A DNA stretch of 63,979 nt, the filler included, from Reclinomonas americana ATCC 50394 (lineage: Eukaryota), in assembly GCA_048213135.1 (NCBI GenBank). It is 5 parts of 4 records of this genome, joined end to end, with 100 filler letters (N's around TTAATTAATTAA, not from the genome) between each part and the next. Parts side by side here need not be neighbours in the genome. Positions count along the whole stretch, not along the records: positions 1 to 19,056 come from PS015307.1; positions 19,157 to 44,179 come from PS015308.1; positions 44,280 to 59,973 come from PS015308.1; positions 60,074 to 62,278 come from PS015310.1; positions 62,379 to 63,979 come from PS015316.1. The stretch is one strand, 5' to 3'. Positions within the stretch are counted from its first letter, which is position 1. Each line of letters begins with the position of its first letter. The translations under genes and the position numbers were made by a program. Below the pieces are notes generated by a model that had not been told where the DNA came from, made no database searches, and was given only the letters and a program-made list of their open reading frames with translations. Shown here one piece after another: positions 1-63,979 of the stretch.

Positions 1-1
1 A

Positions 2-1501
2 TCAGCAGCAGCAGCAGCAGCGGGAGGAGCAGCAGCGGGTGGATCGTCGTCGTCGGGTGCTGGTGGTGGTGGTGGTAAGCATCAGCATGGGTCGGCATCG
101 GCAGCTGCGGCGGCGGCGGCGGAGGCCGAGCCGCATTGCATGATTCGTGCGACGGATGGGAAGGATAAGCTGAGCACGGTGGTGAGTGGTGTATGTGGTG
201 GAAGGGAGGGAGGGTGGAAGGTCTTCTCTCTTGCGCACGTGGGTGCTTGTTCTTTTTGTGGTTGTGGTGGGTTGTCGTGCTGCATTTCGTCAGTGATTCG
301 GCGCGATCTCTCATTCTTGATCTCTATTCCCTTTCGTCTTGCTCGTTTCCTCATTTGAGCTGCCCTTCTACAGCCGTCTCTCTCTCTCCCTTGGACTCCC
401 TTATCATCTGTTCATCCCACAGCTGCTTTCTGCTCTCTGCTTCTCTCTCGTTCCATGATTAGTTGACAGCACGTGCTCAGCCTCGTTTAATAACCTGCCT
501 GCTCACTTTCTTTCTCAACTTGTGGCTTGCATGTTAGCACGCGTGTTGTTTCATGGTTGTTGTTTGCAGCATATTGCATCGTGCTCTCGCACATTCGCGT
601 CTTCGTTTCTCGAGCTGCCTTGCTCGTGTCTCTCTCTCTCTCNNNNNNNNNNNNNNNNNNNNNNNNNNNNNNNNNNNNNNNNNNNNNNNNNNNNNNNNNN
701 NNNNNNNNNNNNNNNNNNNNNNNNNNNNNNNNNNNNNNNNNNNNNNNNNNNNNNNNNNNNNNNNNNNNNNNNNNNNNNNNNNNNNNNNNNNNNNNNNNNN
801 NNNNNNNNNNNNNNNNNNNNNNNNNNNNNNNNNNNNNNNNNNNNNNNNNNNNNNNNNNNNNNNNNNNNNNNNNNNNNNNNNNNNNNNNNNNNNNNNNNNN
901 NNNNNNNNNNNNNNNNNNNNNNNNNNNNNNNNNNNNNNNNNNNNNNNNNNNNNNNNNNNNNNNNNNNNNNNNNNNNNNNNNNNNNNNNNNNNNNNNNNNN
1001 NNNNNNNNNNNNNNNNNNNNNNNNNNNNNNNNNNNNNNNNNNNNNNNNNNNNNNNNNNNNNNNNNNNNNNNNNNNNNNNNNNNNNNNNNNNNNNNNNNNN
1101 NNNNNNNNNTCTCACGCTTATCAGCACGTCCTCTTGCTGAGTTGTAGCAGTTACTCGAGGTGCCTTGCTTCTCTCACCGTGCTTCTCTTTTGTTGTTGAG
1201 CTGCATGTCCGCCCGTCATGCCACAGTCTCTGTTCTCTGTGCCATGTTCGATGCGCCAGCGCACGTTGATTGCGTTGCCCTGCACATCTTCCAGGCTGTC
1301 GTCTCACTTGCTGTGTTCCTTCTCCCTCTTTAAGTCTTCACGATTGCTGTTTCGCACCTCTTCCTTCATCCTTCTCACTCGAACCCTTCCCCTCGCTGTC
1401 AGATCGCCTCGCGAGATGTTGTCAAGTTCCACATGAAGCTCTCAGAGGTGGCACGAACGCGTTTCAACGCACTGAAGAAGCGCGAGAAGAAGAGGAAGTA
1501 G
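2..1501 (+). CDS. SRP14: Signal recognition particle 14 kDa protein, 5'-truncated; exons <2-181 and 1403-1501
   Basis: Splicing GTG|GTGAGT (182) to CAG|ATC (1403) gives PHCMIRATDGKDKLSTV|IASRDVVKFHMKLSEVARTRFNALKKREKKRK*. This matches the SRP14 C-terminus (CLIRATDGKKKISTV...KF...LKKRDKK). Confidence 0.88.
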
Positions 1502-1589
1502 ACGGACGCACGAGTTGTCCACAAAAAAAGAAAGCGAGCTGCTCGGAATGAAAAATTGGTCTTTGGTCTCTCTCGTTTTTTTGCGCCTC

Positions 1590-3098
1590 ATGATACGCAG
1601 AGTGTGTCTGCTTTTCGCGCTCCTGGCCTTTCTTGTGGCAATGGCCTCGTGCGTGGCCGAGGGGCGTCAAGCGACTCTGACGTACAAGCCTGTGAAGACT
1701 CTTCGCGGCCTCGACTTTTTCGACCCCGCCAACTTCAACTTTGACACGTTCAACGATCCCACCAATGGCTACGTGGACTACGTGAGCCGCGCGGAGGCCA
1801 TGTCGCTGGGCTTGACCTCGGTCGCCGCCAACGGCAATGCAGTCATTCGCGTCGAGTCGTCACAGGTGTGTGTGTGTGTGTGTGCGTGTGTGTGCTGCTA
1901 TAGTCCTCCACACGCGCTCTGGTGTGGCATGCAGCGCAGTGTGCGTTCGTGTTTCCTCCTTTTTTCCGCATGTTGGATGGCGATTGCTCGATTGGCCGGC
2001 TCTCTCATTTCTTCTCGCGCACTTTGCACAGATCCCTGTCAGCACTGCACGTGGGCGCAAGTCGGTGCGCATCAGCTCCACCGCTGTCTACAACTCCAAC
2101 ATGCTGTTCGTGTTGGATCTCGATCTTGCGCCCGCTGGCTGCGCGACGTGGCCGGCCTATTGGTTCCTCGGACCCAGCTGGCCCAACAATGGGGAGATCG
2201 ATGTCATTGAGGGCGTGAACACCATGAGCCGCGTGCAGACAACACTGCACACCAACAACGGGTGCACCATGGCCGGTGAGAGCCCGTCGCTGTTCACTGG
2301 GTCATGGGGCATCGGCACCAACAATCAGCCGGCCACCAACTGCTATATCTACGCCGCCAACCAATACCCGAATCAGGGGTGCGTGGCTGTAGGGAGGGAG
2401 AGGGAGAGGGCGTCATTGTGTCTCTGAAGTGAGGAGAAGCTGACACACTGGTGAGCAGGTGTGGCATTCTTGGAGCTAATAACTCGGTGAGCTCATCATG
2501 ATGCACCGTCTTGCGCCTGCGCTTCAGCGACACTCACCGATGCGTCTACACTATCTTGCCCCCCACCTCGCATGCAGTACGGACCAGGTTTCAACAGCAA
2601 CGGTGGCGGTATTTACGCCATGGCGTTCGAGGGCACCTCCATCCGCATGTGCGTTGTGCTTTCATCTTCAACACTGCAGCTGTCGTCTCACCGCCTTGTT
2701 GCTTGTGGTCCACAGGTGGTTCTGGCCGCGTGGCACTGCGCCTCCACCTGATGTACAATCGACAGCACCAAAGCCAGACACGTGGGGCACTCCGTACGCT
2801 TACTTCGCACTCGGCTCCCAGTGTGCGGCGCGTCACTTCAACAACCAGCAGCTGATCATCAAGTTGCGCATCGTGCTGCTTCTCTGCAGTATGCACACCT
2901 GCTCACTGACCTCGTCTATCTTCGTACAGTACGACTCTGTGCGGCGATTGGGCCGGCAACAGCTCAGCATGGAGCTCGAGCGGCTGTGCCGCGAAATTCC
3001 CGGACTACGCCACTTGCAACGACGTGGCACGCTTCCACCCAGAGATCTTTGCCGAGGCGTACTGGTCTATACGCTCGCTGGCAATGTACACAGCTTGA
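1590..3098 (+). CDS. Secreted GH16 endo-1,3(4)-beta-glucanase (laminarinase-like), copy 1; 6 exons (1590-1865, 2032-2378, 2459-2486, 2578-2648, 2716-2862, 2930-3098)
   Basis: Signal peptide MIRRVCLLFALLAFLVAMA. Motifs DPTNGYVDYV, RGRKSVRI, GCATWPAYW, catalytic GEIDVIEGVN, WFWPR, IINTTLCGDWAG and EAYWSI. All introns are GT-AG and in frame. Confidence 0.93.
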
Positions 3099-3305
3099 GT
3101 CCCTCGAGCTCCTGCATGCGCGGCTGATAAAACACCAATTTTGAAATCGTCAAGCCCTTGCATGCAAGAACAAGGCGCATTAGAGATCGCCGCACGTTTT
3201 CCGCTCTGTATAGTAGCACACAACCTGCAGTGCAACTCTAGCGTCGCGACTTCCACAGATCCGACTTCCACATACGAGACGGGACAACTCACACACATTC
3301 CGCCG

Positions 3306-4777
3306 ATGTCACGCAACGTGTGCCTGCTCATCGGCCTGTTGCTGCTGGCCGCCGCCGTGGCCCACCTCACAGAGGCACGCGCCTTGCCACCGACGCAGTC
3401 GTACAGGCTTCTGACAACCTACAGAGGAAGCGGCTTCTTCGCGGCCTCCAATTTCACGTTTGAGACCGAGAACGATCCCACCAACGGCTACGTGGACTAT
3501 GTGGGTCGCGACGAGGCACTGTCACGTCACCTGGCCGATGTGGATGCCTCCGGGAATGCCATTCTGCGCGTCGACACCTCGCAGGTGAATGCATTCATTC
3601 AATGCGTTTTCTTCCGATCGCCACCACTCACTGATTGTGCGTTTGCGTGTGCAGATCCCCAGCAACACGGCGCGTGGTCGCAAGTCTGTGCGCATCACCT
3701 CCACCACCGCCTACAATCCCAACACGCTGTTTGTGCTCGATCTGGACCACATGCCCACCGGGTGTGCGACGTGGCCGGCGTTTTGGCTCGTCGGCGACGA
3801 CTGGCCCAACAATGGCGAGATCGACATTATCGAGGGCGTCAACACGCAGTCGGTGGTGCAGACCACGTTGCACACCAACGACGGCTGCTCCATGGCCGGT
3901 CAAAGCTCGTCGTTGATGACGGGGCACTGGGCGCTCGGCACCAACAATCAGCCGGCCACCAACTGCTATGTGAACGCACCGAATCAGTTCGGCAACCAAG
4001 GGTGCGTGATTGGAGCTGCATCTCTTGCCACGTAGCAGGCGCGAGCTGACGCTGTGTTGTTCCCATCGAGGCACAGTTGCGGCATTGTTGGTGCCGATCA
4101 ATCGGTGCGTCGCAACTCTTGCTTCTTCTGCTTCTGATTCTTCTTGTTCTGCTTCGCCTTGTTGTTGCTGTCCTTCCCTTCCCCTTCCCCTTCCCCTCTC
4201 TCTCTCTCTCTCTCTCTCTCCTTCTCCTCCTCCTCTTCTCTTTCTTCTTCTTCTTCTTCTTCTTCTTCTTCTTCTTCTTCTTCTTCTTCTTGTCCTTACC
4301 AGCATTGTGTGACAATTCTCGCAGATGGGCTCTCCATTCAACAACCGCGGTGGTGGTGTGTATGCCACCGCCTTTGAGACATCGTCCATCCGTGTGTGGT
4401 TCTGGCCGCGTGGACAAGTGCCCAGCAACGTGCAGTCGGCCTCGCCCGACCCGAACACCTGGGGCGCCCCGTACGCCTACTTTACACTTGGTCCGCAGTG
4501 CCCGACAAAGCACTTTAACAACCTGCGCGTGGTCATCAAGTTGCGCGCACTTTTCGCTCGCCACCACCGCGTACTTCCTGTGCGCACCCCCCTCATATTT
4601 TTGTCCCCCGCGCTCAGCACCACTCTGTGCGGCGACTGGGCCGGCGCGGTGTGGGCCGCCAGCGGCTGCGCGCAAAAGTTCATGGAGCAGTCGTGCAGCG
4701 ACACCACCCGCTTCCACCCGGAGATCTTCACCGAGGCCTACTGGTCCCTGCGATCGCTGGCGGTGTACACGGCTTGA
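3306..4777 (+). CDS. Secreted GH16 endo-1,3(4)-beta-glucanase, tandem copy 2; 5 exons
   Basis: Signal peptide MSRNVCLLIGLLLLAAAVA. Motifs DPTNGYVDYV, GEIDIIEGVN, WFWPRG and INTTLCGDWAG. Ends YTA* like copy 1. Confidence 0.93.
4174..4291. repeat. Compound polypyrimidine microsatellite (TTCCCC)n-(CT)n-(CCT)n-(CTT)n in a GH16 intron
   Basis: Directly visible simple repeats. Confidence 0.9.
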
Positions 4778-4853
4778 GAGGTCGCCCTTGTGCATGAACG
4801 ACGGCAACGACGAAGCTGTCCGTCCTGCTGTTTTCCATTTTTCCTTGTTGTTT

Positions 4854-5858
4854 ATGAGCGACGACGAAGGCAGTGGCACTCTCCGACGATCGCAGCGCAA
4901 ACGCACTCGCCCAAGATCTCCGTCGCCACCCGCACCATCCTCTTCTGCACAAGAGAAGACGATTGACACTGCACACGAGCCACCACTCAAACGCGCCCAC
5001 ACATCACCCGCCGCCATGCATCCACTCATCGGAGCACTCCGACTCTCCTTTGCCGCACGCGCCGACCCTGTGCGAGCCGCCGCCCAATCCGCGTGTTTCG
5101 TGTCTCTCTCTGTGTGTCTGAGTGCACGTGCACGCAGCGTGTGATTGACACACTGTGACTGCAGACATGCGCAACAAGTTTGAGTTCTTCGGCCTCTGCG
5201 CTCCCGATCGTCGCGAGTGCCAGCGAGAGCCCTTTGCACAGCATCCACCCGCCACACTGCCAGTGTACGTGCAAGGTTGGTGTTTCCTCTCGCGCGCGCT
5301 CTCTCCTTCTCCCTCCTCTCACACAAACAAGTCATGCGCGAGATGTGGGCGCAACCCGAACGCGACTTCCAGCAGGCCGCTCTCGACTACGGTGCCAAGT
5401 TCCAGCCGCGTCTGTGCCACTCACTGGACGACGCCACGCACCTGCTATCGGTGTACCGTGATCTGGCGGTCGACAAGTCGTGGTGGGATACCGTGGACAT
5501 GCTGGCGTCGAAGCTCATCGGCGGTGTGGTGCGTGCTCATCGTGACACCCTGCTGCCGGTCATCGACAGCAGCTGGATTGAGCCGCCCGACGGCAATCTG
5601 TGGATCCGACGCTGTGCGCTGCTGTGCCAGCTGAGCTGGAAACGCGAGATGGACTTGGAGCGCGTGTGGCGCTACTGCAGGATCGCGTGCGCCGTGCCGA
5701 AACACGAACACGAGTTCTTCACGCACAAGGCGGTCGGCTGGTTGCTGCGGGAGACCGCCAAGACATTCCCGCAGCAAGTTCGTGAGTTTGTCAGAGAGGA
5801 GCGCGACCAGATGCCGGCATTGTCGTTCCGTGAGGCCACCAAGCACATAAAAGCTTGA
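4854..5858 (+). CDS. AlkD-like DNA alkylation repair glycosylase (HEAT-like repeat family); 3 exons
   Basis: Spliced product contains ADPVRAAAQSA-YMRNKFEFFGLCAPDRR, MWAQPERDFQ, KSWWDTVDMLA, NLWIRRCALL and EFFTHKAVGWLLRETAK, all AlkD family motifs. Confidence 0.85.
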
Positions 5859-6089
5859 GCAAGAGTCCGAACAATCTGCGGTATTGGCGTGTTGTGTTTC
5901 CAGACACGCGGCTCTCGTCAACTCACCTGTGACTGTGCCGCGCTGAGTGTGTGTGCACGCATCACACTCTCCAGGCTGCCACTGAAACGGCGAGTGTGCG
6001 CGCGTGCGCCGTCTCTGTGAAATCGCGCGAGTCGAACAAGGCAAATTTCACTGTCACCTGCGCCCCGCTCCGCACACACACACGCGCAC

Positions 6090-7572
6090 ATGCAAGCGCC
6101 GGCCATTCAGCTTGACGTGCTGGAGACGGTGCTTGGCGACAGTCGCCTGCACCTCCCTCCTCTTGAGCGCGACACCGGCAATGCCACCTCGTCGTCATCT
6201 CTGTCCGCGGGTGCGCGACCCTCAAAACGCTTTCCCACCGCCGCCTCTGCTGGAGCTTCTCCTGTGCCACTAATGGGCATCTCTCTGAGTCCACTCTCTG
6301 CGGGCGGCAGCGGCGACATGATCACGGTGATTTCACCGTCAGACCGAGATCGTGTGGGAAGGCGAGAGGCTGCTTCTGGTGCTCCTCCGCCTCGCAGACC
6401 AGCACGCTCAGGTACGCGCGTGCCTCTCCCTCTCTCTCTCTCACGCTCTCCACTCCACTCCTCTTGCTTTGTTCCATTCAACATTGATGGGCGAGTCGCG
6501 CAGTGTCGCCCATGGATCACTTGCGTTCGTTAATGGCTGCGGCGCCTTCATCATCCTCCGGCAAGATGCCACCGCGCAGTGAGCACACAAGTCCGCGGAA
6601 TGAGCGAGGTGCTGGTGGCGGTGGTGGTGGTGCGGTGGGTGGCAAGCCGGGAGCGCTGCGTTCAGGCCGAGTGGCGCCCATGCCGACGGCGATTGAAGAC
6701 GAAACGCGGGTTTCGTACCTCGTGTGCTGCTGGCAAAGTATATGGGTTTTTTTCTCACACTTGCTGGTTGGTGGGCAGTTTACGCTGGAGGCCGCGGCAC
6801 AGAAACTGGTGGTGGCACCGTCGATGGAGATGCATGGTCTGAGCGATCAGGACACGCGGGCAGTGGTGGACCGGCGTGCCTACTTGCGGTCGCTGCGCAC
6901 GATTGAAAGCGACGCCACCATGTCCTCCATGTATCTCGACGCACCTCGTCTGCCGCTGTCGCTGTCGTCGTCCGACTCGTCACGAGGGTCGTCGCCACGG
7001 CGGGCGGGTCAGCAGGGCGACGTGAAGATGATCAAGGGCGGCTACACGGCACACGCCGACGACCTCGGCATGCGGCTGTGGGAGCGTGTGGAGAAGCGCA
7101 AGAACGGCAACCTCCCGGCTCCCGGTGGCGTCGGCAAGTCTGCGCCTTCGCCGCCCACCGAATCGTCACTGTTGTTGCGTTGCGCCGTCCCCGTGTCGCC
7201 CGCATCACTGGAGGGAAGAACTAATATTGTTTGTGTTTACTCGCTGCAGTGCTGCTGCTGCTGCTCGACTGGCGCCAGTGGACGGCCCAGCAGGCTCGCC
7301 GACAGCGACCACGGAGGTCAGCCCTGTGGCCGGTCGTCGATCACGGACACGCTCACCGCAACCCATGCCGGTGGGTCGTCGATCGCCATCGTCCTCAACA
7401 ACAGCAGGAGCAACCGCGACGCAGCAGCAGCAACAACAACAACTGGTCCAGCCCGCCGGCTCATGTTGCGTTGCTCGACGTGCCGTGCGGTCGCCTGTTG
7501 CCGGTAGCTCACCTTTACTGCCTCTCCAGTGTATGCTGCTCGACGTGCCCCACTGGCTGAAGTCGACGAACG
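6090..7572 (+). CDS. Multi-exon Ser/Pro/Gly-rich protein of unknown function running into a gap; may be the N-terminus of the downstream WD40 gene
   Basis: ATG 6090. Phase-consistent introns with donors near 6412, 6711, 7174 and 7465 link open frames. No domain recognised. Confidence 0.5.
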
Positions 7573-8217
7573 GTGATCGTCCGGCGCGCCTGCACTGCTT
7601 AATCATTCGTCGTTTGTGTGTTTGTTGTTCGNNNNNNNNNNNNNNNNNNNNNNNNNNNNNNNNNNNNNNNNNNNNNNNNNNNNNNNNNNNNNNNNNNNNN
7701 NNNNNNNNNNNNNNNNNNNNNNNNNNNNNNNNNNNNNNNNNNNNNNNNNNNNNNNNNNNNNNNNNNNNNNNNNNNNNNNNNNNNNNNNNNNNNNNNNNNN
7801 NNNNNNNNNNNNNNNNNNNNNNNNNNNNNNNNNNNNNNNNNNNNNNNNNNNNNNNNNNNNNNNNNNNNNNNNNNNNNNNNNNNNNNNNNNNNNNNNNNNN
7901 NNNNNNNNNNNNNNNNNNNNNNNNNNNNNNNNNNNNNNNNNNNNNNNNNNNNNNNNNNNNNNNNNNNNNNNNNNNNNNNNNNNNNNNNNNNNNNNNNNNN
8001 NNNNNNNNNNNNNNNNNNNNNNNNNNNNNNNNNNNNNNNNNNNNNNNNNNNNNNNNNNNNNNNNNNNNNNNNNNNNNNNNNNNNNNNNNNNNNNNNNNNN
8101 NNNNNNNNNNNNNNNNNNNNNNNNNNNNNNNNNNNNNNNNNNNNNNNNNNNNNNNNNNNNNNNNNNNNNNNNNNNNNNNNNNNNNCTATGCAATTCTCAC
8201 GTGGCGGTATGTGACAG

Positions 8218-9636
8218 GATGTCAACTATCTGCGCACGGGCTTCGTGCACGGCGAGGAGATTCTGATGGTGGCCGACGATGCGGGTCTTGTGAGCATTCA
8301 TTTCATCGGCAGTCTCGAGACAGCCGCGCCCGTGGTTGTCCAGTTGCGAGGGGCTTTTCGTGGGATCGCGTGCCCACACAGTGCCGTTGTCTCACCGCGA
8401 GTGTTGCACAACAGAGAGCCCAAGTCGGCCTGGTCGCTGTGCTGCAGTCCGGTTGGGGCGTTCGTGGCCGCCGGCTCGAACGAGTGGACCATCACTTGTC
8501 ACGATCTTGTGAGCGGCACACAACGCGGCAGCGTATTGCGCGGTCACGCTCATAACGTGCCATGCATCGGTGCGTCTGTGCCTCTTCTGTGATGGAAGAG
8601 TGTGCGTTGCCGCTCACTCCGCTTGCAGACGTGCTGCCGGACGGCTCCTTCCTGGTCTCCTGCAGCATCGACAGCTCGGTGCGAGTGTGGAAGACTGCTG
8701 ATCGCAGCAACGCCTGTGTGGCGTCGGCCACCGTATCCACCGAGTGGTGCGCGATCGCTCTGCCTCTGTATTTCGTTTTCAAGCGCGTTTGTTTCTGAGC
8801 AGTCGAGTGCACTGCACTGCAGGTTGTGGTCTGTGCGATGGTTGAAACGAAGCAGCATCATGCGGATACCACGGTGCGTGCCAGCGTCGACACGTATGCG
8901 TGCAGTTGACTGACAGCACTCGTGCTGCAGTGCGCATCAGCGATTCTGGCTCGTGGTGATCAACGGTCTCCTCACCTCACACGCGTTGCGTACTCCGGCG
9001 ATGCTCCGCGAGGAGGAGCTCGACGACTCGATCGAAGACGGTGTGGAGAGCGGTGAGGAGGAGGAAGAGGAGGAGGAAAGTGATGACGGCGATGCAGGTG
9101 TTGGACGGGTGGCTGATGTCGATCGCGCGGACGGTGATGCGGACGAGGACGACGATGATGACGATGATGATGGTGAGGAAGATGAGGATGAGGATGGCGA
9201 AATGAGGGAGGATGGAGCTGGGCAAGTTGACGGCAGAGCGGATGGCGAGGACGGCGACAGTGATGGCAGTGGATCACAGCGAGAGAGAATACCAGCTGCT
9301 GATGATTCGAGCTTCGTTGTTGTTGACGGAGTCGCGTCGGGCTCCACCGCCGCTGCTTCTCCACCTCCGCCCGAGTTGCGTACTCGACTCATCGAGTTTG
9401 ACGGGAAATGACTTGCCCCTCACTGAGTCGCCCAGAGCTGCACCATCACATGGTGTCGATCCGGAGAACCTCGTTCTGTGCTGCTCGAAATCGCGTTGCG
9501 TGATGATTCACACGCTGATTGCCCAAAGGTTGAGCATGCCCTCACTTGCCACCCACAGACTTGTTCCTGTTGGACCACGAGTTGCGGGAGCTGGCGTGCA
9601 TGTATGTAGACCGCATGCGGTCGATGATGTTGCCGC
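8218..9636 (+). CDS. CRT10-like WD40 protein, middle exons
   Basis: DVNYLRTGFVHGEEILMVADDAGLV, SAWSL, AAGSNEWTIT, LRGHAHNVPCI and LVSCSIDSSVRVWK (WD40), followed by an acidic insert. Confidence 0.65.
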
Positions 9637-9699
9637 GTTGCGTGAGCGGTTGCCTCTACTCTTTCCCCTTTGCTNNNNNNNNNNNNNNNNNNNNCTCAG

Positions 9700-9917
9700 G
9701 CACCATCTACTACGTCTTTGGTTTCTCCATGATGGTGGTGGCAACGCGCAAGCAAACAGGAAAATTTGACATTAGCGACAAGCCTCTCCTGGAGCCTGAT
9801 GCTCCGCGAGGCCGACAGGGCCGCCAGCGCGAACTCAGCGCTCCCATCGGTGGTGATAATGAGGCAGACAAGCCGGTCGCCGTGGCGGCACAGCGTGTTC
9901 CGGAGGGTGCGGCGTAA
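9700..9917 (+). CDS. Terminal exon of the ABCG transporter, on an inverted contig
   Basis: CTCAG|GC ACC ATC TAC TAC completes the last TM helix (IVIVIVI-G-TIYYVFGFSMM), in phase with the donor at 10712 (-). Confidence 0.7.
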
Positions 9918-10119
9918 TCCTCCTCTCCACTGATTGTTTTGTGTTGTGATGTTGTTAGAGGTGGCAGTTGCTGTTTTAGTCGACAGTGCCGTATTCAGTG
10001 CGTCCTGTAGTCGTACTCGATCGTGCGTGCCTGTCGCTGCGAACCCCCCAACCCTTGTGTGTTTGTGTGTTGACATGTGTATGTGTGTGTTTTGCTGAAT
10101 CCTTCTGGTAGTACATGTA

Positions 10120-10602
10120 CTAGATGAGTGCCTCACTTGCTACAAGGCCACCGGTCTTGGCGTCATTGGCCACCTCCCACACTTGCAGAGTTCCGTCAAA
10201 GTAGAGCACGTACAGCCGAGCGCACGTCTCCTTCAGCTCGCCGACGCCGTGAGCTGTGAGGACCTCCACAGCAAATCCTGCAGGCGCGTGTCAGTGCCAC
10301 GCACACTGTGGCGCCACAAGCACAAGAAGATCAGCTCTCACCCCACAGCGGAAGAAATGACGGCTCGATGACAAGAACGGGCACAAAGGCGTACGATGAG
10401 TCGGCACCGTCAACATCGTCGCGCACAATGCGAATCAAGTTGATGCGTGAGCTGCCGCCGGAGGCCACGTAAGCGACACGCACACACAGCATTTCCCCGA
10501 CAACACCACAAAAGGCACACCTGGCTTGCGAGGCCACGATTACCAGCGACAACTCGGGCACGTATTCCAGCAGTGAGAGTCGATCCAGCGCCACACACCA
10601 CT
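10120..10602 (-). CDS. CRT10-like WD40 protein, 3' exons on an inverted contig
   Basis: DRLSLLEYVPELSLVIVASQA...RLYVLYFDGTLQVWEV...ALI*. The phase matches the donor at 9637 (C|AG = Gln). Confidence 0.65.
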
Positions 10603-10712
10603 CTGCGCACCCACGCAGAGTGTTATGAACGNNNNNNNNNNNNNNNNNNNNATGCGCACACTGAGCACCACTGCCCAGAGGAGACTCACAGAGAGACATC
10701 GGTGCGACTTAC

Positions 10713-13700
10713 CAATGACAATCACAATCACAATGTCGAACCAGATGCGCGCACCAGCGTAGCCAAAGAAGGCCACCACGGCATTGCCGTCGGGATACAG
10801 CGTCGGTTGCTTCGTGTTCAACGACAAGTCCCTGAATTCGTTAACAATGATGGCCCGCAATCCGTACGCCACAAAATTGATCTGCAAATCGGCACACAAC
10901 GAGTAAGCCACTGCGCGAGAAGGTGGATGGTTGGTAAGTGGTCTCGAGAGACCTTTGGAATCCAACCTGTGACAGGAGAAAGCACGCGGAGGTGAGCATG
11001 CATTGAGTGGTGAATGAGAGCACACACACAAGTACATGAGCACGCAACTCAAGAACACCGGGACAGAGTCGCCGCCGACGTAGAATCCTGCACAAGCATG
11101 CGAGAGTGAGAGCGAGGCACACGAAGGAGAATGTGAAGCACAGCAGCCTCGCACCTGCAAAGAGCATGTGGAAAATCTACACCGAATCAAGACAGTACAA
11201 GGATGAGTGAGAAAGGAGCCGAAGCACAGCACTTGACGACCATGCAATGTCGACAAACCCAGAACAGCGGACTGTGGCACAACAACCAGTTGTCAGCATC
11301 CACCCATCGCCAATAGCATGAGAAAATTGCGACAAACAACACACCTCATAGCCAGCAGTGTTGCAGGATTGGGGAAGATGCCGACCTGCATAGCAGCGTG
11401 AGTCGCCACAAACACTTATGAACAGCGCACATGAAAAGCTCACCATAAGCACGCCAAGCGCGTACGACACCACGTAGAGAAGCAGGCAGATGCCGATCTG
11501 CAGCCACACGCGGTGAGACGAGTGCAGCACGGCGCGAGGAGCACTCTGACGGTCACGCAACAAAAATAAAGTAGCGACTGACTGGTTCGATGGTGTAGTT
11601 GACCATAAAGTACACAATGGTCCCGCTGTGCAGGAATGAGTGAGTGACACGAGGCCTGAAAACAAGCCTGGCGTACTGCACGAGCGACTCACCCCACAAT
11701 CGGATTCCATACAATGAGCGGCAATTCAACAGTCATCTTGGCGAGAATGTAAGGCACTGCAGCGCGTGGGGTTGAGACAAGATGCACACACCCACACATA
11801 TCGCTGTGGTTAGCAAAAACACTACGTACTTGATCCGTACAGCGCGCGTCCTCGATCGCGCAAGAAAATGTTGCGATCGGCGGGGAAGATGAACATGACA
11901 CTGACACTGCCAAAGATGGCGTAACCTGGGTGCACACACACACGCGTTCAGAGGGCAGTCGTGGCCAACAGACGAGCGAGCCCACAGAACACACCGACGA
12001 CGGTGAAGAAGAGCGAGCCGGTGCGGTTTTGTACATCGACCTCGTCGTAGCCTAGCCGCAGGAACACCAGACCGAGGCTGTGCAAAAGGCAAATGATTGA
12101 GCACGAGCCGGTGGTGATCTTCACAGCGCGAGTGCACGCAACAGCAGCGAGATGAACAGGTACTGCATGATTGTGCCCTTGAAGTGCAGTGGTTCACTGT
12201 GTGGGCGCGGAGATGAGACAATAGAGAAGTGAGGGAGAAAGGCGTAGGCGCATGCGCGACGCAACCGCCAAGCATCCAAGAAGCCGCGACGGACCAGAAT
12301 CGAGTACTGGTTGATGAAATTGGCGCGCGACTTTTTCAGCTTGTTGAGGTCCACCTCCTTCGGAGCTGGCGGTGCTTCCACGGAGCGCACATAGTATGGC
12401 GAATCGCGGAACGACTGGGCGAGCTGTCGCGCTGTGGATGTGGCATGCTCGAATTGATTTATCGGCATGTCGTCCAACTCGTTGTGCTGCTCGTGTCGAT
12501 GCTCGCCGTGGACCACCGCCATGAGGTACTCCACTGGGTTCTCGAGATCCGGCATTGGGTAGCCTGGTTTTATGGAGGGGGCAGCAGTGAGTGCGACAAA
12601 TGCAGAGGGGAGCTGCGAAAAGGGGAGGGGAATGGAGTACCGAGAGCGGCAAAGTAGTCTGCCACCTCTGGCTGCGGGCCGAAATACATGGTTTCACCGC
12701 GTGCCAGCAGCACGTAATTGTCGAAGAGCGAGAAAATGTCGGCACTCGGCTGGTGAATGGTGAGAACAATTGTGCCTGTAAGCGATAGATGAGGAACGGG
12801 CGCACGGCGGCGACAGCGGCGGCGGCGGAACACACGAAACGATTCTTGTGGCGCGCCAGCTGCTGCAGCGTCTCCACAATGCTGAGGGCGGTGAAGGAAT
12901 CGAGACCCTACATCGCACGGGGGGAGTGAGGGACGGGGGAGAATGTTCAGGAGCAGCAATCGTAGCTGACCGATGTCTGTTCATGATGGGGGAGGAACAG
13001 TAAGAAGAGTGAATGGAAACACGAGAATGGGGGGAGCGTCACGCAACAGGCTCATCCAAGAACACCAACGCCGGCTCCGACAACAGCTCCATGCCAATGG
13101 CACTGTGTTGAAGAGAGAGAAATCAGAGAAAAGTGCAGTACCATAGCCAGGTGGGGCGTGTGGCGCAACGCAACAGACGCTTGCGTTCACCACCAGAGAG
13201 ACCGCCCTGAATGCCACTGTTGGCTGCGTCCACTCCCACATAACTGCAGCGCAGTTGATTAATTCACACGTGCCACTGCGGCAACAAATAGCCATTAGCA
13301 ACGCACCCCGTCACTGTGTCGGCGCACGACTGCAAGCCGAGCTCCTCAATAATGCCGGCCACCTGCGATACATTCAGCGCCGAATCCACATCAGTGTGAG
13401 AAAATCGACTCGACGCAACTCGTTCCTCCTTCTCCTTTTTCGACACCGAGTCGGCGAGTTCGAGATCGGCCGCAAACCGCAGTGCCTCGCGTGGTGTCTG
13501 TGCACGAGCCAGTCAAGAGAAGGGACAACGCCGATAAGAGCGCTCGTGTGCGCACGCACCAGAGTGCCCATGAGCACGTCTTCCTGCGACACAAAGCCCG
13601 CCACACGATGCAACTCCGTCGGCGACACTTGCACACCGTTGAGGCGAATGGCGCCCGAAAGCTGGCCTGCACGATGACGACGACAAAAGTTTTTCAGGCC

Positions 13701-14282
13701 ACCGAATGACCACCGACACACTGATCAGCACCGACCTTTGCCTTCCAGCTGACCCGCCAGCACCTTCATCAGCGACGTCTTGCCTGTAGTGGAGTGTCAC
13801 CACACACAAGAAGAAAAACAAGCGCGAGTGTCTTGGGGGAAGAGCAAACTAACCTGCACCACTCGGTCCAGTAATGGCAGTGATCGTTCCCGGCTGACAC
13901 ACACCCGACACGTTGCGCAGAATGTACTTGGTGGGCTCCGCACTGCCCTCGGGCATCGGCACGCCCAAGCACACGTCTTCCCATTCCAACTGGCGAATGA
14001 ACGCATCGTCGTCATGATTGTGTCACAAAAGAGAATTTAGCGACCGGAGTCTTGTGTTACCTGCACACGCGCGACAGTGGCGCTGCTCATGAGGAAGCTC
14101 GAGGACATGCGACCGCGTGAGCTGCTGTGACGCATGAGTCGGCCACCCGAGGGCGTTCTCGCGACTGGCGTCACTTCTCCATCGCCACCAATGACAGCAA
14201 CAGGTCCACTGTGTGCGGGATCGCCCAGCTGCACAGGCTCCGGTGCGAAGCGCGTGTTGCGAGTCGAGTGCGTCGCAGCCAT
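10713..14282 (-). CDS. ABCG (White-like) half transporter with many introns
   Basis: Walker A GPSGAGKTSL, GFVSQED, signature LSGGERKRLAIGMEL, Walker B/D-loop VFLDEPTSGLDS, H-loop TIHQPS, then a TM domain (QNRTGSLFF, LFAGFYV, AIIVNEF). The start codon is inferred. Confidence 0.92.
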
Positions 14283-14683
14283 CGCTCCTTCGCCGTTCTG
14301 TGATGATGACTTGAAAAGAAATGCTCGCGGCCGCGGAGTCGGCGCCGAATTTGGCGATGTCGGCGCGCGACGCATTGGGCCCCGGGAGGACGATTCGCAA
14401 CGGGCGTCTTGTGCTCTTTGTGTATGCATGCGCTCTGCCGCGGTCCGGAGAGAGGCATCATGAGCGTTGTGAATCGCGCGCGCGCGCGGTTTTGTCGACG
14501 TCGACATGTACCAAAAAAGGTGTGAAGTTGCGCTGCCATCGCGTATCGCTCTGCTCCTTTTCCCCTCTCGCTCTCCCTTCGATCTCTATCGAACGCACTT
14601 GCCGATCCACGGACCTTACGCTCGTCATTGCATTCCACCATTCCGATCGGTCGACCTACTTTCATCACACTCAGAAATAAGCA

Positions 14684-15612
14684 ATGGCGACCCGCGGACG
14701 TGCTGGTGCGACAGGCAACAAGTTCCGGTGAGTATATAGCGGCGTGTCTTGATGAACAGGGCAATGATGGAATCAGTGGGAGGAGGAAGAGAGGAAAGGG
14801 GGGAGTGCTGCTGCACATGAATGTCCAGTGAGACATGCGCCCCTCGCCTGCCCACCCACTGTCGTGTGCGTGTGTGCGTGTGTGTGTCTGTACAGAGTTG
14901 CTCTCGGTCTGCCAGTGGCTGCAGTCATGAACTGCGCCGGTGAGTGCATACTCTGTGTGTGTGCGCGCGTCTTGTAAGTGTGCATGTCGATCGCTCACGC
15001 CGCCTTTCCCTCTCTGTGTCTCTGTGTGCAGACAACACTGGTGCGCGCAACCTCTACATCATTGCCGTGAAGTGCATCAAGGGCCGCTTGAACCGCCTCC
15101 CGGCCGCCTCACCTGTTGCGTCCTTTCTCTCTCTCTCATGTGATTGATTCGTGTGCCAGAGCTACTCACTCACCACTCGCACGTGTGTGTTGCTGTGTTG
15201 CGTAGGGCGACATGATTGTGTGCTCGGTCAAGAAGGGCAAGCCCGATCTCCGTAAGAAGGGTGCGCTGGTTGTGCATGTCTCGAGAAGAGTGCGCCATGT
15301 GCTGCCACCCGCCCGCTCACTCTCTCCTCCTCAGTCATGTTGGGCGTGGTCATCCGCCAGCGCAAGTCGTGGCGCCGGTTCGACGGCACCACCATCTACT
15401 TTGAGGGTGCGTATGAAATCGCTTGCCTATGTCCTAGTCGTGTTGAGCAGAGTCATGACGTACCCTCCCCCGCTTCGTGTCACGCAGACAATGCTGGTGT
15501 GATTGTCAACAACAAGGGTGAGATGAAGGGGTCGGCCATCACTGGCCCGGTGGCGAAGGAGTGCGCCGAGATCTGGCCGCGTATCGCTGCCAACTCCAGC
15601 GCTGTCGTGTAA
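14684..15612 (+). CDS. RPL23: 60S ribosomal protein L23 (uL14); 6 exons
   Basis: [40 protein letters not shown]...[14 protein letters not shown]...[11 protein letters not shown]...[37 protein letters not shown]. Confidence 0.97.
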
Positions 15613-15795
15613 TGCGGCCTCACTTCGTACCATTGCCTGTCACACAAGTCGCTGTTGCTTACTCTTAAAAAATCCCATTGCGGCACTTGATCGGGTTGTG
15701 GTTTGCTGTTGTTGNNNNNNNNNNNNNNNNNNNNNNNNNNNNNNNNNNNNNNNNNNNNNNTGTGGACTGCGTTTCCTTTGTTGCTCGTTTTACTC

Positions 15796-16817
15796 TCAGC
15801 GCCCCGTAGCAATGCTGTTCATGGTCTCCTTGAGCCACTGGATGAACGGCTTGCTGCTTTCGGGATTGGGAGCGAGTGACGATGACGGCGCCGCCGATCC
15901 ACTGCCCTCGCCCTCGCCTGGCGGTGCAGCGTATCGTTGCAGAATGCGATCCTTGAGCTTTTGCAGTGTCCTTGCGTCTGTGAGGCACGCACACGCACAA
16001 AGTGAGACTTTTGCAGAGGCAGCCATAAGTGGGGCACAGACGGACAAACCAGTGGAACCAAAGCCAAGCCGATAGCTGTCGTCGGGTTTGCTGCGCAGCG
16101 CCCGTCGACTCCTCTTGGCCGACTCGGGCATATCGGGGTCGTCCTCGTGCTCCTTGAGCCAGCGCGCGTACGCCTTTTGATCGAGCTTCTCATTGGCGGC
16201 ATCCTCGACAGCATCGCGCACAAAGTGGAAGATCGAGCGCAGATAGACGAGAATGCTCATGAAGATGTTCTGGTTGCGCTCCAGATGCCTCTCGTAGACG
16301 TGCGCAATGGCCACGGTGCCTTGCGGCGACACCAGTGGATGCCGCACATCGCGCGTCAACATGGTCAGCGACGGACACTTGTACGGGTACTCGTCGGGGA
16401 ACTCCAGGCGGAACTTGTACGCGCCACCCGCGAATGGACCCGCGCGCACAAACAGAATGCCATCCCACACTATGCACACACACACACACACAGGGGTGAG
16501 AGAGGGGTGAGAGAGAGCAAGGGAGAGCAACGCACCAAATGGACGCGTTGCCGATGGAATGACAAAGATGCCGCGTGGCTTGCGCTCCTTGATCTTCTTG
16601 CTGCGCGTGTGCACGCACACCGTGTATGTAAGTGAATGAGAGAGATGAACAGAGAGAGCACACCCAAGCACAAACTCAACTACTCAATGAGCAACCGCAA
16701 TGACGACAACGAGTGCGCCACCGCAGGCGGCAAACCGGCGATCGAGTGCGTTGATGGCACACTGCCGGCACCAGGTGGTGAGGCGACCCCTGCCGGCTGC
16801 TCTTGCTTCGCCGCCAT
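15796..16817 (-). CDS. AKTIP/FTS/crossbronx-like inactive ubiquitin-conjugating enzyme variant; 4 exons
   Basis: LLIEYKKIKERKPRGIFVIPS...WDGILFVRAGPFAGGAYKFRLEFPDEYP...HPLVSPQGTVAI. UBC fold with no Cys at the catalytic position. Confidence 0.8.
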
Positions 16818-16887
16818 TACACACACAAACGAATTTGCAGAGAGGCAATTAATTTGCCGCTCTCGTGTGAACGTTACTCTTGAGAAG

Positions 16888-18056
16888 ATGGTGAGTGCCT
16901 TTATATATATACACCCTCACACGCACTCTGTGTATCCGTGAGTGCATGGGGGGGCGAGGGGAGGGCGGTGAGGTAATGAACGAACACTGACGCGCGCGCG
17001 CTCGCGGATATCTCTCTCTCTCTCTGTGCGCAGTTGGGCGCACCGACCGTCCTCGCGCGTCGCCTCGAGTCCACCAACTCGACCTCGGTGCTTCGCGATG
17101 ACCTGGAGGGCGCCGGCCTGCTCTCACCAGTCGACCAAGTGCACCTGTCGGAGGAGCAGCGACGCGGCATGCGACGCCTCTTTGTCAAGCTGCTGCTCAT
17201 CAACTGGCTGCAGACGGCCTACCTCGCCTGCGCGGTCAGTGTCACGCAGCACGCGTTCGGTGGTCACATCGCCACCTGGCTGCGCAACTGCGTGCCTCTG
17301 CGCGCCTCGCTGCTGGCCTTCATTCTCGTCGTGCCCTTTTCGTGGTCGTTTGGCTGGGAGAATGGCAAATCGCGCTGGGTCACCATTCCGCTCCTCACGC
17401 TCTTCCTTGGTGCGTTCGGGGCCTTTGCAGCGGCGTGGAATGCCACCGAGGGCCATCACGTCATTGAAATGAGTTGCGCTCGTGTGTGTGAGCGAGTCTC
17501 ATCGCTCGTTGCTCATGGTGGTGTCGCAGCCTTGTACTTGGTGCTCATTGTGCACACGTCGGTGCTGGTCACGGTGGTGATCCTCGCGCGCTGGTCGATC
17601 GTGGCGCACCTGCCGTCCATTCTCACCCTCGTCGCCGTGGCCATTATCCTGTGCGTCACCAGCGCCATGGTGATCCAGTTCACACTGCCGTCGGTCTCCA
17701 TGTACCCTTCATGGTCGACGTTTGGCTGGAGCCTGGCCTTTTCGGTGCTGCTCTCGCTTGGTGTGGTAGAGCTGGCGTGCTTTGTTGGCATGATCAGCGA
17801 GCCAGACGAGGTGGATCTGGTGGAAGGTGCGTACACGGTGACGAAGGGGGGAAAACGGGAAGCGAGGAAACTGATTGACCGCGCAGCTGCATTCTTGCCG
17901 TGGATCGCTCGCTTCAACATCACCGAGTTCATCTTCTCGTGCATACGCCTGTGCTGCTTGACGGCCGACGATCCGTACTTTGCGCGCCACCACGCTCGCG
18001 AATACTCGCCAGTGCCCGGCTCCGGACGCAAGCTCGGCACGTCGACGGCCCGATAA
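16888..18056 (+). CDS. Multi-pass membrane protein, possibly a divergent Bax-inhibitor-1/TMBIM family member
   Basis: ATG|GTGAGT at 16888-16891 spliced to CAG|TTG at 17034. About 6-7 hydrophobic segments follow RRGMRRLFVKLLLINWLQ. Probable in-frame intron 17473-17529. Confidence 0.55.
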
Positions 18057-18220
18057 GAGAGAAGAGAAAAGAGAAAAGAGAGCGATTTCTCTGCGGTGTA
18101 ATAGGATAGAAGGAGCGGTACCGCATGGCCAGCCGGCCTGCGTGTGTGTGTACAGTGTTGTTTCTGTTGGCGACTTTGTGTCCTCTCGTCCTTGCAATCA
18201 CAATCACAGCAAGTACATCG

Positions 18221-19056
18221 ATGTTTGGGAAGAAGAAGGGCTACTCGCACGAGTACACGCTCACTGTCGAGGGTGTCAGCGGTGAGGCGCATCCACTGAA
18301 ACCAAGAAAGCGTGTGTGTGTCGTCCTCATTCGCAGTTGTCGCCAGGTTTGCCGCAGTATGATGGACAACTGCTGTATGTGCAATGGAAACGCGGCGGAA
18401 AGCGCTCAGGCGAGACCAAACCGGTAAGTTTGTGTGTGGCAGCGAGTGGCAAGCGCAGTGTGTGCCTCAAGCGCGTGCGTTTGTCGGGAGATGTCCCATG
18501 CCCGCAGCGTGCTCTCTTTCTCCCTTGCTCTTCTCATTCTACCTCCTCTCCACCCTTCTCTTCTCCACGCTGTCTACTGGTGCCACCGATGCTATGTGTC
18601 TTTGTGTGAGATGATAATGTGATGTATCAGTGAGTGTGATGACCGTTTGTGTTCTGGTCTCGGTCATCGCGTGAGAAGTGGGGCATGATTGCGATTGTGT
18701 GTGTGAGAGACTCTGTACACGAGCTGTTGTCTTGCATGCGCGACTGTGTGTGTGTGTGTGGGTCGGTGTATGTCTGGCGTAGAGAGTGATATATATGTGT
18801 GAGTTGTCTTGTTTGTCTGCCTGCGTTTCACGTGTGTGGGCGCGTGTCTCTTTCACTGTGCATGTGTGGTGATGCGTAGCTGAGAATCGCCCTCTTTCTT
18901 CTCCTCTTCTTCTTCCTTCTCCTCGTTCTTCTGTGAGCTCATGGAGTATTATTGTTGGATTGCATCAGCAACAATGCGAGGATGGAGTGTGTCTGTTCAA
19001 CCAGCGCTTCTCGTTCACCGGCACGCTCTTCCGCAAGAAGGAGAACGGACCGTTCG
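18221..19056 (+). CDS. NT-C2 (EEIG1/EHBP1 N-terminal C2) domain protein, 3'-truncated
   Basis: MFGKKKGYSHEYTLTVEGVSGLPQYDGQLLYVQWKRGGKRSGETKP|QQCEDGVCLFNQRFSFTGTLFRKKENG. Confidence 0.75.
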
Positions 19057-19100
19057 NNNNNNNNNNNNNNNNNNNNNNNNNNNNNNNNNNNNNNNNNNNN

Positions 19101-19112
19101 TTAATTAATTAA
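19101..19112. other. Artificial scaffold spacer TTAATTAATTAA in N-runs (also 44224-44235, 60018-60029, 62323-62334)
   Basis: The same six-frame stop 12-mer is flanked by N-runs at four sites. Confidence 0.95.
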
Positions 19113-19221
19113 NNNNNNNNNNNNNNNNNNNNNNNNNNNNNNNNNNNNNNNNNNNNGAAAAAAGCACAACGTGAGGACGGTGAAGAGAACGAGAGAGGGG
19201 GTCAATGCGACAGTCGACTCA

Positions 19222-21277
<2,056 letters not shown>

Positions 21278-22875
21278 CTNNNNNNNNNNNNNNNNNNNNN
21301 NNNNNNNNNNNNNNNNNNNNNNNNNNNNNNNNNNNNNNNNNNNNNNNNNNNNNNNNNNNNNNNNNNNNNNNNNNNNNNNNNNNNNNNNNNNNNNNNNNNN
21401 NNNNNNNNNNNNNNNNNNNNNNNNNNNNNNNNNNNNNNNNNNNNNNNNNNNNNNNNNNNNNNNNNNNNNNNNNNNNNNNNNNNNNNNNNNNNNNNNNNNN
21501 NNNNNNNNNNNNNNNNNNNNNNNNNNNNNNNNNNNNNNNNNNNNNNNNNNNNNNNNNNNNNNNNNNNNNNNNNNNNNNNNNNNNNNNNNNNNNNNNNNNN
21601 NNNNNNNNNNNNNNNNNNNNNNNNNNNNNNNNNNNNNNNNNNNNNNNNNNNNNNNNNNNNNNNNNNNNNNNNNNNNNNNNNNNNNNNNNNNNNNNNNNNN
21701 NNNNNNNNNNNNNNNNNNNNNNNNNNNNNNNNNNNNNNNNNNNNNNNNNNNNNNNNNNNNNNNNNNNNNNNNNNNNNNNNNNNNNNNNNNNNNNNNNNNN
21801 NNNNNNNNNNNNNNNNNNNNNNNNNNNNNNNNNNNNNNNNNNNNNNNNNNNNNNNNNNNNNNNNNNNNNNNNNNNNNNNNNNNNNNNNNNNNNNNNNNNN
21901 NNNNNNNNNNNNNNNNNNNNNNNNNNNNNNNNNNNNNNNNNNNNNNNNNNNNNNNNNNNNNNNNNNNNNNNNNNNNNNNNNNNNNNNNNNNNNNNNNNNN
22001 NNNNNNNNNNNNNNNNNNNNNNNNNNNNNNNNNNNNNNNNNNNNNNNNNNNNNNNNNNNNNNNNNNNNNNNNNNNNNNNNNNNNNNNNNNNNNNNNNNNN
22101 NNNNNNNNNNNNNNNNNNNNNNNNNNNNNNNNNNNNNNNNNNNNNNNNNNNNNNNNNNNNNNNNNNNNNNNNNNNNNNNNNNNNNNNNNNNNNNNNNNNN
22201 NGACAAGTGCGCGTGCGAATCTATCACACACACAATTTTCCCAGACAACACACACACACACACTCAATCTTGGGACGAGGCCAGCACAACGAGCACACAC
22301 ACAGTGCGCACACAACGCACACCATCTTGTAGAGCACACGACACACTACTGACTGGTGCACAGCACACACGACGCGCACACACGCACAATCACCAACAAA
22401 TCAAATCCACTCTCAACGGGCATGAAATGAAAAAAACGACACACACACACATTGAAGCAAAAGGACGAGGTCTGTGCATGCCACGCGCACACACACAACG
22501 CGTGGTGTGTGCAAGTGTGTGCGCAAGAGACTGCTCTAGTGACTGGTGTGCAACACGCACAGTGTGTGTGTCAAAAGAGAGAGAGAAAGAGTGGCACTCG
22601 CGGCACGTGTGCATGCCAATCGAACACACTTGTTGTACAAAGAGAGAGACACACACAGAGAGCGCATGAGCGTGTGTGCGTGTGTGTGTAAACAGCACAC
22701 AGAGTGGTGCACATAAACAAAAAGAGAGAAAGAGAGAACAAAAAAACGCGTGCTCTGCTCACCTCAACAATCAATGTCGATGATTTGGCCGCGTCCGTTG
22801 ATCCGTCCACTCAACGCACACACTCGCACTCAGACACGCGCACTCTTCTCTCTCTGCCTCACACACGCCACACAC

Positions 22876-23125
22876 ATGGAGCACTACGAGGTGCTCGGTG
22901 TGCTGGGAAAAGGGTGAGTCACACGCACACACACGCGCACACAACACTCACTGTGTGTGTCGCTCACTCTCTCTCTTCTCTCTCTGTGTGTGTAGCACAT
23001 ATGGCGTGGTGGTCAAGGCCAAGGACAAGGAGACAGGGCATGTGGTGGCGATCAAAAAGTTCATGGAGAGCGATGAGGACGAGCAAGTCAAGAAGACCGC
23101 TCTTCGTGAGATACGCATCATCAAG
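22876..23125 (+). CDS. CDKL-family kinase N-lobe exons on an inverted contig
   Basis: [56 protein letters not shown]. Complements the C-lobe at 19222-21079. Confidence 0.88.
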
Positions 23126-23485
23126 GTAACCAACGCACTGTGACACACTCTCTCACACTNNNNNNNNNNNNNNNNNNNNTCTCTTCTCTCTCTCGCGCGC
23201 GCGCCCACTCTCCTGCTGTGTGTCTCTCTGTCAGCGTGTGCATGATGACTTGTCGCTCGTGTTGTCTTGCGTGGCATGCCCATCTCTCATCACTTGTCAC
23301 CCCGCGCCTCACTCTTTCCCCCTCCTTCGTGTCACGAGATTCCCTTCCCTTCTATTGTGTGTGTGCGTTTGGGTGGTTGTGAATGTGCACTGATTTGCAT
23401 TTTTTCATGTGTGCTTTTTCGTTTGACCACAATGTGCAGCAGTCGGCTTTTTTTTCCCAACACCCCATTCCCCCTGTGACAAACC

Positions 23486-24903
23486 ATGGAGCTTCGTGTC
23501 GGAAACAAGTACCGACTCGGCCGCAAGATCGGCTCGGGATCCTTTGGTGAAATCTGTTGCGTCTCTCTCTCTTTTTCTGCTTGCTTGGGTCGCCTGCCTC
23601 TCACGCGCTGTGTGTGTGCAGACCAAGGCACCAACATTCAGAGCGGCGAGCCCGTGGCTATCAAGCTGGAGCCCGTCAAGACACGGCACCCACAGCTGCT
23701 GTACGAGTCGCGTCTGTACAAGATTTTGGGCAGCGGTGGCGGAGGTGAGACGACTCGCTTTCTCTCTCTCTTTTCCGTGGCTTGATATTCTTCCCGTCGC
23801 TCACCCACTTGTTCTTCCTCTAGCTGTCGGCATTCCGACGGTCAAGTGGTACGGTGTGGAGGGCGACTACAATGTGATGGTGCTGGATCTGCTGGGCCCG
23901 TCGCTGGAGGACCTCTTCACCTTCTGCTCGCGCAAGTTCTCGCTCAAGACGGTGCTGATGCTGGCCGACCAGATGATTTCGCGTGTGGAGTACGTGCACG
24001 CCAAGAACTTTATTCACCGCGATATCAAGCCGGACAATTTCCTCATGGGCACCGGCAAGAAGGGCCACCACGTGTACACGATTGATTTTGGACTGGCCAA
24101 GAAGTACCGTGACCCCAAGACACACCAGCACATCCCCTACAAGGAGAACAAGGCCCTGACTGGCACCGCCCGCTACGCCAGCATCAACACACACTTGGGC
24201 ATTGGTGCGTTATTTTTTTACGTTTTTTGATTGCTCCTCTCTCTGGTCTTCTCATTTTGTGGTGTATGTGTGTCGTACAGAGCAAAGCCGTCGTGACGAC
24301 TTGGAGAGTCTTGGACACGTGCTGTTGTACTTTTGCCGCGGCTCGCTGCCATGGCAAGGGCTGAAGGGCGCGACCAAGAAGCAAAAGTACGAGAAGATCA
24401 GCGAGAAGAAGATCTCCACACCGGTCGAGGCCCTGTGCAAGGGCTGCCCCTCCGAGTTCGCCACCTACATGAACTACACGCGCGCACTGCGATTCGAGGA
24501 CAAGCCCGACTACCAGTACGTGCGCAAGCTCTTCCGCGATCTGTTTGTCCGCGAGGGCTACCAGATGGATTATGTTGCGTCTTTTGTTGGTCAATGCAAA
24601 AGTGCGTATGTGTGTTTGTGGTGTCTCACCCGCAGTCTTCTTTTTGTATATAAACATCACAGGTGTTTGACTGGACCATTAAGCGAATTGTTGCGTCTTG
24701 TCTCGTGTGCCCTGCTCGACAAGCTTCAGGAGAGATGACTGACTTTCCTTGCCTTCTTCTTCTTCCTCCTCCCGTCGCAGCAAGAGAGCATTCAGGCCGA
24801 GCGACCACTGCGCGTGGCCGAGGCTGGTGGCGATGGCAAGAACGAGGGCACGAGTGGCGCAGCTGCCGCCGCCGCTGCCGACGAAGAAAGGGCCGCGGAA
24901 TAA
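23486..24903 (+). CDS. CK1: Casein kinase I; 6 exons
   Basis: [92 protein letters not shown] and DYVFDWT. Confidence 0.97.
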
Positions 24904-25160
24904 GCGGTGCTGCGTTTGGCGTTGGAGAAAAAAGAAAAGGTTTTGTGTCCGGGTCATCATCAGCAACCTCAATGGCACGACGACGGGGGAAGGGCAAAAG
25001 GGAAAAAGAAGAAAGTGAAGCAATGTGTGAAACGTGTACGTAAAAACAAAAAAACAAACAAATCAAGCAAAACAAGAACCTGTCCTTTACTGCGAGCGGT
25101 CCTGGCAATCATCGAGTCGCGCAACAATCTGCGCCAGAGTGTGTGTGTGTGTGACCAGGC

Positions 25161-27869
25161 ATGCTCTCTAGTGGCAGCCGCCACGGTGGCGGCGGCGGTG
25201 GAGGACTCAGCGGCAGCGGAAAGATGCCTCTATTCACGCCATCCAACGGTTCTCATGCCCACCACCACAGAGGACCGGGCCACGCCACCAACACCACCAC
25301 CACCACAACCACCACCACGACCACAACACCAGCAGCACCACGGCCCAAAGGCACAACATCATCCTCTTCCTCCTCCTCCTCCTCATCGTCGTCGTCAGCT
25401 GTGTCATTCACAATCACTCATGCCATCACGGCGTGGACAGCGCGCGCCCACTGCAACGATGCCTCGCGCACTCCTGTCTTTGTCACACACTGTGTGTGTC
25501 CACCGCGACCACCAGCGGCAGCGTCGCCCTCGCGACGGCACCGCATTCCTGCTCCGCCACCAGTCGCCAGCAGCAGCAGCAGCAGCGCGTTGAGCCCTGC
25601 GGCTCGCGCCGAGGCCCTGGTGTTTTGCCACACGAGGCGACTGATCTTTGCACATGATGTGGCACTGGAAAGGTGCGTGCGTGAAGCTCGTGTGCGATGA
25701 TCCTGCTGATGTGGCTGGCTGATCATGATAAATATTGCGCAGGCAACCCGACGAATCATGCACCGTCACCGTGGTGGAGCTGACACGGTCCACCGACCTG
25801 CGTGATTTGCTGGTGCAGTTCCGCGCGCGAATGCCCGGTGGTTTACCGTCCGAGCTGGCGTTTTCCACGTTGCAGGCGTCTCTGGCGGCGTTGCATGCAC
25901 TGCATTCGCTGGGTGAATCGTACTGTGCCGGTGGTCCGCGGTCGGTGCTGACGCCACGCTGTGTGGTGCTCTCGGATCAGGCAGGTATGCCGCAGCCGCG
26001 TGTGTTATTGCGGCCGTTCTGGCTGCAGGAGAGCACGCTGCCGGCCTCGTATACGCACGTGCCGGAGGAGGAGATTGATGACTCGTTTGTGGCCCCGGAG
26101 CTCGACCGTGGCCCGCTGTGTGACACGCAGGCGGCCGACATGTTTTCCTTTGGCTGCTTGGTGATGACGGTGCTGCGTGGTGCGGAGTGGTGGCGGGTGC
26201 AGCACGAAGCGCTGCAGTCGGGCACGGCGTCCTCGCCCGTCGATCTGATACCTGGCTTGTCGTCGATGGCATGCAGAACTCTGCGCGCCCTGTTGAGCTC
26301 CGACGCCAGCCGGAGACCACGAAGCACCGATCTCATGTACTCGTCGCCACTGTTTTCCTCCCTGGTGAGTTTGCATCGTCCTCGCATGTGTGCTTATCTG
26401 TGTTGCTGAAAACATTGTTCACAGGAGGAGTTCGAGGCGCACTTTATCGGGCCCGAGAGTGTCGACAGTGACCGCGCTCCGTCATTGGATCCGCTGTTGA
26501 GCACTACAGAGGCGATTCTCGGTGAGCCGCCAACGCTGTTCGACCAGGCGACGAGGGAGGAGGAGGACGATGACGAACGAGTGGCAGACCGGCAGGCGAG
26601 TGTGGACGACGACGAAGACGATGGCTACGGTGGCGACGACGATGACTTGCTGCGCGAGTCGCTCCGACTGGCCGAGTTCCTCGCCGATCCGGCACACTCA
26701 CCATCCCGACTCCGTGGATCGCCATCACTAGCGAAGCGCACGACACCATTGCCTCCACCGCCGCCGCCACCACCTCCACCACCACCACTGGTGTCGAACG
26801 ATGTGGCGAGCGAGTCGAGCAGTATGAGCCACAGTTCAACTGCTAGCGAGCATCCGTCGCTGCTCGAAGACGGCAACGCAGTGCTTGTGTGCATCGATGA
26901 GTTTCGTGAGCTTCATCTCTTGCCCGCTGGATGCCTTCGATTTTCCCTCACCCCGTCACGTGGCATGTAGTGTGGTGTTGGAGAATGGCCGTGAGGGTCC
27001 TTGCGACCTGCTGGTGGACGTACGCTGGGGCCACGTGCGAGCCACACATCGAGTGCCGACGCGGTTTCGCCACGTGGATTCGGGGAGCCGCAAGCAGCGT
27101 TCGTTGTTGAGTACGTGGCCTCCGCTGTCACTCTCCACTCGCTTCGCCGGCAGCTCGCAGTCGCTGCTGCAGTTGTGCGCCACGAAACCCCTGTACATTT
27201 CCATTACCCTGTTGGACGCAACCACGACAGCGACGATCAACCACGATGACATACCTCTCGGCACCGCCCACATTCGCCTGTCGGCGCTCACGGCAGACCG
27301 GCCTGAGACAGTGACTGACACCACTGATCTTGTGTACATGGGCGATGTTCCCGGTGAGTGTGTGACGGAGAGGAGAGAGTTTGTCACGAGCGAGTGTGTT
27401 GACTGACAATATATCACTGCACAGGAACCATTCTCACCAGCGTGCACTTGCTGCGACCGCTGACTGCCTCTCGCGATCGTGTGGCGTCCTCGCCAGCAAC
27501 ACCACTATTAATGTCGGAGACGACTCCAGCAGTGGGATCACCACCACCGACCGACAGCAAGTCGGGCAGCCCGATGGATCCACAGACGCAAGAGCTGCTG
27601 TCGGCCAGTCGATCGCGTCTGAACGCCATCTTTGGATCACTCGACGACCTGCTGGGTCGGTTGCGCGGCGACAGTGAGACGGGTGAGGAGGGCAGAGTGG
27701 GCTCGCCGAAATCGCCGCCAGTGACGCGCGGTGTGGACACCAGTGAGCAGCTGGCCGCACGGAGACCGCCTCCGTCTCCCCGACTGGAGGATCTGGCGAT
27801 CGTGGACGCTGATGCCGAGGATGAGGCAGAGCCCAGATGGTCAGCGTCTGCGCATGTTGATGGTGTTGG

Positions 27870-27908
<39 letters not shown>

Positions 27909-28908
27909 AGGGGATCGATCACGGCTATGGAGGTCACAGCCGTCTCCGTTGTTCTTTGCCGACGCTCCCACCTCATTATCGGTCTGCGTTTGAGTGATTG
28001 TGTATTCATTGTGGTGTCTGGCGCTGATGATAATGTTGTTGCTGCGCCACCAGTCGTCGTTGCACGCACCGCGTGATCCGCACTCAGCAGCCCGGGAACG
28101 AGAACGCCACTTGCTCCGGCAGTGGCATCTCGCCGAGCAGCAACAGCAACAGCATGAACACATGCTGTATGACTTGTCCGACGCCGCGCCCTCTGAGGCA
28201 TTCCGTGCGCGCCTGGAGCACGACGTGGCATCACCACAGCTCCGCCGCTACGAAACCACCGAGCGACGACCCGGTCATCGCCGAGACTCGTACGCACGTG
28301 ACCTGTCGGATGACGCAGACCGGAGAACCGACAGTGACGACATTTATGCGGCCAGCGAGAAACTCGAGGCGCTCTTGCTGCATCATCGCTACAGCCGAGG
28401 TAGGTGGTTGTGCGGTGTCGCAGCGCGCGGCAATCTCTGTTGATTCAACGTTCTCTTTGTTGTTTTTTTGCCAGCCGCCAGCGACGATCCAGTATCGACG
28501 CTGCTTCCTGCCCTCAGTCCACATCACGACAGCTCCCTCTCCTCTTCATCTCCCTCGTCATCGTCCTCCCCTGCATCATCGTCTCCCGCACCACCACTGG
28601 CATTGACAATGTCCAGTCGCATGTCGCTGTCGCCGGCCGAGTTGGTGGCCAGAACGCAGCGGCACGGCGGCGAAGCGTGGAGCTCTTCGCTGCAGCACAG
28701 TTTCGCACGCAACAGTGCCGGAACACTGAGTTCGTCGCGTGTACAACCACCTCTGTCGTCGCTGTCGACACCGGCACTTCGTCGGCAGCAGTCGCCGCCC
28801 GCAACTTCTGTTGTTCATCATGCGCTGCCGGAGCGTGGTCGCTGGTCCGCTCACAGCAGGTATGCGTCTTCTGCACTGCGAATAGTGGCGAGAAGACACC
28901 CCTACTAA
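25161..28908 (+). CDS. Large multi-exon protein with a degenerate (pseudo)kinase domain, a possible C2-like domain and low-complexity regions
   Basis: LQASLAALHALHSLG, FVAPELDRG, ADMFSFGCLV and LLSSDASRRP, with no HRD or DFG. DDIPLGTAHIRLSAL is C2-like. Boundaries are approximate. Confidence 0.55.
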
Positions 28909-29065
28909 GAAAACATACTTGCTCCGCAGTGCCAGAGGCGACGCCGAGTCCGTTTCTTCGCGAACCGCAAGACAGCGCGCGTGGCAGAGATGAAAAAAAA
29001 AGAACACGAACGAGTGAAAAAAAAAAACAAACAATACCGCAGACGCGCATTATATTACGAGTGGA

Positions 29066-30253
29066 TTACACGACTCCCAGGGAGCGCGCACCGGCCCCGT
29101 TGGGCAGGTACTTGCTTCCGGAGTCCAGCAGAGTGCGCACGTCGTCACCGAGCACAATCTCCTGCTTGGTGGCATAACTGCGTGCGCGTGCCTCCAGCTG
29201 CGCCTTCAGTGGCTGCGCATTGTCGCCGCGCAAGTCGGCATACAGATAGTTGACCGTGTAGCCCAGCGAGCGTTTCATGCCCTCGTACGACGTGTCGCCG
29301 TCGGGATTGACACGCGCAAACATCGCTCCGTTGCCCAAGTGGAAGTTCGCCACCGGGTTCACAGCCCGACCGCGGTCGTCGCGGAGTCGGCCAACATACC
29401 AGGCGCACCACGCGTTGAGTTGCTCCCGCACGGTCTCCATCTCCATGAAGCGCACGCCGCCCCTCATATTCTTCCACTCCACCGCCAGTCGACGCAAACG
29501 CAGCGGAACCATGTTGGATTCGCCGAGCCACTCGCGGAATCCCGGCACAGGCGACAGCGTGGAGAAGACGCGCACCTGCGAGGTACTCGGCTCCGACAGG
29601 ATCGCCGACAGCGCACCGTGAATGAGCATGGGCCCGACATTGAGACCGGCCAGCGCAGGATCGGTGACCACCGCATACATCATGCCGTGCGTCAGTGGCT
29701 CCTTGTTGCCTGCCACAGCAGCTGCTGCAGCGACGTCATGGTGCGACAGCAGAGCGCGCACGCTCGGCGCCAGCGACGGGGTGAAAGCGACGCAGAGGAC
29801 GCCGAGTGGCGTCTCCGGCCCGACCAAGTCGTGCGTCAGCACAAACACTCGTCGATGCTCACTGGGCTCCATGCGCCACCGCGCCTGCTCCCGTGTGTAC
29901 ACCGGGTACAGCGTGTCGAGGTCGCCCACCGCACGCTGTGCCAGTGCGGTCATGGCGGGTGACGATGACGATGAGACCTTCCACGCGGGTGTGGAGGGCG
30001 CGAGATGCACACGCAGTGCGGTGAGAATCGCGCCCGAAGTCGCTGCATCGCAGCCACTGGGATTCCGTCGCATGGCCAGCACCGTGCGCAGCGACTGCAT
30101 GAGCGCGTGTGTGTGTGTGTGAGAGAGAGAGAGAGGCAGAGTATTGGAACGCATGCGCACCTCGCCTCCAGCAGCCACCTGCTGTGCTATTGTGCTGGAC
30201 GAGGAGAGCGCCGACCACCATGCGCGGGTGGAGCGCACTACTCGCACCACCAT
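29066..30253 (-). CDS. MLYCD: Malonyl-CoA decarboxylase, probable mitochondrial presequence; one intron (~30095-30160)
   Basis: HRRVFVLTH..PETPL, LAGLNVGPMLI, FSTLSPVPGFREWL, NPVANFHLGNGA and RVNPDGDTSYEGMKRSLGYTVNYLY. Confidence 0.85.
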   Translation of the reverse strand: MVVRVVRSTRAWWSALSSSSTIAQQVAAGGEVRMRSNTLPLSLSHTHTHALMQSLRTVLAMRRNPSGCDAATSGAILTALRVHLAPSTPAWKVSSSSSPAMTALAQRAVGDLDTLYPVYTREQARWRMEPSEHRRVFVLTHDLVGPETPLGVLCVAFTPSLAPSVRALLSHHDVAAAAAVAGNKEPLTHGMMYAVVTDPALAGLNVGPMLIHGALSAILSEPSTSQVRVFSTLSPVPGFREWLGESNMVPLRLRRLAVEWKNMRGGVRFMEMETVREQLNAWCAWYVGRLRDDRGRAVNPVANFHLGNGAMFARVNPDGDTSYEGMKRSLGYTVNYLYADLRGDNAQPLKAQLEARARSYATKQEIVLGDDVRTLLDSGSKYLPNGAGARSLGVV

Positions 30254-30330
30254 CCGTCTATAGATCTGAATCGCCGGGACGACGGAGGACACTGCGTGCA
30301 CACAACTCGCAACATGATTCATTGCCAGTT

Positions 30331-30925
30331 CTATCTCGATGGAGGTCTCAGTGGGGACGCGGAGCTCCGGGCGGCAGTCGCCACTGGCGTGGGTATCGAT
30401 GGTGAGCCGGCGCCGTTCGACAACGGAGACGGGGCCGAAGAGTACTCCGCAGTCGGTGGCGACACCGACTGGGTGATTAGGGATGCGGCAGTGGTTGCCG
30501 AGCAACTAGTGCGATGAAATGAACTGCTGGTGGATCTGGCCATCGAAGCCGCCGACGCCGACGCCGCTCCTGCTGCTGCTGGGTGCCTCTCTGGGCTCCA
30601 GTCATCGGCAACGAGGTCGTCGTCTCCGCCGACAAGATCGTCGTCNNNNNNNNNNNNNNNNNNNNAATGACGCCGGCGACGCAGACATCGTCGTTCTACC
30701 ACCTGCGGATGACGCTGCTCCAGCGGCGGCTACTGCTGCTGCTGCTGCCGCTGCTGCCGCCGATGGGGACGATGACGACGATGACGACGAGGATGAAGAA
30801 GAAGAGGATGAAGACACTGGAGATGCGTGACGCGACGACGACGATGGCGACTGGGAGGAGCCAGGCGAGGTAGGCTGAGGCGGCATCAACGCCGTCGACG
30901 CTGACGCGGCACTCAGACCGCGCGT
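30331..30925 (-). CDS. 3' part of a Ser/Ala-rich protein of unknown function
   Basis: Acceptor TTGCAG near 30926, then open low-complexity frames across a 20-N gap to a TAG at 30331. Confidence 0.4.
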
Positions 30926-32085
30926 CTGCAACAACGAAACACAACAAGAGACAAGAAGATTAGACTGTGAATGTGAGCTACGCGGTCACGCAGATTCTCT
31001 CTCATGTGCACAGAGACACCCACACCCACACACACACACACACCCACACAGGGAGGGGGGGGAGGAGAGGCCGCCACCAATGAAACACCATTGGAGTCAC
31101 AAAATAAGCAAGAATGCAATCACCGCAGCGCGACGGCGGCGATACCACACACGCAATTGCGCAATTTACACACGCAGAGACGGTGGAAGATGAGAGTGAG
31201 GGAGAAAGAGTGAGAGAGAGAGAAGAAAGAGTGTCGCGATGTGTGAGAACGACGCAAACAGTCAAAGAAAGTAAAACCGCGTCAACCCACTCTCCCTCAT
31301 ACACGCACACACGCACACGTGCAGATAACTCCGTTCTGCAGTGTGCGGCTGCACAACACACACGCAAGAAGGGGAGACCAGGAAAGCGTGACGCAACGAC
31401 ATCCGCCATACGGTACGCCGCACACGCAGAGAGATGCGATCACACACGCTCTCTGAGTGTGTGTGTGGAGTCCACACCGCACACGCGCTCGCACTCGGCC
31501 CGTGGACACACACGCACTTTTGCCTGGGGTGCGTGCCTCTCTCTTTGCGCGCGAGCGGCAAACGCAGATCCTGTGATGATGCGCGGCGAATCCTCCTAAA
31601 ATGGGATACCGGCAGAAAGAATCTCTGCAGCAGCGGCCCCCAGGTCGCCCTGGTGCAGGCGTGGAGGGTGGTAGGTGAGCCGGAGAGGTCCGCTGCAAGG
31701 GGTTGTGTGGTCAGCGGAAGGCTGTGGCCAGCAACTGCGAGGAATATTCCTATCCTGAAAAGCGAAAAGCCATATATTGCGACGTACCCTTTCCGCTCGT
31801 ACTCCAACAAAGTTGCTGCGAGGAAGGGGGGGAGTGCGGAGGTAAAACCAGCGACAAAGGTGGCGGCGTCCGATTAGAGAGATACAGCGACGCTAATCAT
31901 TAATTGGTGTTTGTACGACGTCGACGTCTCACTTGCAGTTGCAACTGAATTCGAAATGGGCCTCGGTGAACGGCACTGCCGCCGCCGCTGTACGTGTCGC
32001 GTTTTGCTTCAAGCTCGGATGCAGCGCGCTCGAATTCTTGACCCGCGCGCGACGTCGACGTTCATGCAATTAATTGGCCAGGCGG

Positions 32086-32311
32086 TTGGATATAGCTGAT
32101 CTGCGCCTTGTCCTACAAAGGGTAAAGGGTCAAGGGTCAAGGGTCGAGGAACAGCGATTCCACGCACGCGGATGACGGGTCTGGGGTAGAAAAAGACGCT
32201 GATCACACTCACGCATCGGTTCAAGGGTAAAGGGTAGAGGAAGACACTGATTTCACATGATTTCAAGGAAAATGGACAAATTTGGTCAAGGCGCAGATCA
32301 GCTTTATCCAA
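32086..32311. mobile_element. MITE-like element with 28-bp inverted repeats and internal (T[C/A]AAGGG)-type repeats
   Basis: TTGGATATAGCTGATCTGCGCCTTGTCC (32086-32113) matches the reverse complement of GGTCAAGGCGCAGATCAGCTTTATCCAA (32284-32311) at 26/28. No ORF and no clear TSD. Confidence 0.6.
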
Positions 32312-33265
32312 TGACCNNNNNNNNNNNNNNNNNNNNNNNNNNNNNNNNNNNNNNNNNNNNNNNNNNNNNNNNNNNNNNNNNNNNNNNNNNNNNNNNNNNN
32401 NNNNNNNNNNNNNNNNNNNNNNNNNNNNNNNNNNNNNNNNNNNNNNNNNNNNNNNNNNNNNNNNNNNNNNNNNNNNNNNNNNNNNNNNNNNNNNNNNNNN
32501 NNNNNNNNNNNNNNNNNNNNNNNNNNNNNNNNNNNNNNNNNNNNNNNNNNNNNNNNNNNNNNNNNNNNNNNNNNNNNNNNNNNNNNNNNNNNNNNNNNNN
32601 NNNNNNNNNNNNNNNNNNNNNNNNNNNNNNNNNNNNNNNNNNNNNNNNNNNNNNNNNNNNNNNNNNNNNNNNNNNNNNNNNNNNNNNNNNNNNNNNNNNN
32701 NNNNNNNNNNNNNNNNNNNNNNNNNNNNNNNNNNNNNNNNNNNNNNNNNNNNNNNNNNNNNNNNNNNNNNNNNNNNNNNNNNNNNNNNNNNNNNNNNNNN
32801 NNNNNNNNNNNNNNNNNNNNNNNNNNNNNNNNNNNNNNNNNNNNNNNNNNNNNNNNNNNNNNNNNNNNNNNNNNNNNNNNNNNNNNNNNNNNNNNNNNNN
32901 NNNNNNNNNNNNNNNNNNNNNNNNNNNNNNNNNNNNNNNNNNNNNNNNNNNNNNNNNNNNNNNNNNNNNNNNNNNNNNNNNNNNNNNNNNNNNNNNNNNN
33001 NNNNNNNNNNNNNNNNNNNNNNNNNNNNNNNNNNNNNNNNNNNNNNNNNNNNNNNNNNNNNNNNNNNNNNNNNNNNNNNNNNNNNNNNNNNNNNNNNNNN
33101 NNNNNNNNNNNNNNNNNNNNNNNNNNNNNNNNNATTGGCCACCCTTTTCCCACACACTGTCTCTTGTCAAGGTGAATGAGGAGAAGAAGAAGGAGGAAGG
33201 CCATACATAAAATCATTGCACTCCTTGTTTCCATTTCCACCGGCAAAAAAAAAACAAAAAGAGGA

Positions 33266-33338
33266 TGCCTCCATTGAGATTTGAACTCAAGACCTCAACA
33301 TTACTAGTGTTGCGCTCTACCAACTGAGCTATAGAGGC
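33266..33338 (-). tRNA. tRNA-Thr(AGT)
   Basis: GCCTCTATAGCTCAGTTGGTAGAGCG-CAACA-CT AGT AA-TGTTG-AGGTC-TTGAGTTCAAATCTCAA-TGGAGGC-A. Cloverleaf followed by an oligo-T Pol III terminator. Confidence 0.96.
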
Positions 33339-33511
33339 GTTCACATTTGTAAGCTGCAACCGACATTCGCAGCCTCTGCTCTCCCGTGAGGGAACTCCAG
33401 CGACGGGCGCAGTAGCCACAGGAGCAGAGAGGCTCTTTGGCATGCCATGCACAATCTTCCTTGTGTTTACTCCTCAGGAAAGAAATTTCTTAAAAAACAT
33501 TCGACGGTCGA

Positions 33512-36500
33512 CTAACTATGAACCACGGCAGTCGCCGGTTCGTCGCCGAGACACACTGGGCACACGCTGTTGGCGAGACACCGCCGGTGCATGAGACTGC
33601 CACAGCGGCAGGTGGTGACCTCGCGCACTTGGAAGGAGAACAGACGGTCGTTGACGTCGCGGCAAATGCGACACACCTGACCCCTGCTTCCGCAATACTG
33701 CGCTCCGCAACACAGTGAGTGCACGCGATACAGTAGCACCGACAGCAACAACAACAACACACCCGACAGTTCTTCAGCACGTGCTTTGTCATGCGCGAGT
33801 GCAGGTCTTCCAACTGCGGCAGCAACGTCCCCGAGCTGCGACGACGGCAGGAACTGCTTGAGTACCTTTTTTTCTCGTTATTCATCCCTTCGCTCTCCCA
33901 CACGCAACTGGAGATCCTGCAGATCCTGCAACGAGAAAATCTCCGTGCCAGAGATGAGGTGTGGACGGCTCGAGATGTGGGAGAAGAAGCTGCAATGATC
34001 CGCGCCAGTCAGTTCCATCGGAAACACATAACCTCAAGCGATCGTGTCTCGTCACCTCTCCGCATGAGAGCATCCCTGAATGGTCTCGGCAAGCGGACTG
34101 ATTTCCGCACGCAGCATCTGCTCAGCCATCCACCGTCAGGCATACACACGAGCGAGGAAAGCAGCAGAAAGAGCATGTCAACGCACTCTGCAGCGTTGCA
34201 GCTCTGGCACCGTGTCAAAGAGTTCTGGGTTGACGGCGGACAAACACAGCACCGGATCGGAGAACATGGAGCTCAGGAACTCGTACGCCATGTCGCACAC
34301 GCATCCACTGCACCGCGGAATGCACAGTGATGAGAAAGAGAGAAATTCTCTTATCTCTCTCTCTCTTTCCAGAAACACAAAATCTTAAATCCCACGCATC
34401 TGCAGGCCTCTTTCCATCCTCTCCCTTCCCCTCCCTCCCTCCCTCCCGCATCGTGACTCACGGTCGGAAATCCCACTTCATCACCACGCGTCCCGGAATA
34501 ATGTGCCTCTTGTCCGTGTGGCACGACCGACAGCACAACCGTGCCGTGTACTCGCACAGCCGAGGTTTGCCAAACATGGCGTTGGCTGCAGCACCACACG
34601 CGTGTCAAACTCACCTCTCCACGCACACACAAGGGATCAGCGACACAGACTCACGCTTCTTGATGTGCTTGCCACACACAGCGCACATGTGGCGCTGCGC
34701 TTGGTACACGAACCGGCGGTCGACCACCGTCTTTGACGGATCCAGGTAGTGGATACGCAACTGCAGCGTCGATTAGTACGCAATGACAGAAAAAATAGTG
34801 GAGACTCGCTGCGCGCACGCAACTCTCTTGGACTCCGGTGTTCGCGGGTCCCAGTCCACATCCGAACCGAGGGCCTCCCACACGTCGGCTGGGGGGAGCA
34901 ACAAGCAAGAATCAATACATACATGGGCGCCGTCGCGCACGCGTGCGTACCACACTCACTCACCAACAATGCCAGCTCGTTCGAACCCGCCGTCAAACTG
35001 GCTAGCAGCGTCGTACTGACTCTCTGCATCCAACGCCGCTCCCCAGTCGCCCGACGCGTTGTGTGACGACAGTGCATCATCCCCAGCATCAGCCTCGTCG
35101 CCCTCGTTCCAGCCGCTAAACGGATCCACCTCGGCCGCCTCATCCTCTGCCACCAGCCAGTCAGCGAAATCCACTCTTGACACGCCAGTACATCTCTCTG
35201 TTCACAAACCGAGCATGTCCCACGAAGAACTGAGGCCAACTGCGGACGCCGCAGCGGCCGCTCCCGCTGTCTGCGCCACGCCTCGTTGGCCGCCACTGCG
35301 GTGAGCGGCACCCGCGACTCGCCCACTAAAGTCGTCGTAGTCTTCCGCGTCATCCACAGTCTCCGCTCCTTCTGCCTCGTCATACCCCGCATCGTCGTCA
35401 CCTTCGTCGTCGCCCTCCTCTCCAGTTGCACGGCGCAGCTGAGCATGTACGCAGTTGAAAAGTCAGTACCGCAGGCCGCGGAGATTATGAGTGTGCATTG
35501 TCGCGCACCGTGGAGTCGGGAACGGTAACCTGGCTCTGACCAGCAGGGTACCAGTCGGAGAACGGAGAAATGTACACAGGAGCCACCGAGTCTTCCGGCT
35601 CCCGCAGCAACAGCTCCTTCAGTGCGTCGGGATGCTTGAATCCGGTAATGTGAAGCGCCGAGTACGCCCCCGCCTGTGCCGGTAGGTACACACAGGTCAC
35701 GATGTGCATCCAAACACAAATGGCAGCACGGCAACAAACCTCTGAGCTCTCCGCCGCAGTGTCTTCACTGCCGACACTGTCCGACTCAGTGATAGACGGA
35801 GGAGCGGCTGTTGACATTACCGAGTCGGTCGGCATTTCTGCGTGATGCTCGATCTTCTTTTCGGGTCGAGCGGCTGCAGCGGCGGCGGCCAGCGCCATCG
35901 GCGATCGATAATCCACTGACGATGCTACTGCGCCTGACGAGTGGAAGCAGATGAGTGACGTGAGCACACGCACACACACACACGCCCACACCCAGTACAC
36001 AAGCAGACAAACCAGCAGATCTCTCTGTCGTCGGCAGCAAAGGTGGCTCACTGTAGGCGGTGCCCAGATCGCTGTCGTCCTCAAACATGGCGTCATGCAC
36101 CTCTTCGACCTCTTCCACCTCCTCCTCACCCTCCTCCGCGTCACCACTCTCGGTGGCACTTGCGGTAGCGTGGTGATCCACACCATTTGCGGCAGCGTGC
36201 TGTACAGGTTTGCTACCGACCAGATCGAAGCTGGTCTTGAGGGAAGAGGACAGGCGGGCTGGTGGCTCCTCAGTCGGAACCAACACCGATGTGTGCACTC
36301 GCATGCTTTGCGCTGTTCACATGTGTGTGCATGTCAGGATCATGCGGGTCTGAAAGGGATGATCTCAGCACGCAATGTGCGCAACGTCGCTGCGAATCAC
36401 TTGCGGGGGGTAGGCGGAAGCTCTGTCCGGCCTTCCATGACGAGCGTGTCTGCATACCGCGACGTGTCAGTCACAGGCACCTTCTGCCAAGTAGTGCAGC

Positions 36501-37642
36501 AAATGTACGCACCGATTCCAACTCCTGTCGCTCCTGCTGCAACGCATACCGCATCTGCACCAGCTCTCGTTCTTCCACGTGTAGTTTCTGTTGCAGAGCC
36601 TCTAGTCTCTGCAGCGTCCCCCCCCACCCACACACACTCATGGTTGTCAGAGTGGAGATGGCATGAGCGATGCACGCAGACAGACACAAACACACACCGC
36701 CCGCTCCATGGATGAATGTCTCTCGAATTCCTGCTTCTCTCGGGCAAGAGCACGACTCACTGTCGTCACGCGAGTGCTGCAGTAGATCGTGAGCCAGCAC
36801 AGCTCACTGGTGGCAACGCGACAATGCACAAACGCAACTGCGACAGTATTTCGTCGAATTCGGGACAGTACTTTGCCAGGGCGGTGGGCGGCACTGACCG
36901 CCTCAGTGAAGCGCACCGCTGACGGTAGTTGTCGAGACGTGCACTTAGCGTCTGCGTGTTCACAGCCATTGAGCAAGCTGGGAGATCAACATAATCAGAG
37001 TGCCAAAGCACCGACCTCAATTGCCGCCAACCCAAAATGGTCCGCCAGCGCAGCCGCCGACTCGAGGTGCATAGAGTCGGCGCTGATTGCATGGTCGAGA
37101 GACGCAGCAAGCTGTGCATGCACGAAACGATCGACAACAAGGCGAAGCGCTGACGCAGCCTCCTACGCGACGAGAGTGGAAGAGTTGAGTGAAATGAGCA
37201 AAGATCAGAATCGACTGCAACCAAACGCACCAACACAACCGCCGTCGGCACGGCAGGCGCAACGACGACAGGTGGTGATGGTGGTGCTGCTGATGATGAT
37301 GATGAAAAAGATACTGATGATACCACTGATGCTGGTGCTGCTGGCGCTGGTGCTGCTGCTGCTACTGTCGTAGGAGGGGGTGCGTGCACTTCGACCTGTG
37401 CGACAGGTGTCGGCACCGGCGTCGGTCGAGTCTCCTCGTGCGGCACGTGAGGTGCGGGCTCGTGCACAGTAGCCTTCACAGACACTGGTGCTGGTGTTGA
37501 AGACGGAGCGCTGTCCTTCACTGGCAGTGATGGTGGCGGTGCCGACGGCTGCACCGTCGTGGTCATGCTGGCCGAAGGCAGCTCAGCTTTCCGAGAGGAC
37601 GACTTGTGTGGTGGTGATCCTGCACTGGACTCTGCGGCACCT
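33512..37642 (-). CDS. RUN plus Rubicon-homology (DEF8/PLEKHM1/Rubicon-like) protein, main body
   Basis: C-terminal QRHMCAVCGK..FGKPRLCEYTARLCCRSCHTDKRHIIPGRVVMKWDF..VCDMAYEFL..FSLQDL..HVLKNCRYCGSRGQVCRIC..CRCGSLMHRRC..CPVC. Confidence 0.8.
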
Positions 37643-37681
37643 GTATCTTGACGAGTGAACACAAGAGTGCTTTCGCATGCG

Positions 37682-37683
<2 letters not shown>

Positions 37684-37740
<57 letters not shown>
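37684..37740. repeat. (GT)n microsatellite; an (AG)n tract lies at 38265-38306 across the gap
   Basis: Directly visible. Confidence 0.95.
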
Positions 37741-37743
<3 letters not shown>

Positions 37744-38264
37744 ACACGCNNNNNNNNNNNNNNNNNNNNNNNNNNNNNNNNNNNNNNNNNNNNNNNNNNN
37801 NNNNNNNNNNNNNNNNNNNNNNNNNNNNNNNNNNNNNNNNNNNNNNNNNNNNNNNNNNNNNNNNNNNNNNNNNNNNNNNNNNNNNNNNNNNNNNNNNNNN
37901 NNNNNNNNNNNNNNNNNNNNNNNNNNNNNNNNNNNNNNNNNNNNNNNNNNNNNNNNNNNNNNNNNNNNNNNNNNNNNNNNNNNNNNNNNNNNNNNNNNNN
38001 NNNNNNNNNNNNNNNNNNNNNNNNNNNNNNNNNNNNNNNNNNNNNNNNNNNNNNNNNNNNNNNNNNNNNNNNNNNNNNNNNNNNNNNNNNNNNNNNNNNN
38101 NNNNNNNNNNNNNNNNNNNNNNNNNNNNNNNNNNNNNNNNNNNNNNNNNNNNNNNNNNNNNNNNNNNNNNNNNNNNNNNNNNNNNNNNNNNNNNNNNNNN
38201 NNNNNNNNNNNNNNNNNNNNNNNNNNNNNNNNNNNNNNNNNNNNNNNNNNNNNNNNNNNNNNNN

Positions 38265-38309
<45 letters not shown>

Positions 38310-38411
38310 CTCACACAGGGACTCTCTTTGCATCTCTCTCTCTCCCTCACACGCACACAACAAACAAGCACCCTTTCCCTCCCTCTCTCTCATTGCATCC
38401 CTCCCTCGTAC

Positions 38412-38781
38412 CTTTGGTGGCACTGGTGAGCAACGTGACTCGACTCTCGCCGCGATGCACAATCACGGCTGTCTCCGGCAACTCGTACTGGAACAAGAAC
38501 AAGTGCGTCATTCCGACGCGCGTGGACACTTGCACCTCTTGTGTGTCGACTTTGCCGAGCGGAAACACCAGAATGTCGGCATCGCCCCACTGACCGGTGT
38601 GTGACTGTAGAGAGAGTGGGGAGGAGGAAGAGAAGAAGAGAGAGAAAGTGTGTGCGTGTGAGCAGCGAGAGGGCGAGGAGAGGGGAGAGGGGGAGTTCAC
38701 GTTGGACATGTCGGAACAAACCTGCCAGTGATCGATGAGCAGGCGCACTTTGACGGCCACGGCCTCTGTGTTGACTGGCAT
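38412..38781 (-). CDS. SPT16: FACT subunit SPT16, first exons on an inverted contig
   Basis: MPVNTEAVAVKVRLLIDHWQ...WGDADILVFPLGK...HLFLFQYELPETAVIV...LLTSATK resembles the SPT16 N-terminal WLFGYEL.DT...ASKKK region. Confidence 0.72.
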
Positions 38782-39040
38782 TCTCCTACAATGAATGCAC
38801 TTGAATGCACACGCGCTTTCTCTCGCGAGTGCAAAGCAAACCCGGGGGTGAGCGGGAATTGCATGAGTCACGCATTTGTCCACTCGGCACCACACTTTCT
38901 TCCCTTGCATGATCACTCACGCTCGCCACCAAATAAACTTAGGTAGTGCGCGAGGACCTGGAAAAGAAGGAGAAGGGAGCGAGAACAAAAAAAAAAAGAA
39001 AAAAAAAAAGAAGAAAAAGGAAAAAACATCAAAAAATAAG

Positions 39041-39112
39041 CTCTCCCGCCGGGAATTGAACCCGGATCACCTGCGTGACAGGCAGATATCCTAACCATTA
39101 GACTACAGGAGA
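39041..39112 (-). tRNA. tRNA-Asp(GTC)
   Basis: TCTCCTGTAGTCTAATGGTTAGGATA-TCTGC-CT GTC AC-GCAGG-TGAT-CCGGGTTCAATTCCCGG-CGGGAGA-G, followed by T-runs. Confidence 0.96.
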
Positions 39113-39230
39113 CTTGGTTGATATGCTTCTCAAGCCAAGTCCGCGCAGCCATGAAGGCTCTCTGTATGCCGTACTTTGTCCCCAACAAAACACGCACACT
39201 TCCGTCGTTCTCCTCTCGCACTCTCTCACC

Positions 39231-39399
39231 ATGAGCGACGGTGTCGCCACTTTACTTGACGACCTCACGCAAGCGGTGCGCGATGTGGCGTCTGTGGCCG
39301 CAGCCGAGAGTGCCGGCACTGTGCTCGATGAGTCGTGTGAGGCACTCATGCGCCTCTATCGCCTGTGTCACGCGGCACTGGCACATGGTCTCAAGAGAG
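39231..39399 (+). CDS. RUN-domain-like first exon, probable start of the Rubicon-homology gene, on an inverted contig
   Basis: MSDGVATLLDDLTQAVRDV...LMRLYRLCHAALAHGLKR|GT resembles the RUN start motif LC..LE..L.HGLK. Confidence 0.65.
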
Positions 39400-40391
39400 G
39401 TACGCACATCCTCCCGCACAACACTAACAGAGAGAGGCACAAGGGAAGGAGAGGATGAAGCGAGAGAGAGAAGTGATTCATTTGTTTGTGCGCACNNNNN
39501 NNNNNNNNNNNNNNNNNNNNNNNNNNNNNNNNNNNNNNNNNNNNNNNNNNNNNNNNNNNNNNNNNNNNNNNNNNNNNNNNNNNNNNNNNNNNNNNNNNNN
39601 NNNNNNNNNNNNNNNNNNNNNNNNNNNNNNNNNNNNNNNNNNNNNNNNNNNNNNNNNNNNNNNNNNNNNNNNNNNNNNNNNNNNNNNNNNNNNNNNNNNN
39701 NNNNNNNNNNNNNNNNNNNNNNNNNNNNNNNNNNNNNNNNNNNNNNNNNNNNNNNNNNNNNNNNNNNNNNNNNNNNNNNNNNNNNNNNNNNNNNNNNNNN
39801 NNNNNNNNNNNNNNNNNNNNNNNNNNNNNNNNNNNNNNNNNNNNNNNNNNNNNNNNNNNNNNNNNNNNNNNNNNNNNNNNNNNNNNNNNNNNNNNNNNNN
39901 NNNNNNNNNNNNNNNNNNNNNNNNNNNNNNNNNNNNNNNNNNNNNNNNNNNNNNNNNNNNNNNNNNNNNNNNNNNNNNNNNNNNNNNNNNNNNNNNNNNN
40001 NNNNNNNNNNNNNNNNNNNNNNNNNNNNNNNNNNNNNNNNNNNNNNNNNNNNNNNNNNNNNNNNNNNNNNNNNNNNNNNNNNNNNNNNNNNNNNNNNNNN
40101 NNNNNNNNNNNNNNNNNNNNNNNNNNNNNNNNNNNNNNNNNNNNNNNNNNNNNNNNNNNNNNNNNNNNNNNNNNNNNNNNNNNNNNNNNNNNNNNNNNNN
40201 NNNNNNNNNNNNNNNNNNNNNNNNNNNNNNNNNNNNNNNNNNNNNNNNNNNNNNNNNNNNNNNNNNNNNNNNNNNNNNNNNNNNNNNNNNNNNNNNNNNN
40301 NNNNNNNNNNNNNNNNNNNNNNNNNNNNNNNNNNNNNNNNNNNNNNNNNNNNNNNNNNNNNNNNNNNNNNNNNNNNNNNNNNNNNNNNNNN

Positions 40392-43300
40392 TTGCCTCAA
40401 GATCCCGTCGGAAGTGGTGAGTGCGTGGGTCGACAAAACCCCTCCACCGGAGCGAGTACTAACTCACTGGTCCTACCCGAGTAGAATGCCTTGCGCCAGA
40501 GCGGTGCATTCTCGGCCACGGCCATGAAGAAGACCGTGGTGCAGGCGCTGGAGAAGGAGCTGGAGAAGGAGTTGCCGTCGACGCATCAGGCGTTCGCCGA
40601 GCGCATCTCCAAGCTCTTCATCAACCCCGACGCTGCCATTCTGAAGGACTTCCGCATGGAGAAGGACACGCTGCAGGCGGCGTATGAGCCCTCCATTCAG
40701 GTGTGCAGCAGTCGACGGTGACTTTTTTCTCCGCGACATTGCTGACACGAAAAGTCGTTGCACGCACACAGAGCGGCGTCGGCATCAAGTTGGCGTTGCG
40801 CGCGGAAAACTCCACTGCGCACATTCGCGATCGAGGTGCGATTGTGGTGTCGCTTGGCACGCAATACAAGGCCATGCACACTGCCGTGGCGCGCACGTTC
40901 CTGGTGCAGCCCAACGACGAAGTTTCGTGCGACACCCGTGACACCCTCGTTCTTGGGGGGCCACGCACTCACTGCTCGTGTGTGCAGACGCACAAGGCCG
41001 ATTACAACACGGCGTTCGAGCTCCAGGCTCATTTGGTCTCTTTTGTGCACCCTGGTATTACCGGGGCGGAGCTGTATGCCGAGGCGCGTCGGTGGGTTGG
41101 CGAGCGCAGCCCGGAGCGGCTGGCGGCTGTGTTCCCGGAGAGCATCGGGCACATTGTTGGCTGCGAAGAGCTCTTCAATCCGGCACACTTGCTGAATGCG
41201 CAGTGCGCAGTGGTGAGTTGTCGCCTGCCATCGTTATCCCTCTCCTTGTCGCTCAACGTACGTCGCGGTCACAGGAGCTCCAACTCGGTGTGGCCTTTGT
41301 GCTGGTGCTGGGCTTTGGGCCGCTGCAAGATTCGCGTCTTGGCGAGTATTCCATCATGATCGCCGACTCGTTCGTGCTGCGCGAGGAGCCGCAAACCTCG
41401 GCTGGGTACGTGGTCATGGATCTCACGGCGCGTCACAAGAAGACGTTTGACGACATCATGTACACCATGGTAACCGCGTGAGAGGGAGGGAGAATTGGGG
41501 GAAAGTCACCTGTTTACCCACCACTACCGCACGTGATGATGCAGGATGACGAGGATGAGGTGAAGCGCGAGGATGGCGTCGATGGCGACGAGGCCGACGA
41601 TGCTGAGCGCCGTGCGCTCAATGCAGCGCGGCGGACCGAGTTGGCCGAGTTGAATCGCCAGAAGCAGATCTCGGGCGATCGCGACGATGACGCGCGTGAG
41701 GGCACTCGCCGACGCGCACTGCGTGACCGCGACAGCTTTGCGGAAACAAAGCGCAAGGATAAGTTGGAGAAGCTGAAGAAGACCAAGCAGGAGGAGTGGG
41801 AGGCAGTGGGAAGGTGTGTCTGGGGGGTGTTTCTTCCCTTCTCGTGTGTCTCGTTGATGCTCATTCTCCGTCNNNNNNNNNNNNNNNNNNNNGAGCACTG
41901 ACCGGGAAGTACTTGCTCGCGGCCTGCGCCGGTGTGTTGAAGTTGATGCGCAGTGCGGCCCAGCGTCCATCATCCGAGAAACTCACGCTCTTGATGGTGG
42001 CCGCATGGAACGGCACATGAGTGCCACGGAACGGCAACAGCACGGTGAGGTTTGGCATGTCGGTTTCCACTCGAGTCGGCCGCAGCTCACGCGGAATCTG
42101 CGCGGCATTGTGTGTGTGTGGTGAGCAGCATGGCAACAACGACAACAATGCACATCCACCACACACCTTTGACGGGTGCACGTACGAGAACATGCGGTTG
42201 GCGTACAGCTGCTCAGCAATCGAGGCCACCTTGCGCTGCTCCTTGCCGGCACTTCGACTGGGCNNNNNNNNNNNNNNNNNNNNNNNNNNNNNNNNNNNNN
42301 NNNNNNNNNNNNNNNNNNNNNNNNNNNNNNNNNNNNNNNNNNNNNNNNNNNNNNNNNNNNNNNNNNNNNNNNNNNNNNNNNNNNNNNNNNNNNNNNNNNN
42401 NNNNNNNNNNNNNNNNNNNNNNNNNNNNNNNNNNNNNNNNNNNNNNNNNNNNNNNNNNNNNNNNNNNNNNNNNNNNNNNNNNNNNNNNNNNNNNNNNNNN
42501 NNNNNNNNNNNNNNNNNNNNNNNNNNNNNNNNNNNNNNNNNNNNNNNNNNNNNNNNNNNNNNNNNNNNNNNNNNNNNNNNNNNNNNNNNNNNNNNNNNNN
42601 NNNNNNNNNNNNNNNNNNNNNNNNNNNNNNNNNNNNNNNNNNNNNNNNNNNNNNNNNNNNNNNNNNNNNNNNNNTTTTCCTCGCTCTCACGCCCGCATGT
42701 TGTCGCTTCTCTTGCGCTGATGCATGCATACTGTTGCAGGCCACGGCAAGCCCGACCTCCGTGTTCATCAAGGAACTCACCTTCCGCGGCGAGAAGGCGC
42801 ACTTTGAGAAGATCAACCGTGATGTTCGCGATATGCTGACGCAGCTGCGCCAGCGCGACAAGGAGATGCAGGAAATGGTGAGCGCATGTGTGGTTTTTCT
42901 CCCTGTCTTCTGTCGCACAAGTTGGAGGCATGACCGAATATGTTGCGGGTGCGTTTGTGCGTGTTAGGCGGATGTGGTGGAGCAACCGGAGTTGGTTGTT
43001 GATCGACGTTGCGTTGGCGGTCATGCATAACTGTCACTTCCTGTTCCAGTCTCTCACTCTCGCTGCTGCTGCGCAGGCAATCCCATCGTGCTGCGCAACG
43101 TCAATGCGACACCGATGCCGACCAGCAAGAAGCGCCAGGGCAAGACCAAGAATGTGGGTTATCTGGAGGCGCACACAAACGGCTACCGCTACATGGTCAA
43201 CAATGAGTCTGTCGGTGCGTACAGCCTATGTTGGGGGTTTTGGTGGCTGCTGGACTCACCTGCCCTGCAGACATCATGTACCAGAACATCAAGCACGGCT

Positions 43301-44179
43301 TCCTGTCGCCGTCGGACTCGCACACCAAGACGCTGCAGCGCACCTCCAAAGTACTTTTGCACTTCAACTTGAAGGACCCCATCATGGTCGGCAAGACCAA
43401 GGCGTTGGACATTCAGGTGTACGCCGATGTGATGGTTGAGGACTCGCTCGGTACGCGAACTCTGGCTGCGTTTGGGTGATCACGTTGGGTGTTGCTCACA
43501 ATGCCGTGCACGCAGCCAATGAGCGGCGCATGAGTGATGCCACTGCCATGGAGGAAGAAGAGCGTGAAATCAAGAATCGGCGGCAGGTGCTCAAGTTGTT
43601 CCAGACTTTTGCCGAGAAATCCGAGCAGCGTATCAAGGCTGTGGTGAGTGCCCGCCGATGCGAATGCCTCTTTATCACACACACACGTGCATGACGTGCT
43701 TTGTGTTGTCGGCTCACACAGAATCCCGGCTTTGCCTTCGAATCACCGTTCCACGATCTCGAATTCGTCGGCGCCGTCAAGGGCTCCATGTCGCACCTTG
43801 CTCCCACCACCAACTGTTTGGTGTCGCTGCAGGAGAGTCCCTTCTTTGTGCTCTCGATCGATGATGTCGAGCTGGCGTCGCTCGAGCGTGTTGTGGTACG
43901 TTATCGCAAGCGCCACACAAGAACTCGCGTGTGCCTTCACTCACGTGCTTGCTGCAGACCGGGCAAAAAACATTTGATATCGTGTACGTGTTGAAGGATT
44001 ACACCAAGGATCCCGTGCGAATCGATTCAGTCCCCATGTCGCGTATCGATGACATCAAGAACATTCTCTTGTGCGTGCGTTTTCCGCGTCTCCATCCATC
44101 GTCATCCTTTCTGTTGCTGACAGCACGTACGTGGGTGTGCCTGTGTGCTCTTGCGCTCTGCAGGGGTCTTGGTATGGTC
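40392..44179 (+). CDS. SPT16: FACT subunit SPT16, main body, truncated; segment 41893-42263 is on the opposite strand
   Basis: AYEPSIQSG, IVVSLGTQYK..VARTFLVQP, YSIMIADSF, VFIKELTFR, GYLEAHTNGYRY, DIMYQNIKHGF, LLHFNLKDPIMVGKTKALDIQVY, PTTNCLVSLQESPFFVLSIDDVELASLERV and KTFDIVYVLKDY. Confidence 0.92.
41893..42263 (-). CDS. SPT16: SPT16 internal exons on an inverted contig
   Basis: TVLLPFRGTHVPFHAATIKSVSFSDDGRWAALRINFNTP corresponds to the SPT16 motif VILPI.G..VPFHI.TIKN.S.....YLRINF. Confidence 0.85.
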
Positions 44180-44279
44180 NNNNNNNNNNNNNNNNNNNNN
44201 NNNNNNNNNNNNNNNNNNNNNNNTTAATTAATTAANNNNNNNNNNNNNNNNNNNNNNNNNNNNNNNNNNNNNNNNNNNN

Positions 44280-45812
44280 TGTCTCTCTCCTCCCCAACTG
44301 CAGCAGCGGCATCGCAGCCACAGCTGCGTCCGCGCCAAACAACTGCGCGTGTGCAGCATCCGTCGCAGCCGCTGACTCAAACCTCGCTGGCGTGTCACCA
44401 ATCGACGGGGTCACCGAGTCGGCTGGCGCCGGCGAGAACATCTCAAACGTGTCGCTGCTCGCAAAGTTGACAGTGGACGAAACCGCAGATGGTCGATGAG
44501 CCAGCGGGCGCTGTGGGTGATCGTGGTATTGCTGCTGCAACGAGGAGGTGGCGGTGGACTGCTGCTGTTGATGCAAGAGTTGATGTTGATGTTGCTGTTG
44601 AGATGTGCGCATGGAGGAGAGGGATGACGCCGACTTGACCGTGTGCATCTGCGGTAGCATGTGCGCGGCAATGTCGTCGTCAAAGCCGCCCTCCATGGTT
44701 GCATCGGCGCTGACCGAGTGTTGCAACTCGTCGTCTCGCCGCATGTAGCCCAGCATCGATGCCGCCGCGGCGGATTCAGCAATCTCCATCGACAGCAACG
44801 GCGGTGAGGGCGAATGCCCAGGTGCGTAGTACGGCTTGAGGCCGGCGGCGGTGACTGCTGGCATGGCGGCCATGGTGACCGGGTCCATTGCCGCAGACGC
44901 AGCGGCGGCCCCAGCAGCTGCGGCGGCCGACAACGAGGCAGTCGACATGGTTATCCCCGGTTGCTCAAAGAACATGGCATTCAGCAAACTGTGAGTCGAA
45001 TCCGAGGCCGGAAACGGCGTGGCCGGTTCGACTTGAGTCTGTTTAGCGCGTGCACCAAAGAGTGAGTGTCTGGAAACGACGCTCATGCCGAGACAGGGAC
45101 ACGAGACGCAACCGCCGTGTCGTCGTCGCTGTCGTCTTGTGCAGGCATGGGTGGCTCGGCACGGTTCCAATTCGCGCGCAGGAAGAGCACATACGAGTTC
45201 GCATGTGCGACCTCCTCGTCAGCGGCCAGCGACGACATTAGTGGCACAGTCGCCGAGAAGTCCTCCGCCTCCTCGGTCGTATCCGGAGGGAGCGGTATCC
45301 TGCTGGGCGACAAGACCTCCTGCGGTGCAGCAGCAGCAGCAGCAGCAGTGGTGTCTACTTGATCGTCCACGGCACTTGGTGTTGGGTCTGCTAATGGCGC
45401 GGCGCCGTCGGTCCATGCGAGGGCCGGTGTCGGCCGCACAATCGGTGGCAACATGATCGTGTGTCCCGATCGCGGCACATTGAGGCCCAGCGGCGACCCG
45501 CTCAGCGAGAACACTCCAGGCGCCACAGCCGAAGGCGGCGGCGGTGGTGGTGGCGACGACCGCGATGGCGACCGTGCTTCGAGCGCACCTCTCAATTCGA
45601 ACGTATTTGCCGAATGGCCACCAGCCGACGTTACATCATCGTCATCTTCGTCGTTCTGATTCATCACATGGCTCGGTGCATACGGAACCCCGCGCACGGG
45701 TGAGAGGAAAGGCTCATGCTCCTCCTGGCAGTGGAGGGAGAGAGAAAAGCATGCATAAGCAGTCACATTGCAATATCTGGGGTCACGAGGAACCACTGAC
45801 CTCTTCTTCCAT
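44280..45812 (-). CDS. Ala/Ser/Pro/Gln-rich protein of unknown function, truncated at the scaffold end
   Basis: Probable start ATG GAA GAA GAG|GTCAGT. Long open frames are joined by phase-0 introns. Confidence 0.5.
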
Positions 45813-46072
45813 CGACGTCGTTCAAAGACCTGAATGGTGAACGCGCGCACGGACGGACGAGTGAGTGTCTGTGGGTGACGGTGCGATCCGATTGGTCCTT
45901 CTTTTCTCGTCGCAAGGTCAAAAATCAAACGTTCGAGTGCGAGCATTGTCACAGGAATGAAAAACGCGGGAATCACTGTTTCAAGTTCGATAAAGTTGGG
46001 GGGCCGCAGTTGTCTTCTCTCTCCGCTTTCGCTCCCTTGTGTGGGCTCACCAGCCAGCGTGTGTGCGCGCAG

Positions 46073-48586
46073 ATGGAGGTCGACTCGGATGCTGGCGTCT
46101 CCATCATTGTTGCACAAGGTGAGATGATGGACAGCAGTGCGCGCGTGTATGTGTGCATGTGCGTGTGTGCGTGTGTCTCGCTATGTATGCCTGCATGTAC
46201 GAGAGAGAAGGAGGGAGGGAAGGCTGCGTGTGGGAGGCAAAGGCGTCGCACATGAGCATTGTGCACACGCTCACACCCACACACACGCTCTGTTGTCAGC
46301 GGCACTTGCGATGCTTCATGTGAACGGCGAGTGCAGTGAGAGCACACACACAATGAGAGAGAGAGAGAGACAGGCGAGTGACAAAGAGTGGGGGCGAGAC
46401 AAGAAAGAGATGGCCATGGCGCGAAACGCTCACTCTCTCACCATCACACAGAGGTGCTCGATGCGGTGTTGCTGATTGATCGCGGTCTGCTGGAGATGGA
46501 CGTGCGACACGTGGCGCGTGCACTGCGCGCGTTGGTGTCGCTGCGCTCGCGAATGTCGGGTCTGACTCTGCGCGAGGCCATTCAGCGTGTGGTCACACAG
46601 CAGGTGTGCACGGCGAATCGCACCTCTCTCTCCCTCTCTCCCTCTCTCTTCTCATGTAATGTGACTTACTCACACCTCATATGCACTGGTCGTCAGGCGG
46701 CTCCTGTGGTGTACGATCTGGTCGATCAGTGTGTCGGCATTCTGGCCACCAAGCCGGCGGTGAGTGCCAGCGATGCCTGTCGAAGAAGGATGTGCGCTCA
46801 TACGTGCGTGTTGTTAGGTGTGGGCTCCTCCGCAAACACCGTCGTCGGTTGCCGGCACGCCGCTGGCTCGCACGCCAGGCCGTGGCGACTTTTCGGCATT
46901 CAAAGACCCGAAGCCCAAGGCTCCGTCGGGTGGTGCCTCGTCGTCTGGTGCCTCGGGTTCGGCCGCCGCCGGTGACAAGAAGAAGGGCGGTGAGGACAAG
47001 GAGAAGGCGGCGGCAGAGGAGGAGGCGGAGAAGCCGGCAGTGCTCGACGCCAAGGGCAAGTTCCCGCGCCCTCGTGACCACATTGAGCCGGAGCTGGAGC
47101 TCTTCTTCCGGCTACTGGCCACTATTTTACTGATCGACGACCAGCAGTTGCCGCAGGTGTGTGTGCATTGGCGAAAGAAGGAGGAGATCAAGGGAGACAT
47201 GGTGGTTGATGTATGAGTGTGTGTGTGTGTGTGTGTGTCAGGCATTGTTGGCTGCCGAAGACAATGTGCGGTTTGTCGCCGACCACGAGCGCCACACGAT
47301 GGATCCGTTTGCGGCGCGCGCCTACTTCTACCTGTCACGGTGCCACGAGTTGCAGCACACCCTGGACTCGATTCGCGGGTGCGTTTCTTTCCATACACCT
47401 TGCACTTTTCTTCGGTGGTGTGACTGACGCCGCTGCGTAGCGTGTTGCAAGTGGCTTTCCGCACGGCTTGCCTGCGACGCGACGAGTACCGCCAGACGAC
47501 GTTGGCCAATCTGATCCTGCGCAACTTCCTGCACTACAACCTGTACGAGCAGGCCGACCAGTTCCAGGCTCTCTGCAAGTTCCCGTCCGACACGCGCATC
47601 CCGAACGAGCTGGCTCGCTTCCACTACTACAATGGCCGCATCAAGGCCATTCAGTTGGACTACGTCAATGCGTTTGATCACCTGGCGATTGCCATTCGCA
47701 AGGCGCCGACGCGCGCCGCGAGTGGCTTCCGCTCGCAAGTGACCAAGCTCAGCTGCGTCGTGCAAATGTTGATGGGCGAGATCCCCGAGCGCTCCATCTT
47801 CAGACAAAAGGATCTGGCTGCTCACCTCAGGCCCTACCTGCACCTGACGCAGGTGAGTGCTTGCATATGTGTGTGTGCGTTTCTTGGCAGATTTTGTTTG
47901 TTTGTTGTTCACTCGCTGGTTAGGCTGTGCGCGTTGGTGAGCTGTCGGGCTTTGCGACTGTGGTGAAAAAGTACTTTGAGCTGTTCCGGCGTGACAACAC
48001 CCTGACGCTGATTCAGCGCTTGACCACCAATGTGATCAAGACCGGTCTGCGCCGCATCAACCTGGCATACTCGCGCATCTCACTGGAGGATGTGCGTCGC
48101 AAGCTGGCGCTGGACTCTGTCGAGGCTGCGGAGGGCATTGTCGCCAAGGTGTGCGCGGTGTGCATGATCAGCTGCTGCTCGGTGACCGTGTGGCGCTCAT
48201 CCTCTGTTGTTGTGTGTTTCTGCAGGCCATTGGCGACGGTGTGATCGATGCCACCATTGACCACGAGCAGGGCTGGATGCAGAGTCGCGAGATTACTGAT
48301 GTGTACGTCACCGACGAGCCACACCAGGCCTTCCACAAGCGCACTCAGTACTGCCTCGACATTCACAACTCGGCCGTGAAGGTGACGCGACGTGTGTGTA
48401 TCGAGTTTTTGCTGACTGCCGACGTTGACCTCGTCTCCCTCTGCGACTGCTGCACAGGCCATGCGCTTCCCGCCTGACGCACACTCGAAGATCGTGGCCG
48501 ACTCGGAGAGCGAACGCCGCGCCCGCGATCTGGAGGAGCAGGAGATGCTGGAGATGGACGACGAGGAGGACGACGACCTCCCGTAA
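46073..48586 (+). CDS. PSMD3: 26S proteasome lid subunit RPN3
   Basis: RTACLRRDEYRQTTLANLILRNFLHYNLYEQADQF, NELARFHYYNGRIKAIQLDY, LMGEIPERSIF, NVIKTGLRRINLAYSRISL, IVAKAIGDGVIDA and [27 protein letters not shown]. The first exon is uncertain. Confidence 0.95.
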
Positions 48587-49023
48587 TCCCCCCTCGACCT
48601 GCCGAAAATCGATAAGCCATGGCACGGGTGAAAAAATCAAGCAGGAGTGTTTCGCCCCTCTGCGTGTACACATGGGTGTGGGTGTGAGTGAGGAATGAAG
48701 ACAGGATGGGCTTGCAGACCAGCAAACGTCGTCATGTCCTCCGACCTATTGCGACGTTCGCGCATCGGCAGAGACATCAGCAGCGTCGCTTAGTTGTTGC
48801 CTCGCCACCGGCGGGTACGTGTGATTCACCGTGCCTTCCCCCTCCACCTCGCGCACTCTCCTTCTCTGTCTGCCGCGGCCGCCATGTCTCCTGCTATTTG
48901 TGTGCGTGTGTGTTGTCACTGACCAGTCCGCCCTGCTCTGCCTCTGCAGTCAGGCGACAGAGGCTCTTGCAGAGGCGCTCCAGCAGAGCGGAAGCGGAGT
49001 GTGCACAGGGTTGGGGGGCGGCC

Positions 49024-52000
49024 ATGGCCACGCGATTGAGCGACAAGATCAACGAGTTCCTCGCACAGCAGCAGCCACCGCAGCAGCAGCAGCCTCCGCC
49101 ACAGCAGGTGCACGCGCAAGCTGAGCACAAGTCCAGTCGACGGCGTGACAATGGTGAGAGAGTGGATGCACAGGCAGTGACGAACTGACAATGCATGTCG
49201 GCGACTGACACGGTGTGCGTGCAGTCACTCGGCGACCCAAGTCTTCCAGTGGCAGCAGCGGGAGTCGCAGCAGCAGCACAAGCAGTAGCAGCAGCAGCAG
49301 CAGCAGTAGTGGCAGCAGCAGCAGTGGAGGCAGCGCCAGGAGCCGAGGCAGCAGCAACAGTGGCAAGGTTGTCGATAATGCTGCTGCTGCTGTTGTTGCT
49401 GGTGTGCCTGCGGAAGCTGCGCAGTTTGGCGGTGGCAGCGCCAGCAGCGAGAGTGTCGTGCACAGCAGCGGCACGGGAAGCGTAGATGACTACGATGACG
49501 GCGACGATGATGATGATGGTGACGATGACTATGAGGATGCATTGGAGGGATGCGCCGGTAAGAGAGTGGAGTCACCGGGTGCACCTGCAGCGGAGGCGCA
49601 GTCGAGAAGACGGCCCTCTGCGTCGTCTGTTGGCGAACCTCCTGCCGTGACGGCGGCGGCAGCGGCGGCAGCGGCGGCTTCTGCGGCTTCACCGCTGCTG
49701 CAGCCGGTGATGAATTACTGGAGCATTCCGCCGTCGGCCGCCGCCAGCTTGGTGGGCGGCCGAGCGCCGGGCTCCACGTCTGTCACCTCGACGTCCACCA
49801 CAACGACGACCACGACCACCACCACCACCACCAGTGCCACCGCGGCGGCGTCTGCAGCGGCAGGCAGTGGTGCTGCTGGGTCTTCGGCGGCGCTGGAGGA
49901 AGACGGACTGATCCTCCTCACAAAGAGTGCCTACCGAACAGACGTTGAGTGGTGGCGCGCGTGGAGATCTTTTTGCTGCCTGCCTTGTCCTCCACTGACT
50001 TTGTNNNNNNNNNNNNNNNNNNNNNNNNNNNNNNNNNNNNNNNNNNNNNNNNNNNNNNNNNNNNNNNNNNNNNNNNNNNNNNNNNNNNNNNNNNNNNNNN
50101 NNNNNNNNNNNNNNNNNNNNNNNNNNNNNNNNNNNNNNNNNNNNNNNNNNNNNNNNNNNNNNNNNNNNNNNNNNNNNNNNNNNNNNNNNNNNNNNNNNNN
50201 NNNNNNNNNNNNNNNNNNNNNNNNNNNNNNNNNNNNNNNNNNNNNNNNNNNNNNNNNNNNNNNNNNNNNNNNNNNNNNNNNNNNNNNNNNNNNNNNNNNN
50301 NNNNNNNNNNNNNNNNNNNNNNNNNNNNNNNNNNNNNNNNNNNNNNNNNNNNNNNNNNNNNNNNNNNNNNNNNNNNNNNNNNNNNNNNNNNNNNNNNNNN
50401 NNNNNNNNNNNNNNNNNNNNNNNNNNNNNNNNNNNNNNNNNNNNNNNNNNNNNNNNNNNNNNNNNNNNNNNNNNNNNNNNNNNNNNNNNNNNNNNNNNNN
50501 NNNNNNNNNNNNNNNNNNNNNNNNNNNNNNNNNNNNNNNNNNNNNNNNNNNNNNNNNNNNNNNNNNNNNNNNNNNNNNNNNNNNNNNNNNNNNNNNNNNN
50601 NNNNNNNNNNNNNNNNNNNNNNNNNNNNNNNNNNNNNNNNNNNNNNNNNNNNNNNNNNNNNNNNNNNNNNNNNNNNNNNNNNNNNNNNNNNNNNNNNNNN
50701 NNNNNNNNNNNNNNNNNNNNCCGCAGCCACGGCCGGCCTGTCGTCATCGGCTGGGCGAAGACCAGCAGGGTCACCATCGACTCTGGATGCGCGTCACATG
50801 ACCCCACACTCTGCACCACCATTACACACCGAGCTCGGCGACGGCGTCATTGCTCTCGGTGTGAACGGGCGTCTCGGTCGACCAGGCGTCGCTGACCTCG
50901 GCGCGGGTTCTGTTGGCGATCTCATTGGCACCGGCACCGACGTGGATCACCGCCGTCGTGCCAAAGATGGACGCGCCAACGGATCCGCTGCTGGCGGCGA
51001 TGGGCCCGGCGGCACATCTGCTGCTGGACTCCTGTCGCGACACGATGCTGCCGAGCAGGACGACGAGTCCACAGCCCATGTCAATGGCGCTGGTACAGGT
51101 GGTCGAGGTGGCGGCGGTGGTGGCAGTCGTCGAGCAGTGCCTGCGGAGAACGGCGGCGGTGGTTCTCGTGCGCATCGTCGCCGTGCTGAGGTTGCCGACG
51201 ATGATGAGGACGATGAGGCCGACGATGAGGATGATGAGGAGGACGACATTGATGAGGATGATGATGGCGACGACGATGACGATGACGACGTTGACGACGA
51301 GGACCTGGACTACTACGATGACGACGATGATGACGACGAAGACGACTTGGGCGACGAGGATGGCGACAGTGACTTGGATGCGATTGAAGCGTCTCGGTTC
51401 AAGGTCGACGAACAGAGCGCCGGAGCCGGTCGACGAGTCGTGCGCAGCATCTGGGTCACTCGCGGTGGCTACCTCAGCGCACGGAAGACAACGTTTGACG
51501 TGCGCATCGAGGCACGCCAGGGCTCGACTGTGTGTCTGCAAACAACAGTGCACAACACCGGCAACAGTTGCGTGGCCGTTCTCTCTCTCTCTAGGTTGTC
51601 TGTCGAGAGATTCAAGACGACTAATCGTCGTTTCCCTGCAGTGCGCTGCGCCGTGATCACCGACGGATCGAAGCTGTTTGCGTATCACTGCGTGTTCCGA
51701 AAGCACGGCGGTGGTGGCATTCCGCCGTCGCCCTTTGGTATCGCCATCGACGATCCGGTGAGCACCAGTGACGACGATGATGAGGAGGAGTTCACACTGG
51801 AGGACTTTGATCGGGGGCTCTCGTTGGCGGCGTCGTTGGTCGAGGCGGAGCTGTCGGACGGTGCGTGGGGGAATGTTTATGGCGAGTCGGTGGACCAGGA
51901 TCAGCGTGATGCGGTGGCTTTGCATGGTGCGTCGCTGTGCTTGACCGTCCTCGACCATACGTGTGTTGGTACTGATGTGCATCTGTTTTTTTGCATGTGG

Positions 52001-53673
52001 CAGCATCGCCGTCACCGCCGTCGTCGAGCGCGTCGTTGCGGTCGGTGCCTCTAATTCTCTCCGGACAAGACATGAGATTCGGTTCCGGCATTGGCATCAT
52101 GCAGATGGCGGCTCCGGGTTCCGAGGCGGCCGCCATGGCCAGCACCGGGATTCTGCCGCAACTGGCCACCGAGCACGAGGCGATTTCGCTGCAGAACTGC
52201 GCGCAAGCACGCCTGTACAGGCACGTGACTCCTTGCATTGTCGATTTGCTGTTGTGCCGAAATGGTAGCACGCTGACCACCATGTTGCTCCCGACAGATG
52301 TCAATTGATGAGCGACAAGCTGGCCGTGACCGTGTGTGGCCCGATGTCTCGCGACGTAGAAATCGTGCACTGCCGCTTCAATCAGTGCGCCGGCGGTGCT
52401 CTCTTTGTGTGCACGCATGCGCGCGTGCACATGCTGCGCTGCCTGGTGCGTGATGTGCACACGTATGCAGTGCGCTGCGTGGCGGCGACCGTGACACTAG
52501 AGGAGAATGTGTTTGAGGACATTGTCGGTCACGGAGTTGATCTGATCAACAGCACCTCCAACATTATCGACAACTCGTTCCGGAACATCAACGTGCAGAC
52601 CGCCAACAAGCCCACCGGTAACGCGCGTGCAGTTTCTTTTGACGGTGTCTTGCGATTCACTCACCGACTCTTGTGTTGTTGTTGTTACAGCCGCCGACAG
52701 CCGTGGTGTCGGTATCGCTGTACGAGACGGTGGTCGCCCGGTTATCCGTGCCAATTACATTGATGGCGGTCACATCACGGGCATCTTTGTGGACGGACCG
52801 CAGTCGGCACCCATGATTGATGGCAACAAGATTCTCAACATCTCGGGCCCCTGCATCGGCATGCAGTCGTGCCACAGTGACACACTCGTCAAGGGCAACC
52901 TCTGTCTCAACTCCAGTTCGGTTGGCATTAGCGCTGTGCGGTGCGTGGCCACCTCGATCAAGGGCAACCGAGTGGAGAAGTGCAAGGACGCGGCCATTAT
53001 TGTCGAAGGACCGCAGTCGAAACCGAGTATTCGACAGAACGAGCTGCGCGATTGTGGCATTGGTGAGTGCTGTGGATGTCTCCGTCTTTTTCTTGTCTCC
53101 GCTCTGAGCACACACGCTGATGCCACCCCGCAGGCGTGTATGTGGTCGGCGATGCCGTTCCGCAAGTGATCAAGAACGTCATTGAAAGGTGTCGCAATGG
53201 CATCTACTTGCGAAGCTCGGGCGAGATCTCCAATTGCCGCATCGTGGATTCGGAGCGCCATGGCATCCATCTCGACGAGTGCACCGCCTGCTCCGTGACC
53301 GGCAATGAGATTGGTGCTGTGTGTGTGTTTCACTCCTGCCGCACATGCGAATCAATCATTCACCCCTCGTGTGTGTGTGCGCGCGCGCAGTGCAAAGCGG
53401 TCAACACGGCATTCTTCTCGACGGATGCGAGTCCATTTTGCTGGAGAACAACCGTATTCGTGAGACCAAGGTTGGCGCGGCTCTGGCCGTCGGCACGAGC
53501 CGACGAGTGACAGTACGCAAGTGTCAGCTGACCTCGAATGCCAAAACCAGTCTCTCCATTGGTGTGTTGCCGTGTGTATCATCTCCACCCCTCTCCTTCT
53601 CATGTTTGTGCTGACAAATACCTCGTGTGTGGCAGATGGCATGTCGGAGGCGGTGGTCGATGGCTGCATCATC
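49024..53673 (+). CDS. Large protein with low-complexity N-terminus and parallel beta-helix (PbH1/pectin-lyase-like) repeats, truncated at a gap
   Basis: Repeated I.xN.I...GI.V motifs: PVIRANYIDGGHITGIFVD, PMIDGNKIL, LVKGNLCL, SIRQNELRDCGIG and VIKNVIERCRNGIYL. Confidence 0.7.
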
Positions 53674-54296
53674 NNNNNNNNNNNNNNNNNNNNNNNNNNN
53701 NNNNNNNNNNNNNNNNNNNNNNNNNNNNNNNNNNNNNNNNNNNNNNNNNNNNNNNNNNNNNNNNNNNNNNNNNNNNNNNNNNNNNNNNNNNNNNNNNNNN
53801 NNNNNNNNNNNNNNNNNNNNNNNNNNNNNNNNNNNNNNNNNNNNNNNNNNNNNNNNNNNNNNNNNNNNNNNNNNNNNNNNNNNNNNNNNNNNNNNNNNNN
53901 NNNNNNNNNNNNNNNNNNNNNNNNNNNNNNNNNNNNNNNNNNNNNNNNNNNNNNNNNNNNNNNNNNNNNNNNNNNNNNNNNNNNNNNNNNNNNNNNNNNN
54001 NNNNNNNNNNNNNNNNNNNNNNNNNNNNNNNNNNNNNNNNNNNNNNNNNNNNNNNNNNNNNNNNNNNNNNNNNNNNNNNNNNNNNNNNNNNNNNNNNNNN
54101 NNNNNNNNNNNNNNNNNNNNNNNNNNNNNNNNNNNNNNNNNNNNNNNNNNNNNNNNNNNNNNNNNNNNNNNNNNNNNNNNNNNNNNNNNNNNNNNNNNNN
54201 NNNNNNNNNNNNNNNNNNNNNNNNNNNNNNNNNNNNNNNCCCCCACCTCCACTACGGGTTCAGGGAGGGCACAATCTCACCACGCATGCGCAATAG

Positions 54297-55404
54297 GCCG
54301 TGGCCAAGCTGCGTCTGCACGCAGAGTTGCGCGAGGTGGCCTTTGGCCGCTTTTACGTGCTGAACCGCCAGCAGCCACCGCCGCCGTTCCGGCCGCTGGA
54401 TGTGCAAAAGTTCCTGCAGCTGTGCGACTTGGAGGCCGATTTTTCGGTGCCGGAGCAGCGCAACATTATGCAATCGCTGCGACAGGCCGTGCGACGAGCG
54501 CGCAATGTGCGCTTGTTTGGCGCGGCCAAGCTGCCGGCATCGGTGGGCGGCGTGTCGGAGACCGTGCGTGGTCGCATGAAGAAGATGGCGGCGGCACAGG
54601 TCGACGAAGAAGACAACTGGGAGGTGGCGTTCTCGGAGGTGCTGCTCGCGCAACAGAGCACCATTGCGAAGCTGTTGACCAATGTGGAGGAGGAAAACCG
54701 GAAGCAAGTGGAACGAGGTGTGGCGCGACTCTCGGGCGACCGTCACAACATTCTCGCTTCACTCCGTGAGCAGGAGGTTTGCGCGTGTGCGTGTGTTACG
54801 TGCAAATACAGAGCGGGAAGAACTGACACTGTCGGTGCAGGAACGACGTGAGGAGATGCTGAAGCAGCAGCAGGAGCAAATCATGCGCAGCATGCGTGAC
54901 CGCAGCCAGGTGGCCGACCAGCGGCACTTTGCTCCGTCACTGTTTCCGCACGACGACGACGACGACGACGACGTGGTTGTCGGCGAATACGGCGACGTCG
55001 ACGCTCACCGGCAGCACGACGTCGGTGGCCTGCGCCGTCCCCTCAGCGCCACCCACCTGCTCGAAGGCGACGTTTACGGCGGTGGCGACGCCGCCGACGA
55101 CGACGCCCAGCGCGCAGTCGCCATTGCCCAGGTTTTCCGTCCCGCACAAACCGTTTTTGTGTCCCGCACGCGCTCTTACGACCTTTGTTGTTTTGCTGTG
55201 GTGCAGCACGACGTGGATCGCTTTGCTCGATCGCGCAAAGGCCCGCAGCAGCGTCAGCAGCAGCAGCAACAACAACAGCAGTCGTTGCGCGCATCTCGCC
55301 CTGTCACCGACGCCCCCAGTGCAGTGGCCCGTTCAGTGATTGACACCACCAGTGGAGGAGGAGCAGCAGGAGCCGCACCACCTGTTGTGCCGCAACCACC
55401 CCCA
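54297..55404 (+). CDS. Coding exons of an unassigned protein between two gaps
   Basis: Open, codon-biased frames linked by GT-AG introns (donors near 54777 and 55132). Confidence 0.5.
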
Positions 55405-55961
55405 NNNNNNNNNNNNNNNNNNNNNNNNNNNNNNNNNNNNNNNNNNNNNNNNNNNNNNNNNNNNNNNNNNNNNNNNNNNNNNNNNNNNNNNNNNNNNNNN
55501 NNNNNNNNNNNNNNNNNNNNNNNNNNNNNNNNNNNNNNNNNNNNNNNNNNNNNNNNNNNNNNNNNNNNNNNNNNNNNNNNNNNNNNNNNNNNNNNNNNNN
55601 NNNNNNNNNNNNNNNNNNNNNNNNNNNNNNNNNNNNNNNNNNNNNNNNNNNNNNNNNNNNNNNNNNNNNNNNNNNNNNNNNNNNNNNNNNNNNNNNNNNN
55701 NNNNNNNNNNNNNNNNNNNNNNNNNNNNNNNNNNNNNNNNNNNNNNNNNNNNNNNNNNNNNNNNNNNNNNNNNNNNNNNNNNNNNNNNNNNNNNNNNNNN
55801 NNNNNNNNNNNNNNNNNNNNNNNNNNNNNNNNNNNNNNNNNNNNNNNNNNNNNNNNNNNNNNTCGTGGCGGAGGTGGAGGTTTGTGTGCGTTTGCGGACG
55901 ATGTGTGCGTGGCTTTGGTGGTGAGCTTATGCGGGGCGTCGCTTCTTTTTTCTGCGTGCAG

Positions 55962-58900
55962 CGGGTCTGGATGCGGCAGAGGAGGTGCTGCGTCGCAAGA
56001 TCGAGTTGCTGCAGCAGGATATCGAGCGACGAGCGCAGACGGAGGAAAAGTTGCAGAACATGAACTCGACGCTGCGAGATCGCCTCGAAGCCTTCCAGCG
56101 CACCAACATGGAGAACGTGCAACGTGCCGAGCACGAGATGGACGCTCTCCAGTCCGAGCTGCATCGCATGGAGGAGGAGCAGCATCAATTGCGTGATATG
56201 TTGAACAAGGCAAGTCACATCACGTGACCCCGTATTCATCCTCCACCCATTGCGCTCATATCCCTTTCTTTCCCCACTCAACAGTCTGAGGAGGAGCGCA
56301 GTGAGTTGCAGCACCGCATGCAAGAGGCAATGGAGGAGTTGCGACAAGAGCGTGAGCGGCGCGCCGACGTGGCACGCCGTCTGGATGAGGAGCGTGAGGA
56401 GAAGGAGCGCAAACTCAAGATGCACATTCAGGTTTGTTTGTTTGTTTGTTTGTGCATAGTAACACGATTCTCCGTGCTCACGGTGTGTTTTTCTGCTGTT
56501 GCGTTCTCGCGCTGCAGCGGCAAGAGGAGATGGATCGCGAGCTGCGTGGATCCTCGGTCACCAAGGAGCGTCTGGAGGAGATGCTGGCCAACACGCGTGC
56601 CGAGCTGGCCCGCATCCAGTCAGAGACCGAGTTCTACCGTAGCAAGGTACACCGCATTCGCAGGTTGCTGACGCACTCGTGTATATTCCGTGACTGACAT
56701 GTGGTGTGTCGGGGGTTTGTGCAGGCCGACGAGTACAGCCAGGAGCTGAAGGACAACATTTTGTTGGAGCAGAAGCTGGAGGCGGCTGCCGAGGTGTACG
56801 AGGAGCGTCTGCTTCGGCGCGTGTGGAACGCATTCAAGGACGGTGTGGCCGTGTCGCAGGTGCGTGCTGCAGTTTGTATGGTCAGCGCGTGTGCATGTGT
56901 TCTCGTGTCGTCGACTCACCGCCGCCCACGATCACAGATTCGCAGCCAGTGCAATGTGGCCTCGGACGTGTTCCAGCGACAGCGACTGTATCGTCTCGGG
57001 TGGAACACGTGGAGGTTCCACTTGCGGCTGCGTCGCCTCTCGCGCGAGAACGCGGAGCAGCGAGCCCGTGAGCGCCTGCAACGGTTTGTCAATGTCACCA
57101 GAGGAAGACCAAAGAGCGGGAGACTGAGAGTGCCTGTCCCTTCTTTTTTTTTTCCCGTGCGTAGTTGCTTCAATTCGTGGATGTTCCATCACTTGCTGGA
57201 GCAGCAGGCCAAGCGCGCAAGAAGCCGCCGACTGGTGAACCTGGTTCGCACGGCCCTCATTGCCTGGCGTGCCAATGCTCGAGTGACGGCGGCGGACAAG
57301 CGCAAGGTCCGCTTGGCAGGTGCACACAGCCGCCAGGCGCTCCTGCGCAAGACGTTTGACCAGTGGCAAGTGTGGGTGCACCGATTCGACATGGACGAGG
57401 TTGGTGATGCATCTCGAGTCACGCTCTCTCTCTCTCCTCTCTCTCGTCGCTCATCGCCCTGTCTCTCCACTGCAGGTGTCGGAGCGGTCAAAANNNNNNN
57501 NNNNNNNNNNNNNNNNNNNNNNNNNNNNNNNNNNNNNNNNNNNNNNNNNNNNNNNNNNNNNNNNNNNNNNNNNNNNNNNNNNNNNNNNNNNNNNNNNNNN
57601 NNNNNNNNNNNNNNNNNNNNNNNNNNNNNNNNNNNNNNNNNNNNNNNNNNNNNNNNNNNNNNNNNNNNNNNNNNNNNNNNNNNNNNNNNNNNNNNNNNNN
57701 NNNNNNNNNNNNNNNNNNNNNNNNNNNNNNNNNNNNNNNNNNNNNNNNNNNNNNNNNNNNNNNNNNNNNNNNNNNNNNNNNNNNNNNNNNNNNNNNNNNN
57801 NNNNNNNNNNNNNNNNNNNNNNNNNNNNNNNNNNNNNNNNNNNNNNNNNNNNNNNNNNNNNNNNNNNNNNNNNNNNNNNNNNNNNNNNNNNNNNNNNNNN
57901 NNNNNNNNNNNNNNNNNNNNNNNNNNNNNNNNNNNNNNNNNNNNNNNNNNCTGCGATTCCTGAATGATCGTGAGGCGGAGCTGGTGAGTGCTTTGCGAGC
58001 GAGCGAGAGAGCTCTTCTCCTGTCTGGTGGCTCATATCTCCTTTTTTTTTGGTGTGTTTAGCGTGAGGTGCAGCACACAATGGAGGAGAACATGATCATG
58101 GAGAACTCGCTGCGCACGGAGATCGACAAGTACAGGTCGCAGGTCATGGAGCTGGAGGAGCAAGTCATGTTCCTGAAGGAGACCATTCAGAATCGACAGG
58201 ACGACAGCGCCGCCAGCGCCGTGGCCATCACCATGGATCTGCAGCAGGCGCACGCCATTATCGATGAGCTGCGCTCGTCTCTGCAAGGTCCGCTGCCGCT
58301 TGTGATGTCTGTCATGTTCTTTTTACCCTGTTGCTCAACCCTTCCGGTCGTGTTGAATGACGCAGAAAAGGAGCAGCAGCTGCATGTGACCAAGCGCACG
58401 CTGGAGGACGCCCTGGAGAAGCTGGACCGCAGCAACAGTGATTCGTCGGAGAAGCTGGCCGCGGCATTTGACATTGCCGCCGAATTGCGACGAGTGCTGG
58501 AGGAGAAGGACGAGCACGTGCGCAGACTGGAGAGCACCAACGAGGCACAACAGCATGCGATTAATGAGTATCAACGCAAGCTCGACTCGTCGGTGGAGGA
58601 CGTCATTCATCGCCTGCACGATAAGGACGACGAAGTGCGTCTGCTGCGGTCGCAGATTGCCGAGTTCCAGGTACTGTGTGACGATATTTTTCGCGTCTAC
58701 AACAGTACCTTTTTCATTCCACCCCGTCGCTCACGCTGCCATTGCAGGAAACGTACGCCAATTTGAGCGACGAGTTGGAGGCCACTCGTCGTGCCATGGA
58801 CGAGCGCGACGCTCTGGTGCGCAAGCTGCGCTACGAAATCGAGCTGCTCACCGACCGTGACCGTGAGCGAACGACGGCGGTGGTGGAGGAGAGCCGGCGG

Positions 58901-59622
58901 CTAGCCGATGGTGCTCTGGGCGGCCTGGCGGCGCCTGTGCGCTCGCTCGACGCTGAAGTCTCGCGTCAGTTGTCGGCCATCAAGCAGGGCCAGCAGGCGT
59001 TTGAGACGTCGGAGCGGGAGCGCCGGGCGGCAGGTGCTGACTTTGATTACCGCCGGCGAGCGTTTGAGGGCGAGGTTTGTGACACTCTATTGTTTATTCT
59101 CCCTCCTGTCTGTGCTTTGTTTTCTGATCCCCCTCCTGACAGTTCTACTCGTCCGCGGCCGCACCGTCGTCCGAGTCGTTGAGTGCACCGGCCAGCATGC
59201 GGTACGGCACCTCGCAGCCGCTGTCGCAGAGCTTGCTCGGCAACACCACCGTGGGTGGCTCCACTCGCGCCCCCGCCGACTACAGCGGACCGTCGGCGGC
59301 ACCTGCAGCAGCTACTGCACGCTTCGCGTCGCCGACCCGCGTGTCGGGAGACATGCTCAACGACGAGATCGAGCGCCTGCAGAGTCGCATCCGTGAGCGC
59401 CTGGTCAGCGCCGGCGCCGGCGACGCACCACTGTCGTCATCGTCAGCGGGCTCCACGCCCGGCGGCTCACAGCTGTCGCCCGTGTCAGCCTCGCTGATGG
59501 CACACGCGTCGGTGCACGACGACCCGATTGCACTGTCGAGCTTGTCGCCGGCGACACGAGCGTACGCCCCTCGCTCGTCTCGAGCCCAAGTCGAGCAGCT
59601 GCTCAGCAGCACTCGCGACTAG
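55962..59622 (+). CDS. Coiled-coil protein with Sfi1-like (centrin-binding) Trp repeats
   Basis: Long coiled coils plus LLRRVWNAFK, LYRLGWNTWR, CFNSWM, LVRTALIAWR and LLRKTFDQWQ. Stop TAG at 59622. Confidence 0.6.
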
Positions 59623-59903
59623 TTGCGTCAGTGGAGAGACAAGAAAGAAAAAAGAGAGAGAAACTTGCCATGCTGACTATCGTTGTTGTATCAGTTCGCA
59701 AGCATACCTGCGATGAAATGATGACGACGAGGAGGGAGGAAGCGTAAAAATGGCCTTGTAGTGGCGTAGTGCGTGTGGTACGTGTGTTGTGTTTTTCCTT
59801 TAAGCGACGTAAACAAGAAAAGAATAAACAAGAACTGAGACTTGCATTTTCGCGCGGGCTGCGAGTACTAGTCATCCTCACATTTCCATCCCGAACATCA
59901 GCA

Positions 59904-59973
59904 ATGAGAGCCTCTCACCTCATCGCGCTCCTCGTGTGCGTGCTCTCGTGCACACTCGCCAGCGCCTCTCTCA
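59904..59973 (+). CDS. Signal peptide of a secreted protein cut by the scaffold end
   Basis: MRASHLIALLVCVLSCTLASASL. Confidence 0.5.
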
Positions 59974-60092
59974 NNNNNNNNNNNNNNNNNNNNNNNNNNN
60001 NNNNNNNNNNNNNNNNNTTAATTAATTAANNNNNNNNNNNNNNNNNNNNNNNNNNNNNNNNNNNNNNNNNNNNCACACACACACATCACAGC

Positions 60093-60305
60093 AACATCAC
60101 ATGGAGTGCACCCTCTCGCTTCTCCTCCAGGCTCTCCACCACTGTTCTCGTTGCCGTTCCCATGCCCTCTCTGCAGCTGTCTGCCTTTCTCTCTCCCTCA
60201 CACAACACACAGCACACACACACACAGCATAACATCACATGGCGTGCACCCTCTCGCTTCTCCTCCAGGCTCCCCACCACTGTTCTCGTTGCCGTTCCCA
60301 GCCCA
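60093..60305. repeat. Tandem repeat with 138-bp period; a third, inverted partial copy at ~61300-61357
   Basis: AACATCACATGG(A/C)GTGCACCCTCTCGCTTCTCCTCCAGGCTC.CCACCACTGTTCTCGTTGCCGTTCCCA starts at both 60093 and 60231. Confidence 0.85.
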
Positions 60306-61390
60306 NNNNNNNNNNNNNNNNNNNNNNNNNNNNNNNNNNNNNNNNNNNNNNNNNNNNNNNNNNNNNNNNNNNNNNNNNNNNNNNNNNNNNNNNNNNNNNN
60401 NNNNNNNNNNNNNNNNNNNNNNNNNNNNNNNNNNNNNNNNNNNNNNNNNNNNNNNNNNNNNNNNNNNNNNNNNNNNNNNNNNNNNNNNNNNNNNNNNNNN
60501 NNNNNNNNNNNNNNNNNNNNNNNNNNNNNNNNNNNNNNNNNNNNNNNNNNNNNNNNNNNNNNNNNNNNNNNNNNNNNNNNNNNNNNNNNNNNNNNNNNNN
60601 NNNNNNNNNNNNNNNNNNNNNNNNNNNNNNNNNNNNNNNNNNNNNNNNNNNNNNNNNNNNNNNNNNNNNNNNNNNNNNNNNNNNNNNNNNNNNNNNNNNN
60701 NNNNNNNNNNNNNNNNNNNNNNNNNNNNNNNNNNNNNNNNNNNNNNNNNNNNNNNNNNNNNNNNNNNNNNNNNNNNNNNNNNNNNNNNNNNNNNNNNNNN
60801 NNNNNNNNNNNNNNNNNNNNNNNNNNNNNNNNNNNNNNNNNNNNNNNNNNNNNNNNNNNNNNNNNNNNNNNNNNNNNNNNNNNNNNNNNNNNNNNNNNNN
60901 NNNNNNNNNNNNNNNNNNNNNNNNNNNNNNNNNNNNNNNNNNNNNNNNNNNNNNNNNNNNNNNNNNNNNNNNNNNNNNNNNNNNNNNNNNNNNNNNNNNN
61001 NNNNNNNNNNNNNNNNNNNNNNNNNNNNNNNNNNNNNNNNNNNNNNNNNNNNNNNNNNNNACATAAGGGAAGGGCTGGGCAGGGTGGGTGGGCCGGGCGG
61101 GAGGGATCGCGATTCGATACAGTGATGACAGAGAGACAGAGAGAGAGAGAGAGAGCGAGGGAGGGAGAGAGAGAGAACTGATTGCAATGTCTGTGGATGA
61201 TGAGTGAATGTGGTGGAGAAAAAGGGAACGAGTGGGGTGAGGAAGAACGGGAGAGAAAAGAGAGTCAGCGAGTGCGATCTGTGTGTGTGTGAGTGTGAGA
61301 GGGAGAGAGAAAGGCAGATGGACAGCTGGGCATGGGAACGGCAACGAGAACAGTGGTNNNNNNNNNNNNNNNNNNNNAGATGCAACACTC

Positions 61391-62270
61391 ACCTCCCGCC
61401 GTGACTGGCCATGGTCGACAGGCCGGCCCCTGGGCGTTCGGCTTGCAGACGGCAAGGCGGCTGACACACTGCTGCTGCGCCGTCTGCTCCGCTTCAGCGG
61501 TGGCACGGCCAGCTGCAGCTGGCCGCTTGCCGCTGCCGTGGCACCGCCGGCCGATTGTCTCGAGGTGGGCCTCGTCGCCACTAGCACTGTTGGTGCGGCC
61601 ACCGACTGCGAACGTGAGCGAGTACGTCTGACCTCCGCGCGTGTCACGATCACGGTTGGCGCATCTGAAGCCGCCGCTTCTTCTGTTGGTGATGTCGACT
61701 TCGGTGGCTCGTGGACACTCTGAAGGCAACAGAAAAGGCGCATCAGCAACAGTGACAAGCGACCCAAGACGCAATGCATGAAATACCTCGCTGCCGCTGG
61801 CGGCGCTGTCGGCTGCGGCACTGGCGGTACTGGCGGCACTGGCGACCGCTTGTGGCCGAAAGAGGCTGTACATTATCTTCGGCTCCAGCAAAGAATATAC
61901 TGAATCCTTGCCTCGAACAGCGAGAGTAGCCGCGTGGAGAAGGTTGGAAAGCATCTGCAAATGGACACAAATGCAATGCAGATGAGAAAAGGCAGCGTGA
62001 ACACCGTGTGCACTGCAGTGCGCAGTGCGCAACTTGAAGCTGTCCATGCAGCACCAGAAGTTGGTGCTCCTTCACGCGCCACACAGACACCGGCACCTCC
62101 GCATTCGGCTGCTCGATATCGCCGTTTCGGTCCGATTGCGCTCGCCGATTCTGCTTTGAGTGGATTTTCTTGCAGATCCTGTTGTAAACAGGCTTGTTTA
62201 ACAAGGCGGCTCCCGGACCTGTGTGTCTGGATGATCTCACACACGCGCTACACACATGAACTTCGAGTGA
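61391..62270 (-). CDS. Internal exons of an unidentified protein
   Basis: Open frames with GT-AG introns (…IEQPNAE|…LVLHGQLQ|MLSNLLHAATLAVRGK…SGSE|…). Confidence 0.4.
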
Positions 62271-62419
62271 GCAGCTCANNNNNNNNNNNNNNNNNNNNNN
62301 NNNNNNNNNNNNNNNNNNNNNNTTAATTAATTAANNNNNNNNNNNNNNNNNNNNNNNNNNNNNNNNNNNNNNNNNNNNGAAGCACAACAACAGAGAATGG
62401 AGAGACGCAAGCACACAAC

Positions 62420-63152
62420 TGTTCCAGTCGCCACCACCAAAGCGCTCCGGATCGCGCATACCCTGCACATCCACCAGCAGCTCGTCGTTCTTGTCCAGAA
62501 TGACCTGCGTGGCGAGCTCGACTGGCGTCACCACGCGCTGCATAATTGTAAAGTGAGTCGACAAGCTCACTGGCACGGAATTCGCAGTCGCCACAACACA
62601 CACCGGTGTGGATCCCACAATCTCTGTTCTCCGCTGCAGAGTCGGCAGGGCGTCCTTGACCTCGTAGAACACCAGGTGCTTGAACAGGTACTGCGTGGCG
62701 AAGACGCATGAGCGCCAACACAGCTGCGCATGATTGTCAACAAAAAAAAAACAGACAAACCTGCATGTCATTCTTCGGCTCCACTCCGCGCGGAATGTCC
62801 ATCACCACGCGCGAGAACACAAACACCGCCACCTCGTTGTGCTCGCGGTACTGCAGCACACGCGTCGAGAACGTCTCGTCGTACTTGGGAGTGCGCTTCT
62901 GCAGCAACACGTCGCGCGAGGAGGCATGCACTTTTTGGATTTGAATGTCTGTGCATTGTTCGTGTGAGCAACGTCACCACGGGGGAGGATCACAAAAACC
63001 CACACGCAACATTGGCCATCGCTGTGTCTCAACTCGTCCGTGACCACATCCTTTGGTGACATGATTTCGGCGTTCGGGAACTTGGTGGTGATGCGGCGCT
63101 GGAACTCGGTTGGGCTCTCCAATTCGGCGCCGCGGTAGATGAACTCGCGGTT
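62420..63152 (-). CDS. DOCK-family Rac/Cdc42 GEF, DHR2 exons (fragment)
   Basis: NREFIYRGAELESPTEFQRRITTKFPNAEIM...DGQ-YIQIQKV...FVFSR...LPTLQRRTEIV...TPVELATQVILDKNDEL. Confidence 0.85.
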
Positions 63153-63979
63153 CTGCAATGCGAGGGTGGAGATAAGAGAAGGAGAGGAGAGAATGGGGAA
63201 ATGGAGGAAGAGAGAAAGGATGAAGAAAGGGAAGAAGAGGGCGAGATTGGGAGACGAAAAGGTAAGAGAAGGGCGAAGAAGGACATGAGATGCAGCGAAG
63301 TGCAGAGATAGATAGACGAATGGAGAAAGGTAGACAAGGGAGGCATGAATAAAGCTGACGCTCTAAGAACAGACATACGATATCGTCCACCCTCACGTCG
63401 TTGCAACAAACGCGGGGATGAGATATGGAAACAGAGAAAGAAACTAAGTCAGAGGTCGTGAATTGAACAGAGAAATGAGACAGGAGGATCAGATCGCAGA
63501 GTGAGAAGAGAACAGCAGGTGTGCAAGGATCTGCAAGCACAACAGACGAGAAAAACATTGTTCACAGAGACAAGGCAACACGCCAGGGCGAAGATTTGAG
63601 AGACACGAAAAAACCAGGCGAACGATCATTCGACGTTGTGAAATATCTGGCACAAACGGCAGGTGCATGCAGCTACAAGAACAAGAGAAGAAAGATTGTT
63701 CACACTCGAGACGTCACAACGACTGCGGATACAAGAAATGGAAAGCAGAGAACAAAAACGGAGTGGCAGAGGTCGTAAACTGAGATGTACAAGGTGCGTG
63801 AGAGGATAAGAGAGGGAGAGAGAGAGAGAGAGGAAGGGAGGGAGGAGAGTAGAAGGTGGGAGGGAGGGAGAGTAGGAGGTGGAGAGAGAGGAGGAGGAAG
63901 GAAAGAAGGAGAGAGAGAGAGGAGAGAGAGAGAGAGGAAGAGAGACAGAGAGAGTAGGGAGAGAGAGAGAGAAGGTAAA

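Follow-up and report, generated by a model that had tools for sequence, protein, structure and literature searches.

Mammalian 5' splice sites of the GUUAAGU type, used in a shifted register, were reportedly described by Roca and Krainer in 2009. The donors presented here come from a stretch of 63,979 nt of the Reclinomonas americana ATCC 50394 genome (the window) and are similar to them: GU is followed by an extra U and then by the normal downstream consensus, U1 would pair one base away from its usual position, and the cut is at GU. The downstream consensus is AAGU in the mammalian sites and GCGU here. Entamoeba has a single donor consensus with T at +3, e.g., GTTTGT. Donors of that type also begin with GTT, but they keep G+5 T+6, whereas GTTGCGT has C+5.

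PMC4856993 reports that shifted registers of U1 at 5' splice sites exist and are validated, and that 3119 of 201,541 human donors (1.5%) are in validated noncanonical registers. This figure covers all noncanonical registers, compared with 16–25% of introns for the one class in the window. The human register with a bulge at +2/+3 (Roca et al. 2012; Tan et al. 2016) also has an extra U after GU but keeps the exon pairing, whereas the exon-end G is depleted here. Diplonemids have the donor consensus (G)/GTATG or no GT-AG at all (PMC12621601; the slash marks the exon end), while the window has GT-AG introns with GTGCGT. Diplonemids and euglenids are nevertheless a point of comparison, as U1 5'-end variants are reported within one genome (PMC12621601) and the CK1 protein of the window is closest to euglenozoan and environmental sequences. 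In Diplonema papillatum, with 1.6 introns per gene, the introns are much longer than the 57–91 nt typical of the window (PMC10161547). Among the literature matches listed for GTTGCGT, GUUGCGU, and close forms, none was on splice sites, and those listed for shifted U1 base-pairing together with introns were all on human, yeast, or worm. The loss of the exon-end G in a class of extra-T donors is a new finding of the present analysis.

Extra-T Motif in the Window

A preliminary description of the window listed 32 donors with an extra T after GT, moving the usual G+5 T+6 to +6 and +7. The core of that observation holds, both in the junctions fixed by homology (below) and in the abundance of the motif: the two strands together carry 33 copies of GTTGCGT, where base composition predicts 7.3, and 23 of the 33 are listed donors. 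GTT is present at the given coordinate in 31/32 cases; the exception, 6711, is one base off, with GT at 6710. G+6 and T+7 were found in 29/32, the donors at 2863, 4540, and 17473 being GTTGCGC. C is at +5 in 29/32 of these sites (class 2), compared with C at +4 in 18/45 ordinary GT[AG]NG[TC] donors (class 1). Every junction given here was placed by protein homology or by a model.

Junctions from Homology and Gene Finding

The CK1 junctions were obtained with a spliced aligner in which splice dinucleotides were unconstrained, against a transcript-like CK1 protein of another organism with 97% identity. These and the RPL23 intron are listed with two ordinary donors for comparison:

23556..23621, plus strand, CK1 intron 1, GTTGCGT, phase 1 (GEI/Y), uniquely the best of 10 junctions
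24205..24280, plus strand, CK1 intron 3, ordinary donor G/GTGCGT, unconstrained aligner
24574..24662, plus strand, CK1 intron 4, GTTGCGT, unconstrained aligner, the sole GT-AG among four equal-score junctions
24690..24780, plus strand, CK1 intron 5, GTTGCGT after a 27-nt exon, unconstrained aligner
47853..47923, plus strand, Rpn3 intron, ordinary donor G/GTGAGT, placed by 6/6 homologues
15115..15205, plus strand, RPL23/uL14 intron, GTTGCGT, fixed by solved uL14 chains

The junction at 23556 is the sole GT-AG option of the 10 listed and restores the conserved Tyr, in agreement with the unconstrained aligner, and the CK1 tail past intron 5 matches homologue P0014. In RPL23, the upstream ORF aligns through chain residue 56 plus one residue and the downstream ORF begins at 58, so the contiguous residues 56/57 and 58 of the solved chains fix the junction. 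The three class-2 donors of CK1, including the one at GEI-Y, and the donor in RPL23 are thus fixed to the nucleotide, and both genes point to U2-type GT-AG introns: at the unconstrained CK1 junctions GT-AG is the only or the tie-breaking solution, and likewise in RPL23.

These are the class-2 candidates in the ABCG gene:

13363..13419, minus strand, GTTGCGT, forcing cost 4.3 nats, four homologue placements scattered
13103..13174, minus strand, intron after RKR, GTTGCGT, 3/4 homologues and both gene-finder runs
12908..13047, minus strand, one 140-nt intron, or two introns flanking a 6-nt micro-exon (TS)
12776..12840, minus strand, GTTTCGT, forcing cost 0.9 nats, the 68-nt gap of the homologues 2 nt away
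12197..12265, minus strand, GTTGCGT, both finder runs
12078..12142, minus strand, GTTGCGT, donor-aware finder
11498..11561, minus strand, GTTGCGT, donor-aware finder, absent from the earlier list
10911..11048, minus strand, GTTGCGT, donor-aware finder

The donor at RKR-L (13174) is supported by three of four homologues, with the placement of the fourth shifted by 2 nt. The donor at 13047, although chosen in both finder runs, is ambiguous: its GTTGCGT requires the 6-nt micro-exon, and otherwise GTGACG at 13042, five bases downstream, serves equally well.

The remaining class-2 introns are as follows:

2863..2929, plus strand, GH16 paralogue 1, GTTGCGC, paralogue alignment, forcing cost 4.3 nats
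4540..4617, plus strand, GH16 paralogue 2, GTTGCGC, paralogue alignment and both finder runs
5095..5164, plus strand, GTTTCGT, donor-aware finder, a second GT 2 nt upstream
6710..6778, plus strand, listed earlier as 6711, GTTTCGT, gene finder, forcing cost <5 nats
16601..16680, minus strand, E2 (UQ_con) gene, GTTGAGT, both finder runs
17473..17529, plus strand, GTTGCGC, both finder runs
19819..19887, minus strand, GTTGCGT, forcing cost 2.2 nats
34761..34823, minus strand, Rubicon-homology-domain gene, GTTGCGT, both finder runs
40922..40987, plus strand, SPT16, GTTTCGT, both finder runs and homologue P0248
43008..43076, plus strand, SPT16, GTTGCGT, donor-aware finder, the 66-nt gap of P0248 3 nt away
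45039..45112, minus strand, GTTGCGT, both finder runs
51567..51641, plus strand, GTTGCGT, both finder runs
62949..63010, minus strand, DOCK (DHR-2), GTTGCGT, phase 1 (GQ/Y), DOCK2 alignment and both finder runs

The two GH16 donors are backed by the conservation between the paralogues, in which identity extends across the donor, breaks down amid indels inside the intron, and is back at CAG. The GQ-Y donor of DOCK is supported as well, as the alignment with the DOCK2 chain continues right to the end of the upstream exon and the downstream exon starts with (Y)IQ. P0248, which places 40922, is the single true SPT16 homologue. At 5095 the donor-agnostic finder took 5093 instead.

Gene Finding and Share of the Class

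The donor-agnostic gene finder was trained on this same window and relies on GT...AG, codon usage, and the composition of introns alone; the donor-aware version uses a learned donor mixture trained on the output of its own first stage. The former called 101 introns, among which the most frequent donor 7-mer is GTTGCGT: donors were called at 11 of its 33 occurrences, compared with 101 of 7435 GT sites (1.4%; p = 4e-13), which ranks it first of 138 frequent GT 7-mers. An unsupervised two-motif EM fit of the donors gave caG/GTGcGT with weight 0.75 and ncT/GTTGCGT with weight 0.25 (BIC 2745.6, against 2750.5 for one motif), so that in class 2 the normal downstream consensus follows GU one base later than usual.

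The listed sites were recovered in 15/32 cases by the donor-agnostic finder and in 19/32 by the donor-aware one, and five more (2863, 6710, 12840, 13419, and 19887) could be forced at <5 nats. The other eight of the 32 are unsupported here. Introns from 9637, 49944, and 62419 would enter an N gap, and coding support is weak at 7465, 9375, 9495, 33908, and 36838, where forcing costs 10 to 19 nats. Class 2 makes up 16/101 introns in the donor-agnostic run and 20/104 in the donor-aware run. With the mixture weight of 0.25, these shares agree with the earlier estimate of a fifth to a quarter of introns and support extra-T donors as a routine class in this window, at about 16–25% of introns.

In other respects the two classes are alike, namely in length, composition, CTNAY branch-like motif, and CAG acceptor. 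Class-2 introns are 57–140 nt long, like those of class 1, with CTNAY in 18/20, mostly 12–38 nt from the 3' end, and CAG as the acceptor in 18/20. Introner-like elements were rejected, as class-2 introns are no more alike mutually than they are to class 1 (pairwise local alignments score 8.98 on average inside class 2, 8.83 inside class 1, and 8.78 between the classes). U12-type introns have the donor consensus [AG]TATCCTT, to which no donor among the 32 is similar, and with CTNAY as the branch-like motif this type was rejected too.

Exon-End G and Pairing Register

The classes differ at the last exon base. G at -1 is present in 49/58 ordinary donors and in 37/45 of those of the form GT[AG]NG[TC], against 3/32 listed sites (Fisher p = 9e-11 for the latter comparison) and 2/20 predicted class-2 donors; the two class-1 counts are partly self-reinforced, because the second finder stage learned donors from its own first stage, and the donor-blind contrast (24/33 ordinary vs. 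3/16 class-2) is weaker but in the same direction. G has a frequency of 0.32 in exons, and the 3/32 falls short of this as well (binomial p = 0.004). The extra-T sites are real and frequent donors that lack the exon-end G. Donors with T at +3 that keep G+5 T+6 (GTTTGT, GTTGGT, and GTTAGT) also occur in the window; nine were predicted, and -1G is present in 9/9, as in ordinary sites, so the loss of G tracks the shift and not T at +3.

This contrast bears on an artefact or mis-delimitation, in which a homopolymer over-call would account for the extra T or nearby GTs would be the true donors (GTTGC/GTG). In 14/32 sites another GT, with G after it, lies at +6, the aligner favours the downstream GT at 13047 if only one intron is permitted, and the scaffold is of draft quality, with 27 N runs and contigs in inverted orientation. 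Against these points, the CK1 and RPL23 junctions are base-exact and the +6 GT there is a poor donor (GTCTCT, GTCCTT), TT is present in both GH16 paralogues, and the donor-agnostic finder, for which both GTs are equal, picked the GTT site at 13047, 34823, 51567, and 63010. An over-called T would keep -1G, which is absent. An artefact is therefore extremely improbable. The preliminary description had argued against an over-call on the ground that exons read in frame; that argument fails, since an over-called intronic T would leave exon frames intact, and it is the -1G contrast that answers the concern.

Exon-flank positions -3 to -1 of class 2 were scored against the ordinary profile, with logL of -176.1 in the same register, -129.3 when shifted by one, and -135.2 for exon background. 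The advantage of the shifted profile over background is a modest 5.9 nats, and the missing -1G is most of the signal. Exon-side preferences thus move with the register, with intron G+1 in place of -1G. Together, the absence of -1G and the fit of the flank to the ordinary profile moved by one base favour, as far as site sequences can indicate, U1 pairing in a shifted register rather than a bulged U or an artefact. With a bulged U, a single U1 would pair with G+1 and U+2, one U (+2 or +3) would be looped out, and pairing would resume at GCGU. A register of this kind, with one base bulged at +3 (or +2), has been validated by experiment in human cells (PMC4856993), and if exon bases take part in pairing, its number of base pairs exceeds that of the shifted register. 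But -1G, and -2A with it, would then still pair, and -1G should be as frequent as in ordinary sites, yet -1G is depleted below exon background and the same-register fit is the poorer one; a bulge is rather improbable here.

Two U1 snRNAs are another explanation, the second complementary to GUUGCGU in the normal register and the ordinary one serving GUGCGU. The clean two-motif mixture would suit it, class-2 sites are near-invariant over seven bases, as a dedicated guide would yield, and a variant with non-C at position 9 would account for the missing -1G. U1 5'-end variants are reported within the genome of the diplonemid S. specki (PMC12621601), and variant U1 5' ends also for humans. However, no snRNA gene was found within the window, and the class-2 flank resembles the ordinary flank shifted by one, which one U1 predicts and a second U1 does not. 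Two U1 snRNAs are judged unlikely. The stricter class-2 motif (C+5) is expected in the shifted register if it compensates a mismatch.

A standard U1 5' end is not expected to select C at +4/+5, so the local U1 may differ in ways that alter the register argument. The favoured C also leaves room for recognition without U1, in which a protein or the tri-snRNP would read TGCGT at a loose distance from GU and the difference at -1 would be a side effect. U1-independent or distance-tolerant selection is mentioned for a few human cases in PMC4856993. Only two spacings occur here, however, one base apart, one associated with -1G and the other with its loss, which is not expected of a loose-distance reader, and this explanation is very doubtful.

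Proposed Recognition and Significance

In the shifted-register reading, the introns would be ordinary short U2-type GT-AG introns with an abundant second kind of 5' splice site, the ordinary kind being G/GTGCGT or G/GTGAGT and the second GTTGCGT after a base other than G. Aligned on the invariant TGCGT, both are the same nine-base element, in which the usual first G of the intron is T in the second kind and the usual exon-end G is the first base of the intron. A single U1 snRNA would bind both in identical geometry, with the register shifted by one base relative to the cut, and later steps (U6, U5, and Prp8) would set the cut at whichever GU comes first in the bound element. If so, U6 must either accommodate one more base separating GU from the downstream G-U pair or forgo that pairing. 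We infer the U1 register, and likewise everything about U6, from site statistics alone. Reading of the second class by a single U1 in a register shifted by one base, with the cut set later, is given even chances. That the same U1 snRNP docks as a matter of routine on both types of donor, with register and cleavage uncoupled at about one fifth of introns, is possible rather than probable. Of the earlier proposal that register-flexible recognition is routine here, the real GT-AG introns and the frequent class stand, the loss of -1G and the shifted flank found here fit register flexibility, and as a whole it is partly supported.

Gene finders that apply a single register to the six intron bases they score would misjudge about one fifth of donors in this organism, and hence reading frames. 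The rule that places the cut once U1 has left is still debated from a few atypical human sites, and a standard shifted-register class would provide many natural test cases if about 25 per 64 kb holds genome-wide. If the proposed recognition is true, the helix of U6 with the 5' splice site must routinely accept an extra base, and the organism would be a natural system for separating genetically the hand-over from U1 to U6 from the rule that fixes the cut. It would also show the evolutionary reach of U1/U6 register tolerance.

Gene Content and Assembly

The window has 63,979 bases with G+C content of 51% and contains 8,052 N over 27 runs, and thus it represents a draft scaffold. Pfam matches, for which ORF pieces served as queries and which are rare for short exons, indicate an intron-rich eukaryote. 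They include SRP14, a DNA-alkylation-repair protein, ABCG transporter, RPL23, E2 enzyme, protein kinases including CK1, malonyl-CoA decarboxylase, a Rubicon-homology protein, SPT16, Rpn3, and beta-helix proteins. The following features were located:

5184-5855, plus strand: DNA-alkylation-repair gene (PF08713)
33266-33338, minus strand: tRNA gene (Rfam, 71.2 bits), amid protein-coding genes
39041-39112, minus strand: tRNA gene (Rfam, 63.9 bits), adjoining the inverted SPT16 N-lobe piece
38350-38916 (minus), 40688-41356 (plus), 41894-42262 (minus), and 42677-43476 (plus): successive pieces of the SPT16 gene
52269-53611, plus strand: right-handed beta-helix/NosD-like repeats over several exons

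The SPT16 pieces cover the N-lobe, the M24-like domain, positions 4-53 and then 59-104 of the middle domain, and the PH-like domain. Consecutive pieces alternate in strand, with N runs between them, so that some contigs of the scaffold appear to be in wrong orientation. The N blocks at 19057-19156, 44180-44279, 59974-60073, and 62279-62378 have a common layout of 44 N, 12 bases, and 44 N, which looks like a product of assembly or masking and not biology; seven further N runs are exactly 20 long.

Junctions Placed by Homology

The preliminary description listed 32 donors with an extra T after GT (class 2, GTTGCGT type). Ordinary (class-1) donors read G|GTGCGT or G|GTGAGT, where −1 is the end base of the exon and +1 the start base of the intron. 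Junctions were placed with a purpose-written protein-to-DNA spliced aligner that leaves splice dinucleotides unconstrained. At low penalty it over-calls introns with about 50%-identical homologues, and only junctions common to most homologues were kept. A lax filter for ORF continuity did not discriminate, since 56% of all GT sites passed it.

One of the CK1 exons shares 97% identity with a transcript-like protein and about 90% with euglenid sequences; Diplonema papillatum, however, was rejected as the source because its intron density and intron length do not fit. The CK1 homologue used as reference, P0014, has 336 residues and is considered transcript-like because it is encoded on a 1.3-kb contig. 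Its unconstrained alignment gave five introns, three with GTTGCGT and two ordinary (GTGAGA, GTGCGT):

23556, 24574, and 24690, plus strand: starts of the CK1 introns with GTTGCGT, ending with CAG (alignment to P0014)
24663-24689, plus strand: CK1 exon of 27 nt between two GTTGCGT introns

For the donor at 23556, claimed within GEI-Y, the GT-AG junction outscored all others compared, since it brings back the conserved Tyr of GEIY. Very short exons seem to be normal in this genome.

The RPL23 ORF ending at 15114 matches solved uL14 chains up to residue 56 and extends one residue further, and the match of the ORF that starts at 15206 begins at residue 58. This fixes the junction 15115-15205, and with it the claimed donor 15115, to the base. 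The two GH16 donors are supported by paralogues:

about 2480-3200 and about 4050-4800, plus strand: GH16-like tandem paralogues with C-terminal motif ..TTLCGDW..

The paralogues are alike through ATCAA|GTTGCGC and alike again directly after CAG, while the introns, at a common position and with the same GTTGCGC donor, are 67 and 78 nt long and have bodies diverged with indels. The DOCK donor 63010 is also supported, as the exon ending at 63011 matches the DHR-2 domain of DOCK2 to its final residue and the next exon reads (Y)IQ. This region is without Pfam match, though DOCK2 was retrieved from the PDB; the exon that follows donor 63010 had no PDB match.

A search from a 50-aa ABCG exon found four proteins, all distant, and three of the four placed the intron 13174-13103 with its claimed donor 13174. 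Another ABCG donor, 13047 (LDEP-TS), is ambiguous, and its claimed form needs a micro-exon:

12971-12976, minus strand: candidate ABCG micro-exon of 6 nt between 13047 and 12908, with AG/GT flanks

It codes for Thr-Ser in the ABC Walker-B/D-loop region and would divide the 140-nt interval into introns of about 71 and 62 nt, which are typical sizes. A single 134-nt intron with its donor GT five bases downstream would leave the protein length unchanged and alter two residues.

The SPT16 donor at 40922 was placed by a single true homologue (eight weak matches in the representative search, one usable). Rpn3 homologues gave four ordinary donors and none of GTTGCGT type; the closest match of the Rpn3 exon had at most 58% identity and spanned 78-80% of the exon. 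A metagenome scan with a CK1 exon yielded 80 loci with at most 88% identity; GTTGCGT was enriched in none of them, and they were too distant to help. In the six that were aligned, the gaps were at other positions and none of these gaps started with GTTGCGT.

Motif Counts and Gene Prediction

GTT is at the correct base in 31 of 32 claimed donors, the sole miss being 6711, where the true GT is at 6710. The claimed +6G/+7T is present in 29, and the other three read GTTGCGC. On both strands of the window GTTGCGT occurs 33 times, versus 7.3 expected from base composition, and GTGCGT 114 times, versus 35 expected; claimed sites account for 23 of the 33. Further copies of GTTGCGT at 15197 (plus) and 34761 (minus) overlap the 3' ends of class-2 introns (..GTTGCGTAG| at 15205, and CAG|TTGCGT, respectively), probably by coincidence.

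A gene finder blind to the donor motif scored codon usage, intron composition with the first 8 intron bases skipped, GT...AG, and length. Its training, in the same window as tested, used the pieces with homology support first and its own predictions afterwards. It predicted 101 introns, recovered 15/32 claimed sites exactly, and its top donor 7-mer was GTTGCGT (n=11). GTTGCGT was called in 11/33 cases, versus 101/7,435 for all GT sites (p = 4e-13), the highest rate of 138 frequent GT 7-mers. An unsupervised two-motif mixture divided the 101 donors into 75% caG|GTGcGT and 25% ncT|GTTGCGT, two motifs being slightly better than one by BIC. When a learned two-motif donor score was added, 104 introns were predicted: 18 of GTTNNGT type, 2 GTTGCGC, 42 strict GTNNGT, and 42 looser variants or noise. 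This donor-aware finder recovered 19/32 claimed sites and one unlisted, 11561. Finder runs and mixture together give class 2 a share of 16-25% of introns, in agreement with the earlier estimate.

At the 13 claimed sites missed by the donor-aware finder, the donor was forced and the loss of score measured. The cost was below 5 nats at 2863, 6710, 12840, 13419, and 19887. At 7465, 9375, 9495, 33908, and 36838 a weak local coding signal raised it to 10-19 nats, and these sites are left unsupported. Sites 9637, 49944, and 62419 cannot be delimited, since the intron would enter an N gap.

Exon-End G and the Proposed U1 Register

Ordinary donors have −1G in 37/45 cases (GT[AG]NG[TC]), or 49/58 when all +5G donors are counted, versus 3/32 at the claimed sites (Fisher p = 9e-11). 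The proportion is 2/20 at class-2 sites predicted by the finder, and in the donor-blind run 24/33 ordinary versus 3/16 class-2 donors have it; the class-2 rate is even lower than the frequency of G in exons, 0.32 (p = 0.004). Predicted GTT donors that keep G+5 and T+6 (GTTTGT, GTTGGT, GTTAGT) have −1G in 9/9, and the loss therefore follows the one-base shift and not the T at +3.

These values bear on the extra T as an over-called base, a sequencing artefact. Over-calling would change G|GTGCGT to G|GTTGCGT and retain −1G, but class 2 largely lacks it, and the TT is common to both GH16 paralogues. The artefact reading therefore fails, and the homopolymer over-call considered in the preliminary description is not borne out. 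A bulged-U register at class-2 donors is disfavoured as well, because it would keep the benefit of −1G.

Anchored on TGCGT, both classes form one nine-base element, ..G-G-TGCGT versus ..G-T-TGCGT. The class-2 exon flank has a log-likelihood of −129.3 under the shifted ordinary profile, somewhat better than exon background (−135.2), and −176.1 in the same register. The remaining motif positions are stricter in class 2 than in class 1. Class-1 and class-2 introns resemble each other in length, composition, branch-like motif, and acceptor. Those of class 2 do not form a repeat family, and an introner origin was rejected; U12-type introns were rejected on the claimed donor sequences.

Judged from sequence, the class-2 pattern is that expected for a shifted U1 register. 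U1 would bind the common element in the same geometry in both classes, and the cut would fall at the first GU of the U1-bound element. With lower probability, the pattern may instead stem from a second U1 whose 5' end matches class-2 donors. An Rfam search of the whole window for snRNAs, at gathering threshold and at E <= 1, gave the two tRNAs and sub-threshold noise only. The analysis covers one 64-kb window of a single organism, in which class-2 junctions rest on homology or on the gene-finder model.

Roca and Krainer reportedly described in 2009 a shifted register at human GUUAAGU-type sites, to which the class-2 pattern would correspond. The GTTGCGT donor motif is not described in the literature matches listed. 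The existence and validation of the shifted register are stated in PMC4856993, according to which all validated noncanonical registers together make up 1.5% of human donors, whereas here one class alone would be roughly ten times more frequent.

What the first reader, a model, noticed from the sequence alone, without database searches (positions are those of the whole stretch)
2649..63010. Donor class depends on the last exon base: shifted sites appear where the exon lacks a -1 G
Seen: about 29 of the 32 shifted donors follow A, C or T; the exceptions are 6711, 12265 and 45112. The many unshifted donors almost all follow G; I found only about 6-7 that do not (2649, 11829, 34186, 34461, 34654, 44071). 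Aligning G|GTGCGT with |GTTGCGT places the intron's first G where the exonic -1 G normally sits. Inference: U1 needs that G-C pair, and when coding constraint denies an exonic G the intron supplies it while cleavage stays before GT. This compensation rule would also offer a route to 1-nt intron sliding.
Basis: partly seen in the sequence, partly recalled or inferred. Interest (0 to 1): 0.8.

Follow-up and report, generated by a model that had tools for sequence, protein, structure and literature searches.

The report
Two splice-donor classes tied to last exon base
In this intron-rich protist DNA, roughly a quarter of introns start with GTTGCGT instead of GTGCGT, and these are used almost only where the exon does not end in G, which suggests a splice-site reader working one base out of step.

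Summary
GTTGCGT occurs 33 times against 13.9 expected, and 3 of the 33 follow G.

- **Predicted introns.** I predicted introns without using exon bases. "Shifted" donors (S: GTT..G[TC]) follow G in 3 of 33. Unshifted donors (U: GT..G[TC]) follow G in 59 of 90 (p=1e-8).
- **Homology-checked junctions.** In casein kinase 1, an ABCG transporter, RPL23 and others, S donors follow G in 1 of 13 and other donors in 15 of 17 (p=1.7e-5). Cleavage is before GT.
- **Shared machinery.** S and U introns share length, branch motif (CTCAC), acceptor (CAG) and genes.
- **Rate by last base.** S is used at 5% of G-ending sites and at 38-57% of A-, T- or C-ending sites.

"Unshifted donors almost all follow G" is overstated: the figure is 66-88%, depending on the set.

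This resembles the rare human "shifted register". A bulged-U register fits worse.

Duplex energies with two known U1 5' ends do not support the shift. No U1 gene, RNA data or whole genome was available. The intron-sliding idea gained no support.

The parts
23556..23562 (+). S donor T|GTTGCGT, casein kinase 1 gene, phase 1, 66-nt intron
   Evidence: The spliced product aligns without gaps across residue 23 to P0013 (the highest-scoring hit shown, on a 1295-nt contig) and to euglenid CK1s.
24574..24580 (+). S donor T|GTTGCGT, CK1 gene, phase 0
   Evidence: Gapless alignment across residue 289 (..YQMDY|VFDW..) to P0013, P0014, P0015, P0016 and P0039.
24690..24696 (+). S donor T|GTTGCGT, CK1 gene, phase 0
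   Evidence: Gapless alignment across residue 298 to P0013 and the others.
15115..15121 (+). S donor T|GTTGCGT, ribosomal protein L23 (uL14) gene, 91-nt intron
   Evidence: The flanking exons map to PDB chain 6gz3_AV as follows. The upstream 27-aa exon is aligned over residues 1-25 to chain 20-44, so by extension it ends at chain residue 46. The downstream exon starts at chain residue 47. They therefore abut.
40922..40928 (+). S-variant donor A|GTTTCGT, SPT16 N-terminal (M24-like) domain
   Evidence: The flanking exons hit Pfam Peptidase_M24 at profile positions 65-102 and 107-161. The unaligned exon ends account for the gap.
13413..13419 (-). S donor A|GTTGCGT, ABCG transporter gene
   Evidence: Gapless alignment to P0203 across the junction.
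13168..13174 (-). S donor T|GTTGCGT, ABCG gene
   Evidence: Gapless alignment across ..ERKRL|AIGMELL.. to P0203.
13041..13047 (-). S donor T|GTTGCGT, ABCG gene; 71-nt intron followed by a 6-nt exon
   Evidence: With the exon at 12976-12971 the product reads ..FLDEPTSGLDSF.. and the 2-residue gap against P0203 disappears.
12971..12976 (-). 6-nt micro-exon ACATCG (Thr-Ser of the DEPTSGLD motif), followed by donor G|GTCAGCT at 12970
12259..12265 (-). S donor that follows G (G|GTTGCGT), ABCG gene: a real exception
   Evidence: Gapless alignment across ..DAWRE|PLHFKG.. to P0203.
12136..12142 (-). S donor T|GTTGCGT, ABCG gene
   Evidence: Gapless alignment to P0203.
12834..12840 (-). S-variant donor C|GTTTCGT, ABCG gene (probable)
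   Evidence: The alignment to P0203 has a 1-residue gap next to the junction in a variable loop.
11555..11561 (-). S donor T|GTTGCGT, ABCG gene
   Evidence: Gapless alignment across ..RYFIF|IGICLL.. to P0203.
11042..11048 (-). S donor A|GTTGCGT, ABCG gene; 82-nt intron followed by a 14-nt exon (10966-10953) and donor G|GTCTCTC at 10952
   Evidence: The corrected model gives ..VPVFLSWIPKINFVAYG.. against ..IPVYFTWIRYINFVSYG.. in P0203 and removes a 5-residue gap.
45106..45112 (-). Predicted S donor that follows G (G|GTTGCGT)
   Evidence: Gene model and signal score 31.8 only. Not checked by homology.
6710..6716 (+).
   Evidence: Gene model and signal score 28.0 only.
2863..63010 (.). Other predicted S donors, not checked by homology. 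Plus strand: 2863, 4540, 7174, 7465, 9375, 9495, 9637, 26901, 27106, 43008, 51567, 55284, 59622. Minus strand: 16680, 17288, 19887, 31397, 33908, 34823, 36385, 36838, 62033, 63010.
   Evidence: Gene models and/or the signal-only set. 43008, 31397 and 17288 are in the signal-only set only.
10120..13956 (-). ABCG half-transporter gene. Checked non-S donors: 13559 G, 13306 G, 11994 G, 11829 A, 11692 G, 11443 G, 11344 G, 11258 G, 11154 G, 12970 G, 10952 G.
   Evidence: Alignment to P0203. My models g9 and g8 are one gene; they abut at P0203 residue 259.
23486..24903 (+). Casein kinase 1 gene. Checked non-S donors: 23745 G|GTGAGAC and 24205 G|GTGCGTT.
15407..15412 (+). U donor G|GTGCGT, RPL23 gene
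   Evidence: The flanking exons hit Pfam Ribosomal_L14 at 60-80 and 82-122.
47379..47384 (+). U donor G|GTGCGT, proteasome Rpn3/PSMD3 gene
   Evidence: Pfam TPR_PSMD3_N at 129-170 and then 173-306.
48394..48399 (+). U donor without -1G (T|GTGTGT), Rpn3 gene
   Evidence: Pfam Rpn3_C at 1-29 and then 29-66.
43896..43901 (+). U donor G|GTACGT, SPT16 gene
   Evidence: Pfam Rttp106-like_middle at 8-45 and then 48-80.

Best explanation
The window comes from an intron-rich eukaryote. Its introns are short (median 69 nt) and GT-AG, with branch CTCAC or CTGAC and acceptor CAG. There are two kinds of donor.

Most likely, one reader of the 5' splice site, presumably the 5' end of U1 snRNA, pairs with a seven-base word G-[G/T]-U-G-C-G-U in a single register. 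Later spliceosome components then cut at whichever GU that word contains.
- In G|GUGCGU the first G of the word is the last exon base.
- In |GUUGCGU the first G of the word is the first intron base, so the last exon base is outside the word and free to vary.

At sites whose last exon base is G, the unshifted form matches all seven positions and dominates. Where the protein sequence puts A, T or C there, both forms match six of seven, and both are found at similar rates.

**Shown:** the two classes, their link to the last exon base, cleavage before GT, and the same intron body and tail in both classes.

For: 1. **Association.** S 3 of 33 against U 59 of 90 with -1G. Checked junctions: 1 of 13 against 15 of 17.
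2. **Equal intron-side strength.** With a perfect intron side, GTGCGT still prefers -1G (14 of 23) and GTTGCGT does not (2 of 23), p=0.0004. The extra T itself removes the exon preference, as a one-base shift predicts.
3. **S(-1) looks unconstrained.** 3 of 33 G against 16% before any GTT, p=0.2. At phase-0 sites G is 2 against 2.9 expected from synonymous usage, whereas U has 26 against 19.5, p=0.005.
4. **Rate of S by last base.** G 3 of 62; A 13 of 23; T 12 of 25; C 5 of 13. That is close to a tie wherever both forms would match 6 of 7.
5. **Cleavage before GT** at 13 S junctions.
6. **Same tail and same genes.** Median length 69 and 69. CTCAC is the top branch motif in both. C at acceptor -3 in 62 of 69 and 29 of 32. 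Most multi-intron genes hold both classes.
7. **S donors are far stricter than U(-1G) donors.** 23 of 32 are exactly GTTGCGT, against 14 of 49 exact GTGCGT, p=0.0002. This is expected if S carries one internal mismatch.
8. **Precedent.** A register shifted by one base and a bulge +2/+3 register are proven for human U1 (Tan et al. 2016, PMC4856993, passages).
Against: 1. **Duplex predictions do not favour the shift.** With the human U1 5' end, S(-1H) has mean -0.98 kcal/mol against -3.78 for U(-1H). With the kinetoplastid consensus the values are -4.12 and -5.67. The best structure puts +1G in the shifted register in only 4 and 6 of 29 S donors.
2. **A central mismatch is costly in human U1.** A paper passage reports that mismatches at +1 and +2 strongly impair U1 duplex formation (Kondo 2015, as cited in PMC6280755). 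The shifted register has such a mismatch.
3. **S is never predicted to beat H|GTGCGT.** Its share of about half of non-G sites is therefore not explained by pairing strength alone.
4. **G at S(-1) is lower than at U(-2)** (3 of 33 against 26 of 90, p=0.03). A pure shift predicts equality.
5. **Missing data.** There is no U1 gene in the window, no whole genome and no RNA reads. Most introns are predictions from a gene finder that made demonstrable errors.
Confidence: 0.45

Rival explanations
1. Bulged-U register. U1 pairs +1G and +2U as usual, one of the two U's (+2 or +3) bulges out, and GCGU pairs one step further along. The last exon base still faces the same U1 cytosine as in ordinary donors.
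For: This register is proven for human sites with U at +2 and +3 (bulge +2/+3, 68 predicted sites; Tan 2016 passages). It keeps the central +1 and +2 pairs, which matter most for human U1 (passage in PMC6280755). For G|GUUGCGU the predicted best duplex with human U1 uses the canonical 5' part and a shifted 3' part (3 of 3 S(-1G) donors).
Against: It predicts that -1G helps S donors as much as U donors. S donors show no such preference: 1 of 13 checked and 3 of 33 predicted, against 14 of 23 for perfect GTGCGT. It adds a bulge penalty and gains nothing over H|GTGCGT, so it does not explain why S is common at non-G sites.
Confidence: 0.12
2. Two readers. The genome encodes a second U1 snRNA (or another factor) whose 5' end is fully complementary to GUUGCGU. 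S donors would then be a dedicated class rather than mismatched sites of the main U1.
For: U1 5' ends do vary in the group that gives the best named protein matches (euglenid CK1, 90% identity). Kinetoplastids have AACUCACCUGCA (PMC11613528 passages). One diplonemid has two U1 genes with different 5' ends (PMC12621601 section 8). S donors are almost invariant (23 of 32 exact; C at the fifth position in 31 of 32), while U donors vary. This fits a tight, separate match. It would also explain why S is as common as U at non-G sites although predicted weaker with known U1s.
Against: No U1 gene could be examined. Both classes share every other intron feature and mix within genes. A single base change in U1 would be enough, so this is a sub-case of the register-shift reading rather than a true alternative.
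Confidence: 0.2
3. No register shift. GTTGCGT is simply a very strong intron-side signal, read by a protein, U6 or U5. This would be the ordinary trade-off between exon-side and intron-side strength: sites without -1G need a strong intron side.
For: Exon/intron-side trade-offs are well known (recalled: Burge and Karlin's dependence decomposition; Carmel 2004; LUC7 'left-handed' and 'right-handed' classes, search listing only). Degenerate donors here (GTGCGA, GTGAGA, GTGAAT, GTCAGC, GTCTCT) mostly follow G. C at -1 is avoided in both classes.
Against: Perfect GTGCGT donors keep a G preference and perfect GTTGCGT donors do not, so intron-side strength alone does not remove it. U(-1H) donors are not significantly closer to consensus than U(-1G) donors (9 of 20 against 14 of 49, p=0.26).
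Confidence: 0.13
4. History, not recognition. S introns descend from a copying element or a particular insertion mechanism that brings GTTGCGT and lands at non-G sites.
For: The S donor word is unusually uniform. Transposon-like 'introners' are known in other protists (recalled; PMC3879977 passages).
Against: S intron interiors are no more alike than U interiors. Local alignment scores are SS mean 7.52 (max 14) against UU mean 7.62 (max 20), p=0.43. Lengths and tails are the same. Two old tandem paralogues keep an S donor at the same site (2863 and 4540).
Confidence: 0.05

Closest known systems
Shifted-register 5' splice sites of human U1 (Roca and Krainer 2009, known to me only through Tan et al. 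2016, PMC4856993, and other citing papers; the original is not held)
   Same: The donor looks like the consensus with one extra base after GU. All U1 pairs move one position downstream, so +1G takes the place of -1G. Cutting still happens before the GU. The last exon base is freed.
   Different: In humans, all validated non-canonical registers together are put at 1.5% of sites; that the shifted register itself covers only a few weak sites is recalled. Here the class is about 22-32% of predicted introns (33 of 150; 32 of 101) and has a near-invariant word. The register has not been shown here by experiment, and energy predictions with known U1 ends do not favour it.
Bulge +2/+3 register (Roca et al. 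2012, not held; Tan et al. 2016, passages)
   Same: U at both +2 and +3, with the downstream consensus displaced by one base.
   Different: A bulge keeps -1 facing the same U1 base, so G should still be favoured. Here it is not.
Exon-side against intron-side compensation at 5' splice sites (LUC7 'left-handed' and 'right-handed' classes, bioRxiv 10.1101/2022.12.07.519539, search listing and start of abstract only; older statistical work recalled)
   Same: Sites lacking -1G rely on the intron side. Degenerate intron sides go with -1G.
   Different: Here the split is not a graded trade-off. It is a discrete one-base insertion that abolishes the -1G preference even at equal intron-side strength.
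AG|GTGCGT donor consensus of Mamiellophyceae green algae (PMC3879977 and PMC2483917, passages)
   Same: The same unusual unshifted word, GTGCGT(G), with a CTGAC-type branch.
   Different: Those passages report no GTTGCGT class. The best named protein matches for this window are euglenids, not green algae. Introns there are few, or long outside the outlier chromosome.
Divergent U1 5' ends in Euglenozoa (PMC11613528 passages; PMC12621601 sections 5 and 8)
   Same: They show that the U1 5' end, and with it the donor consensus, can differ from the human one and can even exist in two versions in one species.
   Different: Diplonemids use (G)/GTATG and kinetoplastids have almost no introns. Neither paper describes the two classes seen here.

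Membership tests
Shifted-register 5' splice sites (U1 pairs one base downstream) | The intron starts with GU and is cut at the conventional place, before the GU. | tested here: met
   13 S junctions are collinear with homologues or with profile/structure coordinates.
Shifted-register 5' splice sites (U1 pairs one base downstream) | The sequence matches the donor consensus better when slid by one base. | tested here: met
   GTTGCGT matches the organism's own word GGTGCGT at 6 of 7 positions when slid and at 3 of 7 unslid (direct reading). 23 of 32 S donors are exactly this word.
Shifted-register 5' splice sites (U1 pairs one base downstream) | Predicted U1 duplex is more stable in the shifted than in the canonical register. 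| tested here: inconclusive
   The organism's own U1 is unknown. With human and kinetoplastid 5' ends, +1G sits in the shifted register in 4 and 6 of 29 S(-1H) donors, and S is the weakest class. Model donors with A at -1 do fold in the shifted register.
Shifted-register 5' splice sites (U1 pairs one base downstream) | The last exon base no longer needs to be G. | tested here: met
   S: 3 of 33 and 1 of 13 G, near background. U: 59 of 90 and 15 of 17.
Shifted-register 5' splice sites (U1 pairs one base downstream) | Rescue by suppressor U1 designed for the shifted register. | not testable with these tools
   Needs minigenes and U1 constructs in the organism or a stand-in.
Bulge +2/+3 register | U at +2 and +3, with the downstream consensus displaced by one. 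| tested here: met
   All S donors are GTT..G[TC] by definition.
Bulge +2/+3 register | The exon end pairs as in canonical sites, so -1G stays favoured. | tested here: not met
   GTTGCGT 2 of 23 G against GTGCGT 14 of 23, p=0.0004.
U12-type (minor spliceosome) introns | Donor RTATCCTT and branch TCCTTAAC. | tested here: not met
   S donors are GTTGCGT. Their branch 5-mers are CTCAC 15, CTGAC 4, CTCAT 4, the same as U introns.
Introner-like repeated introns | Sequence similarity along the intron among members. | tested here: not met
   SS pair scores are no higher than UU or SU scores.

The most novel reading that the evidence does not exclude
This protist may use the one-base-shifted reading of the 5' splice site as a routine, major class: about a quarter of all introns, and about half of those whose exon does not end in G. 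There may also be a U1 snRNA 5' end, or a second U1, adapted to it. That would make it the first organism in which the place where U1 binds and the place where the intron is cut are systematically uncoupled. It would be a natural system for asking what fixes the cleavage site.
Probability: 0.3. Interest if true: 0.8.

Novelty: new variant of a known kind. Interest (0 to 1): 0.6.

Why it matters
In human cells, donors read out of register are rare oddities that had to be proved one by one. Here the same pattern appears to be a standard option of the splicing code. It also follows a simple rule: it is used where the protein sequence does not allow an exon-final G.

If this holds genome-wide it would give:
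- a rule that gene finders for this lineage need. My own finder and any consensus-based one mis-score such donors.
- hundreds or thousands of natural test cases for how U1 binding and cleavage-site choice are coupled.
- a direct prediction about the organism's U1 5' end(s).

Tried and rejected
- **RNA evidence.** No RNA holder was listed for window:10652-15714.
- **Whole genome.** None is held, so there was no genome-wide table and no U1 search. Rfam on the window found only 2 tRNAs.
- **Earlier findings of the scan.** Nothing for this genome or for these words.
- **Tail-only classifier.** A classifier using branch, acceptor and length without the donor was uninformative. Random GT sites in this intron-dense DNA often have a real acceptor within 300 nt: the 95th percentile of the null was 17.8 bits, and only 8 of 32 GTTGCGT sites passed.
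- **'Read-through hits a stop' filter.** It removed 18 of 33 S and 30 of 90 U introns. I dropped it as a criterion, but the association survived it (38 of 60 against 2 of 15, p=0.0009).
- **Codon-usage coding potential.** It is weak here, about 0.2 bit per codon.
- **ESM Atlas.** A low-complexity exon gave no usable hit.
- **Word-index protein searches.** The ABCG exon gave 1 weak hit. A Rubicon-like exon gave none. The full HMMER search rescued ABCG.
- **Duplex energies.** Two known U1 5' ends did not favour the shifted register.
- **Introner-family test.** Negative.
- **Profile-shift test.** G at S(-1) against G at U(-2) was 3 of 33 against 26 of 90, p=0.03, so not a clean match.
- **Literature.** Full-text searches for GTTGCGT (2,708 papers, 15 listed), GUUGCGU (61 papers, 10 listed), GTGCGT with intron and splice site (13 papers) and GUGCGU with splice (57 papers, 12 listed) gave nothing on a GTTGCGT donor class. 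Sequence logos in figures and supplements are not searchable and were not seen. The organism is not identified, so a description under its name could have been missed.
- **Papers not held.** Roca and Krainer 2009 and Roca et al. 2012.

Full report
**What the window is**

The window is a draft eukaryotic scaffold with 8052 N in 27 gaps and non-gap GC around 55%. It is packed with genes interrupted by very short GT-AG introns. No whole genome is held for it. No RNA run was listed. Rfam finds only two tRNA genes and no snRNA.

The best named protein matches are euglenid casein kinases at 90% identity. One RPL23 exon matches kinetoplastid ribosome chains best. The source is therefore probably a euglenozoan-like protist, but I did not identify it.

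**Checking the motif counts**

GTTGCGT occurs 33 times against 13.9 expected, and GTGCGT 114 times against 67.4. No shuffle reached either count. The base before the 33 GTTGCGT hits is A 9, C 7, G 3, T 14. Its three exceptions correspond to 12265 and 45112 (GTTGCGT) and to a GTTTCGT donor at 6710.

**Building intron sets without using the exon**

I wrote a small gene finder. It uses a two-component donor matrix over intron positions +1 to +9 only, a branch matrix, an acceptor matrix, a length term and a weak codon model. A Viterbi pass chains exons in frame.

It gave 36 genes and 165 introns, which is an over-prediction. Homology later showed several wrong calls: the Walker A region of the ABCG gene, two merged introns, and the first two RPL23 introns.

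A second set ignores genes altogether. It keeps the best non-overlapping GT..AG candidates by signal score. At a score of 24 or more there are 101 candidates against 8.0 in block-shuffled sequence.

I call a donor U if it fits GT..G[TC], and S if it fits GTT..G[TC] but not U.

**The association**

| Intron set | U (or non-S) donors with -1G | S donors with -1G | p |
|---|---|---|---|
| Signal-only, score >=24 | 28 of 50 | 3 of 32 | 1.8e-5 |
| Signal-only, score >=26 | 21 of 27 | 3 of 22 | 9.5e-6 |
| Gene models (150 introns in genes scoring >30) | 59 of 90 | 3 of 33 | 1.1e-8 |
| Exact words used as donors (GTGCGT, GTTGCGT) | 19 of 39 | 2 of 27 | 0.0004 |
| Homology-checked junctions (non-S against S) | 15 of 17 | 1 of 13 | 1.7e-5 |

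In the signal-only set at 24 or more, 13 GT-repeat donors and 6 unclassified donors were set aside. In the gene-model set, the 27 unclassified donors have 12 with -1G. The 75 GTGCGT hits not used as donors have G before them in 14 cases, which is the background level.

By last base, the share of S among S plus U is G 3 of 62, A 13 of 23, T 12 of 25 and C 5 of 13.

**Checking junctions by homology**

- **Casein kinase 1.** The spliced product aligns without a gap through residue 312 to P0013. P0013 is the highest-scoring hit shown, is 336 residues long and sits on a 1295-nt contig, so it comes from a spliced transcript of a close relative. The product also aligns to four other CK1s. This covers three S junctions (23556, 24574, 24690) and two U junctions.
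- **ABCG half-transporter.** My two models proved to be one gene. It aligns to P0203 across seven S junctions and nine U junctions.
- **Two repaired gaps in ABCG.** Two alignment gaps fell exactly at S introns where my finder had merged two introns. Inserting a 6-nt exon (ACATCG, restoring DEPTSGLD) and a 14-nt exon removes both gaps. It also reveals two more donors, G|GTCAGCT and G|GTCTCTC.
- **RPL23.** The exons flanking the S intron at 15115 map to adjacent residues of ribosome chains. The upstream exon ends at residue 46 by extension of the alignment, and the downstream exon starts at 47.
- **Per-exon Pfam coordinates.** Of 128 exons scanned, the hits confirm 40922 (S), 15407, 47379 and 43896 (U, -1G), and 48394 (U, -1T).

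In total, S donors have 1 of 13 with -1G and other donors 15 of 17 (p=1.7e-5). Cleavage is before the GT of GTTGCGT. A cut one base later would break every one of these frames.

**What the two classes share and where they differ**

They share:
- median length, 69 and 69 nt;
- branch 5-mers, led by CTCAC in both;
- branch-to-acceptor distance, about 19 nt;
- C at acceptor -3;
- their host genes.

S intron interiors are no more alike than U interiors, so S is not a repeat family.

They differ in strictness. 23 of 32 S donors are exactly GTTGCGT; the rest are GTTGCGC 4, GTTTCGT 4 and GTTGAGT 1. U donors that follow G are very diverse, and only 14 of 49 are GTGCGT (p=0.0002).

The position that is C, A or T in U donors is C in 31 of 32 S donors. 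A human-type U1 5' end would not do so.

**Is the last base of S exons selected or just free?**

It looks free with respect to G:
- 3 of 33 against 16% G before any GTT in the window gives p=0.2.
- At phase-0 sites, G is 2 against 2.9 expected from synonymous codon usage. U donors there have 26 against 19.5 (p=0.005).

Non-G last bases have about the same make-up in both classes: S has A 13, C 5, T 12 and U has A 10, C 8, T 13. C is avoided in both.

S introns sit where G is hard to have. 21 of 33 are in phase 1 or 2, and 4 of 12 phase-0 cases follow F, D, Y or I codons.

**Mechanism**

The key comparison holds intron-side strength constant. Perfect GTGCGT still prefers -1G (14 of 23), while perfect GTTGCGT does not (2 of 23), p=0.0004. 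The extra T therefore moves the exon's last base out of the recognised word.

This is what the 'shifted register' known from human U1 does. It is not what the 'bulge +2/+3' register does (Tan 2016 passages).

A simple match count then explains the table:
- With -1G, the unshifted form matches 7 of 7 and wins.
- Without -1G, both forms match 6 of 7, and both occur about equally.

**Against this reading**

- Nearest-neighbour predictions with a human U1 5' end and a kinetoplastid one make S the weakest class. They seldom choose the shifted register, in 4 and 6 of 29 cases.
- Central mismatches are reported to be costly for human U1.
- G at S(-1) is somewhat lower than at U(-2), p=0.03.

A variant U1 with a base matching the extra U would remove these objections. 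U1 5' ends do vary in Euglenozoa, and one diplonemid has two kinds. Without the genome this cannot be tested.

I put about 0.45 on the one-register reading with the main U1. I put 0.2 on a dedicated second reader (a sub-case of the same idea), 0.12 on the bulge, 0.13 on plain strength compensation without a shift, and 0.05 on a historical origin.

'U1 needs that pair' is too strong, because U donors without -1G are real (11829 and 48394 are checked).

The intron-sliding route gained no support. Turning G|GTGCGT into |GTTGCGT shifts the cut and the frame by one base, and an AG acceptor cannot shift by one base to compensate (inference).

**Novelty**

Non-canonical U1 registers are known, but they are put at 1.5% of human sites in total. 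Here the class is about 22-32% of predicted introns.

Four full-text searches found no description of a GTTGCGT or GUUGCGU donor class.

I rate this a new variant of a known kind, with interest 0.6. The statistics are firm for one window. The mechanism is inferred.

Noticed in passing
12971-12976 (-) and 10953-10966 (-): The ABCG transporter gene holds a 6-nt exon (ACATCG, the Thr-Ser of the conserved DEPTSGLD motif) and a 14-nt exon. Each is flanked by introns of 63-82 nt. Adding them removes both gaps in the alignment to P0203. The gene has at least 25 introns in 3.8 kb.
   Followed up: yes
1641-3098 (+) and 3306-4777 (+): Two tandem paralogues, weakly GH16-like, share four intron positions. 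One of them is an S donor, A|GTTGCGC, at the same site (2863 and 4540). The first copy has an extra intron at 2649 (T|GTGCGT).
   Followed up: partly
59974-60073, 19057-19156, 44180-44279, 62279-62378: Paired gaps of 44 N, 12 bases apart. At 59974-60073 the 12 bases were seen to be TTAATTAATTAA; the other three were not read. These are probably artificial six-frame-stop linkers from scaffolding, not biology.
   Followed up: no
whole window, phase-0 introns: C is avoided as the last exon base in both donor classes. U has 0 against 6.1 expected, and S has 1 against 4.9 expected from synonymous codon usage.
   Followed up: partly
   Followed up: no
14835-15612 (+): In the ribosomal protein L23 gene my finder mis-called the first two introns. 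The sequence GCCG|GTGAGTGC near 14940 looks like the true donor (it follows G), judged against the human protein as I recall it.
   Followed up: partly
33266-33338 (-) and 39041-39112 (-): Two tRNA genes lie among the protein-coding genes.
   Followed up: no
gene-model intron set: When translation is read through the intron, 18 of 33 S introns meet no in-frame stop within the intron plus 90 nt. The figure for U introns is 30 of 90. The S donor word contains no stop in any frame, which may be part of the reason.
   Followed up: no
42888-43076 (+): In the SPT16 gene the strongest S-type signal in the window (43008, score 33.9) lies inside a 189-nt intron of my gene model (donor 42888). The two donors are 120 nt apart and share an acceptor. 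The true structure here is unresolved.
   Followed up: no
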